Shown piece by piece: positions 1 to 64,000 of a stretch of DNA of 64,000 bases (positions within the stretch are counted from its first letter, which is position 1; the number at the start of each line of letters is the position of its first letter). The notes beneath the pieces were generated by a model. It worked only from the letters and a program-made list of their open reading frames with translations. It did no database searches and was not told the DNA's origin. Origin of the DNA: an uncultured Acidobacteriota bacterium (GTDB taxonomy: Bacteria; Acidobacteriota; Vicinamibacteria; Vicinamibacterales; CAVVIG01). The stretch is from the NCBI GenBank assembly GCA_963697745.1, contig CAVOPD010000016.1, forward strand, positions 24,931 through 88,930. The letters run 5' to 3'. The position numbers and the translations under genes are program-made.

Positions 1-1
1 T

Positions 2-403
2 GCAGACCTACCGTTGGGGATGGCCAACGACAGTCTTCCAAACACTGGCGGCATCGTCTCCAGGCAGCAAATCGTCGATCGCGCGGAAGCCTTCATCAAA
101 AGCCACATCGGCGACCCGATCGCGATAGCGCAACTGTGCCGGGTGACAGGCGTGAGCGAGCGCACGCTGCGCTCCGCGTTCAACGACATTCGCGGGAAAA
201 GCCCGATGCGGTTTCTCATGGAGGCGCGCCTGGGTCGGGTCCATGACGCGCTCCAGCGTCACCGCCGCGGCCGGGCAACCGTCACGGCCGTCGCCACCGA
301 TTACGGCTTCTACGAACTGGGTCGATTCGCCGGCAAGTACAAGGCGATGTTCGGCGAACGCCCGTCCGACACGGTGCGGTCCAGGGCGGAGCTCTCGATG
401 TGA
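2..403 (+). CDS. AraC/XylS-family transcriptional regulator, C-terminal HTH portion (5' end outside window)
   Basis: ORF 14..403 stays open in frame to the window edge. It carries the AraC double-HTH signature (IAQLCRVTGVSERTLRSAF ... GKSPMRFLMEARL ... VATDYGFYELGRFAGKYKAMFGERPS). Confidence 0.75.
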   Translation, partial: ADLPLGMANDSLPNTGGIVSRQQIVDRAEAFIKSHIGDPIAIAQLCRVTGVSERTLRSAFNDIRGKSPMRFLMEARLGRVHDALQRHRRGRATVTAVATDYGFYELGRFAGKYKAMFGERPSDTVRSRAELSM

Positions 404-561
404 TCGGCGCGGCGGGCAAACCGGCGGACATGTCATCCAGCCGGCACGCGCGTGCCTGCCGAAACTGCATAGCCGTCTCGGGGACGGGTCGCTACATTCC
501 ATCTGTGTTGCTGTCACCAGGCGCTCCGTTGCTCTGGCGGGGCATTCCGCGCGCGCTGGTG

Positions 562-1470
562 ATGGCGGGAGTGTTGTGCCGCCTGCTGCGCGCAACTCCC
601 GTCGCCGCCCAGGAGCTGGAGCCCAAGGCCTATTCAGCGGTGCCGATTGGCGGCAACTTCCTGGTGACCGCCGGCAGCTGGTCCAAGGGTGGCGTGCTGT
701 TCGACCCGACCCTTCCCGTCAAGGATGTCGACGCGACCGTCGGCTCGATGGTGGTGGGCGTCGGGCATTCGTTCGGGCTCTTCAACCGGCTGACGCGAGT
801 GCAGGCAACCTTCCCCTTCGCATTTGCCGACTTCTCCGGAACGCTTCGGGGCGAGCAGACCACACGCTCTCGAACCGGGTTCGCCGATTCGCGTTACGAA
901 ATCTCCATGAACGTCTGGGGCACCCGCGCGCTGCTTCCGCGGGCATTCGCGGCGGCTCCGCGCCGGACCACCGTGGGCTGGCGGCTCGCGGCCGTTGCCC
1001 CGACCGGCCAGTACGACGGCACCAGGGTCCTCAACATCGGCGCGAACCGGTGGGCGTTCAGGCCTGAAGTGGGCGTGTCCTGGCCGCACGGCCACTGGGA
1101 CATGGACGGGTACATCGGCACGTGGCTCTTCACGAAGAACGCGGATTTCGCCCCTGGCGGGTTGCTGCGAACCCAGGACAACGTACTGACCGTGCAGGGC
1201 CATCTCGTCTACACGTTCCAATCGCGAATGTGGGTCACCCTGGACGGCACCTACTACCGCGGCGGAGCAGCCACCGTCGAAGACGGCGCGCCCGGCACGA
1301 GCCTCAGTAACTCCCGTATCGGCAGCACGCTCTCAGTGCCATTCGGCTCACGCTACTCGGCCAAGTTCTCCTACAGTTCCGGCCTCGCTGTTCAGACCGG
1401 CACCAACTTCAAGACGGTCACAGCCGTCTGGCAGGTCCTGTGGCTCAGTCCGCGGTTCGCGGGCAGGTGA
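562..1470 (+). CDS. Outer-membrane beta-barrel protein, MetA-pathway/'transporter' OMP family-like
   Basis: Part of ORF 400..1470. The ATG at 562 gives a signal peptide (MAGVLCRLLRATPVAAQE). Alternating beta-strand pattern throughout. Family assignment is by pattern recall only. Confidence 0.6.
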   Translation: MAGVLCRLLRATPVAAQELEPKAYSAVPIGGNFLVTAGSWSKGGVLFDPTLPVKDVDATVGSMVVGVGHSFGLFNRLTRVQATFPFAFADFSGTLRGEQTTRSRTGFADSRYEISMNVWGTRALLPRAFAAAPRRTTVGWRLAAVAPTGQYDGTRVLNIGANRWAFRPEVGVSWPHGHWDMDGYIGTWLFTKNADFAPGGLLRTQDNVLTVQGHLVYTFQSRMWVTLDGTYYRGGAATVEDGAPGTSLSNSRIGSTLSVPFGSRYSAKFSYSSGLAVQTGTNFKTVTAVWQVLWLSPRFAGR

Positions 1471-1545
1471 ATCGCCGTTGGCACGCCTGTCAGCCGGCCG
1501 GGCCCCGTATGTCACGAGCAACGAGGACGACGTGAGAGTTAACCG

Positions 1546-3036
1546 ATGAAACGAATCCTTCCACCGAGCTTCTATAACCCACTGTCGCTCGTGGGCATGG
1601 TCATCGTGGCGACCAACTTCGCGTTGATCGTCTTCATCACGCTGATGATCATGCTGACGGACCACTCAGGGCCGTACGCCGACATCGTCATCTACTTCCT
1701 GCTGCCGCTGGTCGCGTCCGGCGGAATAGTGCTGATGGTCGTGGGCGCCGTGCTGGAGCGCCGGCGCAAGCGGGCCGGGCTGCCGGAACGGCGGCTTCCA
1801 GTCGTGGACTTCAACGACGCGCGTCAGCGCACAACCGTGCTGACCCTGGTCGCGACGTTCGTGGTGCTGACGCTCGCGTATGCGTTCGCGGGCTACAAGA
1901 CCTACGAGTTCTCGGAGTCGACGCAGTTCTGCGGAACCACCTGTCACGGGATCATGAAGCCGGAGTTCACCGCGCACCGGGTGTCGCAGCACGCCGAGGT
2001 GGACTGTGTCGAGTGCCATGTCGGATCGGGCGCGAAGTACTTCGTCGAAGCGAAGTTGGGCGGAACGCGCATGCTGATGGGCACCCTGACCGGGCGGTAT
2101 TCGCGTCCCATTCCGGTGCCGGTTCACAACCTCCGGCCATCTCCGGAAACCTGCGAGACCTGTCACGGCCCGCGGATCCAGGCCACGCAGCGGCTCGAAT
2201 CTCATACCGTGTACCGCACGGACTCGGCGAATACCCCCTGGACGGTCGATCTGATCCTCAGGATGGGCCAGGTGGAGGGCGTGACCGATCCTCCGGCGCG
2301 GATGCACTGGCACTCGAGTACCACGCGCCAAATCCAGTACGCCACAAGCGACGGCAAGCGCGTCGACATCCCATGGCTGCAGGTGGAGCGCCTGGACGGC
2401 ACGGTCCGCACTTATCGCCGCACCGACAGCACAGCGACCGCCGAGGAACTGGCCGCGCTGCCGCGCCGGACAATGGACTGCGTGGATTGCCACAACCGCG
2501 CCGGCCACTACATCCGTCCGCCCGCGCAGGCGGTGAACGAGGCCATGTCACTGGCATTGATCGATCCCGCGCTGCCCGATCTCAAGCGCGTCGCCGTGGA
2601 AGCGCTCGATGCGGACTACGCCACCCGGGACGCCGCGCATGCCGACATCCGCAACCGGATCGAGACGCTGTACCGCGACGATCACCCGACGGTGGCCACC
2701 GCGATGAAGCCGCAAATCGACCGGGCGATCGTGGAACTGCAGAACATCTACGATCGCAACTACGACCCGTTCATGAAGACGAACTGGAAGAGCTATCCCG
2801 ACAATGCCGGGCACATGTACTCGCAGGGCTGCTTCCGCTGCCATGACGGCAAGCACGTGGCCGACGATGGTCACGTGCTGTCGAACGACTGCACGCTCTG
2901 CCACACCCTGGTCAAACACGACGTCGCCGACAATGGCAGAAGCGCTGTTCTCACGCTCATGGACTATCCGCATCCCGAGGATGTCGGAGACGCTTACAAG
3001 GAAGCGTTGTGCTCGGATTGCCATGGCGCCAACTAG
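1546..3036 (+). CDS. Inner-membrane heptahaem c-type cytochrome with NapC/NirT-like region (ImcH-like architecture)
   Basis: ORF 1546..3036. Three N-terminal hydrophobic helices followed by seven CXXCH motifs (CGTTCH, CVECH, CETCH, CVDCH, CFRCH, CTLCH, CSDCH). Length 496 aa. Confidence 0.75.
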   Translation: MKRILPPSFYNPLSLVGMVIVATNFALIVFITLMIMLTDHSGPYADIVIYFLLPLVASGGIVLMVVGAVLERRRKRAGLPERRLPVVDFNDARQRTTVLTLVATFVVLTLAYAFAGYKTYEFSESTQFCGTTCHGIMKPEFTAHRVSQHAEVDCVECHVGSGAKYFVEAKLGGTRMLMGTLTGRYSRPIPVPVHNLRPSPETCETCHGPRIQATQRLESHTVYRTDSANTPWTVDLILRMGQVEGVTDPPARMHWHSSTTRQIQYATSDGKRVDIPWLQVERLDGTVRTYRRTDSTATAEELAALPRRTMDCVDCHNRAGHYIRPPAQAVNEAMSLALIDPALPDLKRVAVEALDADYATRDAAHADIRNRIETLYRDDHPTVATAMKPQIDRAIVELQNIYDRNYDPFMKTNWKSYPDNAGHMYSQGCFRCHDGKHVADDGHVLSNDCTLCHTLVKHDVADNGRSAVLTLMDYPHPEDVGDAYKEALCSDCHGAN

Positions 3037-3136
3037 CAGGCGAACGTGACCACCAGGCCAAAAGCACCAGCCACGAACAGACCGCGGCGCTGAAGATGCC
3101 GCGCCGCGTACATTGCCGCTTGCACGGAGGTCCTCG

Positions 3137-4165
3137 ATGCCAGTAGCCGACTACGCCAAGTACTGCGAGATGCTCGACCGGGCGCGAACGGGCAAGTTCG
3201 CCTATCCCGCCGTCAACGTCACGTCGCTGACCACCGCCAACGCCGTACTGAAAGGGCTGGCGGACAGCCGGAGCGACGGAATCATCCAGATATCAACCGG
3301 CGGCGCCGCGTTCGCCTCGGGCGTGGCCGTAAAGGACATGCCGCTTGGCGCCATCTCGATCGCCGAACATGTCCACCGCGTCGCCGAGCGGTATCCGATC
3401 TATGTGGCGTTGCATACCGACCACTGTCAGGCCGACAAGCTGGACACGTTCGTGCTGCCGCTGGTCGAGGAGACCGAGCGGCGACGGGCCGAGGGAAAGC
3501 CGAATCTGTTCACCGGCCACATGTTCGACGGCAGCGCCCTGCCGTTGAAGGAGAACCTGGATATCGCGGTGAAGCTGCTCGAGCGCTTCGCGAAGAGCGA
3601 GCTGATCCTCGAAATCGAAACCGGCGTGGTCGGCGGCGAGGAGGATGGCATCAAGGCGAGCGCCGCCGCAAAGCTCTACACCACGCCCGAGGACACGCTG
3701 GAGGTCGCACGCCGGCTGAACGCGATCAAGGGCGGCCGTTACCTGCTGGCGGCGACGTTCGGGAACGTCCACGGCGTCTACAAGCCCGGGCACGTGAAGC
3801 TTGCCCCCACCATCCTCAAGGACTGTCAGGACGCCGTCGTCAGCAAGTACGGCGACTCCGCACGCTTCGATTTCGTGTTTCACGGCGGATCGGGTTCTGA
3901 ACTCCGCGATATCCACGAGGCGATCGATTACGGCGTCGTCAAGATGAACGTCGACACCGACATGCAGTACGCGTTCAGCCGCGCGATCGCCGATCATTTC
4001 TTCAGGAATTACGACGGCGTGCTGAAGGTGGATGGCGAGGTGGGCAACAAGAAGACGTACGACCCGCGCTCCTATCTGGCCAGTGCCGAAAAGGCGCAGG
4101 CCGCTCGCGTCGTGCAGTCGGTGAAGGACATGAAGGCAGAAGGAACGACATTGGCGTCGAGGTAG
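3137..4165 (+). CDS. fba: Fructose-bisphosphate aldolase, class II
   Basis: ORF 3113..4165. ATG at 3137 preceded by GGAGG at 3126..3130. N-terminus MPVADYAKYCEMLDRARTGKFAYPAVNVTS...IIQISTGGAAF is typical of class II FBA. Confidence 0.9.
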   Translation: MPVADYAKYCEMLDRARTGKFAYPAVNVTSLTTANAVLKGLADSRSDGIIQISTGGAAFASGVAVKDMPLGAISIAEHVHRVAERYPIYVALHTDHCQADKLDTFVLPLVEETERRRAEGKPNLFTGHMFDGSALPLKENLDIAVKLLERFAKSELILEIETGVVGGEEDGIKASAAAKLYTTPEDTLEVARRLNAIKGGRYLLAATFGNVHGVYKPGHVKLAPTILKDCQDAVVSKYGDSARFDFVFHGGSGSELRDIHEAIDYGVVKMNVDTDMQYAFSRAIADHFFRNYDGVLKVDGEVGNKKTYDPRSYLASAEKAQAARVVQSVKDMKAEGTTLASR

Positions 4166-4191
4166 GCGCGGTATCGTCAGGAGAGAACCGT

Positions 4192-5187
4192 ATGGCTCGA
4201 ATAGCGATTCATGGTTTCGGCCGCATCGGGCGGTCATTGATGAAAGTGGCACTCCGGAACGACCTGTTTGTGCCGGTCTCCGTCTCGGACATCAAGGATG
4301 TGCCGACGCTCGGGGCACTGTTCGAAGTGGATTCCAACTACGGGCGGTGGGCCGAGGAGGTCGCCACAGACGACGGCGGCTTCATCATCGGCGGGCGTCA
4401 GATCCCGTATTTCAACTCGATGAAGGCGCTGCCCGACTGGAAAGCCCTCGACGTCGACCTGGTGATCGATTGTACCGGGCGAGCGAGCACGCGTCCCGGC
4501 GCCCAGGCCCATCTGGATGCCGGAGCCAAACGGGTGCTCGTCAGTGCCCCGAGCAAGACGCAGAACGATTGCGACGCCGTGCTGCTGCCGGGCATCAATC
4601 TCGAGACCTACAATCCGGCGGCACACAAGATCGTCAGCATGGCGAGCTGCACGACCAACGCGCTCGCTCCGGTCGTCAAGGTGGTGATCGAGAACTTCGG
4701 CATCAGGACCGGCCTGTTCTCGACGATCCACGCCTATACGAATACCCAGTCGCTCACCGATCAGCCAATGAAGGACCGGCGCGACTCGTGGGCGGCGACG
4801 GAGAACATCATTCCGTCCTCGTCGGGCGCGGCTCGTGCGCTGGCGTTCATCTGGAAGGGACTGCAGATCTCGGGCAAGGCGTACCGCGTCCCCACGCGCA
4901 CCGGCAGCATCGCGGAGCTGAACCTGCTCACCGAAAAGCCGGTCACGGTCGACGCGATGAACGACGCTTTCCGCAAAGCCGCCGGAAATGCCCCGCTCAA
5001 GGGAGTGATGAGCGTTCTCGAAGGTGAATGGGCCTCGTCGCGCATCGTCGGCGATCCGCATTCGTCGATCGTGGACCTGCCATTGACGGCAGTCCAGGGC
5101 GACCTGCTGTCGGTGGCCGCCTGGTATGACAACGAGATGGGCTACGCCACCCGCCTCGCAGAGACGGCAGCGTTCCTCACCAGGTAG
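4192..5187 (+). CDS. gap: Glyceraldehyde-3-phosphate dehydrogenase, type I
   Basis: ORF 4192..5187. GFGRIGR NAD-binding motif and catalytic SCTTNALAP motif. Confidence 0.9.
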   Translation: MARIAIHGFGRIGRSLMKVALRNDLFVPVSVSDIKDVPTLGALFEVDSNYGRWAEEVATDDGGFIIGGRQIPYFNSMKALPDWKALDVDLVIDCTGRASTRPGAQAHLDAGAKRVLVSAPSKTQNDCDAVLLPGINLETYNPAAHKIVSMASCTTNALAPVVKVVIENFGIRTGLFSTIHAYTNTQSLTDQPMKDRRDSWAATENIIPSSSGAARALAFIWKGLQISGKAYRVPTRTGSIAELNLLTEKPVTVDAMNDAFRKAAGNAPLKGVMSVLEGEWASSRIVGDPHSSIVDLPLTAVQGDLLSVAAWYDNEMGYATRLAETAAFLTR

Positions 5188-5217
5188 AACTCCAACAGCA
5201 AACAGAACTCGCCACCA

Positions 5218-5302
5218 CGGAGGACGCGGAGTCGGCTTAACTCAGCGTCCTCTGAGTCCTCCGCGGTAGCGTCGCGTAAACGGCGGGTTAGAAAACCCGC
5301 CG
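5218..5302. terminator. GC-rich stem-loops between convergent gap and sdaA (likely bidirectional terminator region)
   Basis: CGGAGGAC (5218..5225) pairs with GTCCTCCG (5256..5263). A second hairpin is CGGCGGGTT-AGAA-AACCCGCCG at 5281..5302. No clear T-tract. Confidence 0.4.
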
Positions 5303-5322
5303 CTACGCATCCGTTCAGCGCG

Positions 5323-6939
5323 TCAGCAGAGCACCAGCGACACCGCGAGGCCGCCTTCGGACGTCTCCTTGTACTTGGTATTCATCTCCTTCGCGGTGAG
5401 CGCCATGGCGCTCACCGTCGTGTCGAAGTCGACGCGGCGGTCGATCGGGATCTCGTTGCTGGCGATCATGAAGCCGGTCCAGGCCTTCACTGCGCCAAAC
5501 GCGCAACGCTCGATGCACGGCACCTGCACGAAACCGGCAACCGGATCGCACGTCATGCCGAGGTGATGCTGCAGCGATGACTCCGCTGCGTTCGCCACCA
5601 CCTGGTTATCGAAGTCGTGTGCCTCGGCCAGGAGCGCGGCGCCCATCGCCGAGGCGACGCCGATCTCGGCCTGACAGCCGCCTTCCGCGCCCGACAGCGT
5701 CGCGTTGTGCTTGCACAGGTACCCCACCGCCGCGGCGGCGAGGAACCCGTTGCGGATCTTCTCCTGCGAGAGCTTCCGGCCTCCCTCGCCCAGCGCGTAG
5801 ACGAGCGCCGGCATCACGCCCGCCGACCCACCGGTCGGCGCCGTCACCACCAGATGGCCGCGGGCGTTCTCTTCCGAGCCTGCCAGGGCATAGGCCGACA
5901 CGACGCCGATGCCGCGCTGCGCCTCGTACTTGTCGTCCATCGCGCGCTTATAGACCTCGCCGGCCTTGGTCTTGAGCTTGATCGGTCCGGGCAGGGTCGC
6001 CGGCGGAGCGTTGAGTCCGGACTTGACGATGTTGACCATCGCCAGCGCGATCTTGTCGATGAAGGCGTTGACCTCGGCTTCGCTCTTGCCGGACACCGCC
6101 ACTTCGTTGGCCATGACGAGCTGGGCGACCGACAGCTTGTCGCGGTCGGCGTGCGCCTGCAGTTCCTTCATCGTGGCGTACGGATACTTCGGCTGCCCCT
6201 TCTTCGGCGGCTGATATCCCTTCCACTCGATGAACCCGCCGCCGACGGAGTAGTACTCCTGCTCGAGCAACACCGCGTCGCCGGCCATCAGCTTGCAGGT
6301 CATCGTGTTCGGGTGCGGGAAATCGCCCTTCGGCGAGTCGTAGATGATGTCCTTCAGCGACACGTTGAAGGTGCTGGCGCCCAGCTTCACCGGGAAGCTC
6401 TGATCCGGCTGCGCCGCGAGGCTGTCGAGGAACGCCGGTTCGACCGTCGCCGGTTCCTTGCCGATGACTCCGGCCAGCGCGGCTCGCTCGGTGCCGTGGC
6501 CCTTTGCCGGTGGCGCTGAGGCTGCCGAACAGGTGCACCTTGATCGCGGTCGCTTTCGCCAGCTGGTCGGCCGGCAGCTTCGTGCAGCGCTGGTAGAAGT
6601 CGTAGGTGATGCGCATCGGGCCGATCGTGTGGGAGCTCGATGGTCCCGGGACCCACCTTGTAGAACTCCTCCAGGGTCGTCATGACCGGGCCCTTCGACT
6701 TCTTCACGACGTCGAGCTCGGTGGAGAGGGGCGGCTCCGCGACCGTCGGCGCCGGCGCGGTGGCCGCCTCGGTCCGTTCCTTCTCCGACACCGAGCAGCC
6801 GGTGATGATCGCCGCGGAGGTGATGACGGCGCTGCGCATCAGGAACGTGCGGCGGTCCACACCCGGACGGGATGCCGGTCAGGTTGAGCTCCTCGTCCGG
6901 AAGCAGCGGCGTTGCGCGATTCGATTTGTCAGTCTTCAT
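5323..6939 (-). CDS. sdaA: L-serine ammonia-lyase (Fe-S L-serine dehydratase) with N-terminal Tat/lipoprotein signal; frame-disrupted (about 3 indels)
   Basis: Fragments are ORFs 5323..6939, 5948..6616 and 6387..6860. The spliced protein reads ...FYKVGPGPSSSHTIGPMRITYDFYQ...SATGKGHGTERAALAGVIG...CQAEIGVASAM...LVLC. ATG at 6939 has a perfect SD (AAGGAG-N5-ATG). Signal: DRRTFLMRSAVITSAAIITGC. Confidence 0.8.
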   Translation of the reverse strand: MKTDKSNRATPLLPDEELNLTGIPSGCGPPHVPDAQRRHHLRGDHHRLLGVGEGTDRGGHRAGADGRGAAPLHRARRREEVEGPGHDDPGGVLQGGSRDHRAPTRSARCASPTTSTSAARSCRPTSWRKRPRSRCTCSAASAPPAKGHGTERAALAGVIGKEPATVEPAFLDSLAAQPDQSFPVKLGASTFNVSLKDIIYDSPKGDFPHPNTMTCKLMAGDAVLLEQEYYSVGGGFIEWKGYQPPKKGQPKYPYATMKELQAHADRDKLSVAQLVMANEVAVSGKSEAEVNAFIDKIALAMVNIVKSGLNAPPATLPGPIKLKTKAGEVYKRAMDDKYEAQRGIGVVSAYALAGSEENARGHLVVTAPTGGSAGVMPALVYALGEGGRKLSQEKIRNGFLAAAAVGYLCKHNATLSGAEGGCQAEIGVASAMGAALLAEAHDFDNQVVANAAESSLQHHLGMTCDPVAGFVQVPCIERCAFGAVKAWTGFMIASNEIPIDRRVDFDTTVSAMALTAKEMNTKYKETSEGGLAVSLVLC

Positions 6940-7044
6940 GATTGCTCCTTAAGTGGTTTCCACCATGGCACGGACGTCAGGTCGGCTGCGTCAGGTCGCT
7001 GAATTCTGCGCTTGATGCGTCCATGCGCGTATTCGTCATCGTGG

Positions 7045-7893
7045 TCATCTCACATCGCCTCGACGCCCATGCGATCGGAACCTCGCCACGACTTCGTCAG
7101 TCTGCTCCTGGGACGGCGGCTGCGTGTCGTGCAGCTGGTAGGCCATCCCGAGCTTCTCCCACTTGAAGCGACCGAGCTGGTGGAACGGCAGCACCTCCAG
7201 CCGCTGGACGTTGCCCAGGCTCGCGGCAAACTGCGCGACCCTGGTGATCTCGTCGGGGTGATCGCTCAGGCCCGGCACCAGCACGTAGCGCAGCCACATC
7301 GGCTTGCGCAGCGCGGCCAGTCGGCGCGCGAATGTCAGGACCGGACCGTTATCCCTGCCCGTGATGCGAACGTGCAGATCGGGATCGATCGCCTTGATGC
7401 CGAGCATCACGAGATCGCATTGCTCCAGATCCGTGTCACTGAGCCGATCGCCAAGGTAGCCGTTCGTCTCGAGGTTCGTGTGGATGCCGGACGCCTTGAC
7501 GGCGGTGAACAGTTTGATCACAAAGCGGTCCTGGAGGAGCGGGTCGCCGCCGCTCACCGTCAGACCGCCCTTCATGGTGGCCAGGCCATGCCGGTACTTC
7601 TTGACCTCTTCCACCGCTCGGCCCAGCGGTACCGGGATGCCGTTGTGCAGCTTCCAGGTGTCAGGGTTGTGACAGAAGACGCACTGGAACTGGCATCCGG
7701 TCAGCCACACCACGACGCGCATGCCGGGGCCATCGACCGCCGATCCGGTGGTGTACGAGTGGACGAAGCCAAGTTCGCCGCTCTCCAGCGCCGCGCGGGT
7801 GCCCGACTCTCCCACCCGCTCGCCGAGCGAGACGCGCAGGTCGTAGCGGCTCGCGACCAGCGGCACGTCAGCGTCGGACACGTTCATCGTCAT
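7045..7893 (-). CDS. pflA: Pyruvate formate-lyase activating enzyme (radical SAM)
   Basis: ORF 7045..7947. CX3CX2C cluster motif CQFQCVFCHNPDTW and GGLTVSGGDPLLQ. ATG at 7893 lies 4 nt after the pflB stop. Intact. Confidence 0.9.
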   Translation of the reverse strand: MTMNVSDADVPLVASRYDLRVSLGERVGESGTRAALESGELGFVHSYTTGSAVDGPGMRVVVWLTGCQFQCVFCHNPDTWKLHNGIPVPLGRAVEEVKKYRHGLATMKGGLTVSGGDPLLQDRFVIKLFTAVKASGIHTNLETNGYLGDRLSDTDLEQCDLVMLGIKAIDPDLHVRITGRDNGPVLTFARRLAALRKPMWLRYVLVPGLSDHPDEITRVAQFAASLGNVQRLEVLPFHQLGRFKWEKLGMAYQLHDTQPPSQEQTDEVVARFRSHGRRGDVR

Positions 7894-7897
7894 GGCG

Positions 7898-10166
<2,269 letters not shown>

Positions 10167-10178
10167 GACTGTGCCGTC

Positions 10179-10807
10179 CTATCCTTCGCTCTGAATTCCT
10201 TCGATGTATCCCTGCGCGCCGGTCTGGACGTTGGCGGCGTTCGCTTCGTCGGTGTCGATGTGCATGGCGAGCGCGAAGCTCGGATCCACGCGCACGAGCA
10301 CGTCGCCGAAGACCAGTTCGCGATCGCCGGCGATGCGCACGCGCACGACCGACTTGTCGCGCACGCCGTAGCGGAGCGCATCCTCGGGCGTCATGTGGAT
10401 GTGGCGCAACGCGCAGATGACGCCGCGGTCGAGCGTCACGCTGCCGGCCGGTGCCTTCGAGCGTGCAGCCGGGCGTGTCCGCGATGTCGCCGCTCTCGCG
10501 GATCGGCGGATGCACGCCGAGCTTGAACTGCTCGGTCATCGCGATCTCGATCTGCGTGTATTTGCGCGTCGGGCCCGAGCACGCGCACGCGCTCGATGCG
10601 GCCCTTCGGCCCGACGATGGCGAGCTGCTCCTTGCAGGCGTACTGACCGGGCTGCGACAGGTCGGCGTGCTTGGTGAGCTGATGACCCGGGCCGAACAGC
10701 GCCTCGACGTGCTCCTGCGTGAGGTGAATGTGATGCGCCGAGACCTCGACGAGAAACGGCTGCTGCTTCTGCGCCTCGAGCACCTGCGTGATGTAGGAGC
10801 GGCTCAA
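10179..10807 (-). CDS. pduL: PduL-type phosphate acyltransferase (Pta analogue); frame-disrupted (about 2 indels)
   Basis: Fragments are ORFs 10436..10807, 10135..10539 and 10179..10439. Two PduL repeats: VEVSAHHIHLTQEHVEALFG...LSQPGQYA...VRVLGP and VICALRHIHMTPEDA...AMHIDTDEANAA. TTG start at 10807. Confidence 0.8.
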
Positions 10808-12511
10808 CGTCGCGCAGCGCCTCGCGCGCCATCATGCGCTCCTCGTCGGTCGGCACGACGAGCACCGCCACCTTCGAGTCGTCGGTGGAGATGCGGCACA
10901 CCTCGTCGAAGCCGCGCGCGTCGCGGTTGCGCTGCTCGTCGAGCGCGATGCCCATGCAGTCCAGCCCCTGCAGCGCCAGCGCGCGCACTTCCGCGCTGCC
11001 CTGGCCGATGCCGCCGGTGAAGATCACCGCGTCCAGCCCGCCCATCGACGGCGACGTAGGCGCCGATGTATTTGCGCACGCGATAGCAGTACGCCTTGAG
11101 CGCGAGCAACGCGCGGGCTTCGCCCTCGTCGGCGGCCTTGAGGATTTCGCGCATGTCGCTCGAGATGCCGGACAGGCCGAGCAGGCCGCTCTTCTTGTTC
11201 AGCAGTTCCTCGCTCTGCGTGGCGGTGAGCCCTTCGCTCGCGCTCGAGGAAACGCGAGCACGCCCGGCATCGACGTCGCCGCAGCGCGTGCCCATGATCA
11301 GCCCTTCGGCCGGCGTGAAGCCCATCGTGGTGTCCACCGAGCGCCCGTGATCCACGGCGCACAGCGACGAGCCGTTGCCGAGATGGCAGCTCACCAGCCG
11401 CAGCTCGTTCGGCCGGCGCTTCAGAAACTGCGCGGCGCGCAGGCTGACGTACTGGTGCGACGTGCCGTGAAAGCCGTAGCGGCGCACGCCCTTCTTCTCG
11501 TAGAGCTCGTAGGGCAGGCCGTAGAGATACGCGTAGGCCGGCAGCGTGTGATGAAACGCCGTGTCGAACACCGCGACGTGCGGCACGGCCGGAAACAGCC
11601 GGCGCATCTCGCGGATGCCGGCGACGTTCACCGGATTGTGCAGCGGCGCGAGCGGATTGAGCGCCTCGATCTGCGCCAGCACCTCGTCGGTGATGAGCGT
11701 GCCTTCCGTGAACTTCTCGCCGCCATGCACGACGCGATGGGCGACGACGCTGACCTCGCCGGCGCCGCCGATGACGCCCGTTTCCTTCGCCGTGAGTGTC
11801 GCCGACCATCGCCTTGAAGGCCTCGGCAAAGCCGCCCTTCGGCAGCTCGCGTTTCACCTCGCCCTTCGGCCCGCGATGGACGAGGCGCGTGCCGTCGATG
11901 CCGATGCGCTCGACCAGACCGCGCGCCTGGCGCGACTCGTCGGCCGTGTCGTAGAAGCTGTATTTGAGCGACGACGAGCCGCAGTTGATGACGAGGATCT
12001 TCTCGCGGCCGCTCGCCCTTGAGCTTGAGGCCGTACGGATCGTCGCTCTGGCGGAAGCGCCGCGGCCGCCTTCGCCGGATCGGTCGAGACCTGCTTGCAT
12101 CCGCTCGGCGATGGTTCGCGAGATGTGCTGCACCGCGCGCGGTTCGGTCACGATGACGGACTGGAACAGCGGACACCGGAATGCAGCAGCACCTGACATC
12201 GCGATTCGGCCATGATGTCCGCGAGGACCGGGTCGCCGCTCATCAGGACGACTTCGCCGAACGTGTCTCCAGGCTTGAAGCGGCCGATGAACTGAGGCTC
12301 GCCGCCATCACCGGGAACGGAGGCGACCAGTTCGCCGTCGAGCAGAACCCCCAGAGAGGTGGCGTCCTCTCCGATATTCGACGACCACCTCTTTCGGCTC
12401 GTACGACACGACTCGCGACTGCTCCACGAGCCGCGCGAGAAGGTCGTCGCCAAAGTACTGGCAGAGGCCGACGCGCTGTTTCAGGAATGCGACGACTTGA
12501 TCGTTCTTCAT
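10804..12511 (-). CDS. ackA: Cyclic-nucleotide-binding domain fused to acetate kinase; frame-disrupted (at least 7 indels); 3' end uncertain
   Basis: Fragments are ORFs 12308..12526, 12148..12453, 11024..12199, 10804..11829 and 10536..11045. The cNMP beta-barrel ([18 protein letters not shown]) and its C-helix continue without a stop into [32 protein letters not shown] and [14 protein letters not shown] at 12511 has GGAG 5 nt upstream. Confidence 0.8.
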
Positions 12512-12526
12512 GATGCTCCGCCCCAA

Positions 12527-14253
12527 TCAGACTCCGGCCGCTGGCACGGCCGCCGGCCGTGCCGGCGCTGCATACCACTGGTCCTTCGGCACGATCTTCG
12601 GGTCCTTCGGATCGATCACGTAGTTGGGCGACATGATCTGCACGCCGTAGGCGTTGAACTGGTCCTGGATGTTCGCGTAGAGCGCATTGAGCACCACCAG
12701 GCGGGCGTCCTGCTGCTCGAGGCACACGAAGAGCGTGTACTTGACGTAGAAGTCGTCCAGCGAGGTCTGGTAGACGACGGGTGCCGGCTCGGCACACAGG
12801 CCCGGGCGTCTTCTCGGCCGCGGCCAGCAGGAGCCCATGCACCTGCCGCCACGGCGTGTCGTAGCCGATGGTCAGCGAGGTCGTCGTATAGACCCGCTCG
12901 TTCGCCTGGCGGGCGCGAGTAGTTCGTCGTGGTCTGGCCGACGACCACCGCGTTCGGGATGACCACGTCCTCGTTCTGCAGCGTCCTGATTCGGGTCGAG
13001 AGCACGCCGAGGTGCGTGACGGTGCCTTCCGAGTCGCCGATGCGGACGAACTCGTGCAGGCGGATCGCGCGCGAGTAGGTGATCATGAACCCGCTCATCA
13101 CCTGGTTGACGAGGCCGCTCGACCCGAACGAGACGAGCAGGCCGATGAACACGCTCAGGCCCCTGAACGCGTCGGTGCCGCTGCCTGGCATGTAGGGAAA
13201 GGCCACCGTGAGCGCCAGCAGCCACACCAGCGTCGTCGCGAGCCTCCGCGTCGGCAGTGCGGTTTCGGGATAGATCCAGCGCGTCGGTGATGCGGCCTTC
13301 TTCGATCGCGCGAAACCAGACCGTGATCACCCGCACGATCACGCGCGCGAGCAGGACGATCAGAATGACGGTGAAGATGCCCGGGATGGCGCCGATGATG
13401 CTGAGGCCGACATTCTCGGCCGCCTGCAGCAGCAGGCCGCGCATCGATTCACCCCACGGACGCGTATAGGGGAACCGGCGCAGGATGAAGGTCGTGGTGA
13501 CGTAGACGATCACCAGACCAAGGGTCGCCATCACCGAGCCCAGCAGACGCAGCTCGAGATCGATGAGGCGTGACTGGCGGACCGTCTCGACGCCGAGCCC
13601 GGACTTGGCGAGCGTCCGCTCGGCGACCGGCACGAGCCGCTTGATCGAGGAGCCGGTGCAGCGCGGGTCAGGCCCCACAGCGCGAGGATGGCGACGACAA
13701 GCGCCGTTACGGCAAGCGCCAGGCCGCGCAGGAGCTGACGTGGCGACCGCGCCTCCTGTGCCTCGACGAGCGCCGCCTGAAGACGCTCGACGCTCTGGGT
13801 GACCACCTCATCGAGCGTCTCCCCGGACAACTCGTCGACATCCGACGGCGTGAGCACGAACGCCGCCCGGCGAGCCGACTGTGATGACGGTTCCCAGTTC
13901 GAAGCGCTGCGTCTCGACCGGGCCGAACGTCCCCTCGCCGACGATATCGTCGAGAAGCCGCACGGCGCCAGTCACCCGCTCGGCGGGGCTGCGTCCCACC
14001 ACCGTGGCTCGAAAGACGACGATCGGGCGGTTGACGAAGGTCAGCGTGGCGGGAGAGTTCGATCGCGTATCTGCGCCGGTCGCAAGGAAGGGTGGCGCGC
14101 TCGGCGCCAGGGGCGGCCTGCGGCGCCGCCGTCTGAGGTGTTGCTGCCGGGGGAGCCTGTGTCGTGACCCGCGTGCCAGGCACACAGCAGGAGGAGCACG
14201 GCGGTCGAGAGGACCACCGATGCCCGCCGGTGCCCGCGCACGTTGGGAGTCAT
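12527..14253 (-). CDS. Mechanosensitive ion channel (MscS family); frame-disrupted (at least 5 indels)
   Basis: Fragments are ORFs 14041..14253, 13808..14185, 13531..13857, 12872..13678, 12616..13227 and 12527..12838. MscS core: GLLVSFGSSGLVNQVMSGFMITYSRAIRLHEFVRIGDSEGTVTHLGVLSTRIRTLQNEDVVIPNA. Confidence 0.75.
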
Positions 14254-14272
14254 GGCCGTCAGTTGCCGGATC

Positions 14273-15067
14273 TCAGAAGCGCTCGGCGACGAACTTGCGC
14301 CGGCTCAGGGTCGCCTCGTCGTCATAGGTGTGCTTCTTCGATCGGGCGGGAAGCTTCACCTTCGGCTGTTTGACTTTCTTGTACGGCAACTGCTTCAGCA
14401 CGTGCGCGATCGTGTTGAGCCGGGCGCGCTTCTTGTCGTCGGACCGGACGATGAACCAGGGGGCGAGGTCGGTGTCGGTCGCCTTGAACATCGCGTCGCG
14501 CGCCAGGGAGTACTCGAACCACTTCTGCCGCGACGGCAGATCCATCGCGCTCAGCTTCCACTGCCGCAGCGGATCCTCCATGCGGGCCTTGAAGCGGCGC
14601 TCCTGTTCCTTGTTGCCCACCTCGAGCCAGAGCTTGATCAGCACGATGCCGCTCTCGACAATCTGCTTTTCGAACAGCGGCACCACTTCCAGGAAGCGCT
14701 CGTACTGCTTCGGAGTGCAGAAGCCCATGACGTACTCGACGCCGGCACGGTTGTACCAGCTCCGATCGAAGATGACGATCTCGCCCGCTGCCGGAAAGTG
14801 CTGGATGTAGCGCTGCGCGTACATCTGGCTCTTCTCGCGGTCCGAGGGGGCCGGCAGTGCCACGACGCGGAAGACGCGCGGGCTGACCCGTTCGGTGAGC
14901 GCCCGGATCGTCCCGCCCTTGCCGGCCGCGTCACGTCCCTCGAAGACGATGATCGCGCGCAGTCCCTGTTCCTTGACCCAGGACTGGAGTCCGCAGAGTT
15001 CAGCCTGCAGGCGGGACAGTTCCTTGTCGTAGTCCTTGCCCTTCATCTTGCCGTTCGACTTGGCCAT
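14273..15067 (-). CDS. ppk2: Polyphosphate kinase 2 (single-domain PPK2)
   Basis: ORF 14273..15067, intact. Motifs: IIVFEGRDAAGKGGTI, MYAQRYIQHFPAAGEIVIFDRSWYNRAGVE. Confidence 0.9.
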   Translation of the reverse strand: MAKSNGKMKGKDYDKELSRLQAELCGLQSWVKEQGLRAIIVFEGRDAAGKGGTIRALTERVSPRVFRVVALPAPSDREKSQMYAQRYIQHFPAAGEIVIFDRSWYNRAGVEYVMGFCTPKQYERFLEVVPLFEKQIVESGIVLIKLWLEVGNKEQERRFKARMEDPLRQWKLSAMDLPSRQKWFEYSLARDAMFKATDTDLAPWFIVRSDDKKRARLNTIAHVLKQLPYKKVKQPKVKLPARSKKHTYDDEATLSRRKFVAERF

Positions 15068-15107
15068 CGTTGTTCCTCGGTGTAGTCAGGAGCCGGTACA
15101 GTCTTCA

Positions 15108-15129
15108 CGTCGGGTCTGAAGACCCGACG
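15108..15129. repeat. REP-like hairpin CGTCGGGTC-TGAA-GACCCGACG
   Basis: Perfect 9-bp stem with a TGAA loop, between the OMF gene end and the ppk2 start. It is followed by GCTACATTCGG (15129..15139). Related degenerate copies lie at 34451..34497. Confidence 0.5.
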
Positions 15130-15166
15130 CTACATTCGGTCGTGAGACCCGATGCGACCAAAGCGT

Positions 15167-16579
15167 TCAGGGTTGCCAACCGCCTCCCAGCGCGCGATAC
15201 AGCTCCGCGCGGGCTCTCATCTCGGCGCCGATGGTTTGCGCGACCAGCTGCTGCTGCTCGAACAGGGCCTCGTCGGCCGTGAGAATCTCGATGTAGTTCG
15301 CCAGTCCCGAGTCGTAGCGGATCCGCGACAGGTCGCTGGCGTCCTGAAGCACGGTGACGCCGATCTGACGCTCGGTTCGCGCGGCGGCCAGCTTCTGAAT
15401 CGTCACGAGCGAGTCGGCCACTTCACGGTAGCCGTTGAGCGCCGCTCGCTGATACTGCGCGAGCGCCTGGTCGTAGCGCGCCTGCATGACCTCGAGGTTG
15501 CGGCGCAGCCGCCCGCCCTGGAAAATCGGCTGCAGCAGACCCGCTCCCAGCGACCACACGCCGCCGTCGCCGCCCATGAACGATGTCAGGTCGCCGCTCA
15601 CGCCGCCAAGGAACCCGGTCAGGCTGATCCTGGGGTAGAACAGCGCCCTCGCCGCGCCGATGTCGGCGTTCGAGGCCACCAGCAACTGCTCCGCCTGGAG
15701 CACATCAGGCCTGCGCTCGAGCAGCGAGGCCGGGATGCCCGGGGGAACCTGCGGGGGCGTCGGTGCGGTGAGATCGGCAGTGGCGCGCGCGATGCCCGAG
15801 GGCGGCTTCCCGAGCAGGAACGACAGCGCGTTCTCGGCAACGGCGATCTGGCGCTCGATCTCCGGAATGGCCGCAGCGGTCCTCGCACGCAGCGCCCGCA
15901 CCCGATCCAGCTCGAGCTGATTGGAGACGCCGCCGTCGAGCCGATTCTGGAAGTACTGCACCGTCTCGTCATTCAGCGCCAGTGTGCGCCGCGCGAGGTC
16001 CAGTCGCAGATCCAGTTCACGCAGCGCGAAGTAGGTCGATGCGATGTCGCCCACCAGCGTCACGACGACGCCCCGTCGCCCCTGCTCCGAAGCCATCATC
16101 ACCGCGAACGCGGCTTCCTTCTCACGCCGGATGCGGCCGAACAGGTCGATCTCCCAGGAGAGCCGGAACCCGTACGACCCGCTCTGATGGGTGGTGTCCT
16201 CCTCGGTCCCGTCCGTCGGCGCGTTCGACGCCTGGCGTGCGTTGTAGCTGGCACCGGCGTCAACCTGCGGGTAGAGGTAGGAACCGGCGATTCCAGCGCG
16301 CGCGCGCGCCTCCTGGACCCGCGCCGCGGCAGTGCGCAAATCCAGGTTGTTGGTGAGCGCTTCGCCAATCAGCGCCTGCAGTTGCGGGTCGTCGAACACC
16401 TGAAACCACGGCAGGTCGGCCAGTGAGGCAGCCTGCTCCGCTCCTTCGACGAAGCGATACTGAGGCGGCGCCGGCATCTGCGGCCGCTCGTAATTCGATC
16501 CAAACGCCGCACAACCGGTCGACAGCAGGGCGGTGGCAGTAACGGCGGCGCGCGCGAAACGAGAGACGACGGTCGCCAT
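15167..16579 (-). CDS. RND efflux outer-membrane factor lipoprotein (NodT family)
   Basis: ORF 15167..16579, intact. Lipobox LLSTGC. Two OEP repeats. Confidence 0.9.
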   Translation of the reverse strand: MATVVSRFARAAVTATALLSTGCAAFGSNYERPQMPAPPQYRFVEGAEQAASLADLPWFQVFDDPQLQALIGEALTNNLDLRTAAARVQEARARAGIAGSYLYPQVDAGASYNARQASNAPTDGTEEDTTHQSGSYGFRLSWEIDLFGRIRREKEAAFAVMMASEQGRRGVVVTLVGDIASTYFALRELDLRLDLARRTLALNDETVQYFQNRLDGGVSNQLELDRVRALRARTAAAIPEIERQIAVAENALSFLLGKPPSGIARATADLTAPTPPQVPPGIPASLLERRPDVLQAEQLLVASNADIGAARALFYPRISLTGFLGGVSGDLTSFMGGDGGVWSLGAGLLQPIFQGGRLRRNLEVMQARYDQALAQYQRAALNGYREVADSLVTIQKLAAARTERQIGVTVLQDASDLSRIRYDSGLANYIEILTADEALFEQQQLVAQTIGAEMRARAELYRALGGGWQP

Positions 16580-19500
16580 TCAGTGACTCCCCCCGACGCC
16601 GGCCATCTGCGGCGACGGCGCCACAGGCGGCGGTGCCGGTGGTTTCTTCGATCCGCCGGTCACCTTCTCGACGGCGACGTACAGCATCGGGATCAGCAGG
16701 ACGCCCAGAATCGTCGCGATCAGCATCCCGGAGAACACCGTCATGCCAATCACTTTCCGCGCCTCGGCGCCCGCTCCGGTCGCCGTCAGGAGCGGCACGA
16801 CGCCGAGGATGAACGCGAACGCGGTCATCAGAATGGGACGGAAACGCAACTTGGCGGCGTTCAGCGCCGACTCGACCAGCGGCTTGCCGGCGTCGCGCTC
16901 CATCTTGGCGAACTCGACGATCAGGATCGCGTTCTTCGCGGCGAGGCCGATCAGCATGATCAGGCCAATCTGCGCGAACACGTTGTTCACGTAGCTCGGT
17001 GAGTAGTAGCCGGCGATCCAGAGTCCCAGGTAGGCACCGAATGCCGCGAACGGCGTCCCGAGCAGGACGCTGAACGGAAGTCCCCAGCTCTCGTACTGCG
17101 CGGCGAGAATCAGGAACACCAGGAAAATCGCCAGCGCGAACACCACCGCCACACCGGGAGCCCGACGCTCCTGATACGACATGTCGGCCCAGTCGTAGCT
17201 CATGTCGGTGGGCAGGATGCTCTTTGCCGTTTCCTCCAGCGCATCGAGCGCCTGGGTCGACGAGAAGCCGGCCGCAGGGACGCCGGTGATTTCAGCCGAA
17301 CGGAACAGATTGAACCGGTTCGTGAACTCCGGACCCGCGCTGCCTTTCGTGTTCAGCAGCGTGTCCACCGGGACCATGCCGCCCGTGGCGTTCCGCACGT
17401 AGAACAGCCCCAGCTGCTTCGGGTCCTGGCGGAATTCGGGCTCGGCCTGGACGTACACCTTGTAGACGCGCCCGAACCGGTTGAAGTCGTTCACGTACGA
17501 ACTGCCCAGCAACGCTCCCAGCGTGGTGTTCACGTCGCTCAGCGCCACGCCGGACTTCAGCACCTTGCTGCGGTCGATGTCGGCATAGATCTGAGGAACG
17601 GAAGCGCGATACAGACTCGAGATGCGTCCGATTTCCGGCCGCTTCCTCGCAGCATCCAGGAAGCGCTGCGTCTGCGCCGCAAGATACTCAGGCGAGCCGC
17701 CGCTGCGATCCTGCAGCTGCATCGTGAAACCCGCACCGGTTCCCAGTCCGGGAATCGAGGGCGGGCCGAAGGCGACGACCGAGCCTTCGCGGATCTCCTG
17801 CGCGAAGGCCCGATTGAGCGCGGCGATGACGCCGTTGGCGTGCTCCTCCTCGGTGACCCGGTGCTCCCACGGCTTGAGCTGCACGAAGAAGAACCCCATG
17901 TTCGAGGAGTAGGCGCCGGTCAGCAGGCTGAAGCCGGTGATGGTGTTGTAGCCCTCGACTGCGTCGTTCGCCTTGATGACCGCTTCCGCCTTTTTCATCA
18001 CCGCGTCGGTGCGTTCGAGCGAGGCGGCATCCGGCAGCAGCGCGTTCACCAGCAGAAAGCCCTGATCCTCTTCGGGCACAAACCCGCCGGGAATCTGCCG
18101 GACCAGCGAGACCGTCACGAAGATCAGCACGCCGATGAACGCCAGGCTTCGGAACATCTTGCGAATCAGGATCGCGGAGAAGCTGACGTATTTATCCGTC
18201 GTGTAGCCGAAGACCTTGTTGAAGCCGTTGTAGAACGGCGTCAGCAGCGAGCGCTTCCCGGTCGGCGCCTTGAGCAGCATCGCCGCCAGCGCGGGGCTCA
18301 GCGTCAGCGCGTTGATCACCGACAGCAGCACCGACAGCGCGATGGTAATCGCGAACTGCTGATAGAGGCGCCCGGTGATACCTCCCATGAAGCCCACCGG
18401 CACGAACACCGCGCTCAGGATCAGGCCGATGGCGATCACCGGGCCGGACACTTCCTCCATCGCCTTGATCGTCGCTTCCCGAGGCGCCATCCCGTGCTCG
18501 AGATGATGCATCACCGCTTCGACCACCACGATCGCATCGTCCACGACGATGCCGATGGCGAGCACCAGGCCGAGAAGCGAGAGCACGTTGATCGAGAAGC
18601 CGAGCATCGGGAAGAAGATGAACGCGCCGATCAGGGACACGGGCACGGTCATCAGCGGAATCAGCGTGGCCCGCCAGTTCTGCAGGAACACGAACACCAC
18701 GATGATCACCAGCGCCACCGCTTCGAACAGCGTGTGCTCGATTTCGACAATGCCCTCCGAGACCGGCAGCGTGGTGTCGAGCGAGACGAGGTATTCCATG
18801 TCGCGCGGGAACCGCTTCGACAGGTCGGCCATCGTCGACTTGATGCGATCGGCAACGTCGAGCGCGTTCGTGCCCGGGATCTGGTAGACGGCAATCACGG
18901 CGGACGGCGTGCTGTTGTGCCGTCCCACTGCGTTGTAGAGCATCGTGCCGAGTTCGAGCCGGGCGACGTCCTTGAGGCGGACCTCGGAACCGTCAGGAAG
19001 GGTGCGGAGGATGATGTTGCCGAACTCCTCCTCGTTGAGGAGGCGGCCTTGCGTGCGGACCGTGTAGGTGTACTCGGTTCCGGGTGCGGCAGGCGGCCCG
19101 CCGATCTGGCCTGCCGGGCTCATCTGGTTCTGCTGGCTGATGGCGTTGGCGATGTCAGGAACGGTCAGACCGAGGCGCCCGATCTTGTCGGGCCGCAGCC
19201 AGACGCGCATCGCGTAATCGCTGCCGCCGAAGAGATTGATCTGGCCGACGCCCTGGATGCGGGCGATCGCGTCGTTGACGTTGATGGTCGTGTAGTTGGA
19301 CAGGAAGCTGCTGTCGTAGGTGCCGTTCGGCGACTTGATCGAGATCACCAGCAGCGGAAACGCCAGCGCCTTCTTCACGGACACGCCGTAGTTCTTGACC
19401 GACTGCGGCATCTGCGGCTGGGCCTGTGACACGCGGTTCTGCGTGAGCACGTTGTCCATGTCGAGGTTGGAGCCGACTTCGAACGACACCTTCAACGTCA

Positions 19501-19762
19501 GCGTGCCGTCGTTGGCGTTGGTCGACTTCATGTAGATCATCTGCTCGACGCCGTTGATCTGCTGTTCGAGCGGCGTCGCCACCGACCCCTCGACGTCGGT
19601 CGCGCTGGCGCCGATGAAGGTCGTGGTGACCTGCACCATCGGCGGGACGATCTCCGGGTACTGGGCGATCGGCAGGCCGCGCATGGCAACCAGGCCGAGC
19701 AGGACCATGATGATCGAGAGGACGATCGCAACGATGGGGCGGTCGACAAAGAAACGAGACAT
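16580..19762 (-). CDS. RND efflux permease (HAE1/AcrB-like)
   Basis: ORF 16580..19762, 1060 aa, intact. Starts MSRFFVDRPIVAIVLSI...; conserved VVDDAIVVVE motif. Confidence 0.95.
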   Translation of the reverse strand: MSRFFVDRPIVAIVLSIIMVLLGLVAMRGLPIAQYPEIVPPMVQVTTTFIGASATDVEGSVATPLEQQINGVEQMIYMKSTNANDGTLTLKVSFEVGSNLDMDNVLTQNRVSQAQPQMPQSVKNYGVSVKKALAFPLLVISIKSPNGTYDSSFLSNYTTINVNDAIARIQGVGQINLFGGSDYAMRVWLRPDKIGRLGLTVPDIANAISQQNQMSPAGQIGGPPAAPGTEYTYTVRTQGRLLNEEEFGNIILRTLPDGSEVRLKDVARLELGTMLYNAVGRHNSTPSAVIAVYQIPGTNALDVADRIKSTMADLSKRFPRDMEYLVSLDTTLPVSEGIVEIEHTLFEAVALVIIVVFVFLQNWRATLIPLMTVPVSLIGAFIFFPMLGFSINVLSLLGLVLAIGIVVDDAIVVVEAVMHHLEHGMAPREATIKAMEEVSGPVIAIGLILSAVFVPVGFMGGITGRLYQQFAITIALSVLLSVINALTLSPALAAMLLKAPTGKRSLLTPFYNGFNKVFGYTTDKYVSFSAILIRKMFRSLAFIGVLIFVTVSLVRQIPGGFVPEEDQGFLLVNALLPDAASLERTDAVMKKAEAVIKANDAVEGYNTITGFSLLTGAYSSNMGFFFVQLKPWEHRVTEEEHANGVIAALNRAFAQEIREGSVVAFGPPSIPGLGTGAGFTMQLQDRSGGSPEYLAAQTQRFLDAARKRPEIGRISSLYRASVPQIYADIDRSKVLKSGVALSDVNTTLGALLGSSYVNDFNRFGRVYKVYVQAEPEFRQDPKQLGLFYVRNATGGMVPVDTLLNTKGSAGPEFTNRFNLFRSAEITGVPAAGFSSTQALDALEETAKSILPTDMSYDWADMSYQERRAPGVAVVFALAIFLVFLILAAQYESWGLPFSVLLGTPFAAFGAYLGLWIAGYYSPSYVNNVFAQIGLIMLIGLAAKNAILIVEFAKMERDAGKPLVESALNAAKLRFRPILMTAFAFILGVVPLLTATGAGAEARKVIGMTVFSGMLIATILGVLLIPMLYVAVEKVTGGSKKPPAPPPVAPSPQMAGVGGSH

Positions 19763-19764
19763 GG

Positions 19765-20949
19765 CTACTTGCCCTCGGTCGGCTTGGCCTCAGTCGGCGC
19801 TGGGGCCTGATTGGCAGCCGACGCCACCTCCATTGGCTTGGTGCGCACCGTCATGCCGTCGCTGAGGGACTGAAGCCCTTCGGCGACGACCATATCTCCG
19901 GCCTTCAATCCGTCTTCGATCACCCAGAGGCTGTCGACCCGCGGCCCGACCTTCACGTTGCGGAACGTGACCTTGTTGTCGGAGCCGACGACCGCAACGC
20001 TGTACAGATTCTGCAGTTCCTGCACAGCGCGCTGCGGCACGAGGAGCGCGCCCGCGCGGTTGGCCACGAGGAGGCGCGCCCGTCCGTATTGACCCGGCCG
20101 CAGGACGTTCTGCGGATTGGGAAAGAGCACCTGCATGCCGAGCGTGCCGGTCGACGCATTGACCGCGCGTTCGACCGGACCGATCTTTCCTTTCTCCGGG
20201 TGCACCGTACCGTCAGCCAGCGTCAGCTCGATGCCGCCCTGGGTGGGTTCTGCGCCCGCGCGCGTCGGATCGCGCTTGATGACGCGCAGGTAGTCGGCTT
20301 CGGTGACAGCCACGCGGAGAATCGTCGGGTCGAGCTGTGAGATGGTGGTGAGCAGCGTGGCCTCGCCTCGTCCCACCAGATTGCCCGGTTTCACCAGGGT
20401 CGTGCCGACCAGCCCGTTGATCGGGGCGAACACCCGCGTGTAGCCCAGGTCGAGGGTCGCCTTGTCCACCGCGGCAACGGCCGCCTCCACCTGTGACCGC
20501 GACGCGTCGCGCGCCGCCAGCGCATTATCCAGTTCCTGCTGGCTGACTGCCTTCTTGGCCACCAGCGGCGTGTAGCGGTTCACGTCGTTATTGGCCTTTT
20601 CGAGCCGGGCCTGCGCGGTGGCTACGTCGGCTTTCATGGCCGCCAGCGTCGCCTCCAGCGGCTTGCGGTCGATCGTGTAGAGGAGGTCGCCCTTGCGCAC
20701 GAACGACCCTTCGCGAAAGTTCACCGTCTCCAGAAAGCCCTCGACGCGCGCCCGAATCTCCACGTCCTGGAACCCTTGTGTCTGACCAACCAGCTCCAGA
20801 TATTCGGGCACATCCTTCTGCACGACGCTGGTGACGTACACCTCTGGTGCAGGCGGAGCGACGGGCGCCGGCTGCTCGCGACAGGCCACGCCGAGCGCGG
20901 AGGCCAGTACGACGGCGCCGAGCAGTGTTCTTCCTGCGTCAGTTACCAT
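19765..20949 (-). CDS. RND efflux periplasmic adaptor (MFP)
   Basis: ORF 19765..20949, intact. Lipoyl/hairpin region with GDLLYTIDRKPLEA and TRVFAPINGLVG. Confidence 0.9.
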   Translation of the reverse strand: MVTDAGRTLLGAVVLASALGVACREQPAPVAPPAPEVYVTSVVQKDVPEYLELVGQTQGFQDVEIRARVEGFLETVNFREGSFVRKGDLLYTIDRKPLEATLAAMKADVATAQARLEKANNDVNRYTPLVAKKAVSQQELDNALAARDASRSQVEAAVAAVDKATLDLGYTRVFAPINGLVGTTLVKPGNLVGRGEATLLTTISQLDPTILRVAVTEADYLRVIKRDPTRAGAEPTQGGIELTLADGTVHPEKGKIGPVERAVNASTGTLGMQVLFPNPQNVLRPGQYGRARLLVANRAGALLVPQRAVQELQNLYSVAVVGSDNKVTFRNVKVGPRVDSLWVIEDGLKAGDMVVAEGLQSLSDGMTVRTKPMEVASAANQAPAPTEAKPTEGK

Positions 20950-21041
20950 GCTCAGTCTCTCTCTCCTGCATTGAGCATCGCGCTCTCCGCGTTCACAATT
21001 CGGCTGCGGCCGGTGGGACTGCCGCCAGGCTGCGCCACCGG

Positions 21042-21314
21042 TTATCGCCCTCGTCCGCTCTCACGTTCGAGGACATCCATCTTGAGCCGGACGTACTGGG
21101 GCAACCCGACCAGCCGCCATCCGCCCCGCTCGATCCGCATCAGCGCATCGATGCCCACCGCGTCGGTCGACACCAGTTCGTCCAGGTGCAGGATCGTCGG
21201 CTGCTTCGATCCGCACGCCCGGAGCAGTTCGGGCACTTCGGCTTCACTGAGCCGCCCCGCCAGACGGATGACAAGATCACCGGCGACCCGCTCGATATCA
21301 ATGCGGCAGTGCAC
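21042..21314 (-). CDS. Small STAS-domain-like protein (first gene of the efflux operon)
   Basis: Lies within ORF 21042..21404. The domain-like part starts at VHCRIDIERVAGDLVIRLAGRLSEAEVPELL...LHLDELVSTDAVGIDALMRIERGGWRLVGLP. I prefer the GTG at 21314 because the longer ORF would overlap the promoter and palindrome upstream. Start is uncertain. Confidence 0.55.
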   Translation of the reverse strand: MHCRIDIERVAGDLVIRLAGRLSEAEVPELLRACGSKQPTILHLDELVSTDAVGIDALMRIERGGWRLVGLPQYVRLKMDVLERESGRGR

Positions 21315-21326
21315 ATTCGGGTGATG

Positions 21327-21342
21327 GGCAAAAGCCGGTCCA
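21327..21342 (-). promoter_or_regulatory. Candidate sigma-54 (-24/-12) promoter TGGACCGGCTTTTGCC
   Basis: The minus strand reads TGG-AC-CGGCTT-TTGC-C with GG-N10-GC spacing, matching TGGCAC-N5-TTGC. It sits between the sigma-54 activator gene and the STAS/RND operon. Confidence 0.5.
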
Positions 21343-21391
21343 GTCGACTCAGGCCCAATCCCGAGACTCTCGCACCCGTGGCTCACCTTAT

Positions 21392-21411
21392 GTTGTGAGA
21401 GCACTCACAAC
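21392..21411. promoter_or_regulatory. Perfect inverted repeat GTTGTGAG-N4-CTCACAAC (contains TGT-N10-ACA), candidate enhancer-binding (UAS) site
   Basis: 8-bp arms seen directly. The centre is about 60 bp upstream of the -24 element and about 25 nt downstream of the activator gene stop. Confidence 0.45.
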
Positions 21412-21435
21412 GTTCGATGAGCGAACGCGGGTGCA

Positions 21436-22890
21436 CTACGCCGAATAGCGTTTGAATGGGTGGAGGTTCTGCTGATCCACGGGCCTCCGGATCCCCAGTT
21501 TCTTCATCCGGAACCGCAAGGTGTTCGGGTGCAGCCCGAGCACGTCGGCAGCGTTGCCGGGACCATTAATCCGCCAGCGGCACCGACGCAGGGCCTGCTC
21601 GATGTGCCGCTGTTCAATCACTTCGAGCGTGCAGTTGCTGCTGGCGCCGTGAGAGAACACCACGCCGGGGCCGTCATCGAGGCGAAGCGTGTCGCCGTTC
21701 GAGTGAATCATGGCGCGCTCGATCACGTTCTGCAGTTCGCGCACATTCCCCGGCCACGAATGCTGCTCGAGTGCCGCGAACACGGCGTCGGGAATCCTGG
21801 TGAACTTGCGCCCCAGGGCTCGCTGCCGCCGGTTCACGAAGAACCAGACCAGGCGCGGGATGTCCTCGAGCCGGTCGCGCAGCGCCGGCAGCGCAATCGG
21901 GAAGACATTGAGGCGATAGTAGAGATCTGCCCGGAATCGACCCTCGGCGACCGCCGCTTCCAGGTTGTGATGCGTGGCCGCGACAACACGCACATCGACC
22001 CGGCGTGACTGCGACGAGCCGACGCGCTCGAATTCGCCTTCCTGCAGCACGCGCAGCAGTTTGGCCTGCACGTCGGCGGGCAGATCGCCGATCTCGTCCA
22101 GGAAGAGCGTGCCCATGTGCGCCAGCTCGAAGCGGCCCTGTCGCATCGACACCGCTCCGGTGAACGCCCCGCGCTCGTGGCCGAAGAGTTCGCTTTCGAT
22201 GAGCGTCGGTGGAAGCGCGGCGCAGTTGACTGGCACGAACGGCCGGTTCCGGCGGGCGCTTCGTTCGTGAATCGCACGCGCGAACAGTTCCTTGCCGGTT
22301 CCGGTCTCCCCGATCAGCACGACCGACGCGTCGGTGGCGGCCACCTCCTGCACGCGCGCCAGCGCCGTGCGCAACAGAGGGCTGTCGCCGATGACGTCCT
22401 GGAACTCCGCGCCATCGACAAGGCTCGTGAAGCAGACGACGGGACCCGAGTTCAGGCGGGCGATCTCGGCCTGAGCACGCTCCAACTCGCGGGCCTGCCG
22501 CCCGCGCTGAAGTGCGACGGCCATGAGGTTCGCGAGCGTCTGCAGCCGGTGTTCGACGGGCGGTTCCAGGGGCGACCGGTCGCTGCGCTGCTCGATGACG
22601 AGCGCGGCGAAGGGTCGGCCATCGAGCACCACCGGCACCTTCAGCGCCGATTCGCCGGAGTTCGCCGGGACAGCGCGGCTCCAGACGTGGGGGTCGTCGC
22701 CGCTCGGACTACCCTCCGAAGCCGATTCGAACGCCGCCCGGTCGCTTCCGAGGATGTCGCCAACCGCCGCCAGCGCCGCGTCGATCGGCCCGGGCCCCAG
22801 GCCGTCCCAGGCGGCAAGGTTCGATGCGAGGTGAGCGCACACCCGGTCGAGTCCACGGAGTACTCCGTCGAGAACCTCGAATTCGCTCAT
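21436..22890 (-). CDS. Sigma-54-dependent transcriptional activator (GAF - AAA+ - Fis-type HTH)
   Basis: ORF 21436..23094; likely start is the ATG at 22890 (MSEFEVLDGV). Walker A GETGTGKE, GAFTGA motif, C-terminal HTH AADVLGLHPNTLRFRMKKLGI. Confidence 0.9.
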   Translation of the reverse strand: MSEFEVLDGVLRGLDRVCAHLASNLAAWDGLGPGPIDAALAAVGDILGSDRAAFESASEGSPSGDDPHVWSRAVPANSGESALKVPVVLDGRPFAALVIEQRSDRSPLEPPVEHRLQTLANLMAVALQRGRQARELERAQAEIARLNSGPVVCFTSLVDGAEFQDVIGDSPLLRTALARVQEVAATDASVVLIGETGTGKELFARAIHERSARRNRPFVPVNCAALPPTLIESELFGHERGAFTGAVSMRQGRFELAHMGTLFLDEIGDLPADVQAKLLRVLQEGEFERVGSSQSRRVDVRVVAATHHNLEAAVAEGRFRADLYYRLNVFPIALPALRDRLEDIPRLVWFFVNRRQRALGRKFTRIPDAVFAALEQHSWPGNVRELQNVIERAMIHSNGDTLRLDDGPGVVFSHGASSNCTLEVIEQRHIEQALRRCRWRINGPGNAADVLGLHPNTLRFRMKKLGIRRPVDQQNLHPFKRYSA

Positions 22891-23118
22891 ATGGGGTTGA
22901 CGATTGCACCCGTGCAACGGATGTACCAGGCGTTGAGCCCTGAAAAATCGCGCGATTGCGGTGTATCGCCGACGCGAACCCCGCGCCAGCGTAGTCGTTC
23001 CGTCCTGCTGAACGGAGGCCCTCCGTAGGTCCGGAGGCCGGCGATCGGGGCGATGAGAACAGTTGGCATGCTGGTGCCGGTCAAACGACGACACGATAGC
23101 TGGTCACGCCGGATGCGA

Positions 23119-23135
23119 CTATGCGCTTTCGGCAA
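23119..23135 (-). promoter_or_regulatory. Conserved intergenic motif TGCCGAA-N3-GCATAG, copy oriented toward the sigma-54 activator gene
   Basis: Plus strand reads CTATGCGCTTTCGGCAA. Lies 229 nt upstream of the start at 22890. Confidence 0.35.
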
Positions 23136-23139
23136 CGAC

Positions 23140-23158
23140 GCCGACCTGAAGGGTCGGC
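23140..23158. repeat. REP-like hairpin GCCGACC-TGAAG-GGTCGGC
   Basis: 7-bp perfect stem. Same hairpin family as 32298..32315 and 57519..57536. Confidence 0.45.
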
Positions 23159-23171
23159 AGTACGATCAGCC

Positions 23172-23835
23172 ATGGCAGTCCAGACCGTCGCACCCGCACG
23201 CGGAGTCCTCGATCCGCTCGATCGCAGCTCGGAGCTGCTGTTCGGGCTGATCATGGTGATGACGTTCACAGGCTCGATCAGCGTCGCCGAATCGGGCCAC
23301 GGACAGATCAGGGACACGCTGCTCGGGGCGATCGGGTGCAACCTGGCCTGGGGCATCATCGACGCGGGGATGTACCTGATGGCGCGCTTCACGGAGCGCG
23401 CGCGCGGTCTCATCACGCTGAAGGCGATCCGGGAGGCGCACGACGCCGCTCAGGCTCATCTGCTGATCGGCGAGGCTCTCCCCTTCGGGTTGTCGCGCCT
23501 GATAGCCGACGAGGACTTCGAGCGGGTACGCGGCTGGCTGCGCGAGGTGCCGGCGCCGGTGCACGACGCCGCCATCACCCGCGAGGACCTGGCGGGCGCG
23601 ATTCGGCGTCTTCCTGCTGGTCTTCCTGTCGACCTTCCCCGTCGTCATCCCGTTTCTGCTGATGCGCAACGCCGGACCCGCGCTGCGAGTTTCGCACGCG
23701 GTCGCGATCCTCATGTTGTTCCGGGTCGGCTGGTCGATCGGCACACACACGGGCCGCTCCGGATGGCGGGTCGGGCTCCTGATGGTGGTCGTCGGCACGG
23801 CGCTGGCCGTGATGACAATGGCGCTCGGCGGGTGA
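23172..23835 (+). CDS. VIT1/CCC1-like (VIT family) membrane protein; one frame disruption near 23.60 kb
   Basis: ORF 23121..23948 is correct up to ...REDLAGAI. A +1 shift then gives GVFLLVFLSTFPVVIPFLLMRNAGPALRVSHAVAILMLFRVGWSIG...MALGG and a TGA at 23833..23835. N-terminal motif is DPLDRSSELLFGLIMVMTFTGS. Family call is by recall. Confidence 0.55.
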
Positions 23836-24065
23836 TGCGCGTCAGCGGCGACCGGGTCATCACATGCTGTGACCCTCCCACGGCGCATTGTGACCCGTTG
23901 CCGGTGCCGTGTGCCGATCCCGGCGGACATCGCCCGCCAATACGCTGATTGAGGACGGTTGTCGATTCCCTTACAGGCACCCGAGACTGGCAAGCCCGGT
24001 GCAAACCTGCTGAAACACGGTGTGGCAGTGAGACGAATCACGCGTGACCAAGGTTCCTGACTGAC

Positions 24066-25739
24066 ATGGTGATTGCCGCGCGCGACTGGCTGTCGACGTA
24101 CGACCGGACCTGGCTTCGAGCAGACGTCATGGCCGGCGTCACGCTCGCGGCCTATCTGCTGCCAGCCGCGATCGGCGATGCCTCGCTCGCCGGTCTGCCG
24201 CCACAGGCGGGCCTCTACGCCTGTCTGTTCGGCGGGCTGGTGTTCTGGATCTTCTGCAGCTCCCGCCAGACAGCCGTCACCATCACGTCGGCGATCTCGC
24301 TGCTGATCGGCGCGTCGCTCGCGGAGATTGCGTCGAACGATCCAGCACGTCATGCGGCGCTGGCTGCCTGCACGGCACTTCTGGTGGCGGCGATGGCATT
24401 TACGGCGTGGGCGCTTCGTGCCGGTGCGATCGTCAACTTCTTCTCGGAGACCGTGCTGGTCGGCTTCAAGTGCGGAGTCGCATTGTTCCTCGCAAGCACC
24501 CAGCTGCCCAAGCTGTTCGGGTTCAGCGGCAGTCATGGGGATTTCTGGGAGCGGATGGCGCACTTCTTCCGCGGCCTGCACGACACCAACCCTACGTCGT
24601 TGATGCTGGGTCTCGCCGCGCTCACGCTGCTGCTGCTCGGCAAGACCGTGCTGAAGCACCGGCCGGTCGCGCTGTTCGTGGTCATCTTCGGCATCATCGC
24701 GGCTCGGGTGGCCCACCTGGATGAGCGAGGCGTCGCGCTGCTGGGCGAGGTGCCGCAGGGTCTGCCGGTGCCATCGTTGCCACTGGTGAGCCGGGCCGAC
24801 ATCAACACATTGCTGCCCCTCAGCATGGCGTGCTTCGTTCTGGCCGTCGTGGAGACGACGGCGATCGGCCGCATGTTCGCCGCGAAGCACGGCTATCGTC
24901 TCGACGCGACGCAGGAGTTCCTCGCCATCGGCGGTGCCAATCTCGCGGCAGGCCTGGGGAGCGGTTTTCCGGTGAGCGGAGGCATGTCTCAGTCGCTGGT
25001 CAACGAGACCGGCGGCGCCCGCACCCCGCTCTCCGGCCTCGTCGCCTCGGTGCTGACGCTGCTGGTGGTGCTCTTCTTCACCGGCGCGCTGCGCTACCTG
25101 CCGCAGCCGGTGCTCGCGGCGATTGTCCTGGTGGCAGTCACGGGCCTCGTCAAGCTCGATGCGCTCAGGCACATCTGGCACTTCAGCCGGGCGGAGTTTG
25201 CCGTCGCCATGATCGCGGTCGTCGGCGTGCTCGGCTCCGGGCTCCTCAACGGCGTGCTGTTCGGCGTCGTGCTGTCGCTGCTGATCCTCCTCCACCGTGC
25301 ATCGCGTCCGAGGGTGGTCGAAGTGGGGCGCGTTCCCGGCACATCCTACTTTGCCGATCTGGCACGTCACCCCGACAACGAGCGCCTGGCCGACGTGCTC
25401 GTGATTCGAATGGAAGGATCGCTGCTCTACTTCAACGTCGATCACGTCCGCGATCGGGTGCTGGCGTTCGTGAGCGGCCCCCCCACGCCGCCACGCCTCG
25501 TGGTGTTCTTCCTGGGCAATGTTCCCTTTGTCGATCTCGCCGGCGCCGAACTCCTGCTCGATCTGCACGCCACGCTGCGCCGCCGCGGCATCGATGTGCG
25601 GCTCGCCGAGGCGCGGGGAGAAGTGCGCGAGGCGCTGCGTCGCCTCAACCTGATCCAGGCGAACCGACTCGTCGAAGCGAACCAGACGGTAGACGACGTG
25701 ATCAGCAAGTGGCGGGTGACGGTGCAGGCGCAGGCGTAG
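24066..25739 (+). CDS. SulP-family anion transporter with C-terminal STAS domain
   Basis: ORF 24066..25739, intact. N-terminus WLRADVMAGVTLAAYLLPAAIGDASLAGLPPQAGLY, multiple TM segments, STAS tail. Confidence 0.9.
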   Translation: MVIAARDWLSTYDRTWLRADVMAGVTLAAYLLPAAIGDASLAGLPPQAGLYACLFGGLVFWIFCSSRQTAVTITSAISLLIGASLAEIASNDPARHAALAACTALLVAAMAFTAWALRAGAIVNFFSETVLVGFKCGVALFLASTQLPKLFGFSGSHGDFWERMAHFFRGLHDTNPTSLMLGLAALTLLLLGKTVLKHRPVALFVVIFGIIAARVAHLDERGVALLGEVPQGLPVPSLPLVSRADINTLLPLSMACFVLAVVETTAIGRMFAAKHGYRLDATQEFLAIGGANLAAGLGSGFPVSGGMSQSLVNETGGARTPLSGLVASVLTLLVVLFFTGALRYLPQPVLAAIVLVAVTGLVKLDALRHIWHFSRAEFAVAMIAVVGVLGSGLLNGVLFGVVLSLLILLHRASRPRVVEVGRVPGTSYFADLARHPDNERLADVLVIRMEGSLLYFNVDHVRDRVLAFVSGPPTPPRLVVFFLGNVPFVDLAGAELLLDLHATLRRRGIDVRLAEARGEVREALRRLNLIQANRLVEANQTVDDVISKWRVTVQAQA

Positions 25740-25747
25740 CGTGTGGG

Positions 25748-27115
25748 ATGACACGCGCGATGAACCACTGGATGCAACCGCTGCTGATTCTGCTCTCGCT
25801 GCTGACGCCGACATGCGTGCTGGCCCAGGCCCACGACGCGCCGCCGAGCCAGCCGGACGAAAGAACGACCGGGTTGCCCTCCCGAATCGACTGGACGTTC
25901 AACCTCGACGCGACATGGGGCACGTTCGGGTTCGCCAACTCACTGTTCGAAAACCCGAAGGAGGGCGTGGCGGAGGATCTGAGCGATCAGTGGTTCGAAG
26001 GATCGCTCAAGCCGGCACTCTCGGGCGTGTTCACCAGCGGATCATCGGGAGAGATCTACGGAAGGATGAGTGGCGTCGGCGAGCGGACGTACGGTTCGGC
26101 ACCGGCGCTGGTCGGCGAGGATGTCTCTTCCTTTCAGGTCGAGGATCTCACCATCGGCTGGCGATCGGCACAGATGGCCGTGCCTGGCGAGCACGCATTC
26201 GATGTCTCAGTCGGCCGCACGCCGTACACGATCGGCCATGGTCTGCTGCTGTGGGACGGTGCTGCCGAGGGCGGCAGCCGCGGCGGGTACTGGACGAACG
26301 CGCGCAAGGCATTCCAGTTCGCCGCGATCGGGCGCGCGCACGTGGGCCGTCACAAGGCCGACGTGTTCTATCTGGACAAGGACGATCTCCCGGAGCAGGA
26401 CACCGGGACCAGGCTGTGGGGCACGAACTACGAGCTGACCATCGACGACCACACGACGCTCGGCGCGGCCTACCTTGGATTGTTCGCCGATCCGGAACGC
26501 GCCCCGCAGCGGGACGGTCTGCACGTGCTCAACCTTCGCGCCTATTCGGCGCCGCTCGCGCGGGCCCGCGATCTCTCCTTCGAGTTCGAATACGTCGTCG
26601 AGCGACGTGGCGATCTGCGTCACTCCGACGGATGGACCCTTCAGTCAGCGTATGCGTTCAGCGGCGTGGGCTGGACCCCGACGCTCACCTACCGGTATGC
26701 CTCATTTCAGGGCGACGATCCGGCGACTCCGCGCAATGAGGCGTTCGACCCGTTGTTGCCCGGCTTCTCCGACTGGGGCAGATGGTGGCAGGGAGAAATC
26801 GTCGGTGAATATGCCGTCTCCAACTCCAACCTGAACTCGCAACTGGTCCGCGTGCATGTTGCACCGGGCGATGCGGTTGGCGGAGGATTGATGTTCTACA
26901 AGTTCACGGTCGGCCAGCCGGCGACGTTCGCTCCAGGTGTAACCGACAGCAATCTGGCGCTCGAAGTTGACGGCTACGTGGACTGGAAGATCAACCAGCA
27001 CTTCACTGCCAGCCTCGTCGCGGCAGGCGCCAACCCGCAGACCGCCGCACAGCAGGCATTCGACCGGAGGAAGAACTTCGCGTACGGCATGCTCTTTCTT
27101 GCCTACAGTTACTAG
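25748..27115 (+). CDS. Outer-membrane beta-barrel (alginate-export/porin-like)
   Basis: 3' part of ORF 24830..27115. ATG at 25748 gives the signal peptide MTRAMNHWMQPLLILLSLLTPTCVLAQA. C-terminus is ...MLFLAYSY. Family call is tentative. Confidence 0.6.
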   Translation: MTRAMNHWMQPLLILLSLLTPTCVLAQAHDAPPSQPDERTTGLPSRIDWTFNLDATWGTFGFANSLFENPKEGVAEDLSDQWFEGSLKPALSGVFTSGSSGEIYGRMSGVGERTYGSAPALVGEDVSSFQVEDLTIGWRSAQMAVPGEHAFDVSVGRTPYTIGHGLLLWDGAAEGGSRGGYWTNARKAFQFAAIGRAHVGRHKADVFYLDKDDLPEQDTGTRLWGTNYELTIDDHTTLGAAYLGLFADPERAPQRDGLHVLNLRAYSAPLARARDLSFEFEYVVERRGDLRHSDGWTLQSAYAFSGVGWTPTLTYRYASFQGDDPATPRNEAFDPLLPGFSDWGRWWQGEIVGEYAVSNSNLNSQLVRVHVAPGDAVGGGLMFYKFTVGQPATFAPGVTDSNLALEVDGYVDWKINQHFTASLVAAGANPQTAAQQAFDRRKNFAYGMLFLAYSY

Positions 27116-27135
27116 CGCAGGGTCTCACAGAACAT

Positions 27136-28581
27136 ATGCCGCTGCCCAATCACAAGACGAAGATTGTCGCCACGATCGGCCCGGCCTCGGATTCGCCGGC
27201 GATGCTCGAACGGCTCATTCGCGCAGGGCTGAACATCGCACGCCTGAATTTCTCGCACGGCGACTTCACCGGGCACGCTGACCGTATCGCGCGCATCCGC
27301 GCCGCGCAGGCCGCTACGGGCCGCCGCGTCGTCATCATGGCCGATCTGCCCGGCCCCAAGATGCGGGTCGGAACGATCGCGCCAGAACCGATCCACCTGG
27401 TCGAACGTGCCCGTTTCACCCTGACCAGCGACGACATCGTCGGCACGCCGGAGCGGGTCTCGATGAGTTTCACCAGCCTGCCCACGGTGGTGAAGCCTGG
27501 GGATCGATTGTTCCTGAACGACGGCCTGATTCAGGTGGTGGTCGAGCAGGTCGAGGGCACCAACGTGCACTGCATCGTCGCCGTGGGCGGCGAGTTGCGA
27601 TCCAGGAAGGGATTGAACCTGCCCGGAATCGACCTTGGCATTGCCGCATTCACCGATCACGATCGCGCCTGCCTGGCCTTCGCGCTCCAACACGGCGTGG
27701 ACGCGGTGAGCCAGTCGTTCGTGGAGACCGCCGCCGACATCAACGCCGTGCGCGAGGCAGCGAACGCACTGGGCCGGCAGCCGTTCATCATCGCCAAGAT
27801 CGAACGCTCCGACGCACTGGCGAATTTCGACCAGATTCTCGACGCCGCTGACGGCATCATGGTGGCGCGAGGCGACCTCGGCGTCGAGGTGCCGATCGAG
27901 CAGATGGCGATCCTGCAGAAGCAGCTCATCGCGAGGGCCCACCGCGCGGGCAAGCCGGTCATCACGGCAACGCAGATGCTCGAGTCGATGACCAACAGTC
28001 GCCTGCCGACCCGTGCCGAGGCAACCGACGTCGCCAATGCCATCCTGGACGGCACCGACGCGGTGATGCTCTCGGGCGAATCCGCCATGGGCAAGTTCCC
28101 GGAAGAGGCCGTGCTGATGCTCGCGAAGATCGCCGCGTACACCGAACAGCATCGCGGAGTGAGGCGGACGACCAGCGATCCGGATGGCGGGCAGCAACGG
28201 ACCAGGCCGACGACTGCGGCGGAGGCGATGGCATCGATGGTCGAACACGCCCTTGAAACAGTGCCGTGCGCCGGGGTGTTCGTGCCCACCCGAACCGGCA
28301 CGACGTGCCGGATGATTGCGCGAATGGGATCGTCATCGTGGATCGTGGCGCTGTGCCCCGATGACGCGGTCTGCCAGGGGCTGGCCTTTTCCTTTGGCGT
28401 GCATCCCGTTCATCAGGAAGCCGATCCGGCGAGCTGGCGCGACTTCGCGCGAGGCTGGCTGCGCGAACACCAGTTGCCCGGTGCCATTGCGCTGCTGGCG
28501 GCCGGTCCGTCGGCGCGTAATCCCGACGCCGACCACCGTCTCGAGTTCCTGCACGTTGGTGACAAGCTTTCGTCGATCTGA
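27136..28581 (+). CDS. pyk: Pyruvate kinase
   Basis: ORF 27136..28581, intact. Motifs: KIVATIGPAS, ARLNFSHG, MVARGDLGVE. Confidence 0.9.
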   Translation: MPLPNHKTKIVATIGPASDSPAMLERLIRAGLNIARLNFSHGDFTGHADRIARIRAAQAATGRRVVIMADLPGPKMRVGTIAPEPIHLVERARFTLTSDDIVGTPERVSMSFTSLPTVVKPGDRLFLNDGLIQVVVEQVEGTNVHCIVAVGGELRSRKGLNLPGIDLGIAAFTDHDRACLAFALQHGVDAVSQSFVETAADINAVREAANALGRQPFIIAKIERSDALANFDQILDAADGIMVARGDLGVEVPIEQMAILQKQLIARAHRAGKPVITATQMLESMTNSRLPTRAEATDVANAILDGTDAVMLSGESAMGKFPEEAVLMLAKIAAYTEQHRGVRRTTSDPDGGQQRTRPTTAAEAMASMVEHALETVPCAGVFVPTRTGTTCRMIARMGSSSWIVALCPDDAVCQGLAFSFGVHPVHQEADPASWRDFARGWLREHQLPGAIALLAAGPSARNPDADHRLEFLHVGDKLSSI

Positions 28582-28601
28582 CGAGAACGGATTTGTGCCC
28601 A

Positions 28602-31113
28602 TGCTTCCTCCAAACACTCAGCCATCGGCCCGGACCACGGACATCCTGTCAACCGACGTGCGCACCGGCATGACCGTTCTCGATTTGAAGCAGTCGTTCC
28701 TCGACAATCTTCGGTGCGGGCTCGGTCGAAGCCTGGAGCGAGCGACGCGGCGCGACGCCTACACGGCGCTCGCGCTCACAGTTCGCGACCGGGTCTTCGA
28801 ACGCGGGGTGCAGACACTGGAGCGATACGCGGAGGAGGACGGGCGCGTGGTGGCCTACCTGTCCGCCGAATTCCTGCCCGGTCCGCACATGGCCAACAAC
28901 CTTCTGAGCCTCGGGCTCACCGCCGTGGCGCGGCAGGCGATGTCCGAACTCGGACTGGATTTCGACGACCTGCTGGAGCAGGAGGAGGAGCCTGGCCTCG
29001 GCAATGGCGGCCTCGGGCGGCTCGCGTCCTGTTTCCTCGACTCGCTCGCGGCGCTCGAGGTCCCGGCCGCCGGCTACGGCATCCGCTACGAATTCGGGAT
29101 CTTCGATCAGCGCATTCAGGACGGCTGGCAGGTCGAAGTGACCGACAAGTGGTTGCGCTTCGGAAATCCATGGGAGATCGTCCGGCCCGAGATCGCCTAC
29201 GACGTGATGTTCGGCGGCCGCACCGAGAAGTGGACCGACGACCAGGGACGCTTCCGCGTGCGCTGGATCCCGGACACCGTCGTGAAGGGCGTCGCGTATG
29301 ACACGCCGATCCTCGGCTACCGTGTGTCCGACCTGCAATCCGCTTCGCCTCTGGAAAGCCGAGGCGGTGGAATCGTTCGACTTCGCCGCGTTCAATCACG
29401 GCGATTACTACCGGGCGGTGAAGGACAAGATGGACTCGGAGAACATCACCAAGGTGCTGTATCCGAACGACGAAGTGCTCCAGGGCAAGACGCTCCGCCT
29501 GCAGCAGCAGTTCTTCTTCGTCTCCTGCTCGCTGCAGGACATGCTTCGCGTCCACCTGATGCTCGATCGTCCTCTCGACACGTTCCACGAACGATGGGCG
29601 GTTCAGCTCAATGACACGCATCCGGCGGTTGCGGTCGCCGAACTGATGCGCCTCCTCGTGGACGAAAACCAGCTGGAATGGGAGGTCGCCTGGAACATCA
29701 CGCGAAAGACGCTCGCCTATACCAATCACACGCTGCTGCCCGAAGCCCTCGAGAAGTGGCCCATCGGCCTGTTCGGCCGCCTCCTGCCGCGTCACCTCGA
29801 GATCGTCTACGAGATCAACGCGCGCTTCCTCGAGGACGTTCGCGCCGCCTTTCCCGGCGACGATGCCCGCCTCTCGCGCATGTCGATCATCGATGAAAGC
29901 GGCGAGCGGTTCGTGCGGATGGCGAACCTGGCAACGGTGGGCGGTCATCGCGTCAACGGCGTCGCGCGGCTGCATTCCGATCTGCTCAAGCAGACCGTGA
30001 TGCGCGACTTCGCGGAGCTGTGGCCCGATCGGTTCTGCAACGTCACCAATGGGGTCACCCCACGCCGGTTCGTCGCCTTGAGCAATCCGGCGCTGACCCA
30101 GCTCATCACCGATCGCATCGGCGATGGGTGGCTGCGCGACTTGAATCAGCTGCGACAACTCGAGGCGTTCGCCGACGATGCGGCGTTTCAGGACGAGTGG
30201 CGCGCGGTGAAGCTGGGCGCGAAACGTACGCTGGCCGAGATCGTCGAACGACGTACGGGCGTCAGGATCCGCCCGGAATCGCTGTTCGACATTCAGGTCA
30301 AGCGGCTGCACGAGTACAAGCGCCAGCACCTCAACGTGCTCCACATCCTGACGCTCTACCTGCGGTTGACGCGCGGCGATGGGCGCGGACCTGCCGGCAC
30401 GCACCTTCCTGTTCGGCGCCAAGGCTGCTCCCGGCTACTTCATGGCCAAGCTGATCATCAAGTTGATCAACTCGGTGGCCAGCGTGGTCAACCACGATCC
30501 GGCGGTTCGCGATCGCCTCAAGGTCGTGTTCTTTCCCGACTACAACGTGAAGCACGCCCAGCCGATCTTTCCGGCCGCCGACCTGTCGGAGCAGACGTCC
30601 ACGGCAGGCAAGGAGGCGTCGGGGACCGGGAACATGAAGTTCTCGCTCAACGGCGCGCTGACGATCGGGACCCTCGACGGCGCCAACGTCGAGATTCGCG
30701 AGGAGGTCGGTCCCGAGAACTTCTTCCTGTTCGGCCTGGATGCCGATCAGGTGCAGGCGTTGAAGTCGGCTGGCTACCGGCCGCGCGATTACTCGGACTC
30801 GAATGCGATGCTTCGCGAAGTCCTGGACTTCATCGCGTCTGGCGCGCTCGCTGGCGGTGACAAGGAGCTGTTCCGTCCGCTGGTGGACAATCTGCTCGAT
30901 CACGATCCCTTCCTGGTGCTCGCCGACTATCAGTCCTATGTGGAGTGCCAGGCGCAGGTCAGCACGCTGTGGCTCGATCCGCAGGCATGGACGCGCACGT
31001 GCATCCTCAACGTGGCACGAATGGGGAAGTTCTCGTCAGACCGTTCGATCCGCGACTACTGCGCGCAGGTGTGGAACGTCGAGCCGGGCCGGCGTCCGCG
31101 TGCCTCCGTGTGA
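28602..31113 (+). CDS. glgP: Glycogen/maltodextrin phosphorylase; two frame disruptions (about 29.33 and 30.38 kb)
   Basis: Fragments are ORFs 28316..29614 (from the ATG at 28602), 29298..30860 and 30379..31113. Motifs: [20 protein letters not shown], and the PLP-lysine motif [10 protein letters not shown]. Confidence 0.9.
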
Positions 31114-31123
31114 CGGCCGGCAT

Positions 31124-31141
31124 GCCGAAACCGCATAGTCC
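31124..31141 (+). promoter_or_regulatory. Conserved intergenic motif TGCCGAA-N3-GCATAG, copy upstream of DUF481 gene
   Basis: Reads GCCGAAACCGCATAGTCC. Lies 88 nt upstream of the ATG at 31229. Confidence 0.35.
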
Positions 31142-31228
31142 CGGTAACTCGACGGTGGTGCAATAGCGGGTGTGTCCGGCGTGTGTGGTCAACGAGAAGC
31201 CCCTGGCTGTACGGCATCGCGTCAGGTG

Positions 31229-32266
31229 ATGCGCAGCCTCCGCCACGCGGCGCCCGTCGTCCTCGCGATCTGCTGTGCCCTTGCCGTGGCGAGACCGGCG
31301 TGGGCCGAGAAAACCGACTACATCGTGCTGGTCAACGGCGACCGGCTCACCGGCGAAGTGAAGATGTTGTCGAAGGGTCAGTTGAAGATCAGCACCGATG
31401 ACCTCGGCACTCTCTATATGGAGTGGGACAAGGTCGTGGCGATCTCCACACTGGGCACCTTCGACGTGGCGACCAGCGACGGCCAGCGCCATGTCGGACG
31501 GTTCGACGTGCCGCCGGCCGGCGGCCTGGCCCTGGTGGGTTACGACGGCAGCGTACTGACGTTCCCGTTTCTCGACGTGGTCGAGGCCGCACCCATCCGG
31601 GCGCGATTCTTCGATCGGATCGACGGGTCGGTGGACATCGGCGCCAGCTATGCGAAGTCGAGCGGCATCTCGCAGACGACGCTCGACGGGGACGCCACTT
31701 ACAGGCGGCCGTCGTTCGAGACGTCCGTGAACTTCTCATCGACGCTCAGCCAGAGTCCCGACACCGCGGATACGGCGCGCTACCTGTTGCAGTTCGGCTA
31801 CGCACGGTTTTTCGGGACCGGGTGGCGCATCCAGCCGCTCGGCATCCTCGAGCACAACAGCGATCTCGGACTGGAGCTGCGCAGCACGGCGGCGTTGGTG
31901 GTTGGGAAGTATCTGACGCGATCCAATCACGCCACGGTGCTGATGTCGGGCGGCCTGTCGGGAGGCAGCGAACGACCGGTAGACGAACCGCGCACGACGA
32001 ACGTCGACGCGATCGTGGCGCTGACCGGATCGATCTACAACTACGATTACCCGAAGACGAACGTGGACTTCGCGACCCTGATCTTTCCAGCGCTCAAGGA
32101 CCCCGGACGCGTCCGCATCAACGCGAGTGCCAGGCTGAGACGCGAGCTGCTCAAGGACCTGTTCATCTCGTTCAATGCGTACGATACGTACGACAGCCGG
32201 CCGCCGACCGAGGAGGCGAACAACAACGACGTCGGCTTCTCGCTCTCGTTCGGGTGGACGTTCTAG
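31229..32266 (+). CDS. DUF481-family outer-membrane protein
   Basis: ORF 31172..32266; ATG at 31229 gives a signal peptide. N-terminal IVLVNGDRLTGEVKMLSKGQLKISTDDLG is typical of DUF481. Ends ...FSLSFGWTF. Confidence 0.7.
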   Translation: MRSLRHAAPVVLAICCALAVARPAWAEKTDYIVLVNGDRLTGEVKMLSKGQLKISTDDLGTLYMEWDKVVAISTLGTFDVATSDGQRHVGRFDVPPAGGLALVGYDGSVLTFPFLDVVEAAPIRARFFDRIDGSVDIGASYAKSSGISQTTLDGDATYRRPSFETSVNFSSTLSQSPDTADTARYLLQFGYARFFGTGWRIQPLGILEHNSDLGLELRSTAALVVGKYLTRSNHATVLMSGGLSGGSERPVDEPRTTNVDAIVALTGSIYNYDYPKTNVDFATLIFPALKDPGRVRINASARLRRELLKDLFISFNAYDTYDSRPPTEEANNNDVGFSLSFGWTF

Positions 32267-32297
32267 GGAGGGCGGGTCAGGCGGGAGGTCGGGCAGC

Positions 32298-32315
32298 GCC
32301 GACCTTCAGGTCGGC
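32298..32315. terminator. Hairpin GCCGACC-TTCA-GGTCGGC between convergent DUF481 and glgX (overlaps glgX stop)
   Basis: 7-bp perfect stem seen directly. Belongs to the REP-like family. No T-tract. Confidence 0.45.
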
Positions 32316-34435
32316 CTTGCCGTCAACGGCGCCCATAAGACCACTACCGACCGCGGTGCGGCGCGATAGGTTTCGCCACGATGCGCAGCGGACTCCCGCC
32401 ACGGCCCGATATCGTCCGGCGACCCGAGCGCTGTGTCGATCCACCGTCGCCACCCGCTTCCGTCGATTGCCGGCAGCTCGAATTCCAATGGCTCCCAGTA
32501 GCCGTTGATGATCAGGTGCATCTTCAAACCGGCACGCTGTATCTCGGCACCCAACGCGAGACTATGCGCATCCACACTCCAGTCGGGGTGATCCAGCCGG
32601 ACACCGTGCCACCCCTTCGTGGCCTGATGAAGAAGATCCGTAAGGCTTATCCGCTCCTGCTGCACCGAGGCATCGCGCAACACGCGCCTCGCGATGAGGT
32701 GCCGCGTGAAACGATGGACATCGCCGTGAACACCGCGTAGCCCCCAGTCCAGCCAGCTCGTCTCGTTGTCCTGGCAGTACGCGTTGTTGTTGCCGCCCTG
32801 CGTACGCCGGACCTCATCGCCCATCTGCATCATCGGCACGCCGAGCGAGAGCATCGTCAGGGTGAGGAAGTTCTTCACCTGACGGTTGCGGAGCCGCTCC
32901 ACTTCCGGATCGTCGGTCGGTCCCTCGACTCCGCAGTTCCAGCTGCGATTGTCGTCGGTACCGTCCCGGTTGTTCTCTCCGTTCGCGTCGTTCCGCTTCT
33001 GGTTGTAGGAAACCAGGTCGTTCAGCGTGAAGCCGTCGTGACAGCTGACGAAGTTGACGCTCGCTTCGGCCTCGCGCTGCTTGTGGCCGTACACGTCGTG
33101 ACTGCCGAGCAGCCGATCGGCCACCTTGCCAACGGTCCCACTGTCGCCGCGGAGAAAGCTGCGGACGTCGTCGCGGAATCGGCCATTCCACTCCTGCCAG
33201 GCATCCCCGATGAAGCTCCCCACCTGATATAGGCCCGCCGCATCCCACGCTTCCGCGATCAGCTTCGTGCCGGCCAGAACCGGATCGGAGTCGATGTCCC
33301 AGAGCACTGGCGGATTCGGCATCGGTACGCCGGATTCGTCGCGCGAGAGAATGGACGCGAGATCGAAGCGGAAGCCGTCGACGTGCATCTCCTGCACCCA
33401 GTAGCGCAAGCTGTCGACAATCAGCCTCCGCACAATCGGGTGGTTGGCGTTCAGCGTGTTTCCCGTACCGGTGTAGTTCAGATAACGCGACCGATCGCCG
33501 GGCTCGTGCAGGTAGTACGCGTGGTTCTCGAGCCCGCGGAAGCACAGCGTCGGCCCGCGTTCGTCTCCTTCCGCTGTGTGGTTGAACACGACGTCGAGGA
33601 TGACTTCGATCCCGGCTCGGTGCAGCGCCTTCACCATGTCGCGGAATTCGTCCACCGGCCCCAGTGGGTCCTGACGCGAGCTGTACCCCTGGTGCGGCGC
33701 GAAAAATGACACCGGCGAGTAGCCCCAGTAGTTCACGCGTCCGGGCGGACAGTCCTGGGTGTCGAACTGGAAGATCGGCAGCAGTTCGACCGCTGTGACG
33801 CCAAGCTCCTGCAGATACGGAATCTTCTCGACGACACCCGCATACGTGCCGCGCGTATTCTCCGGCACCCCCGAGCTTGGATGCCGCGTGAAGCCGCGCA
33901 CGTGCATCTCGTACACAACCGTCTGCGAGGTCGAGATGCGCAGCGGAGTGTCCCCCTCCCAGTCGTAGGCGGTGGAGTTGACGACGACGCTTTTCATCGC
34001 GGTGGCGGCGTTATTGCCTTTCTCGTGCGCCGCGGTGCGGCTGTAGCCGGCGGGCGTCACCACCGCGCGGCCGTAGGGATCGAGCAGGACCTTGCCGGAA
34101 TCGAACCGCAATCCCCTGGACGGGTCGAACGGCCCGTGCGCACGATACGCGTAGATCTGCCCGGGCTGCACGCCAGGGACGAACACGTGCCAGTAGTGAT
34201 ACGTGCGGTTCGCGACCGGATTCAGACGGATCGTGCGGGTCGGCTTTCCATCCTCCGCACGTTCGAAGAGAAGCAGGTCGATCGCAACCGCACGCTTCGA
34301 GAAGAGGCTGAAGTTGACACCATCGTCAACAGGCGTGGCACCGAGCGGGGCACTGGTGCCGGCACGCATCGGCGCTTCGATCTGGCGGCGCGACACGGCG
34401 CGCCGCTCTGATACCGGTGCGGGAATGATGTCCAT
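32306..34435 (-). CDS. glgX: Glycogen debranching enzyme (isoamylase-type, GH13)
   Basis: ORF 32306..34435, intact. Motifs: GVNFSLFS, YWGYSPVSFFAPH, GIEVILDVVFNHT, DGFRFDLA. Confidence 0.9.
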   Translation of the reverse strand: MDIIPAPVSERRAVSRRQIEAPMRAGTSAPLGATPVDDGVNFSLFSKRAVAIDLLLFERAEDGKPTRTIRLNPVANRTYHYWHVFVPGVQPGQIYAYRAHGPFDPSRGLRFDSGKVLLDPYGRAVVTPAGYSRTAAHEKGNNAATAMKSVVVNSTAYDWEGDTPLRISTSQTVVYEMHVRGFTRHPSSGVPENTRGTYAGVVEKIPYLQELGVTAVELLPIFQFDTQDCPPGRVNYWGYSPVSFFAPHQGYSSRQDPLGPVDEFRDMVKALHRAGIEVILDVVFNHTAEGDERGPTLCFRGLENHAYYLHEPGDRSRYLNYTGTGNTLNANHPIVRRLIVDSLRYWVQEMHVDGFRFDLASILSRDESGVPMPNPPVLWDIDSDPVLAGTKLIAEAWDAAGLYQVGSFIGDAWQEWNGRFRDDVRSFLRGDSGTVGKVADRLLGSHDVYGHKQREAEASVNFVSCHDGFTLNDLVSYNQKRNDANGENNRDGTDDNRSWNCGVEGPTDDPEVERLRNRQVKNFLTLTMLSLGVPMMQMGDEVRRTQGGNNNAYCQDNETSWLDWGLRGVHGDVHRFTRHLIARRVLRDASVQQERISLTDLLHQATKGWHGVRLDHPDWSVDAHSLALGAEIQRAGLKMHLIINGYWEPLEFELPAIDGSGWRRWIDTALGSPDDIGPWRESAAHRGETYRAAPRSVVVLWAPLTARPT

Positions 34436-34508
34436 CTGCGCTCTTCGTCGTCGGGTCTGAAGACGGGACTACAATTCGGGGCTGAAAACCCGACGCTGCA
34501 ATTCGGGG

Positions 34509-35543
34509 CTACAGCTTGAGGCCGAAGGTATTCGACCAGCCGTAGTCGTTTCTCGACAACCCTGCCGGCGGAGTGCTGTCGAAGTTCTCGAACAGGCCGA
34601 TGCGGAAGTACCAGTCGCCGGGCAGGTTGAAGTCGAGGTCGAACTTGTAGTTGATCCGGTACCGTCCGTCGATCGTCAGGCTCGGATAGTAGGTGAAGCG
34701 CGTGACCAGGTCCGTGATCTTGAGCTTCTCGGTCATGAACTCGGTGCCGAAGTAGGCTTCGGCGGAGTCCTTCGTCAGGATCGCGACATCCGAGTAGTTC
34801 TCATTCGTCCAGGCAAGCCCGGCGCTGGCCGATAGATATTGCGAAGCAGACCGAAGCAGGTAGCGGCCACCGCCGGCGCCAATCGTCGAGCGAAGGTCGA
34901 GTCCCTGCTCGTCGCTGTTCAGGAAATCCTGAGTCGCGTTGGCATACCACCGATCGCCAATGAGATATCGGAAGTCATTCCCGAGATCCCACCGTTGCGT
35001 TTCCGGCGCGTTGGACTGGGAGCTGCTGAACACGTTGCCCAGCACCGTATCGATGACCTGCCTGTCCCGATACAGCAGGTTGCCGCCGACCGTGAGCTGC
35101 TTGGCCGAGTTCGCCTGCGTCATGCTGTAGCCGAAATCGAAACCCGCGTCGAACCTGGACCAGAAGGTGAGCTCGAAGGGCTGCATGGCCGCCAGATCCG
35201 CCAGGGCGATGCTGACAGCCCCGACCTCCACGGTCGCTTTCTTCGCCGGATCGGTCTTCAAGGGACCGTCCACACGCCTTCCGTCGAACGTCTCCAGCAG
35301 AAACTGCCGCGGACTCTCGATCGAGGCCACCTTGTCCCACTCGATCTTGAAATCGGAGTCCGAGTAGCCGGTGGACATCGTCAGCACGTCTTTCTCGAGC
35401 TTCTTGATTTCGCCGACCAGCTTTTCACCCGTCGTCGTTGTCACCACGTCGGTCTGGGCGGATGCAGCCGCCACAGTGATGAACAGCAGCAGAATCGCGA
35501 ACGCACAAACCCGATGGATACTGGACAGCATCGATGGCTCCAT
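34509..35543 (-). CDS. DUF481-family outer-membrane protein (paralogue of 31229..32266)
   Basis: ORF 34509..35543, intact. Signal peptide, then TGEKLVGEIKKLEKDVLTMSTGYSD. Ends ...SNTFGLKL. Confidence 0.7.
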   Translation of the reverse strand: MEPSMLSSIHRVCAFAILLLFITVAAASAQTDVVTTTTGEKLVGEIKKLEKDVLTMSTGYSDSDFKIEWDKVASIESPRQFLLETFDGRRVDGPLKTDPAKKATVEVGAVSIALADLAAMQPFELTFWSRFDAGFDFGYSMTQANSAKQLTVGGNLLYRDRQVIDTVLGNVFSSSQSNAPETQRWDLGNDFRYLIGDRWYANATQDFLNSDEQGLDLRSTIGAGGGRYLLRSASQYLSASAGLAWTNENYSDVAILTKDSAEAYFGTEFMTEKLKITDLVTRFTYYPSLTIDGRYRINYKFDLDFNLPGDWYFRIGLFENFDSTPPAGLSRNDYGWSNTFGLKL

Positions 35544-35588
35544 GTTGACGTGACGACGGTTCCAGGCGTGTGACTGGCTTCAGGTTAC

Positions 35589-37470
35589 TCAGGGATATTC
35601 GATGTCGTAGGTGGTGATGCGCCACCGACCGGCTTCCTTCTGCCACAGCGTGCGCAGCACCGGTGCTTCACCGGCACCGGTCAGGAACCGGATGTTCATC
35701 CCGAACACGTTGCCGTACACCTGCGGCTGATTCGCCTCGTAACGAGGGCCGTCGGCCGGAGCGGTGCAACTCGACATCTTCCCGACGCGTGTCGGGATAA
35801 CTCACCAGAGAGAACGTGCGTGACGCGCCGTGCTGCATCAGCCGGATCGCGGGGTGCGTCGGCTCTGCCGCGGTGACGATGGCGCTCAGGCGCGACACCT
35901 GGCCGGCTTCTGCGCCGACACGTTCGAAACCCGCCCGGATGAGAGGCCCGGCCTCGGCATCGGATGCGGCAGGCGGCGCTCCCGGGCTGCGATAGAGGTT
36001 GTAGCAGGCGTAGCTTTCGGACGACAGGTTCGAGAACGCCCGGTCGTAGTCCTTCCGAACGAGCCAGTCCTCGAGAAACGCCGTCGCAGCCTGCACCAGC
36101 GTGGGATCGGCAGGAATGCGAACGATGGCGGGCGTGGGAATCTGTTCCGGCGCCGGGCTCTTGTCGGCTTCCTCCTCGGCGTCGGTCTTCCACGACACAA
36201 TCTTCCAGTAGTTCTTCTCCTGCGCCCAGAGCAGTGCCACGGTTCGCCCCTTCGCACCGGCGACGTAGAAGACCGAGCCGAAGTAGTTCCCGTAACGTCG
36301 GGCGGTATTCGACGAAGCGGCGCTCACTTCTTTCGCGCAGTCGAACCGCGCCGCCACATCGTCGGGCACGGAGTAGATGACGAACTGCGGGTGATTGGGC
36401 TGGGTGACGACCTTCAGACCGGGCGCCTTCAGCCGCACGCCGAACGTGAGTCCTTCGAGCGCCGTATGTGGTCCAAGTGCGTCGTGTGCCGCTTTCAACC
36501 GGCCCATCAACTCCAGCGGTGCCATGCCTCGATCGAATGTGGCGGGGTCATCGGAGTCCGCGGCGAGGCAGGCATACGCTCGGTCCGATACGTAGCTCAT
36601 CGCAGCGGGGATATCGCCTTCGAGCAACCAGGCTTTCAGGAAGTCGCCCATCATCAGGTCGATCGTCTCCGCGCCGATGCGGGGCTGCGGCGGAATCATG
36701 ACGCTCCGGTCCCTGGGGGCGTCGGCGGGTACGGATCCCAGGTTCACACCCAGGAAGCTGCGCCACCAGCTCTGGAGGCCGCTCCAGCGCTGCGAGTGCC
36801 GGTCGTAGTTACTGCCGACGCGGACGTCCGAATTGGCGGCGCTCAGATGGCCGTTGAAGATCGAGGCTGGCAGGCTCGACGATCGGTAGTCCACGTCGAT
36901 GTCGGCATGGCGACGGTCGAGCGCCATCGAGATCTGCATCGAGGGGACGCCGCCCTGGCCGCGGTAGTTGATCGGGTAGCCCTTGTGGAAGATCGTGTTG
37001 TCGCGCACGCGCTTGAACTGCTGCGACCGATCGAGGACGCCGGTCGAGCCTTCCTTCAGCAGCACGTACATGCGGAACTGGCGATCGCCGGCGGAGCCGG
37101 GAACCTGCCCTCGTACCGCGTCGATGCGTTCGATGAGGTCAAGTCCGTCGCCGAGCGAGGCGCCGGAGCCGTCGGTCAGCGGAGTGGTCATCAGCGCGTG
37201 CGTGATGGCCTCGAACGTGGTCTTGGTCGAAAACGCGATGAAGGAATCGTAGAAGGCCACGGCCTCGACCTTCTGTCCCGACATCCTGTTGAATCGGGAC
37301 ACCCAGTCGTCCACCATGTGCTGCCGTCTCGCACCGAGACCCGCGTAGTCTCCGCCGAACTGAACCGGCGCCTGCTGCGCCGCGGCGAGCGCGGTCGCCG
37401 CGATGAGAACCGACGCCAGCACCGGCACCATCGGACGATACGTTGTTAGCCAGGACGAAGAGCCGGCCAT
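35589..37470 (-). CDS. Secreted hypothetical protein (~627 aa) with internal duplication of an NTF2-like-looking module; one frame disruption near 35.77 kb
   Basis: ORFs 35668..37470 plus 35589..35777. Signal peptide VPVLASVLIAATALAAAQQ. Repeat pair: DFLKAWLLEGD...SYVSDRAYACLA...LLWAQEKNYWKIVSWK versus AFLEDWLVRKD...NLSSESYACYNL...TLWQKEAGRWRITTYD. Confidence 0.6.
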
Positions 37471-37609
37471 CCCCCACCTTGCTGAGCATGAAAACGTTCT
37501 TGCCTTCTGGCGTTCCTCGAGCCTACGTGGGCGCGTCCCAGCTCGTGAACCGGACCATGAGTCGACAGGCTTGCTTGGGAACAGTGTAGAAGCCGGCTAA
37601 TCCCGGCGA

Positions 37610-37625
37610 CTATGCACATTCGGCA
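37610..37625 (-). promoter_or_regulatory. Conserved intergenic motif TGCCGAA-N3-GCATAG, copy upstream of the 627-aa gene
   Basis: Plus strand reads CTATGCACATTCGGCA. Lies 140 nt upstream of the start at 37470. Confidence 0.35.
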
Positions 37626-37917
37626 CAACGAGACAGCGGAACCGCCCAAGCCGCAAGGGCCGACTCGTCCTCGGCATGGAGAGATTCAGTCGTCCATCTC
37701 AGAGCGGATCGCGGGGCACGGCAACCTGGAGCCACGGCAAGCCGGGGCGCAACCGATTTAGGACGGTTGCGGGGCGGTTCCGGCTGTCATGGGACAAGGC
37801 CCGCAGGATGGCCGGCGTTGGAATCTGGTGGGAACAGAAGCCGCCGCGGAGCTGACTCAGCACGAGAGTCTGCTCGAACGGCTGCCAGCGATGTGCGTTG
37901 CCGCCTGTGCCGCTCGT

Positions 37918-38484
37918 CTATTTGGGTGCCTTGCCCGTCACGGTGGTCTCCTCGGACATTTCAGTCGTCGGCGCTTCGACAATCCTCGTCGCCGAGACCT
38001 TCATGCCCTTTCGCAGTTCTTTGACCGATGCGGGCTTGCCTTCCACCACGAAGCTGAAGGAATCGGGCACTTCGTACTCGTGGTTCGTCCCGTTTTCGAG
38101 TGTCAGAATCACGAAGTTGCCCTGCACATACCACACCGTCCCGTTTGTGAGGGTCACCGTCCGAACGGTGATGGGTTGCGTCTTGGTGATGACCGTAGCG
38201 GTGAGGGTCGTCCCGGGCTTGAGATCGCTGATGGTTTTGGTCTGTCCGTCGATGACGAACTTCCGTCCCGGCGGCGTTTCGAACAGCCGAAGCGCTCCGT
38301 CAGGCTGCATCTTGACCAGGAGCCGATTGCCGTCCACGACGACAACAGTTCCGGTCAGTTGCGCCGTGGTGACCTGAATCCCGGCCTCCGCCGCCTTGGA
38401 TTGCGTCGTCTGCTGCGCCCGCAGGCTCGTCGCCGTGGCAACGATAACCAGCAGACCGATGATGACTGCGAATCGTGACCTCAT
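37918..38484 (-). CDS. Secreted beta-rich hypothetical protein (188 aa)
   Basis: ORF 37918..38484, intact. Signal peptide MRSRFAVIIGLLVIVATATSLRAQQ. Repeated G-T-V..VD...L.V / K.GT/D..V pattern. Confidence 0.6.
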   Translation of the reverse strand: MRSRFAVIIGLLVIVATATSLRAQQTTQSKAAEAGIQVTTAQLTGTVVVVDGNRLLVKMQPDGALRLFETPPGRKFVIDGQTKTISDLKPGTTLTATVITKTQPITVRTVTLTNGTVWYVQGNFVILTLENGTNHEYEVPDSFSFVVEGKPASVKELRKGMKVSATRIVEAPTTEMSEETTVTGKAPK

Positions 38485-38647
38485 GTTCCGTCTCCTTTTG
38501 TTTCGTAGCTGCTCTCGAGGCTGCTCGGCTGGGCAGGAACAGTGCCGAGATTACCCTCCACATGTGCCAACCGTAGCCTACTGATCCATAGAACCCGGAA
38601 TTACAGGCGAGTTCCCGCCTTCTCCCGCCACGAGATGACCGCCATGT

Positions 38648-39896
38648 TCAGAACCGGATACGCGCACCGAACAGAATCGGGAGCGACCACCGCGAACTCG
38701 CGCTGTTGATGTCCCGCAGGCCCTCTTCAACCAGCCAGTCCACATCCGACAATCCGCCCAGGAAGCGGATCTGTGCCTCGCCTATCACCTCGAAGGGACC
38801 GACGCCGATGAGGAAGCCGCCGGTAGGACCGAGGCTGAAAGCCCACGACTTTTCGAAGAACTTGCCGTCCTGCGCTGCCAGGCCCGGCGTCAGATTGGCC
38901 GGCGTGTCTATGAACGTCCCGCGAATGTCCTGATGCCGATTGATTCCGACGAGGTATCCGAGGTACGGCGTGAAGCGCGTCCGGGCGAAGAACCACCGCT
39001 GGCCACCTTCGATACCCCAGTATTTGTACTCAGTGAAGAGCACATTGAGGGCAACCTGGGGGTTGGTGCCTGCCGTGCCGATCCGCGTCGCCATATCGTT
39101 GGGATCACTCTTCGAATAGACGAAATTGAAGACGCCCTCGGTGCGCGGGGTCGTCCGATAACCGACACCGAGCTTGAACATCCCCATTCGGCCGTACACG
39201 TCGTCGAAGGAGGTTTCATCCAGGTTGATTGGCACGCCCGTCGTCGTAAAGCCGGCGGACTCCTTGATCATTTTTCCGCTGAACTGGTTGTCAACGCCGA
39301 ACAGGACCGAAACAGTCAGGCGGTTCCTGAGGGTGTCGAGGGGCGCCTGAGACTGGAGAGTCACTGCCTCGGTCCTGGTGACGTCCACACGGTCCCCCAC
39401 CTTGAGGCCTGAGACGATGGCAGGATCGGTGGCGTCCAGGAGTCGCCGTGAGTAGCTGGTCCCGTTCGGTCCTGTGAATGTCACGACCTTATCGGCTGGC
39501 GACCAGCCAGTAATGGTCACCGTCGCGACCCGCTGCCTGGTTCTCGTGGCGCCTGGCAGGGCGCCTGGTGTCGCTGTCACTGCCGGTTGCACGGTCTGAT
39601 CGACCGCAGGTTCACCCGCGGGCTTAACCCGCACGCTGATGCGGTCGTAGTAGGTGGCCGTCACGGGATCGCCAACCTTGACCTGGTCGAACCGCGTGGC
39701 ATTCTCGGGTACGTCGAGCGTGGTCACAGTGCCTTGCTGCGACCGAATGGTTACCGTGCGGGCACTGTGGTCGACGGCCGCTACAGTCCCCTGGACCGTC
39801 ACCGGTACTCTCCGCCTCTCGCGTTTGCGCGGTCGAGACAGCCGGCGCCAACATCAGAAATCCTAAACAGGTGAAAAAGCGGAGTCGTCCAGCCAT
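38648..39896 (-). CDS. Outer-membrane beta-barrel with ~150-aa N-terminal periplasmic extension; one frame disruption near 39.81 kb
   Basis: ORFs 39624..39896 (signal peptide MAGRLRFFTCLGFLMLAPAVSTAQ) plus 38648..39802. The barrel is homologous to 45364..46113: both share DDVYG and the C-terminus SSRW(S/T)LP..G.R.RF. Confidence 0.65.
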
Positions 39897-40007
39897 TGAA
39901 TCTCCTCTTGGGCCGCCGGGGTGATGGTGACACTGAGGCGCCGAAGGCGAGCCTCGGAAGCCTACTTGCTGCAGAGCACGTGAGGCATCATCGGCATCGA
40001 TTCAGGC

Positions 40008-40550
40008 CTACGGCTTCTCCTTGGGCTTGGCCGGCGGATACTGCTTGAACATCTTGTCGAGGGCTTTCTGCACCTTCTTGGCGTTCTTATCCGCCTTGTC
40101 GCTCGCCGTGTCCGTCCCGGTACCTCGCCATGCCAGCTTCTTCGTGGCGGCGTCATAGATGTCGAGCACCAGCGTTCCGGTCGTATACGAGTTCACCTGC
40201 GAGGTCGTGGTGCCCATTCCGCCTCCATAGCGGTAGTAGCCGCCTCCGTAGCCGTAGCCGGTGGTGATGACTTCCTTCTCCTCTTTGGTGACGAGGTGGG
40301 TGGCGATCGCGACGTTGGGATTCGCGGCGGCTTTGGTAAAGCCGGCGGCGGCCATCCGCTTGTCGACCTCATCGTGAATACGCTGTTCGCCGAGCGGATT
40401 CGGCGACGGCGTTCCGTCGACCCAGGCGTAGGTCTTGAACTTGCCGAAATCCGCGGCCGGGTCGAAGTCCACGTTCACCTTCTGGGCGAACGCCACCGCC
40501 GGCAGCAGCACCATCGCGGTGACGGCGACTGACTTGATAAGCATCTTCAT
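40008..40550 (-). CDS. DUF4136-family periplasmic/lipoprotein-like protein
   Basis: 3' part of ORF 40008..40850; ATG at 40550 (MKMLIKSVAVTAMVLLPAVAFAQ). Contains DFGKFKTYAWV and GTLVLDIYDAATKKLAWRG. Confidence 0.7.
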   Translation of the reverse strand: MKMLIKSVAVTAMVLLPAVAFAQKVNVDFDPAADFGKFKTYAWVDGTPSPNPLGEQRIHDEVDKRMAAAGFTKAAANPNVAIATHLVTKEEKEVITTGYGYGGGYYRYGGGMGTTTSQVNSYTTGTLVLDIYDAATKKLAWRGTGTDTASDKADKNAKKVQKALDKMFKQYPPAKPKEKP

Positions 40551-40611
40551 GGTTCTCTCTCCTGGGTTACGAGTCTCTCGTTGGCAGATTAGAGAGTGCG
40601 GAGGCCACACA

Positions 40612-40628
40612 CTATGCACTTTCGGCAA
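40612..40628 (-). promoter_or_regulatory. Conserved intergenic motif TGCCGAA-N3-GCATAG, copy upstream of DUF4136 gene
   Basis: Plus strand reads CTATGCACTTTCGGCAA. Lies 62 nt upstream of the ATG at 40550. Confidence 0.35.
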
Positions 40629-42187
40629 TGGATCGCCTCGTGCCCGAGCGTCGAACCGGGTCGGTTGCCAGGAGCCGCCGCCATCGCGTCGCAGAAGACC
40701 GCTGCGTCTCGTGACAGCGAGCGACGCTGGCCTGCCACGGCGTCGCGTCCACGTAGAGCCCGCGCGACGCCAGGTCGTCGCCGTTGCGGTCGTAGACCAC
40801 GTCAGCCATCTGATCGCTGAGCCGCCACTCGCCGCCCTCGAGTTCAGCAAACGGCAACCTGACGTAGCACTGACTCTGATTGGGGGCGTAGTTCACCGTC
40901 ACGAGCAGACGCTCACCGGCTGAATTCTGCCAGGCGAAGGCGACGAAACAGTCCGAGGTCCAGTTGCCGTCCCAGGCGGACGTGCACTCCAGCAACTGCC
41001 ATTCGCCGTCGCGGACCACGTCCTGGCGCAGCACCGCGAGCAGGCGATCGTAGAACTGCTGCAGTGACGCATCGGCCGCCTCGTAGCGGTGCGCGCACCA
41101 GATGTGGAGAGATGCGCGTGCGGCGTCCTTCGAACTGCCCGTCATGAAAGAAGCGCAGGCCCGGCGTGAGGAACGTCAGGACCGCTGCCGCCGGATGCAC
41201 GTCGGCCGCAAAGGTGACCGCCGCTCGCGGCTCATCGTGGTTTTCGAGGAACCGCGCCATCCGGTTCTGATAGGGGAGATCCGCGCTCAGATGCTCGCGC
41301 ACCGGCCGGGCGTGTTGATCGCGGAGCCGGTCGTATAACCGTTTGTCGTAGGTGTAGTCGAATCCCTGCTGCTGGAGTGTCCACTCGAGGTCCCAGTAGA
41401 CCTCGGCCATGAAGAGGAAGTCCGGAAGCGTGGCGTCGCACCTCCTCCATGGCCTGTGGCCAGAACGATTCAGCGTGGATGCCCCAGGTCCGTTCGAAGA
41501 TCTTCGGGGAGCACCAGCATGGCCATGTCGCAGCGCACGCCGTCGCACTGCCCTGCGATCCTCACGAGTTCTGCGATCAGCGCCTGCTGGGTGGCCGGGT
41601 TCCCGTAATCGAGCTGCAGGGTGTCTGGCCAGCCCGGGAAAGTACGGATCTCTCCCGTGAGCCAGCACTCGCGAGCCGTGCGCTCCGGTGACAGTCGTGT
41701 AGTTCCGCGGGTGCGCGCGCCAGATCGGCCTCGCTGCCCTGCACGTAGTACTCGGGATGATCCTCGACCCACGGATGATCCAGGCCGGTGTGGTTCGGAA
41801 CGAAGTCGAGCAGCAGCCGGAGTCCCCGTGCGCGCAGCCGCGTGCGAAGCCGCGCCAGCGCCGCGTCTCCGCCGAGTGCGGGGTCTACGCGTGTAGCCCG
41901 TGATCGCGAAGCCCGAACCAGCGATGTCGTCCTCGACGCAGATCGGGCAGCGTCTCCTCGAATTCCCTGCGCCACTCGGCGTGAGCGCGGGAGACGCGCT
42001 GTCCCGCTCGCCCGGTCTGCCAGACGCTCAGGAACCAGACCCAGTCGAATCCCAGTCCGGCCAGGCGATCCAGTTCGGCGTCCGGGACATCGTCCAGTGT
42101 GGCCGCCCGGCCAAGTGCGCGCGACAGCTCGGTGAGCCAGACGCGCGTGTTGACCTGGTAGAGCGCCGGATAACGCGGCGTGCCCAT
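40612..42187 (-). CDS. Alpha-amylase-family (GH13-like) glycosidase; frame-disrupted (at least 5 indels); 3' end approximate
   Basis: Fragments lie in ORFs 41885..42844 (from the ATG at 42187, [18 protein letters not shown]), 41577..42557 ([24 protein letters not shown]), 41470..41772, 41232..41450, 40913..41668 ([11 protein letters not shown]) and 40612..41145. Confidence 0.7.
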
Positions 42188-42210
42188 GGGCCCTCTGATC
42201 GCCTGTCGTG

Positions 42211-44970
42211 TCAGCCTTTCTTCGGCTCTTTTTTGGCCGTGACCGCCGAACGCACCGGCCTTGCCGCCCTGAAGCATCGTCTCGGCGTCGAGCGATCCGA
42301 AGAGCTGCGTCAACTTGGCCACGAGCCCGGTCCATCCGGTCTGGTGACTGGCGCCCAACCCGGCGCCGTTGTCGCCGTGGAAGTACTCGTAGAAGAGCAC
42401 ATGATCGTGCCAGTGCGGATCGTCCTGGAACGTCGTCGTGCCGCCGTACACCGGCCGGTGACCGTTCGCGTCGCGCAGGAAGATGCGTTCGAGACGGCTC
42501 GAGATCTCCTTTGCCACCTCGAACAGGTTCATCATGTTTCCTGAACCGGTCGGGCACTCCACCTTGAAGTTGTCGCCGTAGTACGCGTAGAAGTTCAGCA
42601 GCGCCCTGATCAGGATGGCGTTGACCGGCATCCAGATCGGACCGCGCCAGTTGGAGTTCCCGCCGAACATGCCGCTGTCGGACTCGCCCGGCAGGTAGTC
42701 CACGCGGTATTCCTGATCGCCGACGTGGAAGATGTACGGGTGCTGCTCGTGGAACTTCGACAGCGAGCGGATGCCGTAGGGGCTCAGGAATTCATTCTCG
42801 TCGAGCAGCTTCGACAGAATCCGTCGCAGACGATCCGGATTCACCAGAGCGAAGATGCCGCGATCGTTGACGCCCTGATGACCCCTTGCCCGTCGGGTGG
42901 ATCGAGGTCATGAGTTCCGGCATCTGGCGGAGACGGGCCTGGAAGGCCTCGACCGCTTGTGGAACCCTGTCGCGCTGCCAGGGTTCGATCACCGTCGTCG
43001 CGCACAGCGGCAGGAGCCCCACCATGGAGCGCACCTTGAGACGGGTGGCGTTGCCGTCCGGAAGCCGCAGGATGTCGTAATAGAAGCCGTCCTCTTCGTC
43101 CCACATGCCCTCGGGACCGGGCTTGTTCATGGCGGCGGCGATGTAGACGAAGTGCTCGATGAACTTCGTCGACCATGTCCTCGTAGACGGCGTCGTGGCC
43201 GACGAGTTCGACGGCAAGTTCGAGCATGTTCTGCGTGAACAGCGCCATCCATGCGGTCCCGTCCGCCTGCTCCAGATGGCCGCCGGTCGGCAGCGGCGCG
43301 CTGCGGTCGAAGACGCCGATGTTGTCGAGGCCGAGAAACCCTCCCTCGAAGACGTTCTTGCCGAAGCGATCCTTGCGGTTCACCCACCAGGTGAAGTTCA
43401 GCAGCAGTTTGTTGAACGCTGACTTGAGGAACTCGACGTCGGTCTCGCGTCCGAGGGCCTGCTCGGTACGGTGCAGGAACAGGGTCGCGAACGCATGAAC
43501 CGGCGGGTTCACGTCGCTGAAGTTCCACTCGTAGGCTGGAATCTGGCCGCTCGGATGGAGATACTTCCCGCGCAGCATCAGCTTCAACTGGTCCTTGGCG
43601 AAATCCGGGTCGACGATGCCGATCGGCAGCGTGTGAAAGGCGAGGTCCCAGGCCGCGTACCATGGGTACTCCCACTTGTCGGGCATCGAGATGATGTCCT
43701 CGTTGACCATGTGGAACCAGTCGCGGTTTCGGAACTCGCGGCTGCCGTGGTGGAGCGGATGCGCGAAGTGTTCCTCCAGCCACGAATCGCCGTCCCAGAA
43801 GTAGTACTGCTTGGACCACAGCATGCCGGCCAGCGCCTGTCGCATCACGGCCGCCGCATCCGCGGATACGGACGGCGGCGTCACCGACTTGTAGAATTCG
43901 TCCGCCTCGCCGACCCGGGCGGCCAGCGTCTCGGCGAAGTCGCGCCCGAACATCGCGCTCGTCTTGTCGTCCGCGCGCGTGGCGGCAGGAGCATCGGCCA
44001 CGAGGCGCAGGCGCACCGTCGCCGACTGTCCGGCGCCGACGTTCATGCGGTAGTGGGCGGCAGCCTTCGTGCCGGAGCGCTCCGGATTCACCGCGTCCTG
44101 CGCACCGTGCACGACGAAGTTGTTGATGCCGTCCTTGAGGTACGGACCGACGTCGGGATAATCGAGATGGAGTTGCGCGTGGTTGGTCGAGTTCTCGGTG
44201 AACAGCAGCGGCACGTCGCCTTCGCAGTGCAGCCGGTACTCGCCGAGCGTCGGATGCGCCAGGGCAATGACGCCGGTGCCGGCTGGCGCATCGACCTGTC
44301 GAAGTGATGGCTTCTCACCACGTACGCTGATCCAGGTCGCCCAGTCGTTGCGGAACCACACCGTCGGCAACAGGTGCAGTTCGGCCTCGTCGGGTCCGCG
44401 ATTGACGGCGGTGATCTGGATCAGGATGTCTTCGGGCGTCTTCTTGGCGTACTCCACGAACACGTCGAAGTAGCGGTTCTGCGAGAACACTCCGGTATCG
44501 AGAAGCTCGTATTCGAAGTCCTTGCGGCCGCGGCGCCGATTGGTGTCGACGAGGTCTGCGTAGGGAAACGCTGCCTGCGGGTACTTGTACAGAAACTTCA
44601 TGTACGAGTGGGTTGGCGTGCTGTCCAGGTAGAAGTAGTACTCCTTGACGTCCTCGCCGTGGTTGCCTTCGCTATTGGTCAGCCCGAACAACCGCTCCTT
44701 GAGGATTGCGTCCTTGCCGTTCCACAGGGCCAGTGCGAAGCAGATACGCTGCTTCTCGTCGGAGATCCCGCCGAGACCGTCTTCTCCCCAGCGATACGCG
44801 CGCGAGCGGGAATGGTCGTGCGTGAAGAAGTCCCAGGCGTCTCCGCCGTGGCTGTAGTCTTCACGAACGGTTCCCCATTGCCGTTCGCTCAGGTACGGAC
44901 CCCATTTCTTCCAGGGCATCTGGCTCTCGCGTACCTGATCGAGTCTGCGCTGTTCGGTTGTACCGCTCAT
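42211..44970 (-). CDS. GH63-like (MGH1/glucosidase-type) glycoside hydrolase; frame-disrupted (about 3 indels)
   Basis: Fragments are ORFs 42841..44970, 42792..43217 and 41885..42844. N-terminus [23 protein letters not shown]; also [14 protein letters not shown] and [15 protein letters not shown]. The probable stop at 42211..42213 is reached only after a shift near an A6 run. Confidence 0.7.
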
Positions 44971-45119
44971 GGCTCTCTCCTGCTCGGACTCTTCCGGGGT
45001 CCCGGTCGCGCGAGGTGGCCACTGTCTTCAGAGTCGCCGCGATCTGAAGCCGGCCACGTTCAAGTGCGAGGATTGGTGCACTGATTTGGTGCCACTGTAC
45101 GGCGTGGACCCGCTCAGCG

Positions 45120-45134
45120 CTATGCGAATTCGGC
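45120..45134 (-). promoter_or_regulatory. Conserved intergenic motif (G)GCCGAA-N3-GCATAG, copy oriented toward GH63 gene
   Basis: Plus strand reads CTATGCGAATTCGGC. Lies 150 nt upstream of the start at 44970. Confidence 0.35.
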
Positions 45135-45163
45135 GCGCTGTCCTTGTGCGTACGGGTGCTGCG

Positions 45164-45195
45164 TGCCTTGCTGCCTTGCTGCCTTGCTGCCTTGC
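45164..45195. repeat. 8-bp tandem repeat TGCCTTGC (3 perfect + 1 imperfect unit)
   Basis: tgccttgc tgccttgc tgccttgc tgccttcg, read directly. Located in the divergent intergenic region. Confidence 0.8.
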
Positions 45196-45263
45196 TGCCT
45201 TCGCCCTTTGCGCCTGTTCGCGCCTCTTTGGCGTGTCCTTTGCCTCCAGGCGGCGTGGCGCTT

Positions 45264-45281
45264 GCCGAATCCGCATAGTCC
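45264..45281 (+). promoter_or_regulatory. Conserved intergenic motif TGCCGAA-N3-GCATAG, copy upstream of OMP gene
   Basis: Reads GCCGAATCCGCATAGTCC. Lies 83 nt upstream of the ATG at 45364. Confidence 0.35.
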
Positions 45282-45363
45282 ATGAACGATCCGCGCGGAT
45301 ATCTTTAGACAACGGGGAAGGGTGGACCTTCGCCCACTGACAGATCACGCAGGGAGTGAACTC

Positions 45364-46113
45364 ATGAAGAGGAACGGGACCATTACCGCGGCGGCATTGA
45401 CAGTCGCACTGTTTGCGGCTGCCGGCTCAGCCGCACAAGCCCAGAGCGCTAACCCGGAAAAGCCCTGGAGCGTCGATTTCGGTCTCGGCTGGGACAACAG
45501 CATCAGCGGCAACATCAACTCGGGCGCCATCGGCACCCTCAATGGCGTGACGACGGTGATCACGAAGAACAGCTACGAAGACGTCTACGGCACCGGGCTC
45601 CACCTTCGCTTTGGCGGAGGCTACCTGCTCAACAGCAATACGGAAGTCCGCGCCACCTTCGCATTCCAGTCGCTCGACGCCGATCTCACGCCGATGGGTC
45701 AGATCGGGTCGTCCAACCTGTACGGCCAGTACTCGGATTACCAGAGCCTCTCGCTCGATTTCGGTGTTCGTCAGTACGGCGACATCAACCCGAAAGTGCG
45801 CGGCTACGGCGAGGCGCTGATCGGCCTTGGCTTCGTCGACAAGACCGACGTGACGCTGGCCGCACCGGGTGCCAACCTGACGCAGAAGGCCAACGACTTC
45901 TACGATCAGACAGCGGCGCTCTCGCTCGGCGTCAATGTCGGCGTCCTCGTTCAGACGCGCGACACCGTCGGTTTCTTCGGCCAGATCGGCATCAGGCGGA
46001 TGGGCGGCATGACCGAGATCGACAACCTCCAGGGCACCGGCCTCGAAACCATCAACGACAACAGCTCACGCTGGACTCTTCCCTTCATCGTCGGCATTCG
46101 GGCGCGGTTCTAG
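45364..46113 (+). CDS. Outer-membrane beta-barrel protein (paralogue of barrel in 38648..39896)
   Basis: ORF 45322..46113; ATG at 45364 (MKRNGTITAAALTVALFAAAGSAAQA). Ends NSSRWTLPFIVGIRARF. Confidence 0.7.
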   Translation: MKRNGTITAAALTVALFAAAGSAAQAQSANPEKPWSVDFGLGWDNSISGNINSGAIGTLNGVTTVITKNSYEDVYGTGLHLRFGGGYLLNSNTEVRATFAFQSLDADLTPMGQIGSSNLYGQYSDYQSLSLDFGVRQYGDINPKVRGYGEALIGLGFVDKTDVTLAAPGANLTQKANDFYDQTAALSLGVNVGVLVQTRDTVGFFGQIGIRRMGGMTEIDNLQGTGLETINDNSSRWTLPFIVGIRARF

Positions 46114-46114
46114 G

Positions 46115-48338
46115 ATGAACCTGACGCGGCCTGCGTGTGCCGTCGGCCTGGCGATCATCATCGGCGTGATTGGCAGTCCGGCTGCAGCGCAGGAGCCGCC
46201 GCGGCCGAAGGTTGGCGTCGCCTTCGGCGGCGGCAGCGCGCGCGGCATCGCCCATGTCGGCGTCATCCGCTGGTTCGAGGAACACCACATCCCGATCGAT
46301 CTGGCGGCCGGCACCAGCATGGGCGGCCTCATCGGCGGGTCCTTTGCCAGCGGCATGGACGCCGACGAAATTCAGGCGATGCTGCGCGGCATCAACTGGG
46401 ACGAGATGTTCGGCTTCTCGAGCTTCGCGTTCAAGAACATCCGCCGCAAGGCCGACGCGAGGGCGTATCCCTCGCACCTCGAGTTCGGGTTGAAGAAGGG
46501 CGTCGCGATGCCAAGCGCGCTCAACAACGGCGAACAGGTGGACCTGCTGATCACGCGCATCACGGCGCCGTATTACGCCGCGCCCACGTTCGATGCGCTT
46601 GCCGACGCCGTTCCGGGTGGTGGCGGTGGACCTCAAGACGGCGACTCCGGTCATCATCGACCGCGGTTCGCTGGCGGGCGCCCTGCGCGCCACGATGTCG
46701 CTGCCAGGCATTTTTCCTCCGATTGAAGCCGGCGGCATGGTGCTCGTGGACGGCGGCGCCATGAACAACGTGCCGGCCGACGTCGTCCGGTCGATGGGCG
46801 CGCAGGTGGTGGTCGCCGTCAACGTGGGCGACCTCGACGATCAGGAGACGATCAGCTATTCGATACTCGGGCTGATGGGCGCCACGCTCGACGCGATGAT
46901 GCGCGCAAACACAAAGAAGGCGCTTCCGGCAGCCGACGTCATCCTCTCGGTTCCGCTCAAGGAATACGGGTCGCTCGCGTGGCGCCGCAGCGACGAACTG
47001 ATTGACGAGGGATACAAGGCCGCTGAGGCGATGAAGGCGACGCTGCTCCCGTACGCCGTCTCCGACGCGCAGTGGCAGGCGTGGGTCGATCAGCGGTCCG
47101 CGGCGCGCCGGCGAAGCGTACCCTCGCCTGCATTCGTCAACCTGCAAGGCGTCAAGTCAGGCGACGAGCGGCGTCTCACCGAGATTCTGGCGAAACACAT
47201 CGGCCGGCCGCTGGATGTGCCGTCTCTCGAATTCGACCTCGAGGAACTGTCTGGCCTCGATCGCTACGAGACGATCCGCTGGCAGATGACCACCAGCGAC
47301 ACCGGCAGCACCGGGCTCACCATCCGCGCCACCGAGAAGCCGTACGCGCCGCCGTTCCTGATGCTCGGCGTCAGCCTCGAGAACACCACCTCGGACCAGT
47401 TCCAAGTGAGCCTTGCCGGCCGCTACCTGCGGTTCGACGTGCTCGGCTCCGGCTCCGAACTCCGGCTCGATGCCACCGTCGGATCGGATCCCTCGGTGGC
47501 GGCCGCACTCTATCACCCGCTATGGCGTTCGACATTCGTGTCCCCGTACATCGGCGTCAGCAACCGCACATATAACCTGATCCAAAATGACACCGTGGTG
47601 GCCCGCTACGGGCAGACACTCTCAGCGGGTGGTCTCGACCTCGGCGTGAACCTCGGTCGCGACAGCGACTTTCGTGTCGGCGCCACGCTGGGCCACCTCG
47701 ACGCCAACGTCATCGTCGGCGATCCCGGGCTGCCATCCGCAGCAGGCAAGGCCAGCAGGGCTCACGCCGTCTGGCGCATGAACACCCAGGACCGCGTCGT
47801 CGTGCCAACCCGCGGGGTTTCAGCCCAGGCGGGGCTCGAATACACGGTGGACGGCCCCGACATCACCAGCACGGTGGAAATCGACACCACGCGCTCGAGC
47901 GTCGATCTTCCGCAGTTCAGCGGCGAATCCAACTTCTTCAAGACGATCAGCGAAAAGAACACGCTGTTCGTCCTCGGTGGTGCAGGCACGTCGTTCTCGA
48001 ATCATCCGCTGCCGACCGATCAATTCGTCCTTGGCACACCGCTGCATTTGAGCGCCTACAGCGTCGGCGAGGTTCGGGGCGACCACTACTGGCTTGGGAC
48101 GGTAGGCTACCTGCGCGAGGTCGGTCGGATGCCTGACTTTCTTGGCGGCGCGGCGCACGTCGGGGTCTGGTTCGAAAACGGCGACGCGTTCGACGACTGG
48201 AACAAGCTGTCGTGGCGCACCCATGTCACCACGGGCTTGATCGTCGACACGCTGATCGGACCGATGCTGCTCGGCGGCAGCGGGGGGTTCGACGGCCGCT
48301 GGCGAACGTATGTCGGCATCGGTCGTCTGTTCCGCTGA
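46115..48338 (+). CDS. Patatin-like phospholipase fused to an Omp85/surface-antigen-type beta-barrel (PlpD-like, type Vd architecture); one frame disruption near 46.60 kb
   Basis: ORFs 46115..46726 plus 46593..48338. Signal peptide, oxyanion motif GGGSARG, nucleophile GTSMGG, catalytic Asp motif VDGGAMNNVP, then a ~400-aa beta-rich C-terminal region. Confidence 0.8.
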
Positions 48339-48348
48339 TCGCGCGTGA

Positions 48349-48930
48349 CCTGCACCGACGGTCCTGACGCTCTCCGGTGTCGGCGACCTCGTGTCCAAGT
48401 TCACCGCCGTTCAGGACTGGAAGCTGGCGTTTCACGCGACCGGGGAGCCGGTCCACGACTTTGCGGCGCTGCTGTCAGACGGGTCCATTCACGCTTATCT
48501 CAGTCATCCCGGCTTTGACCACACGGGGATTCGCCTGCTGGCGACTGCGCTGATGCTGAACGGCATCGCCATGGAACTGTGCGGCTCGTCGAGACCGGCG
48601 AGCGGCAGCGAGCACCTGATCTCGCACGCGCTGGATGGCCTCGCTGCGCGACCCCGACTGCACGGACTGCAGGTGGGCATCGCGACCTACATCGTCAGCA
48701 TCCTGCAAGGTACCGATCCACAGGAGATTGGTGCGTTGTTCGAGGCCACCGGTGTGTGGAAGGCGGTCGCCCAGGATCCCTTCCAGCGGGCGGAGTGGCT
48801 GGCGGCGATTCGCGCCGCGCCGGCAATGAAACCAGACTATTACACCATTCTGTCGAGCCGCGACGTCCTGCCGGAAGTCGAACGATTGCTGGGCGAGGAC
48901 GAACTGCTGAGACCCTGCTTTCGCGACTGA
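48349..48930 (+). pseudogene. 5'-truncated remnant of a glycerol-1-phosphate dehydrogenase / Fe-ADH-superfamily gene (C-terminal ~190 aa only)
   Basis: ORF 48391..48930 is open back to 48349, 10 nt after the patatin stop. It contains LSGVGDLVSKFTAVQDWKL and ASGSEHLISHALD...HGLQVG. There is no room upstream for the N-terminal NAD-binding half. Confidence 0.6.
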
Positions 48931-48977
48931 TCCCCTGGTTCGCAGTCGGCGTGCTTCCCGCGCGCTCGATAAGGCGG

Positions 48978-50295
48978 TCAATGATCAACCATCTCGCGAG
49001 CGACGCACGCCATACCTTGCGGACGGCGCGAAGCCAGATCGGCAAGCCTGGCGCCCACCAGGAGTCCGATCGCCATGGCGCCGACCACGAACACCGACTT
49101 GAAGGAGAGTGCCAGGGTGGCAGCGGCGAGCGCTGGATCGGCCGCCGCTCCCGCGGCTGACAGGCGCATCGCACCCACTATGCTCTGGTACATGAAGACG
49201 CCTGGCATCATCGGGACGGCGCCGGCAAATGCGAGCGCTGAAAACGGCAGCTGCATGCGAATGGCGGCCATGTTGGCGATCAGGCCGATGGCCAGGCATC
49301 CGAGCAGCGTCGAGATCGACATCCCGAGGTGCTCGATGCCGACATGTCGGAGACCATGGCCGACCATGCCACAGAGGATCGAAACCCAGAGGACCCGCCA
49401 CGGCGCGTTGTAGAACGCACCAAACCCGCACGCGGCCACGCCGGCCAGCGCCACATCCACCGACAACGTGAGTGGCATCGCCTCTGACGGTGACGTCGAC
49501 AGGGTCGCCGGACCGAGGGTGAGCCACCCTCCGAGGACGACACCGAGCGCGGTGGCGGTGAGGATACCCATGGCGAGCGCCAGGCGGCAAATGCCCGTCT
49601 GCACGTGGTTATCCAGCATGTCGTTCACGCTATTTATGAGATGCGGGCCCGGCACGAGCATCAGCGCCGGGACGATCAGGCAGAAGCCCGGCGTCGCGGT
49701 CCAGCCCAGGCGAATCGCCAGGCCGCCAAGCACCGCGCCGATCAGCCCCGCCGCAAAGGGGTGCGCGAAGAGCATGACGGACCGCCTCGCCCAGCTCCTG
49801 CCGCGCGATCAGCCCCACGGCGGAAGACAGGCCGCTCACGACGATCGCGCCCCAGTCCGCGAGCAGCAGCCAGGCGATGGCTGAGGCCGCCAGCCCGAAG
49901 AAGACAGTCACGACCCAGCGTCCGTGTCGCGGCGCGAGGCGTTCCAACGTCTCCAGACTCTTCATGGCTTCGTCGAGACCGATGCGATCCAGGCACAGCT
50001 CGTCGATGACATTCATCGCGCCCGCACTGACGGCGACGTTGATCCGAAGTTCCGGCGCCCGTGCATGGATACCACGCCCGTCTGCCAACGCGAGCGTGAC
50101 TTCGCGGTAGCCCACGACCGTCTGCACGTTGACGCCCAGGTGCCGTGCGATCCGATCGATGGCACGTTCGAGACTTTTCGAACGGACGTTGTATTCGAGC
50201 AGGAGGCGGGCGCTCAATTGAAGGAAGCGCAGCGCGGCCTCGCTGGGTGACGTGGCGTTCGAAGGCGGCTCGAGGGAGCCCGGTTCGGAGGTCAT
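48978..50295 (-). CDS. Threonine/serine exporter family protein (ThrE: DUF1212 + ThrE_2); one frame disruption near 49.78 kb
   Basis: ORFs 49630..50295 plus 48978..49775. The multi-TM C-terminal half contains PGPHLINSVNDMLD. Confidence 0.7.
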
Positions 50296-50415
50296 CGTAG
50301 CGGAAGCAGCGATGGGTGCAGCGCGATACGACGCATGCGCCGCCTGCCGCGTGTCGGCTGTGGCGTGCGACTACGACCTCACCGTCAACGATCGCCGTTG
50401 CTAATCGACACGAAC

Positions 50416-50982
50416 CTATTTCGGGTTGATCAACGGGATCAGGCTGGCGCGCTGAAGGTCAATCATCATCTGAAGGCGCCGATCCATCTGAACAAACATC
50501 GCCGATTTCTTTTTAGGCAATACCTTCTCAAATCTCGGCAGGTATTTCACTCGCAAATCCATCAGAGCCCTGTCCGCATCAAGCAGCTTGCCGACATAGT
50601 CCGTGGCTTGTTTGTCATCCATGGTGGCGTAGTGGCTCGCGTACTCTTTGATTTGGGCGTAGCGGCTGTCGGTGATTTTGGTCACCTCCGAGATGTACTC
50701 GTCGTACACAGGCCAGAATGTGGTGGATTCTTCAGTGGTGAGCGGCAGATTTGCGGCCACAATCTGCCTTCTCTGATCCCGGATGTCCTGCTGCAGCAGC
50801 TTGATTTCCTGATCCGTGATTGCCTCACGTGAGGTTTGCGCAGTGGTGTCGTTTCCCGGTCCGCTGGCCCGGGCTTGTGCAGATGACGCGGCAGGGGTTC
50901 CCAGAGACGCAGCCGTTGAAATACTGGCGACGAGCAGCGCGATCCGCAAAGTCTTGGTCACGGTCAGTCCTTTCAGGTCCAT
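50416..50982 (-). CDS. Periplasmic helical hypothetical protein (LTXXQ/Spy-CpxP-like impression)
   Basis: 3' part of ORF 50416..51126; ATG at 50982. Signal peptide LRIALLVASISTAASLG. Charged helical sequence containing LPLTTEES. Function unknown. Confidence 0.5.
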   Translation of the reverse strand: MDLKGLTVTKTLRIALLVASISTAASLGTPAASSAQARASGPGNDTTAQTSREAITDQEIKLLQQDIRDQRRQIVAANLPLTTEESTTFWPVYDEYISEVTKITDSRYAQIKEYASHYATMDDKQATDYVGKLLDADRALMDLRVKYLPRFEKVLPKKKSAMFVQMDRRLQMMIDLQRASLIPLINPK

Positions 50983-51137
50983 TCGATGATGGAGTTGCGA
51001 GTGAGCGGCTTCGTGACGAGCAGACGGATCGGATTGCCGCGTGCGTCGCGCTGAATCTTCGCCCGTCCGCAAGTGTGGGCCAAGCCGCGAAGCTTCTCGG
51101 CCTCCGGAGGAACGAGTCGGACCCAAAACTCGTGCAT
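50973..51137 (-). CDS. Possible small ORF (54 aa) overlapping the next gene's start by 10 nt
   Basis: Part of ORF 50973..51206: MHEFWVRLVPPEAEKLRGLAHTCGRAKIQRDARGNPIRLLVTKPLTRNSIIEWT. Its stop overlaps the ATG of the next gene (ATGGACCTGA). No clear SD and no recognisable family. Confidence 0.3.
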   Translation of the reverse strand: MHEFWVRLVPPEAEKLRGLAHTCGRAKIQRDARGNPIRLLVTKPLTRNSIIEWT

Positions 51138-51281
51138 GTCCGGGACACCGGTGTTCGCCGTTTCCGAGGTTTTCGTAGACGCCCCCGGTGCGTCTACGTC
51201 AGTCACCAGTCACTGATGGAACGTGTCCTCATAGCAGACCTGATGGACAATCGATCAGAACCCAAGCTGGCCGGAGGTGGC

Positions 51282-53429
51282 CTACCAGGTATACGTCAGT
51301 CGGGCCCAGATCGTGTTCGCGGTGTACGGCCTGAATGCGTACTGCAGCGAAATGAACGACGGTTGCGACACCGTGTTCAGCGTTTCAGGGTTGAAGGCGA
51401 AATCATCCACCTCGTACTTCTCGAACCAGTAGACAAGACCGGCGCCCAGGTGCGCGTTAATCGCGTAGCGTGCGTCGGCGGTCACCCGGTTTCGCTTGTT
51501 GGTGACCGCTGGCAGCTGCGACACCGGGGGCAGCGTGGTATTTGGCGCGAGCCCGTAGACATACAGCGACTCGCCGTGCACGAAGTCATAGGCGAAGCGG
51601 ATGTCGGTCTTGTCCCAGAGCTTCAGCAGATCCGCTGAGGCTGTCAGGGTGTGCGTGTGATCGCCGCTGTCGGTCGTCCAGTCCCGGGTCGGATCCTCGA
51701 ACTCCACGCCCGGGTTCGCCTGGCGCGACTTCTGGAGCGCCGAGTAGCTCTCGTATTGATACGTTGCGCCAAGCGATACCGCGTCGCCCGGGATGTAGTC
51801 GAAGCCGCCGGCGATGCCGCCCACGTCGTGTGTGAGCAGCCCGAACCCGGTGTCAGGCCGGTCGTCGTTGCCGACGAAACCGGTGCCATGCAGCGACAGG
51901 TTCGAGCCGAGCCGCGCGATGACAATGGCGGAGACACGATTCGCGGTGAAGTCCGAGATGTCGAACTGCCGCAGCGACGTCTGCTCGCCGAGGTCGTCGA
52001 GCGACTGTTCGTCGAGTCCCGAGCCGGTGCGCTTCGAATACTCGTACACGCCCCTCAGCATCACACCCGGTACCACGGGGCTGTCCACCGACAGGCGCAG
52101 CGTGTTCCGCGTTGTCGCGTCGAACGTGCGGAACGTCTCGTCGTTCTTTTCGAGCGAGTAGGCCGCGCGAAAGGCAGCAAACGTCGTTGGCGTCCACGAC
52201 GAGTCGAGATCCAGCGTTCTTCGCGAAAAGGCGAACGGACTGGTGCCTTCGTTGACCGTGGCGAGGCTTGTGTCGTACTTGACCGTGGTCGGTACGGCAA
52301 ACGACGCCGTGTTGTTGTCGAAGTCGTACGTCCGGAACCTGGCGCTGAACCACAGGTCCCGGGTCGGGCGCGTGGTGTAGGCGAACGCTGTCGCCACAAT
52401 GCCGGCGCTGGCGTCGGCGTTTGGGCGCGCGAGCGGCGGCGACGCGATGGCGCTGTTGATCGTGTAGGGGATCAGCACGTTGTCCTGGGTGAGGCTCCCG
52501 AGCGAGACATAGGCGGTCGCCGTGGCATTGTTCGGCAGCCTGAACAGCCCGGAAATCGACCCGCTGTTGAGATTACTGTTCGGCCACAGCGTCTCGCGCC
52601 CTCTCGCGGGGCCTGACGTAGGCGTGTCGATCGAGCGCAGCGGACTGTCCCAGATGAGTGTGGGGGTGCTGTTGCTGAAGAACGAACCGTCGTAGCCGAC
52701 CCGCAGCAGGCCACGCCCCTTGTTCCATTCGGCGGCGACGCCGACGTCTGTCGTGCGCGTGTCGACCGGCACCGGCAGTTCAGCCGTGTTGCCGAAGCCG
52801 AAGCTGCCGGACCACGGCTGCGCGCCGGTCTTCTGCGTGTTCTTGAACGCCCCGATCACATCGAGCGTGTCGCTCAGGCTGTAGACGAAGCGCAGGTCCG
52901 TGATGGTGCGCTGCAATTGCAGATCGAAGGGGTTCGCCACGGTGTTGTAAATCGCGCTCGTCGCGCCACCGCTCTGCACCTGCGCAGGATAGCCGTTCAG
53001 GCCAAGGACGCCATCGCTCGTGGTCGTGTAGGTGGTGCGGGTGTCCTGGCTGAAGAACGTCGGGATCTGGCTGAAGGCGAATGACGCCTTCATTTTTCCG
53101 AAGCCGTTGTAGTTCGCCGCATACTGCTGGTCGCGATAGCCGACGTGGGTCGCACGAACGTCCCAGTACCGGGTATCGTCGCTCTTCCCCCAAAGGGCGT
53201 TTTCGAGAAACACCCCGTTGCGCAGATCGCGATAGCGCTGGTAGCGCGCCTCGTCCGAACCCTCGCTGTAGCCGGTGCCGCGATAGCCGAAATCAACCTG
53301 ACCGCCGGTCAGCGACGAAATTCCGGTGTTCTGATCCGGTTCCGCAGGCGGCGTGTTCTGTTGTCCTGCGCTTGCCGTGGATGCGAGCAGCCACAGCGCG
53401 GTGACCGAGGCAAAGATGATTGGGCGCAT
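51282..53429 (-). CDS. MtrB/PioB-family decahaem-associated outer-membrane beta-barrel
   Basis: ORF 51282..53435, intact. The second ATG (53429) is 7 nt after GGAGG. Signal peptide, then VDFGYRGTGYSEGSDEARYQRYRDLRNGVF and a long beta-barrel ending ARLTYTW. Confidence 0.8.
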   Translation of the reverse strand: MRPIIFASVTALWLLASTASAGQQNTPPAEPDQNTGISSLTGGQVDFGYRGTGYSEGSDEARYQRYRDLRNGVFLENALWGKSDDTRYWDVRATHVGYRDQQYAANYNGFGKMKASFAFSQIPTFFSQDTRTTYTTTSDGVLGLNGYPAQVQSGGATSAIYNTVANPFDLQLQRTITDLRFVYSLSDTLDVIGAFKNTQKTGAQPWSGSFGFGNTAELPVPVDTRTTDVGVAAEWNKGRGLLRVGYDGSFFSNSTPTLIWDSPLRSIDTPTSGPARGRETLWPNSNLNSGSISGLFRLPNNATATAYVSLGSLTQDNVLIPYTINSAIASPPLARPNADASAGIVATAFAYTTRPTRDLWFSARFRTYDFDNNTASFAVPTTVKYDTSLATVNEGTSPFAFSRRTLDLDSSWTPTTFAAFRAAYSLEKNDETFRTFDATTRNTLRLSVDSPVVPGVMLRGVYEYSKRTGSGLDEQSLDDLGEQTSLRQFDISDFTANRVSAIVIARLGSNLSLHGTGFVGNDDRPDTGFGLLTHDVGGIAGGFDYIPGDAVSLGATYQYESYSALQKSRQANPGVEFEDPTRDWTTDSGDHTHTLTASADLLKLWDKTDIRFAYDFVHGESLYVYGLAPNTTLPPVSQLPAVTNKRNRVTADARYAINAHLGAGLVYWFEKYEVDDFAFNPETLNTVSQPSFISLQYAFRPYTANTIWARLTYTW

Positions 53430-53441
53430 GATCATGCCTCC

Positions 53442-54389
53442 TCAGCGCAGCAACGTGTTGCCGGCAGGACTGTTGGAACCGTGGATCTGCGCGTGGCAGT
53501 TGACGCAACTGCGGCCGATCAGACGGTTGCTTTTCGACGCGAGCGCGTTCGCGTCGTAGATCGTCGATGGATGCTTGGTGCCGATGTGACAGCTCTGACA
53601 GAGCACCGGCAGCTTGGCGACGAGCATCCGATCGTTGTTCGATCCGTGCGGATCGTGACAGGTGCTGCAGGCCTCGCGAACCGGTGCGTGATCCCACAGG
53701 AACGGTCCGCGTTTCTCCGCGTGACAGCTGGTGCAGGTCTCGTTGATCCAGTTGCCGGTCCTCAGCATGCGGACGTTGGTCGTACCGTGCGGGTTGTGGC
53801 ACGTCGTGCAGGTCATCTTGCCCTCGCGCACCGGCATGTGACCGACGCGCTGCTGCTTGGCGACCTCCGTGGTATGACACGACCGGCAGGTGTCGACGAT
53901 GCTGGCGGCCTTCAGCTGGGACTTGTCTGACTTCGGACTGTGGACCGAGTGGCAGGTGATGCACGAGAGGTTGCGTGCATCGTGCATGCTCCCTTTCCAC
54001 TGCGTGTGGTCACCGCGGCTATGGCAGGTCAGGCAGGTATCTGAGGCGTCACGCGGCCGTATCTGCGCGAATCGCCTGATTGAATCGGGCACGGACGGAT
54101 CGTCGAGGTGCGCACTGCCTGGACCATGACAGCTCTCGCATCCCTTGTCAGCCTCGGGCGAGCCAGGGATCTGTGCTTTTCCGTGAGCGGTCTTGTGGAT
54201 GCTCTCCCCCTCGGTATCGTGGCAGCCGACGCAGGTCTCCTGACCGACGTAGGTCCGCTGCGGCGCCGTCGGCGCGGCCTGCGCCGCCGCCGCACCCTGC
54301 GTCGCCGCCGCACCCCGAGCCGCCGCCGGTGGTCCCTGCGACATTCCCACCAATACGAGAAGTGCCCACAGCCATGTGAGACGCGTCAT
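53442..54389 (-). CDS. Periplasmic decahaem c-type cytochrome (MtrA/MtoA/PioA/DmsE family)
   Basis: ORF 53442..54398, intact. Exactly ten CXXCH motifs: CVGCH, CESCH, CLTCH, CITCH, CRSCH, CTTCH, CTSCH, CSTCH, CQSCH, CVNCH. ATG at 54389 follows GGAG. Confidence 0.9.
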   Translation of the reverse strand: MTRLTWLWALLVLVGMSQGPPAAARGAAATQGAAAAQAAPTAPQRTYVGQETCVGCHDTEGESIHKTAHGKAQIPGSPEADKGCESCHGPGSAHLDDPSVPDSIRRFAQIRPRDASDTCLTCHSRGDHTQWKGSMHDARNLSCITCHSVHSPKSDKSQLKAASIVDTCRSCHTTEVAKQQRVGHMPVREGKMTCTTCHNPHGTTNVRMLRTGNWINETCTSCHAEKRGPFLWDHAPVREACSTCHDPHGSNNDRMLVAKLPVLCQSCHIGTKHPSTIYDANALASKSNRLIGRSCVNCHAQIHGSNSPAGNTLLR

Positions 54390-54468
54390 CGAGCACACTC
54401 CGGATAAAGGCTGACCCAGGTCAGTTCACTGACCGTGCTTGTAGTCCTGACGAAATAGCGAAGACGCG

Positions 54469-54810
54469 TTACTTCTTTTTCAACGACGACAGGTAGGCGA
54501 CCAATGCGTCGAGGTCGTCCTTCGGGAGAGCCGCATACTTCGCAGTCATCGTTGGCTTTCTGGAAGCCTTGCTCTTCGCGGTCATGGCAACCGGGTCGAC
54601 GATCCACTCGCGGATCTCGGCCGGCGACAGCTTCGAGCCGACGTCGTCGAGCGCGCCCTTGGCGTTGCCTTTCCCCGCAATCGCGTGGCAGGCCGAACAT
54701 TTCTGATCGGTATAGACCTTGGCGCCCTTTGCGGCGTCCTGGGCGGACGCCGATGCGGTGGACATCGCCAGTGCGAACAAGCTCACGTTGATGATGGCTA
54801 TTTTTCTCAC
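54469..54810 (-). CDS. Monohaem class-I c-type cytochrome (MtoD-like position)
   Basis: ORF 54469..54810. Signal peptide, a single CSACH motif, 113 aa. GTG start is preceded by GAGGA. Confidence 0.85.
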   Translation of the reverse strand: MRKIAIINVSLFALAMSTASASAQDAAKGAKVYTDQKCSACHAIAGKGNAKGALDDVGSKLSPAEIREWIVDPVAMTAKSKASRKPTMTAKYAALPKDDLDALVAYLSSLKKK

Positions 54811-54975
54811 TCGGTCCTCATGTTCCTGGCCGTCGCCGGCCGCTTCACCAGACCCGTTCCCGATGCGCCTCGATTGTGAACGGTGCTAGGTATTTACCAC
54901 AATTGCGCTTGGCTTATGTCCCGATCTATCGCGACATGTTCAGATGGCTCCAGAAGTTTCACTGCAAGAGCCGCC

Positions 54976-57355
54976 TCAGCGTGGCCGTCGTCCCGCCGCC
55001 GGGGCGATTGGTACACGCACGCGCACGGTCGTGCCCCCACCGACGGTCGCCTGCCATGAAATCTCGCCTCCCACAGCCCGGACACGTTCGCGCATGCTGA
55101 CCACACCGAGCGACTGCGTGGGCAGCAGCGACGGATTGAAGCCAATCCCTTCGTCGACGATCCGCATCGCGATGGCGTCGCCCTGGTGCACCAGGTCCAC
55201 CATCGCGTGTTTCACGCCGCTGTGCTTGATCACGTTCTGCAGTGCTTCCTGCGCGACCCGATAGAAACACAACGTGATGTCCGCCGGCAGCACGCGCGGC
55301 ACCTCGCGCGCAGTGAATCGGACCGTCAGCATTCCGCCGCTTTCGAGTTCCCTGCAGAAACCGCCGATGGCGGCCGCCAGTCCCAGCTGATCGAGCTTGG
55401 CGGGGTGCAACCCGTGCGAGAGGCGATGAACCTCTCTCGACAACGCGGCGGTATTTGCAGAGAGCTCGCGCATCCGCAAGGCGATCTGCACCGGCTCCTG
55501 CGGCGGATGCTGGCCGTAGAGATCGAGCTCGATCGCGAGCAGGGCCAGATTCTGGCTGAGTCCATCATGCAGTTCCTTGGCGAGCCGCCGCCGCTCATCT
55601 TCCTGCGCACCAATCAATCGTCCGCTCAGCTCGTGGAGGGCGGCGTCGGAACGTTTCCGCTCGGTGATGTCCTGGATCACCCCCATCTGACGGATGCACT
55701 GTCCCGCGGCATTGCGCTCGGAAACGTGAGCGAGGTGACGGAACCAGAGTTCGCCGCGCTGCGGATGAACAAACCGGTATTCGGCATTGGCCTGATCCAA
55801 CCCGCCTCTCTCGACGTCCTCGTTGAGCGACATGACGTGCCTCATGTCCTCGGGATGCACATGGGCCATCCAGTGCTCGCTGAGACGTTGTTCCTGACCC
55901 GGCGGCAGACCGAGCAGCGCTGCCAGCCGGGCGTCCACGAAACTGCATCGAGCGCCAACCGGCCCTTCCTGTTCGTAGAATCCGAGCATGGCGACGTCGA
56001 CCGCCGTGGCGAGTCTGGCTTTGTGCTTTTCGAGTTCGGCGCGCTGGTGCATGCGCTCGCCGATGTCATCGACCACCACGATGAAACGCTCAGGCTCGCC
56101 AGGGCCTTGCCGCACGAGCGACGCGGTCACGTTCACCCAGACGACGGTCTGGTCTTTTCGAATGTAGCGCTTCTCCAGAGAGTAGGTCCGGATCTCATCG
56201 TCCAGAATCTGCATCCGGTACCGAATGTCGGCCGCCAGGTCGTCGGGGTGCGTGATCTCCGGGGTCGTCAGCGTCAGCAACTCGTGGCGCGGATAGCCGA
56301 CCAGGGCGCACAGCCTGTCGTTCACCTCCAGGAAGCGCCCGTCGAGTCCGACATGCGCTATCCCCACCGCCGCATGCTCGAATGTGGCGCGGCTGACCTC
56401 CTCGGAGCGGGCGGCGGCTTCCTCCGCCAGCTTGCGGGTCGTGATATCCGCCGAAACCCCCAGCACCTTGACCGGTTCTCCTGAGGACGCCAAAGCGGAT
56501 GCGACTCCGCGTGACCAGCCAGCGGAGCCCGGCGTGCGGGTGGAAGATGCGGTGCTCGAGTCGTCCGACGCTCCCCTGAAGGGTCACATGCCAGTCCGTG
56601 CGAAGCCGCTCGCGGTCGTCTGGATGGCTCAGCGCGACGATCGTGTCCTGCGTGACGACCACGTCCTCGGGGAGCCCGTACAGTTCCCGCGCTTTGGGTG
56701 TGGCCCAGTACTCGCCCGTCGCCAGATCGAGTTCCCATACACCCACGCCCGCAGCTGCGGCCACCAGGCCGAGCCGCGCCTCGCTTTCGCGCAACGCCTC
56801 GTCTGACCTCCGGCGCGCGAAGGTGGCGGCGAACATGTCGGCGATCACCCGGAGTCGATCGACCAGATGGCCAGGCCAATTGCGTTCACACCGGGTCGAG
56901 CCGAACGACAGTGCGCCGAGCGGCGTGTCGCCGACAACGAGTGGGAGCGTGAGGTTCGACTTCGTGCCAATGCGTCGGAAGGCGTCGTTGTCCGTGGCCG
57001 CCTCGGGGGGCAATTCGTCGACAGAAGAAAACTGGACGGTCTGACGAGCACGGATCCGCTGCGTGCTCCAGGGGAACATGTCGGCAACGCCCTCGGATGC
57101 GAGAGACACGCGGACCAGCCCCTCTCGTGCCCACCCGTGAGTGAACACGGGCTGCTCGTGCGGACCAGTGAACTGAGTGACGGTGCTGCGGTCGATGTCC
57201 AGGGTTTCGCAGATACGCTGCTGCGCGTTCTCGATGGCGACGTCCACGTTACCCGCCGGCAGGTGAACGAAGGTCGACGCCAGATCGGCGATCAGCCGCT
57301 CGAAGGAGAGGCGTTCTTCGAGTGCGGAGCGCAGGACGGCGGCTTCCGGCGTCAT
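54976..57355 (-). CDS. Sensor histidine kinase, GAF + multiple PAS + HisKA_3 + HATPase_c; one frame disruption near 56.50 kb
   Basis: ORFs 56195..57355 plus 54976..56493. H-box ELHDGLSQNLALL and ATPase region VDEGIGF...GGEISWQATVGGGTTVRVRVP. No TM segment seen. Confidence 0.85.
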
Positions 57356-57518
57356 AGGTAGCTTCTTTCACGCCCATTGTAGTGGATGGGTTGAAGAAGA
57401 CCGAGTTAACACTCTGACCAGACCGGCATGTGACTGACGCGCCCGGGCGTGACGACTTGATCGTCAACGCTCCGGGCCCAGACAGGAGTCTTCAGGTGTG
57501 TGTCAGATCGGCGCAGCT

Positions 57519-57570
57519 GCCGACCTTCAGGTCGGCGCCGTGTGGCGAACCTGAAGGTTCGCGGCCACAC
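57519..57570. repeat. Two adjacent REP-like hairpins (GCCGACC-TTCA-GGTCGGC; GTGTGGCGAACC-TGAA-GGTTCGCGGCCACAC)
   Basis: Read directly. They lie just downstream of the OMP gene end (57593) and upstream of the kinase gene, so they probably act as a terminator. Confidence 0.5.
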
Positions 57571-57592
57571 CACGCCGATCGTGCAAACGGTT

Positions 57593-58267
57593 CTAGAAGC
57601 GGAAGGTGACGCCGGCGTTCAGTTCGAACTGGTTCGAGTACTGCGCGTCGCCCACCACATAGCAACCCCAGTACGGATCGCACCACCAGCCTTCGGAGTC
57701 GGACTTGATGTAGGTCGGTGTCCAGCGCGCGCCGAAGCGGAAGCCCGCTTTGGGGGTCGGGTACACCTTCACGCCGGCGCCGATCGTGCCCGAGAACTGG
57801 GTGTCGCCGCCGAGTTCGCGCTGCTGGCCGGCCAGCGTCGTGAAGTTCAACGTGCCGTAGTTCGTCGCGCCGAGCCCGAACAGGAAGTACGGCCGGACCG
57901 AGGCATCCGAGGCACCGCCGTTGTATTCCACGTAGCCGTGGTAGGTGGACACCGTCATGTCGCCCAGCGTTCTCGTGTTGGTCCCGCTCACCTCGAGCTG
58001 CGACAGCTGCTGGGTCCACAGGAACCCGACCGCGATGTTGTCGCTGACGAACCCGCCCGCCTGCAGGCCCCAGTGGAACGAGTCGGTCGGGTCCACCCGG
58101 TCGTAGATGTTGCCATCGCCGCCCAGGACCGGGGTCTCGGCGCTCACGCCGTCCGAGAAGGTCCAGCCAAAGAGGACGCCCACCTCCGCTCGGGGCGATT
58201 GCGCGAAGGCCGGAGCCGCCGCCAGAAACACGGCCATGGTCGCCGTCACGAGTGATGTCTTCAACAT
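57593..58267 (-). CDS. Small outer-membrane beta-barrel protein
   Basis: ORF 57593..58267, intact. Signal peptide MLKTSLVTATMAVFLAAAPAFAQ. Ends NAGVTFRF. Confidence 0.75.
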   Translation of the reverse strand: MLKTSLVTATMAVFLAAAPAFAQSPRAEVGVLFGWTFSDGVSAETPVLGGDGNIYDRVDPTDSFHWGLQAGGFVSDNIAVGFLWTQQLSQLEVSGTNTRTLGDMTVSTYHGYVEYNGGASDASVRPYFLFGLGATNYGTLNFTTLAGQQRELGGDTQFSGTIGAGVKVYPTPKAGFRFGARWTPTYIKSDSEGWWCDPYWGCYVVGDAQYSNQFELNAGVTFRF

Positions 58268-58395
58268 GATTGATGTCCTTGAAAGATGGTTTGTGCGCAG
58301 GGACCTGGCACCGGAACTGGCAGGCGTCCACGCCCATACCCGCTCCTCGTATTCGACTCTCCGTTCGAACCTTACCGGCCAGCGCGCGGGGCCGG

Positions 58396-58413
58396 CTATG
58401 CAGATTCGGCAAG
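58396..58413 (-). promoter_or_regulatory. Conserved intergenic motif TGCCGAA-N3-GCATAG, copy upstream of OMP gene
   Basis: Plus strand reads CTATGCAGATTCGGCAAG. Lies 129 nt upstream of the start at 58267. Confidence 0.35.
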
Positions 58414-58578
58414 CCTGGTTCCGTTACGAGGTGATTGGCTCGCCAGTCCTCTACACTTCAAGGCGGGCGGCGCGGCGAGGGAGCGACGGCACGCAGCAGT
58501 CGACCTGTCATTTTTACCAGCCGAGTCTGGTAGTTCACCTAGCTGCCGCCCGACCTCGAGTGACGTACGGTGGTACAT

Positions 58579-59361
58579 ATGAAAAAAGTTGTCGCGCTTG
58601 CGTTCATGCTGGTGCTGAACGTCGGCGTATTCTCCGCCGCAGCGGGCCAGGACCCGTCAGCGCCGCAAACGAGCAGTTCGGGCATTCGGGTGACCATCTT
58701 CCCGATCCTGGTGCAGGCGCCGATCTTCGGCGCAAAGGTTGATCTGCCGGCAATCGGCGGTGGAGGCGGCGAAGAAGGGGAGGTGTCCGGAAGAACCGAC
58801 GTCAGCTTCGACGCCGCCTACATGACCGGCTTCCAAATAGAAGCGAATCGCTGGTTCGCCGAGGTCAACGGCACCTGGGCGGCGATTTCCGCGACAGCCG
58901 ACGCCCCTCGGGTGGCGTTCGATACCGACACGGTGTTCTTCGGCGTGCGAGGCGGCGTGCGCCTGTTCGATGGCGTTTCGGCAACAGTCGGCGTGAAGCA
59001 CATATCGTCGACGATCGACGCGACGCTGACCTTGCCCAACCTGGGCGCGACGGTCCAGGGCCATGTCGAACCGGGCCTGTGGGATCCGATGGTCGGTGTC
59101 GACTGGCGTGCCAGGGGCAACCGATGGGACCTCGAGGCGAATTTTCAGGGAGGCGGCTTCGAGGTCGGAACGGATGTCGACCTGAGCGGCGCCATCGTCG
59201 CGAGCCGCCACTTCGGCCGCCACGTCGATCTGCGCCTCGGCTATCAGGCGCTGTACTATAAGTTGACCGTCGCGGACGTCAACATCGGACGGTTCTCGCG
59301 GACGTTCGTCAGCGAACAGACGATGCACGGACCGAGCGTGGGCCTGGGCATCGTGTTCTAA
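58579..59361 (+). CDS. Outer-membrane beta-barrel-like hypothetical protein
   Basis: ORF 58570..59361; ATG at 58579 (MKKVVALAFMLVLNVGVFSAAAGQ). Ends SVGLGIVF. Confidence 0.65.
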   Translation: MKKVVALAFMLVLNVGVFSAAAGQDPSAPQTSSSGIRVTIFPILVQAPIFGAKVDLPAIGGGGGEEGEVSGRTDVSFDAAYMTGFQIEANRWFAEVNGTWAAISATADAPRVAFDTDTVFFGVRGGVRLFDGVSATVGVKHISSTIDATLTLPNLGATVQGHVEPGLWDPMVGVDWRARGNRWDLEANFQGGGFEVGTDVDLSGAIVASRHFGRHVDLRLGYQALYYKLTVADVNIGRFSRTFVSEQTMHGPSVGLGIVF

Positions 59362-59372
59362 AAGGCACGACC

Positions 59373-59883
59373 ATGAAACGACTTGTACTTGTCTGCGGCC
59401 TCGCTCTCGCATTTGCTCTCGCACCCGGTCGGCCGCTGGCCGCACAGTCGTCGTCCAGCGTGACAGCAAGCTTCGACAAGGGGACGGACTTCAGCAAACT
59501 CAAGACCTACACCTGGGAACACGGATGGCAGGCGTTCGACAAGAGCGCGCACGAGCAGATCCAGGCCGCGGTGGACCGCGAACTCGGCGCACTCGGATAT
59601 CAGAAGCGCGAGTCAGGCCCCAGCTGACGTGCTGGTGACCTACGCGTCGATCCGGCGAACCGACGTCGACGTCAAGTCGGAGCCGAACAAGAACGACGCC
59701 GGCCGGGCGCAGTACGACGTCGGCACGCTCGTCGTGCTGCTCCTCGAGCCCGGCACGCGCAAGGAACTGTTCCGTGCCCGGGTCGACCGGCCGATCAGCG
59801 CCGAACCCGAGAAGCTGTCGGGGATCATCAATACCGCTATCGCCGACATCTTCGCCAAATACCCGAATCGCCCGCGCAAGTGA
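59373..59883 (+). CDS. DUF4136-family protein; one frame disruption (extra C in CCCC run at 59618..59621)
   Basis: ORFs 59373..59627 plus 59629..59883. Removing one C gives ...GYQKRESGPADVLVTYASIRR... Contains DFSKLKTYTW. Confidence 0.65.
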
Positions 59884-59960
59884 ATGGGCGCCGTTGCGCC
59901 GGCGCGCACCGCGTCGAACAGCAACACGCCGCCCTCGCGCGCCTCTGGAGACCTGAAGCC

Positions 59961-60614
59961 ATGATCTCATTCCGCTACGAGGGGTCCGCCGACGCGCGGC
60001 CCGGTTCGACGGTCGCGGCGCGGCTCGCCACACCCGCGCGCGGCCTGGCCATCGTGCTGGCGCTGCTGGTTTGTGCCGGCGCCGGGCTGCAGGCTGCCAA
60101 GATCAAAGTCCAGGCAGATGCGGATCCGGCCTTCGACTTCAAGACCGTCCGCACATGGGGGTGGGCTACTGACGGCGCTGGCGATGTCATCGTCGCGCGC
60201 GCCCACGGGGACGATCCGGCACCGATCAAGCAGCGCACCGAACCGGTGATCGTCGCGGCGGTGGCACGCGAGCTGGGTCTGCGCGGGCTCACGCCGGCGT
60301 CAACCGGTCAGCCTGATGTCACGGTCCGCTATTACCTGCTCGTCACCGTCGGAGAAGATGCACAGGCCATGGGGCAGTTCCTGCCGGCAACGGTGAACTG
60401 GGGACTGCCGCCGTTCGCTCCGCAGACCACCTCGCTGGACGTCGTGCAGCGCGGCACCATCGTGCTCGATGCCAAGTCATCGTCGCTCAACCGCGTCGTG
60501 TGGCGAGGCCGGGGTCAGAGCGACATCGACCAGATTCAGTCCGACGCCAAACGCAACACACTCATCAACGACGTCGTCCGCAACATCGTCAAGAAGTTCC
60601 CGGTCAAGAAGTAA
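59961..60614 (+). CDS. DUF4136-family protein
   Basis: 3' part of ORF 59880..60614; ATG at 59961. Contains FDFKTVRTWGW and GTIVLDAKSSSLNRVVWRGRG. Confidence 0.65.
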   Translation: MISFRYEGSADARPGSTVAARLATPARGLAIVLALLVCAGAGLQAAKIKVQADADPAFDFKTVRTWGWATDGAGDVIVARAHGDDPAPIKQRTEPVIVAAVARELGLRGLTPASTGQPDVTVRYYLLVTVGEDAQAMGQFLPATVNWGLPPFAPQTTSLDVVQRGTIVLDAKSSSLNRVVWRGRGQSDIDQIQSDAKRNTLINDVVRNIVKKFPVKK

Positions 60615-60629
60615 GCGCCGGTTCGAGAC

Positions 60630-61160
60630 TCACGGCTGCTTCTTCCATTTCGCCACGGACAGCGGCTGGCCATTGTCGCCCCTGGTCGTGATCGTCAGGA
60701 CATCGCCGTCCACTTCCCAGTAGCGTGGACGGCTGAGCGCGAGCGGGCCTGATGCAGCGGGTGGCTGTCCTTCGATGACGTAGGTCAGCTTTTTCCCCGG
60801 GATGTCGATGATCGTGCGACCGTCCGACGAGAACACACCCTGATCGGTATCGATACCGACCCTCGCGAGACCGTCGGCGGTGGGCTGGTCCACTCGCAGT
60901 TCCGCTTTCAGGTTGCCGAAATCGTCGTAGGTCAGCACGCCCGTGCCCTTGACGCTGATCGGCGCCGCGCCAGGCGGAAAGACGTCGAACGACAGGAGCG
61001 CCCAGCGTCCCTCCAGGAACTTCCGCGCCGCCTCCGTGCTGCCGGCTTCCTTGTTGATGGGCGTGGTCTTGATCGGCTTCTCGCGAGGGCCGCCCGCACA
61101 GGCAATGGCGCCGGCCGTCGCGACGAGTGCGACAAAGAGAAACGGGCGAACGGTTCTCAT
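60630..61160 (-). CDS. Lipocalin-like lipoprotein (hypothetical)
   Basis: 3' part of ORF 60630..61706; ATG at 61160. Lipobox GAIAC. Contains GRWALLSFDVF...GTGVLTYDDFGNL. Confidence 0.65.
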   Translation of the reverse strand: MRTVRPFLFVALVATAGAIACAGGPREKPIKTTPINKEAGSTEAARKFLEGRWALLSFDVFPPGAAPISVKGTGVLTYDDFGNLKAELRVDQPTADGLARVGIDTDQGVFSSDGRTIIDIPGKKLTYVIEGQPPAASGPLALSRPRYWEVDGDVLTITTRGDNGQPLSVAKWKKQP

Positions 61161-61327
61161 GGAAATCCTTTCACGGCAGCTGATCTGGGATGAACAGCCC
61201 GAGACAAAGTCTATCGCGGAAGACCGCGTCGGGGGAGAACGCCAGGCTGGAAGAAGGCGCCCGTCGAGCCGTGGCGTGCCGCGTGCTGCCCTTTGCCCGG
61301 CGAGCGATCGATGGAGGAGACGTGGGC

Positions 61328-61373
61328 GCAAACGAAAATGACCCGCGCAGCCGGGGACACCGGCGCGCGGGTC
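61328..61373 (-). terminator. Rho-independent-type terminator after the 358-aa gene
   Basis: The minus strand has GACCCGCGC...GCGCGGGTC (9-bp stem, 61340..61373) followed by ATTTTCGTTT. Confidence 0.55.
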
Positions 61374-61459
61374 TTTGCAGAACGTCAACACGATCGATTG
61401 GACCTGTGCGGGTCCGCGGCTGCAGGAAGACCTATCGAACGTACGTATCGGAACAGCGC

Positions 61460-62536
61460 TTAGTTGGTCACCGTAATCGTGACGTTGTCGCCGCCGGTCA
61501 GCGCCCCATCGTCGGCCAGCGCGCGAACGATGTAGGTCCCCGGCTCGGAGAAGCTGACCTTCACCGGAATGCGTCCGTCGGCCGGCATCGCCGGCGGCAC
61601 CCAGATGGGCGCCCATGGCGAGTTCGCACCGGCCCGCGTGTCTTCCCACGGCTTGATTTGCGATGGCTCGAAGGTGACGTCGCCGTTGCCGCGGTAGACG
61701 AACCATGACAGGTGCAGGCCAACGTTCTTGCCGACGGTGATGCGTGTCGGAGGGGCCATCGCCGCGCCGCGAATGCGCTGGGCGATAGCGGCCTGCGCGG
61801 CATCTGGCGCTGCGGCGAGTGCGCTGGAAGGCGCTGCGGGTGGTGCGCCCGCGGGTGCAGCGGTGGGCGCGCCAGAGGGTGGTGCGGCTGCGGCCGGAGC
61901 ACCAGCGGCTGCCGGTGACGCGCCACGCGAGCCGCCGCCGCCAAAGCTGCGCCGCTTCGGGATCCCGTCATCCGTGACGATGGCGGCGAGGTCGATGGTG
62001 TCGCCGACCTTGACCGTTCGCGTCTTCTCACCGTCGATCTTCACGACCGGTTCCTTGTTCGAGCGCACTTCGGGGCTGCTCGTGCCGGCACCCAGCGCGC
62101 CGGTTTCGGAGGCCTTCACGATATCGTCCACCTTGTAGTCTTCGCGCAACGATGCGAACGCCTTCTCGGTGACGCCGTTGGTCGTGAGCGTCCAGATCAT
62201 CTCGTCCTTCGCGGTGAACGAGGTGGGCACCTTGACGCGGAAGACGAAGCGGTTGCGCCGCGGGAGGAAACGTGTGGGCTGTCCGACGTCGGCAGCAATG
62301 CCCGCCGGGCCGCTGAAAGCATTGGCCGGTCCGACCGCCACATTCAGCTCTTCTTCCCAGTTGCGGTTCATGTAGCCGAACAGGAAGTACTTCGCGCCAT
62401 CAGCGGCTTCTTCCCACCCCTCGTATGCGGGTGAGACATTCTGTCCGCTGTTATAGCTGAGCGACTGTGCGCCTGCGATCGCCGGCCAGACGAGGAGTGC
62501 GAGCGCGCCGATCAGCGCGCGTACCTGGTTCTTCAT
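61460..62536 (-). CDS. Secreted hypothetical protein with Ala/Pro-rich linker and C-terminal Ig/PKD-like module
   Basis: ORF 61460..62536, intact. Signal peptide ALALLVWPAIAGAQ. Low-complexity stretch GASPAAAGAPAAAAPPSGAPTAAPAGAPPAAP. Ends GTYIVRALADDGALTGGDNVTITVTN. Confidence 0.65.
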   Translation of the reverse strand: MKNQVRALIGALALLVWPAIAGAQSLSYNSGQNVSPAYEGWEEAADGAKYFLFGYMNRNWEEELNVAVGPANAFSGPAGIAADVGQPTRFLPRRNRFVFRVKVPTSFTAKDEMIWTLTTNGVTEKAFASLREDYKVDDIVKASETGALGAGTSSPEVRSNKEPVVKIDGEKTRTVKVGDTIDLAAIVTDDGIPKRRSFGGGGSRGASPAAAGAPAAAAPPSGAPTAAPAGAPPAAPSSALAAAPDAAQAAIAQRIRGAAMAPPTRITVGKNVGLHLSWFVYRGNGDVTFEPSQIKPWEDTRAGANSPWAPIWVPPAMPADGRIPVKVSFSEPGTYIVRALADDGALTGGDNVTITVTN

Positions 62537-62632
62537 GACTCTGCGTTCCGATTTCTGGATAGGCGACGGACCCCGGTATGGAGTCCGTCGCAGTGAGAGA
62601 CGTTGGTGCCGAAGTCCGGGAAGGACGCCGCG

Positions 62633-64000
62633 CTACTGTCCCTGGTTCTGGGTCGGTCGAGGCGCAGGCTGCTTGGCGACCACACCACAGAGCGGGCAGC
62701 CCGAGGATGACGTCCTTCCCCGGGTTGGCGGCGACGCGGACGCGCATCTCGGCCTGGAACTGCTCGTCGGTCAGCGCCACGCGGTTGCCGAGGTCGATGA
62801 ACATGTTCGTGATCGAGCGGTTCCCCGACCCCGACCAGTTGCGCGGATCGGGCACGTTCTTGTTGCCGGGTGTGTTGTCGAAGTAGCCGATGATGTGCAG
62901 GATCGTGCCCTTGGGCAGCAGCGGCGCGACCTCGTCCGCATAGCTGTAGCCGCGGACCCAGTTGTGGTCGTAGCCCACGCACGACAGCGTCTGGATGTTG
63001 TAGCCCCAGATCGCCTCGAGGCACATGCGGTTGCCCGGCGCATGCAGGTGCGGCTCGAACGAGATGACCTTCGTGTTCTCCTGCAGCACCGCGTAGGCGT
63101 GAAGCTGCTGATCCTTCTCCATCGCCTTGATGTCGATGTCCACGCCGTTGCCGAGGCCGAACACCGCGCGCTTGTATTCGGGCTTGTAGCCCTTCGGCGC
63201 CAGCTTGTAGCCGAACTCGAGATGCGAGGTGACGTCCTTGCCGCTCGAATGCGTGTGCAGCGAGTCGGAGAAGATCCAGGAGCCCTTCTTGAGGAGCACC
63301 GCCGACTTCGGGTCGAAGTAGTCGGGGTTGCGACCGACTTCGTGCACCGGCCAGTTCACCACGTTATCGCTGCCGACGACCGTCTCGATGTCGCTCGGCG
63401 ACGTAGTCGGCGCCGGGCTGGGTGCGATAGATCAGGTGGTGCCACACGAACAGACCACCGACTGTGTCGCGACCGCCGTTGTGCACCGTTGCGTCGTTCA
63501 CTTCCTTGATCTCAACGGCGAGGACGTAGCGATCCTCGTCGAGCGGAATCGGCACGGGCTCGATCTCGCCCCACCAGTCGGGCGAGTTCGCCTTGACGAT
63601 GATGTTCTTCGTCTTGACGATCAGGTCGGGCGTGCCGATGCGCCAGACGTTGGCGTCCGGCGTACTGCTTCGCCGGCGGCATGTCGGCCGGGTTGCCGCG
63701 CGGCGCGCCGCTGTCGGCCCACTTCGCCACCTTCGCGACTTCGGCGGCGCTCAGGGACGGATCGTCCTTGTACTTCTGGATGCCGATGTTCTTTTCCATG
63801 TACCAGGGCGGCATCACGCCGGCATGCGGTCCGATTCCGGTGCGCTGCTTGATGGCGCGCGCCCAGGGACGAACCTCTTCGTAGGTGGTCATCGGCATCG
63901 GGCCGCCGCCGCCGGGGCGATGGCAGTTCTCGCAGCTGCGCTGCAGAATCGGCGCGATGTCCTTGGTGTAGGTGACCTCGGGCCGGCACTGCCCGACTGC
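62633..64000 (-). CDS. Haem-c domain fused to PHM/DBH-like copper-monooxygenase-type domains (5' end outside window); frame-disrupted (about 3 indels)
   Basis: Fragments are ORFs 63512..63898 (its frame stays open upstream to the window edge), 63364..63555 and 62451..63362. The tail needs a shift near 62.70 kb to give CPLCGVVAKQPAPRPTQNQGQ with a stop at 62633..62635. Motifs: DIAPILQRSCENCH; WHH; HTH; HLHAPGNRMC (a HH / HxH / M pattern). Confidence 0.6.

Follow-up and report, generated by a model that had tools for sequence, protein, structure and literature searches.

A frameshifted metagenomic locus very probably encodes a single protein joining a CNB-fold domain, acetate kinase and PduL

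Introduction

The window analysed here is a stretch of 64,000 nucleotides from an uncultured Acidobacteriota bacterium (assembly GCA_963697745.1, contig CAVOPD010000016.1). On its minus strand, a sequence-only reading had noticed overlapping open reading frames for a cyclic nucleotide-binding (CNB) domain, an acetate kinase (Ack) and a PduL-type phosphotransacylase, and had proposed that they might form one polypeptide in which a second messenger gates the formation of acetate and ATP from acetyl-CoA. The locus therefore raises two questions: whether these domains belong to one gene despite the broken reading frame, and whether the N-terminal domain can answer to cAMP or cGMP. We find it very probable that the locus encodes a single 772-aa protein in which a CNB-fold sensor whose phosphate-binding cassette is degenerate leads through a conserved linker into a complete Ack joined directly to PduL, that its 14 frameshifts are sequencing or assembly errors, and that any ligand of the sensor is something other than cAMP or cGMP.

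Results

The three domains are collinear in one corrected reading frame

The open reading frames named by the sequence-only reading do exist on the minus strand (12308..12526, 12148..12453, 11024..12199, 10804..11829 and 10436..10807 in the ORF list). ORF 11024..12199 holds both the C-helix of the sensor and the start of Ack coding, and the C-terminus of Ack falls in ORF 10536..11045. In the raw sequence, 14 single-base insertions peculiar to the window copy scatter the gene across three frames, and no window-specific deletions occur (Table 1). In a nucleotide alignment, none of the five relatives (L039, L005, L002, L003 and L020) has a base at any of these sites, and a separate frameshift-aware protein-to-DNA alignment to the homologue P0015 concurs on their positions; in tblastn searches with homologues, frames ran together in this GC-rich sequence and the frameshifts were not placed. 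The frame, broken 14 times in the raw window, becomes continuous solely after these bases are taken out, leaving 772 codons plus a stop with zero internal stops. The corrected frame shows purifying selection (dN/dS 0.13-0.21), and relatives share 80-89% of its amino acids. Alignments with homologues begin at residues 1-9, supporting the ATG listed in Table 1 as the start, and the stop of the preceding MscS-like gene (TGA 12529..12527) lies just upstream.

Table 1. Features of the fusion gene and its neighbours (positions within the window).
Feature	Coordinates	Strand	Evidence or remark
Whole fusion gene: CNB-like sensor, acetate kinase and PduL	10179..12511	-	Frameshift-aware alignment to P0015; nucleotide alignment with five relatives; Pfam; NCBIfam
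Start codon of fusion gene	ATG 12511..12509	-	
Stop codon of fusion gene	TAG 10181..10179	-	
Shine-Dalgarno-like GGAG	12516..12519	-	4 nt 5' of ATG 12511..12509; read directly from sequence
CNB-fold (cNMP_binding-like) domain and C-helix, ~residues 1-140	12089..12511	-	PF00027; PDB sequence matches; AF2; Foldseek
Non-canonical phosphate-binding cassette	12208..12258	-	Residue-level alignments to PKA R subunits; family column counts
Conserved sensor-Ack linker	12005..12088	-	Raw reading spread over three frames by insertions 12092, 12057, 12005
Acetate kinase domain, ~residues 168-564	10815..12004	-	PF00871; TIGR00016; alignments to 2iir and 1tuu
PduL-type phosphotransacylase domain, ~residues 565-772	10182..10810	-	PF06130; NF011652; alignment to 5cuo
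14 single-base insertions, span 10451..12373	~12373, 12184, 12172, 12092, 12057, 12005, 11798, 11265, 11252, 11239, 11049, 10811, 10573, 10451	-	
pflB (pyruvate formate-lyase)	7898..10166	-	Pfam PFL-like and Gly_radical; alignment with five relatives
pflA (PFL-activating radical-SAM enzyme), intact	7045..7947	-	Pfam Radical_SAM and Fer4_12; synteny
sdaA (L-serine dehydratase, alpha and beta chains), intact, last of co-directional cluster	5323..6939	-	Pfam SDH_alpha and SDH_beta
MscS-family channel gene, directly upstream, at least three overlapping frameshifted ORFs	12527..13678	-	ORF list; PF00924 at 3e-16; GC3 phase switches

Several details of the sequence-only reading change with this correction. 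It had let one undetected indel decide whether Ack runs on into PduL; a single insertion (~10811) does part the two, but 13 further single-base insertions lie in the gene. The TGA at 10804..10806, considered as a possible end of ackA, terminates a frame that Ack has already left at that point, and the TTG at 10807, taken as the start of PduL, is an internal Leu codon (..REALRTLSRSY..). The apparent same-frame passage through the linker into Ack is an artefact of the insertions at 12092, 12057 and 12005, which sum to +3, and its translation is out of frame. The second open frame also reported there is the true linker frame according to all homologues.

Profile searches with the stitched translation, a check put forward by the same reading, recover the three domains in the order cNMP_binding (PF00027; 55.4 bits against a cutoff of 27.5, E 6.2e-15), Acetate_kinase (PF00871; 488.5 bits, E 1.5e-146, profile positions 1-392 of 392) and PTAC/PduL (PF06130; 260 bits, E 1.3e-77, profile positions 2-175 of 176) along 12511..10179 of the minus strand, with scores that chance does not come near to explaining. 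An AlphaFold model built on an alignment of 71 diverse sequences reached a pLDDT of 88.6 and a pTM of 0.73; an alignment of 30 near-identical sequences gave a pLDDT of only 51.5.

The fusion belongs to a large uncharacterized family

The proposal of a single cNMP-Ack-PduL polypeptide is borne out by independent assemblies, in which it is one gene. The 120 best database matches are without exception single proteins carrying PF00027, PF00871 and PF06130; their lengths run from 658 to 794 aa, with 118 at 767-794 aa. Relatives are encoded in 439 species-representative genomes; the best 80 of these cover residues ~1-772, one being clipped by a contig end. In 79 of the 80 fetched loci, a single frame without stops extends from ahead of the Ack N-terminal motif across PduL; 75 of those 79 have, in addition, a sensor and linker of at least 167 aa ahead of Ack. 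Gene callers report single products of 769 aa and 772 aa in relatives. Most hosts belong to the Verrucomicrobiota or the Planctomycetota, Ca. Brocadia among them; in some divergent clades the Ack N-terminal motif is degenerate.

The fusion gene is 92% identical in nucleotide sequence to that of a Verrucomicrobiae MAG (L039), and the block of fusion gene, pflB, pflA and sdaA recurs in synteny, at ~80% identity, in MAGs that bear the label Binatia or Margulisiibacteriota (L020, L058 and L012). Database entries named "acetate/propionate family kinase" or "acetate kinase" (767-780 aa; for example P0015, P0086 and, from Ca. Brocadia pituitae AP021856, L051) share the three domains, their order, the linker and the junctions with the corrected window protein, at 66-90% best-segment protein identity, and the neighbourhood of PFL/sdaA or glycogen genes is common to many loci. 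Apart from the 14 one-base insertions, no difference of kind was found between the window copy and this database family. The window gene is thus an ordinary member of a large, catalogued, uncharacterized family, and alone adds nothing new to it. The "unusual design" of the sequence-only reading is unstudied, but the wording was too strong, as at least 439 species-representative genomes have a relative.

Acetate kinase and PduL are complete

The Ack domain scores 488 bits with TIGR00016 (cutoff 293); its alignments with 2iir and 1tuu reach E values of 1e-125 to 1e-128, with motifs including PTDEE present. Its catalytic and substrate-binding motif residues are identical to those of 1tuu and 2iir; we take these to be, in M. 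thermophila numbering, Asn7, Arg91, Asp148, His180, Asn211, Arg241 and Glu384. No NCBIfam equivalog model reaches its cutoff for this domain.

The PduL domain scores 266.5 bits with NF011652 (cutoff 209) and aligns to R. palustris PduL (5cuo) at 3e-49. Its motifs SAHHIHL, ALRHIHM and MHIDTDEANA pair with sNRHIHL, aQRHIHM and MHIDvEEANA of 5cuo, and we take these conserved His-rich motifs to be metal-site motifs. Neither hallmark of microcompartment-associated PduL was seen: the domain bears no encapsulation peptide, its N-terminus being fused straight to the Ack C-terminus, and no shell proteins occur among the neighbouring genes scanned, which comprise part of the window ORFs.

The N-terminal domain has a CNB fold and a conserved linker

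The sensor comprises ~140 aa and is followed by a linker of ~28 aa. Its PDB sequence matches are CNB domains of PKA, PKG and CAP, it is modelled with a pLDDT of ~70-95, and Foldseek superposes it on PKA CNB-B domains with TM scores of 0.76-0.80 and an rmsd of ~2 Å. The canonical cNMP-binding beta-barrel described by the sequence-only reading is accordingly a true CNB fold, but its phosphate-binding cassette departs from the canonical GELAL....PRAAT. The linker carries a DDPYGLKLK motif, is modelled with a pLDDT of 63-76 and, with a mean pairwise identity of 0.65 against 0.55 for the CNB domain, is more conserved than the sensor itself.

Alternative explanations

The raw window sequence has no continuous frame, and stand-alone Ack, Ack-PduL and CNB-Ack forms occur in nature, as would fit two or three separate genes (for a CNB protein, ackA and pduL) that merely seem fused through indels. 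We consider this extremely unlikely, since in every close relative (66-92% identical) one unbroken frame crosses both junctions, whose sequences are conserved and free of stop or start signals, and the corrected window junctions match those of close relatives residue for residue. Decay, if very recent, is less easily dismissed. If the 14 frameshifts were real mutations in a decaying pathway, a true pseudogene would account for 14 frame breaks within 2.3 kb, for the equally broken adjacent pflB and MscS-like genes, and for the local concentration of damage, other window genes being intact over stretches of 2-3 kb, a patchiness that is odd for a uniform error process. However, all 14 events are +1 insertions, no nonsense codon remains after correction, sequence conservation is as given above, and the catalytic motifs of Ack and PduL are all intact. 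Moreover, same-strand chains of overlapping ORFs in unrelated window genes (at 28-31, 40-43 and 60-63 kb) fit indel-type consensus errors, and long-read MAG relatives are split alike (for example PFL and SdaA in L081). A pseudogene is therefore improbable, and we attribute the insertions most likely to sequencing or assembly and not to biology, because the neighbouring pflB (window-specific insertions at ~9382, 9372, 8992 and 8735/8734 in the alignment with five relatives) and the MscS-like gene, whose region shows GC3 phase switches, are also affected. Programmed frameshifting was considered as well and rejected: the 14 sites have no common motif and are missing in all relatives.

The fusion might instead be a cAMP- or cGMP-gated module that turns acetyl-CoA into acetate and ATP. 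The PF00027 match exceeds the gathering score, cAMP/cGMP-binding domains of PKA, PKG and CAP head the PDB matches in both sequence and fold, and the Gly-Glu of the cassette is conserved; the Glu, which contacts the ribose 2'-OH, is invariant in 208 of 208 family sequences and is preceded by Gly, Asn or Ala. Yet the Arg that neutralises and hydrogen bonds the cyclic phosphate (R209 of PKA RI-alpha, R82 of CAP) is never found in the same 208 sequences, where its position is taken by V (83), L (57), T (20), M (19), A (13), S (6), E (5), N (2), I (2) or Q (1), and Asp or Glu replaces Thr or Ser three positions further on. In the window protein, Val95 (12228..12226) and Asp98 occupy these two positions, so that P-V-L-A-D stands for the canonical P-R-[AS]-A-[TS]. 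The Arg is missing from 18 divergent 50%-cluster representatives too; in one of them, an Arg stands one position away. Trypanosomatid PKA regulatory subunits lost the response to cAMP along with this residue (PMC10959531). Gating by a cyclic nucleotide, as the sequence-only reading had imagined, is thus unlikely.

We infer that the N-terminal domain is most likely an allosteric or oligomerisation module that answers to a ligand other than cAMP or cGMP; it could also be ligand-free. A kinetoplastid-type nucleoside-binding site was rejected, the diagnostic Ala-to-Glu change being absent. Candidate ligands include nucleosides and nucleotides, CoA and acetyl-CoA, acetyl-phosphate, and carboxylates such as pyruvate. 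It is possible, if somewhat doubtful, that the CNB-fold domain is a working allosteric sensor for such a non-cyclic-nucleotide ligand and switches a channelled PduL-Ack module through the conserved linker, in a system common to Verrucomicrobiota of soil, Planctomycetota (anammox bacteria among them) and other groups. If so, this sensing would provide a post-translational gate on substrate-level phosphorylation and a new ligand class for bacterial CNB domains.

Gene neighbourhood and proposed function

Downstream of the fusion gene, pflB begins 12 nt past the stop, and a pflB follows the fusion co-directionally in many loci; sdaA lies downstream in 34 of the 80 loci. Among the 52 loci of at least 15 kb, 42 have at least one sdaA, PFL, pyruvate kinase, glycogen phosphorylase or related neighbour. 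Screening the whole window against Rfam gave zero matches and hence no riboswitch, and promoter and terminator predictions over 5-14.5 kb did not exceed those in shuffled sequence.

In the proposed pathway, PduL would convert acetyl-CoA and phosphate to acetyl-phosphate and CoA, standing in for Pta, and the fused Ack would pass the phosphate to ADP, yielding acetate and ATP; the fusion may serve to hold the labile acetyl-phosphate intermediate local. The fusion gene heads a cluster with pflB, pflA and sdaA that sits within a glycogen/glycolysis island, and fermentative formation of acetate and ATP is therefore its likely role. Anoxic fermentation of pyruvate or serine, and of stored glycogen, to acetate and formate would then yield ATP. 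Since the family adjoins genes for glycogen breakdown, PFL and serine dehydratase, it probably underlies anoxic survival through fermentation to acetate. The PduL-Ack reaction should be reversible in principle, and its physiological direction may vary among lineages, because the PFL/sdaA context is missing in Brocadia and many Planctomycetota loci.

Discussion

A frameshifted stretch that could be called as fragments or pseudogenes thus very probably corresponds to one conserved 772-aa enzyme, which would supply a Pta function that PF01515-based annotation scores as missing. Its family is abundant in hard-to-culture, environmentally important groups: Udaeobacter, other soil Chthoniobacterales and Brocadia anammox bacteria. 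The conserved sensor lacks the cAMP/cGMP-binding Arg family-wide, and its ligand can be tested directly.

The mycobacterial protein Rv0998 / MSMEG_5458 (PDB 4ava, among the fold matches to the sensor) similarly joins an N-terminal CNB domain to a catalytic domain tied to acetyl-CoA/acetate metabolism. Rv0998 has a canonical cassette, binds cAMP and carries a GNAT catalytic domain, whereas the window protein has lost the cassette Arg and carries Ack and PduL as its enzymes. The CNB domains of trypanosomatid PKA regulatory subunits (6flo and 6hyi, weak sequence matches to the window sensor) also keep Gly-Glu and have lost the cassette Arg. These domains are unresponsive to cAMP, and restoring the Arg is needed for a cyclic-nucleotide response (PMC10959531). 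Kinetoplastid CNB domains have in addition acquired a Glu (GELE..), through which they bind the 3' and 5' hydroxyls of the nucleoside ribose (PMC10959531). The fusion family keeps Ala at this position (GE[MLA]A..) and so conforms to neither the cNMP type nor the nucleoside type.

The classical Pta-AckA pathway, with separate Pta (PF01515) and AckA, performs the same chemistry from acetyl-CoA through acetyl-phosphate to acetate and ATP (PMC4784909). Unlike it, the window protein has a phosphotransacylase of the unrelated PduL fold, covalently fused to the kinase and with a sensor attached. PduL domains in multidomain proteins annotated as Acks received a brief mention from Erbilgin et al. (2016, PLoS Biol), who suggested that Ack-fused PduL replaces Pta and that fusion aids channelling (PMC4784909). 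Like the window protein, their Ack-PduL consists of a PduL without encapsulation peptide fused to an acetate kinase, and genuine two-domain clusters of 590-613 aa exist. The window protein adds the sensor and linker, and an N-terminal CNB-like domain is unmentioned in that paper (PMC4784909). Our literature search found no paper describing a three-domain CNB-Ack-PduL protein; anammox genome papers label the gene simply "acetate kinase".

A three-domain fusion protein shared across phyla

The ORFs named in the sequence-only reading are present in our ORF list of 8.5-14.5 kb and in a three-frame translation of the minus strand (table). A hand-stitched translation matches the Pfam models Acetate_kinase (1.5e-146, whole profile covered), PTAC (1.3e-77) and cNMP_binding (6.2e-15), and exceeds the NCBIfam cutoffs of both TIGR00016 (ackA) and NF011652 (phosphate propanoyltransferase). 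We used the stitched CNB and acetate kinase (Ack) sequence to query 5.8 billion proteins and took the best 120 matches. Each is one protein of 658-794 aa (118 of 120 at 767-794 aa) with PF00027, PF00871 and PF06130, at 76-81% identity.

Scanning one genome per species (GTDB representatives) identified a relative in 439 genomes. The best 80 of these 439 cover residues ~1-772 at 66-90% identity, with a single exception truncated by a contig end. They belong chiefly to Verrucomicrobiota (Chthoniobacterales, Ca. Udaeobacter, Limisphaerales) and Planctomycetota (several Ca. Brocadia, including the complete genome AP021856, Pirellulaceae, Gemmataceae and Phycisphaerae), and some are labelled Bacteroidota or Binatia. 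In 79 of the 80 loci a single frame without stops extends through PduL from a point upstream of the Ack N-terminal motif, and in 75 of these 79 the upstream part includes 167 aa or more of sensor and linker. Public gene calls give single products of 769 aa and 772 aa with three Pfam domains each. The cNMP-Ack-PduL polypeptide proposed from the sequence is therefore real and common, and the window copy belongs, as an ordinary member with a damaged sequence, to a large catalogued family. NCBIfam has no dedicated model for the three-domain form and we found no description of it in the searchable literature; anammox genome papers list the gene merely as acetate kinase.

Clustering at 50% yielded about 13 three-domain clusters sharing 36-54% identity, together with two-domain forms: true Ack-PduL proteins (590-613 aa) and CNB-Ack proteins (570-580 aa). 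The three-domain architecture is therefore an old and modular one.

Features of the fusion gene and its surroundings (window coordinates)
Feature	Position	Strand	Basis or remark
cNMP-binding-like N-terminus	12308..12526, 12148..12453	minus	ORF list, translation
C-helix and Ack N-terminus (14-residue motif)	both in 11024..12199	minus	ORF list, translation
Ack body	10804..11829	minus	ORF list, translation
Ack C-terminus	10536..11045	minus	ORF list, translation
PduL, spread over three ORFs	10436..10807, 10135..10539, 10179..10439	minus	ORF list, translation
Window-only inserted bases in fusion gene	12373, 12184, 12172, 12092, 12057, 12005, 11798, 11265, 11252, 11239, 11049, 10811, 10573, 10451		nucleotide alignment, five relatives
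MscS-like gene	13678..12527	minus	first in transcription order
Fusion gene	12511..10179	minus	second in transcription order
pflB	10166..7898	minus	third in transcription order
pflA	7947..7045	minus	fourth in transcription order
sdaA	6939..5323	minus	fifth in transcription order
Glycogen phosphorylase, overlapping same-strand ORF chain	28-31 kb (28316-31113)		ORF pattern
Amylase/GH63-like gene, overlapping same-strand ORF chain	40-43 kb (40600-42850)		ORF pattern
Gene split into overlapping same-strand ORFs	60-63 kb (60630-63400)		ORF pattern

Single-base insertions interrupt the window copy

Frameshift-aware protein-to-DNA alignment with the homologue P0015 recovers one continuous protein from ATG 12511 to TAG 10181..10179 once 14 single nucleotides are skipped, with zero residues lost. 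Nucleotide alignment with five related loci (L039, L005, L002, L003 and L020) independently identified 14 window-only bases and no window-specific deletions in the fusion gene. The corrected ORF is 2,319 nt long (772 codons plus stop), has no internal stops and shows 80-89% amino-acid identity to relatives with dN/dS of 0.13-0.21.

These insertions also revise the frames read earlier. The 'same frame' followed across the linker owes its apparent continuity to the insertions at 12092, 12057 and 12005, which total +3, and the 'second frame' is contained in the true linker (in a 29-residue stretch). At the Ack-PduL join, a 41-residue stretch is broken solely by the insertion near 10811; TTG 10807, taken as the PduL start, encodes an internal Leu of the fusion.

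Damage extends to other genes. In pflB (7898-10166), which carries further window-specific insertions, every window-specific event is an insertion; the MscS-like gene upstream of the fusion is split into overlapping same-strand ORFs, and the 8-14 kb region shows an excess of GC3-phase switches. Several 2-3 kb genes of the window are unbroken and the long AcrB gene (16580-19762) is also intact; the indel damage is patchy. The insertion-only events, the purifying selection on the gene and the patchy damage over many genes point to consensus errors of assembly, plausibly arising where conserved genes draw reads of related strains. Much less probably, the fusion gene would be a very recent pseudogene in this organism. 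The bases at 11265, 11252 and 11239 are spaced exactly 13 nt apart and restore the frame as a trio, as does the trio in the linker; this odd pattern is not typical of random sequencing error.

At the nucleotide level, the fusion gene (10186-12276) is 92% identical to L039, a locus of a Verrucomicrobiae MAG in which the flanking regions lack synteny with the window. The fusion-pflB-pflA-sdaA block (5323-12455) is syntenic with, and only ~80% identical to, loci L020, L058 and L012 from MAGs labelled Binatia or Margulisiibacteriota. This mismatch could stem from horizontal transfer, mis-binning or uneven sampling.

The sensor lacks the cyclic-phosphate-binding arginine

Pfam and PDB sequence matches to PKA, PKG and CAP identify a CNB fold in the N-terminal domain, and Foldseek aligns the sensor with PKA CNB-B domains at TM 0.76-0.80. 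Residue-level alignment of the window's 17-residue phosphate-binding cassette with the canonical GELAL....PRAATV.A places Val at the Arg that binds cyclic phosphate and Asp at the following Thr/Ser. Across 75 sequences (74 locus-derived proteins and the window), the residue at the Arg position is chiefly L, V, T or M. Among 208 motif-matched sequences none has Arg there and Glu is invariant; divergent clusters show the same pattern. The gating by cAMP or cGMP put forward in the sequence-only reading is therefore unsupported. In trypanosomatid PKA R subunits, a site that has lost this Arg and exchanged Ala for Glu takes nucleosides in place of cAMP (PMC10959531). The fusion family shares the Arg loss but retains Ala, and so fits neither type. 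We tentatively favour a sensor that would take a non-cNMP ligand or have a structural role. Mean pairwise identity is higher in the linker (0.65) than in the sensor (0.55), suggesting that the linker may be a functional relay or docking element.

Acetate kinase and PduL parts

Alignments of the Ack part to the enzymes of T. maritima (E 1e-128) and M. thermophila (E 1e-125) extend from end to end; motifs carrying catalytic residues are identical to both and activity is predicted. For the PduL part, R. palustris PduL (5cuo) gives an alignment at 3e-49 in which the HID..EANA motif and both HxH motifs are conserved. Since this part begins directly where Ack ends, an encapsulation peptide is absent. 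An AlphaFold model of P0015 (71 sequences) is confident overall (pLDDT 88.6, pTM 0.73) and weaker in the linker (pLDDT 63-76) and the Ack-PduL junction (64-69). PduL has been found within multidomain proteins annotated as Acks, for which replacement of Pta and channelling were proposed (Erbilgin et al., 2016; PMC4784909).

In divergent clusters, the Ack N-terminal motif N-x-G-S-S-S-x-K is degenerate (for example VVNARRTSFKF or AITCRQDDVRY) in seven three-domain proteins (P0124, P0126, P0128, P0130, P0131, P0137 and P0148) and one truncated sequence (P0145), which keep the PduL motifs. In these clades the kinase half may have lost its activity or been repurposed.

Gene neighbourhood

The fusion gene is separated from its neighbours by 12-15 nt on both sides. 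The window also encodes class II FBA, GAPDH, PPK2, pyruvate kinase, glycogen phosphorylase, debranching enzyme and amylase-family hydrolases. Co-directional sdaA, pflB and pflA follow the fusion in ~28-34 loci of other genomes, and at least one glycogen, glycolysis, PFL or Sda neighbour is present at 42 of the 52 loci that span 15 kb or more; Brocadia loci mostly have none. This neighbourhood supports a fermentative route from pyruvate or serine (and glycogen) that yields acetate, formate and ATP.

The window forms a glycogen-to-fermentation island (3113-5187, 14273-15067, 24066-34435 and 40900-44970), which also holds a SulP/STAS transporter, an isoamylase-type debranching enzyme and GH63/MGH1-like hydrolases; several island genes reappear less than 10 kb from the fusion gene in other genomes. 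In locus L081 (7907-9981, 12313-21058) the genes flanking the fusion encode RidA, an Asp-Al_Ex transporter, NrfH/NrfA-like cytochromes and phosphoketolase, a source of acetyl-phosphate. In locus L082 (7839-9989) they encode a SIR2 deacetylase and a GNAT acetyltransferase, the gene of the latter ending 12 nt upstream. A sigma-54-dependent activator with a weak GAF match (21436-23094) lies ~9 kb from the fermentation cluster and shares its strand with RND efflux genes. A NapC/NirT-type multihaem cytochrome and an MtrB/PioB-type outer-membrane porin, at 1546-3036 and 51282-53435, hint at a capacity for extracellular electron transfer in this organism.

Follow-up and report, generated by a model that had tools for sequence, protein, structure and literature searches.

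A conserved 17-mer as the upstream half of a specialised promoter, and its probable reading by a small AraC-type activator, in Vicinamibacterales

The window, by which we mean the whole 64,000-nt stretch of Acidobacteriota DNA analysed here, contains eight exact copies of an intergenic box with the pattern GCCGAA-N3-GCATAG, each followed at 20 or 21 nt by a putative -10 hexamer. It also contains the gene for a small AraC/XylS-type protein that we propose as the reader of the box. These features and the predicted targets of the boxes are as follows:

20..403 (+): gene for an AraC/XylS-type stand-alone DNA-binding protein of 127 aa, the proposed box reader.
457..498 (+): box TGCCGAAACTGCATAGC at 457-473, 20-nt spacer, -10 TACATT at 493-498; target, the gene for a 321-aa Phenol_MetA_deg-type outer-membrane protein (OMP), GTG at 505, to 1470 (+).
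23093..23134 (-): box TGCCGAAAGCGCATAGT at 23134-23118, 20-nt spacer, -10 TATCGT at 23098-23093; target, a GAF-AAA+-HTH sigma-54 activator gene, 22890-21436 (-).
31123..31164 (+): box TGCCGAAACCGCATAGT at 31123-31139, 20-nt spacer, weak -10 TGCAAT at 31159-31164; target, a DUF481 OMP gene, GTG at 31172 (7 nt past the -10), to 32266 (+).
37583..37625 (-): box TGCCGAATGTGCATAGT at 37625-37609, 21-nt spacer, -10 TACACT at 37588-37583; target, the gene for a 600-aa secreted protein without a Pfam family, 37470-35668 (-).
40586..40627 (-): box TGCCGAAAGTGCATAGT at 40627-40611, 20-nt spacer, -10 TAATCT at 40591-40586; target, a DUF4136 lipoprotein gene, 40550-40008 (-).
45094..45135 (-): box CGCCGAATTCGCATAGC at 45135-45119, 20-nt spacer, -10 TACAGT at 45099-45094; target, a GH63/MGH1-like glycoside hydrolase gene, 44970-42841 (-).
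45263..45305 (+): box TGCCGAATCCGCATAGT at 45263-45279, 21-nt spacer, -10 TATCTT at 45300-45305; target, a 249-aa OMP gene, 45364-46113 (+), then a patatin-Omp85 gene, 46593-48338.
58369..58411 (-): box TGCCGAATCTGCATAGC at 58411-58395, 21-nt spacer, -10 TAAGGT at 58374-58369; target, an OMP_b-brl gene, 58267-57593 (-).

Seven of these copies had been listed in a first-pass annotation, with which our coordinates, orientations and distances to start codons all agree. The eighth exact copy, absent from that list, lies at 458-472 (+) upstream of the Phenol_MetA_deg-type OMP gene, and a further copy is found 157 nt left of the window edge. Chance had already been considered an improbable source of the 12-nt pattern; indeed, only 0.01 copies are expected in the window, and none of 100 shuffles gave eight. 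The whole 5.5-Mb genome holds 11 exact copies and 14 strong sites, the latter defined by a position weight matrix (PWM) score of at least 22, at which the reversed-sequence control of the same genome gives two sites. Eleven of the 14 strong sites fall within ~70 kb of a single contig (C16:12.9-83.3 kb, 1.3% of the genome; binomial P ~5e-19). The targets of this cluster are mostly outer-membrane or periplasmic (Phenol_MetA_deg, DUF481, OMP_b-brl, other barrels, DUF4136 and CusF-like proteins), together with the sigma-54 activator and the GH63-like hydrolase. The best-scoring copy is the one facing the OMP_b-brl gene (PWM 33.8), and the weakest is that of the glycoside hydrolase gene, in which C replaces the leading T. 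DUF4136 is a box target in nine loci and the sigma-54 activator family in four. Beyond the DUF4136 gene, the box at 40627 probably also drives an OMP gene (39727-38648) and the gene for a 188-aa protein (38484-37918). The one metatranscriptome in which the organism was present (X20, from soil) gave thin coverage, with only scattered RNA contigs, on the genes at 37.9-40.1 kb (DUF4136 to the 188-aa gene). By contrast, the sequence CCGAAT(T)GTAG (15129, 34466-34508), initially taken for a shorter relative of the box, proved to be unrelated to it: it scores below 10 on the box PWM and belongs to a separate REP-like element, the hairpin GTCGGGTCT-GAAG-ACCCGAC found at the 3' ends of genes, whose tail it forms.

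Conservation in related genomes had been suggested as a check on the motif, and sites chosen by the box alone amount to a non-redundant set of 126 in ~80 Vicinamibacterales genomes. Their consensus is an 18-bp asymmetric box, T-GCCGA-WW-C-Y-GCATAG-Y, with 15 near-invariant positions in two unlike conserved blocks whose centres lie 9-10 bp apart. The box is thus not palindromic, as had been noted from the window copies, and the 126-site alignment holds no inverted repeat within it beyond TGC-N7-GCA. From 30 nt upstream to 65 nt downstream of the box, these sites show no conservation other than that of the box and the -10. Equal frequency inside genes and in both orientations had been named as the outcome that would speak against a functional motif. 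Instead, only 18 of 118 boxes lie inside coding sequence versus ~54 expected, and 98 of 117 boxes (84%) face an ORF start versus 49 of 117 (42%) for mirrored controls and 39% for random positions. Divergent genes are served by back-to-back boxes in opposite orientation, as would be expected if one monomer binds per box.

The sequence downstream of the box has a fixed geometry. A TAnnnT hexamer begins 20 nt (70 sites) or 21 nt (32 sites) past the box, that is, at 102 of 126 sites (81%), and at any other single offset it occurs in at most one site (P for fixed spacing among the 126 sites ~5e-180). Positions 17-34 from the box start are unconserved, and the 126 sites show no -35 element. By sequence statistics, TAnnnT is shown to match a sigma-70-type -10 hexamer and the box to occupy the usual place of the -35. 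Because TAnnnT starts 20-21 nt downstream, the box would span about -48 to -32, with its centre at about -40.5, the position of a class II activator. The first-pass annotation was therefore right that the two box halves are not themselves a -35/-10 pair, since the whole box lies upstream of this separate hexamer. At 27 of 121 sites (22%) the start codon of an ORF of at least 100 aa stands 7-8 nt past the hexamer, versus ~2.2 long-ORF starts per position elsewhere (Poisson P for the excess ~3e-13), a signature of leaderless mRNAs that gives the promoter reading independent, if indirect, support. In the window, the GTG at 505 of the Phenol_MetA_deg-type OMP gene looks like such a leaderless start. 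We conclude that the 17-mer is real and, as judged from these alignments, forms the upstream half of a promoter of specialised type.

The most likely reader of the box appears to be the small AraC-type activator encoded at 20-403. Its ORF from the ATG encodes 127 aa, the HTH domain begins near residue 15, Pfam detects only HTH_18 (5e-17) and HTH_AraC, and a ligand-binding/dimerisation domain is absent. The AlphaFold model (pLDDT 86.7) has seven helices in an HTH-linker-HTH layout, and the protein thus has the AraC/XylS-type architecture, with a long helix between two HTHs. Neither recognition helix varies among 42 orthologs. Most orthologs have an open frame of at most 200 aa, and about a quarter (~9 of 34) have frames of 266-429 aa with an extra N-terminal part without a Pfam match; the stand-alone feature, that is, a DNA-binding domain only, holds for this genome and not for the whole orthogroup. 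A box in the same orientation precedes none of 80 copies of the AraC-type gene itself, which therefore carries no autoregulatory signature, a point against this reading.

We compared the distribution of the box with that of the AraC-type gene and of a co-located gene for a NarL/FixJ-type response regulator (RR; REC+GerE), found in this genome at C16:12181-12825. Among 301 Vicinamibacterales genomes at least 90% complete, the box is present in 29 of 34 with the AraC-type gene versus 2 of 267 without it (shared ancestry uncorrected). When the genomes are divided by both genes, the composite box is found in 28 of 33 with both, in none of 12 with the RR only, in the one genome with the AraC-type gene only and in 2 of 255 with neither; within RR-positive genomes the link between AraC-type gene and box has a Fisher P of 2e-7, likewise uncorrected for shared ancestry. 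In a relaxed PWM scan, the genomes with both genes but no strict match carry variant boxes, and ten RR-only loci have no box within 10 kb or upstream of the RR gene. Contrasts within a genus are provided by G122 versus G161 and by G140 versus G097, G130, G149 and G177. In another comparison within one genus, this genome (G000) and G009 carry the module, and ten sister genomes are without regulator, box and targets. Two genomes (G048 and G120) have one good box each and neither an AraC-type nor an RR ortholog detectable. Box variants with GCCGG tend to one AraC clade, a trend confounded by phylogeny. All genomes bearing the system here are metagenome-assembled.

We think it rather unlikely that the box is instead the site of the phosphorylated RR, which would autoregulate its own gene and activate the same promoters while the AraC-type gene is a mere neighbour. 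Among box targets the RR gene is the single most conserved one, making up 37 of 140 downstream ORFs, and it is present in 28 of 31 genomes with a box. Of 67 RR orthologs, 39 are preceded, at a median distance of 132 nt, by a box facing the same way, the pattern that an autoregulated response regulator would be expected to give; moreover, a weak 7-2-7 direct repeat (TGCCGAW-WC-TGCATAG) can be discerned in the box. However, none of the 12 RR-only genomes has the composite box, even though their RR orthologs reach 74% identity, and since the RR recognition helix, PRTVAFHKYRMMEQL, is identical in box-positive and box-free genomes, altered RR specificity does not account for the missing boxes. Inverted repeats are the usual target of GerE-type dimers; we found no repeat symmetry in the box that would fit such a dimer, and its halves have only TGC..A in common, 9 bp apart.

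Also improbable in our judgement is that the box needs the AraC-type protein and the RR cooperatively, or that it is read by another co-inherited factor such as the neighbouring sigma-54 enhancer-binding protein acting through its Fis-type HTH. The AraC-type gene, the RR, a histidine kinase and the sigma-54 activator lie together as a conserved neighbourhood in 39-48 of 62 loci, and because these genes travel together the box could in truth be read by some other factor inherited with them, the phyletic test having compared only two of these genes. Cooperation is opposed by G009, which has the box and the AraC-type gene and in which no RR ortholog was found (assembly only 62% complete). Enhancer-binding proteins act from distant, usually palindromic sites, and the region from box to -10 is unconserved, so that it holds no GG-N10-GC sigma-54 promoter. 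Nor is the box itself a sigma-54 promoter, its GC-to-GC spacing being 9 nt and a sigma-70-type -10 following at a fixed distance.

Since the box is conserved, keeps a constant distance to a hexamer downstream and is confined to a regulon whose envelope targets recall those of many ECF sigmas, it might also be the -35-side element that an alternative sigma factor, ECF or other, recognises. This is very unlikely: no conserved sigma-factor gene lies near the module, the hexamer is the housekeeping TAnnnT and not an ECF-type -10, and a box of 17-18 bp ending 20-21 nt from the -10 misfits a hexameric -35 with a 16-18 nt spacer. Of the four roles first suggested for the motif, the lineage-specific promoter element and the regulator binding site are retained, as one and the same thing. 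The other two, a REP/MITE-type mobile repeat and a transcribed 5'-UTR RNA motif, can be set aside with near certainty. In their favour, the box is short, repeated and intergenic, and REP-like hairpins do occur in the window. Those hairpins, however, score below 10 on its PWM, and only box and -10 are conserved, with no inverted repeat, hairpin or target-site duplication and a gene-directed orientation; the box also precedes the inferred transcription start, many targets look leaderless and there is no match to an Rfam family.

We therefore favour, with moderate confidence, the reading that the 17-mer serves a dedicated promoter class as its activator box, recognised by an AraC-type class II activator. 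The 127-aa protein would bind the box as a monomer in a single fixed orientation, with one HTH on GCCGA and the second on GCATAG, about one helical turn apart, and would bring in RNA polymerase in class II fashion. Transcription would begin ~7 nt past the -10; in about one-fifth of the promoters this point would coincide with the start codon, so that the mRNA is leaderless. As the RR gene is the most conserved target across the order, the activator may feed into two-component signalling. The regulon of this genome would have expanded to 14 promoters, 11 of them in one 70-kb accessory region.

Such a system would resemble MarA, SoxS, Rob and RamA of Enterobacteria, which are likewise small two-HTH AraC/XylS-type activators (here, most orthologs are without a sensor domain), bind asymmetric sites of ~17-20 bp (marbox/soxbox) with unlike blocks about one helical turn apart, act at class II promoters in a fixed orientation and at a fixed distance from the -10 while overlapping the -35 position, and have many targets that remodel the outer membrane. 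When superposed, the predicted fold matches SoxS and RamA from RNA polymerase activation complexes (Foldseek TM 0.80) and MarA-DNA (0.71). Similarity to this group is at the family level only: with 17-24% identity and profile matches of E = 2e-6 (RamA), 2e-4 (SoxS) and 3e-4 (Rob), the protein is not an ortholog of any of the four. Unlike in those systems, the box has an unrelated and far less degenerate sequence (15 near-invariant positions), a partner gene of MarR or SoxR type is not seen here, the core target that is conserved encodes a response regulator, N-terminal extensions occur in about a quarter of the orthologs, and the phylum is Acidobacteriota. The closest solved relative is a structural-genomics entry, 3mn2, a 'probable AraC family transcriptional regulator' of Rhodopseudomonas palustris (E = 6e-27, 40% identity, TM 0.89, rmsd 1.4 A; DNA-binding domain of ~108 aa), from which no function is transferred. 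The promoter layout is also that of CRP/FNR class II promoters and the PhoB pho box, whose sites abut or overlap the -35 and come with a recognisable -10 and no -35 (centre at ~-41.5 versus ~-40.5 here). CRP and FNR sites are dimer-bound palindromes and pho boxes are 11-bp direct repeats; unlike these, the box is asymmetric and non-repetitive.

Acidobacteriota are among the most abundant soil phyla, and to our knowledge the control of their transcription is experimentally almost unknown. The regulon is most likely, on sequence grounds, a cluster of outer-membrane and regulatory genes that are inherited together in soil Acidobacteriota of the Vicinamibacterales and would be switched on via the box. 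More tentatively, it may be an accessory or mobile island of the order in which an orphan MarA/SoxS-like activator, its highly specific 17-bp box, a two-component system under its control and variable outer-membrane and periplasmic genes are gained and lost together, many of the mRNAs being leaderless. AraC-type class II activation is already well known, so the conceptual novelty is moderate. What the analysis offers is a precise promoter model (box, spacer, -10 and start) with a 127-aa candidate activator, together with 14 listed target promoters for this genome and >120 for the order. Being nearly invariant, the box is usable for annotating regulon members and transcription starts in metagenomes, and box and activator may be of use as an orthogonal activator/promoter pair. 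The leaderless-start signature is relevant to translation initiation in this lineage. If true, the island reading would give an abundant, experimentally almost untouched soil lineage its first defined transcription-factor regulon and promoter architecture, and would be an unusually clean case of regulon members physically clustered around their own regulator.

The exact pattern GCCGAA-N3-GCATAG occurs eight times in the window, compared with 0.01 copies expected; in 100 dinucleotide-preserving shuffles that count was never reached. The first-pass annotation had listed seven intergenic copies oriented toward genes, and their coordinates, orientations and start-codon distances all proved correct on re-checking; all seven are present, but an eighth exact copy lies at 458-472 on the forward strand. 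In the whole assembly of the genome studied (G000; 5.53 Mb, 66% G+C, 21 contigs, with the window at C16:24931-88930), a pattern search recovered only 11 exact copies, nine of them on C16. Strong sites, with a position weight matrix (PWM) score of at least 22, number 14 in G000 versus two in a reversed-sequence control. Of the 14, 11 fall within C16:12.9-83.3 kb, a segment comprising 1.3% of the genome (binomial P ~5e-19). The box finding is real and highly non-random.

Since the gene caller reached only 64% of the G000 genome, owing to frameshifts in the long-read assembly, location statistics were computed with GC3-filtered ORFs and with mirrored and random controls. Boxes are depleted from coding sequence (18 of 118 observed versus ~54 expected), and an ORF start lies 25-275 nt past the box at 98 of 117 sites, compared with 49 of 117 in the mirrored control and 39% of random positions. 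This test for equal frequency within genes and in both orientations, which the first-pass annotation had put forward as a refutation, thus favours a transcription-linked element. Two other roles put forward at the same time are excluded: the box has neither the extended unit nor the hairpin of a REP or MITE family, and it lies upstream of the inferred transcription start, which argues against a 5'-UTR RNA motif, as does the lack of any match in an Rfam scan of the window. The sequences near ppk2 and glgX that had been taken for a shorter relative of the box are unrelated to it; they are the tail of another kind of element, a REP-like hairpin found at the 3' ends of genes (GTCGGGTCT-GAAG-ACCCGAC, then GCTACATTCGG; window 15105-15141 and 34450-34510), a type present 31 times in the G000 genome.

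Every copy in the window is followed, 20-21 nt past the box, by a TAnnnT-like hexamer. Using a matrix of the box only, which avoids circularity, we picked 126 non-redundant sites, some in G000 and the others at 80 loci of further Vicinamibacterales genomes. Apart from TAnnnT, the only conserved block among them is T-GCCGA-W-W-C-Y-GCATAG-Y(C), with no further conservation in the 30 nt upstream or the 65 nt downstream of the box. TAnnnT is offset from the box by 20 nt in 70 sites and by 21 nt in 32, every other offset being represented by at most one site (P ~5e-180). Neither -35-like conservation nor a GG-N10-GC element was found among the 126 sites, and the spacing fits none of the palindrome, sigma-54, sigma-28 or extended -10 readings of the box. 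With the hexamer set at -12 to -7, the box would extend from about -48 to -32 and be centred near -40.5. Judged from this anatomy, the box is very probably the activator box of a dedicated sigma-70-type promoter class. Opposite boxes also occur back to back, overlapping or separated by a few bp, at loci of related genomes (L058 204/221, L059 4446-4483, L063 12135/12143 and L071 12091/12096) and in G013, a genome from another genus (C35:111836/111850). Such pairs serve divergent genes and constitute a compact bidirectional control region.

The promoter assignment is supported by a second, independent signal: 27 of 121 sites have an ORF of at least 100 aa opening 7-8 nt past the hexamer, compared with ~2.2 per position elsewhere (Poisson P ~3e-13). 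This spacing is the predicted arrangement of a leaderless mRNA, and about a fifth of the 121 box promoters having an ATG or GTG 7-8 nt past the -10 suggests that leaderless mRNAs are common in Vicinamibacterales. Two putative leaderless starts lie in the window:

505, forward strand, GTG start of an outer-membrane protein (OMP) gene
31172, forward strand, GTG start of the DUF481 gene

Genuine box sites are present in only a few of 41 close relatives; in G013 they are clustered on one contig, as in G000. Two DNA-binding proteins are common to the box clusters of these two genomes: a NarL/FixJ-type response regulator (RR, REC+GerE) and an AraC/XylS-type protein of 127 residues that comprises the DNA-binding domain alone (window 20-403, forward strand). 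A Crp-family gene with a box upstream in G013 is not matched by any gene of the G000 cluster and is therefore a target rather than the reader. The recurrent module consists of the RR, a histidine kinase, a sigma-54 enhancer-binding protein and the AraC-type gene, and no sigma-factor gene is conserved in its neighbourhood.

On target counts alone, one would favour an autoregulated RR as the reader of the box. In G000 and G013 alike a box immediately precedes the RR gene, no other target is as conserved (37 of 140 downstream ORFs), and 39 of 67 RR orthologs are preceded by a box in the same orientation (median 132 nt upstream), whereas the AraC-type gene is box-driven in none of 80 cases, with a divergent box nearby in 13. 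However, the RR does not account for where boxes occur in a three-way phyletic profile of 301 genomes from the order, all with a completeness of 90% or more. The profile pattern, TGCCGAW-NN-Y-GCATAG-N19-21-TAnnnT, gave 75 matches versus three in a reversed control, and it was found in 28 of 33 genomes with both regulators, in none of 12 with an RR ortholog only, in the one genome with the AraC-type gene only (its RR being frameshifted) and in two of 255 with neither (Fisher P = 2e-7 within RR-positive genomes, a statistic that ignores shared ancestry). Contrasts within a genus are provided by G122 versus G161 and by G140 versus G097, G130, G149 and G177. A relaxed matrix scan revealed variant boxes in the five genomes with both regulators that lack a strict match, and zero boxes within 10 kb at ten RR-only loci, including the region upstream of the RR. 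Moreover, the RR recognition helix PRTVAFHKYRMMEQL is identical in box-positive and box-free genomes, so a change in RR specificity does not explain the box pattern. On the phyletic test, the inspection of RR-only loci and the helix comparison, we rejected the RR as the best reader, and it is best read as a conserved target of the AraC-type protein.

The phyletic and helix evidence indicates that the box co-evolves with the AraC-type protein. We consider this stand-alone protein the most likely reader, a view held with moderate confidence. Another factor inherited along with it, or cooperation between proteins, may be responsible instead, since the regulators are syntenic and the phyletic statistics do not correct for common descent. 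Two genomes in which neither an AraC-type nor an RR ortholog was detected have one high-scoring box each with a correct -10 (G048:C7:127138 and G120:C3:52686, loci L152 and L153); these lone boxes could be relics, or the regulators could reside in unassembled parts.

The only Pfam matches in the 127-residue AraC-type protein are HTH_18 and HTH_AraC, and its AlphaFold model (pLDDT 86.7) has seven helices in an HTH-linker-HTH layout. This model superposes on 3mn2 (TM 0.89), on SoxS and RamA from RNA-polymerase activation complexes (TM 0.80) and on MarA-DNA (TM 0.71); sequence likeness to the characterised proteins of this group is at the family level only (E = 2e-6 to 3e-4). The predicted recognition helices, GVSER-LR-AF and ELGRFA--Y, are both invariant in 42 orthologs that are elsewhere 43-61% identical; in all, 262 genomes encode an ortholog. 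MarA, SoxS and Rob bind as monomers to asymmetric sites of ~20 bp, the two HTHs contacting different blocks in neighbouring major grooves, and at class II promoters the site they occupy has a fixed orientation and overlaps the -35 region. The box resembles these sites in its two unlike blocks 9-10 bp apart, its fixed orientation, its fixed distance to the -10 and its independent back-to-back occurrence at divergent promoters. The proposed mechanism, an AraC-type activator box, is of a well-known kind. About a quarter of the orthologs carry an extra N-terminal region of ~130-300 aa without a Pfam match (G024 at L025, G014 at L027, G175, G231, G283 and G299), so the stand-alone form is common, not universal. 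Genomes with the long form use the GCCGG box variant more often; covariation of GCCGA or GCCGG with AraC recognition-helix residues did not go beyond a tendency at the level of clades, with phylogeny as a confounder.

Upstream of the AraC-type gene, most loci, G000 included, have CCTGTCA direct repeats, CAGTT(C/T), ~20 nt, TAnnGT and a start codon 5-8 nt on, the CCTGTCA repeats being present in 38 of 70 loci with a 14- or 22-bp period:

C16:24876-24952 (window 1-22 plus 60 nt to its left), the G000 copy, CCTGTCA...CCCAGTTT-N21-TACCGT-N5-ATG
L057-L136, at about 9850-10000, copies in other genomes

The activator gene may be controlled from this region. RR-only loci lack the architecture, and the rest of the G000 genome has few examples of it; the repeats were therefore not taken as an RR site, and we link them to no protein.

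The following are box-driven in G000:

RR gene
two CusF-like two-repeat periplasmic proteins
Phenol_MetA_deg-type OMP
GAF-AAA+ sigma-54 activator
DUF481 OMP
600-aa secreted protein
DUF4136 lipoprotein operon, with one OMP within
GH63/MGH1-like hydrolase
small OMP, then a patatin-Omp85 protein
OMP_b-brl protein
three genes on other contigs

Targets that recur throughout the order are the RR (37), a 196-aa secreted family (9), DUF4136 (9) and CusF-like proteins (8), followed less frequently by sulfatases, PP2C phosphatases, sigma-54 activators, HisKA_3 kinases, Porin_O_P-type porins and other OMPs. Between the divergent boxes of the GH63-like and OMP genes lies a tandem 8-bp repeat of about five units (TGCCTTGC, window 45164-45203), whose length varies in one related metagenome contig (run X19, insertions at 45158-45163).

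Among the 22 public runs that hold the window stretch is one metatranscriptome, from soil (X20). It contains a few near-identical short contigs on the 188-aa, OMP and DUF4136 genes (window 37893-40135), indicating that the organism or a close strain was present in that soil, and the box-driven DUF4136 operon is probably expressed in situ; at the promoters, its sparse coverage yielded nothing usable for transcript starts. The related genomes are MAGs from soil, many of them long-read assemblies, and several frameshifted genes are attributable to such assembly. The glycogen phosphorylase gene (window 28601-31113) is broken up into three reading frames; the RR gene (C16:12181-12900) has a frameshift near its N-terminus. 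Both may be assembly indels rather than true pseudogenes; should the RR frameshift be genuine, the conserved core target is broken in G000.

We found nothing relevant in the literature on the motif or on AraC regulators of Vicinamibacterales, a lineage with, to our knowledge, essentially no experimental transcription biology, and neither the box nor the regulator orthogroup nor the regulon appears to have been described. Membership of the regulon is plastic, as seen from the patchy presence of the box at target orthologs: the 600-aa gene has it in G000 only, and the DUF4136 gene in G000, in G009 and weakly in G013. Where a genome lacks the AraC-type gene, its copies of the target genes never have a box. 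The tested targets share the regulator's patchy distribution and are missing from ten genomes of the same genus, indicating that the whole module behaves as an accessory unit.
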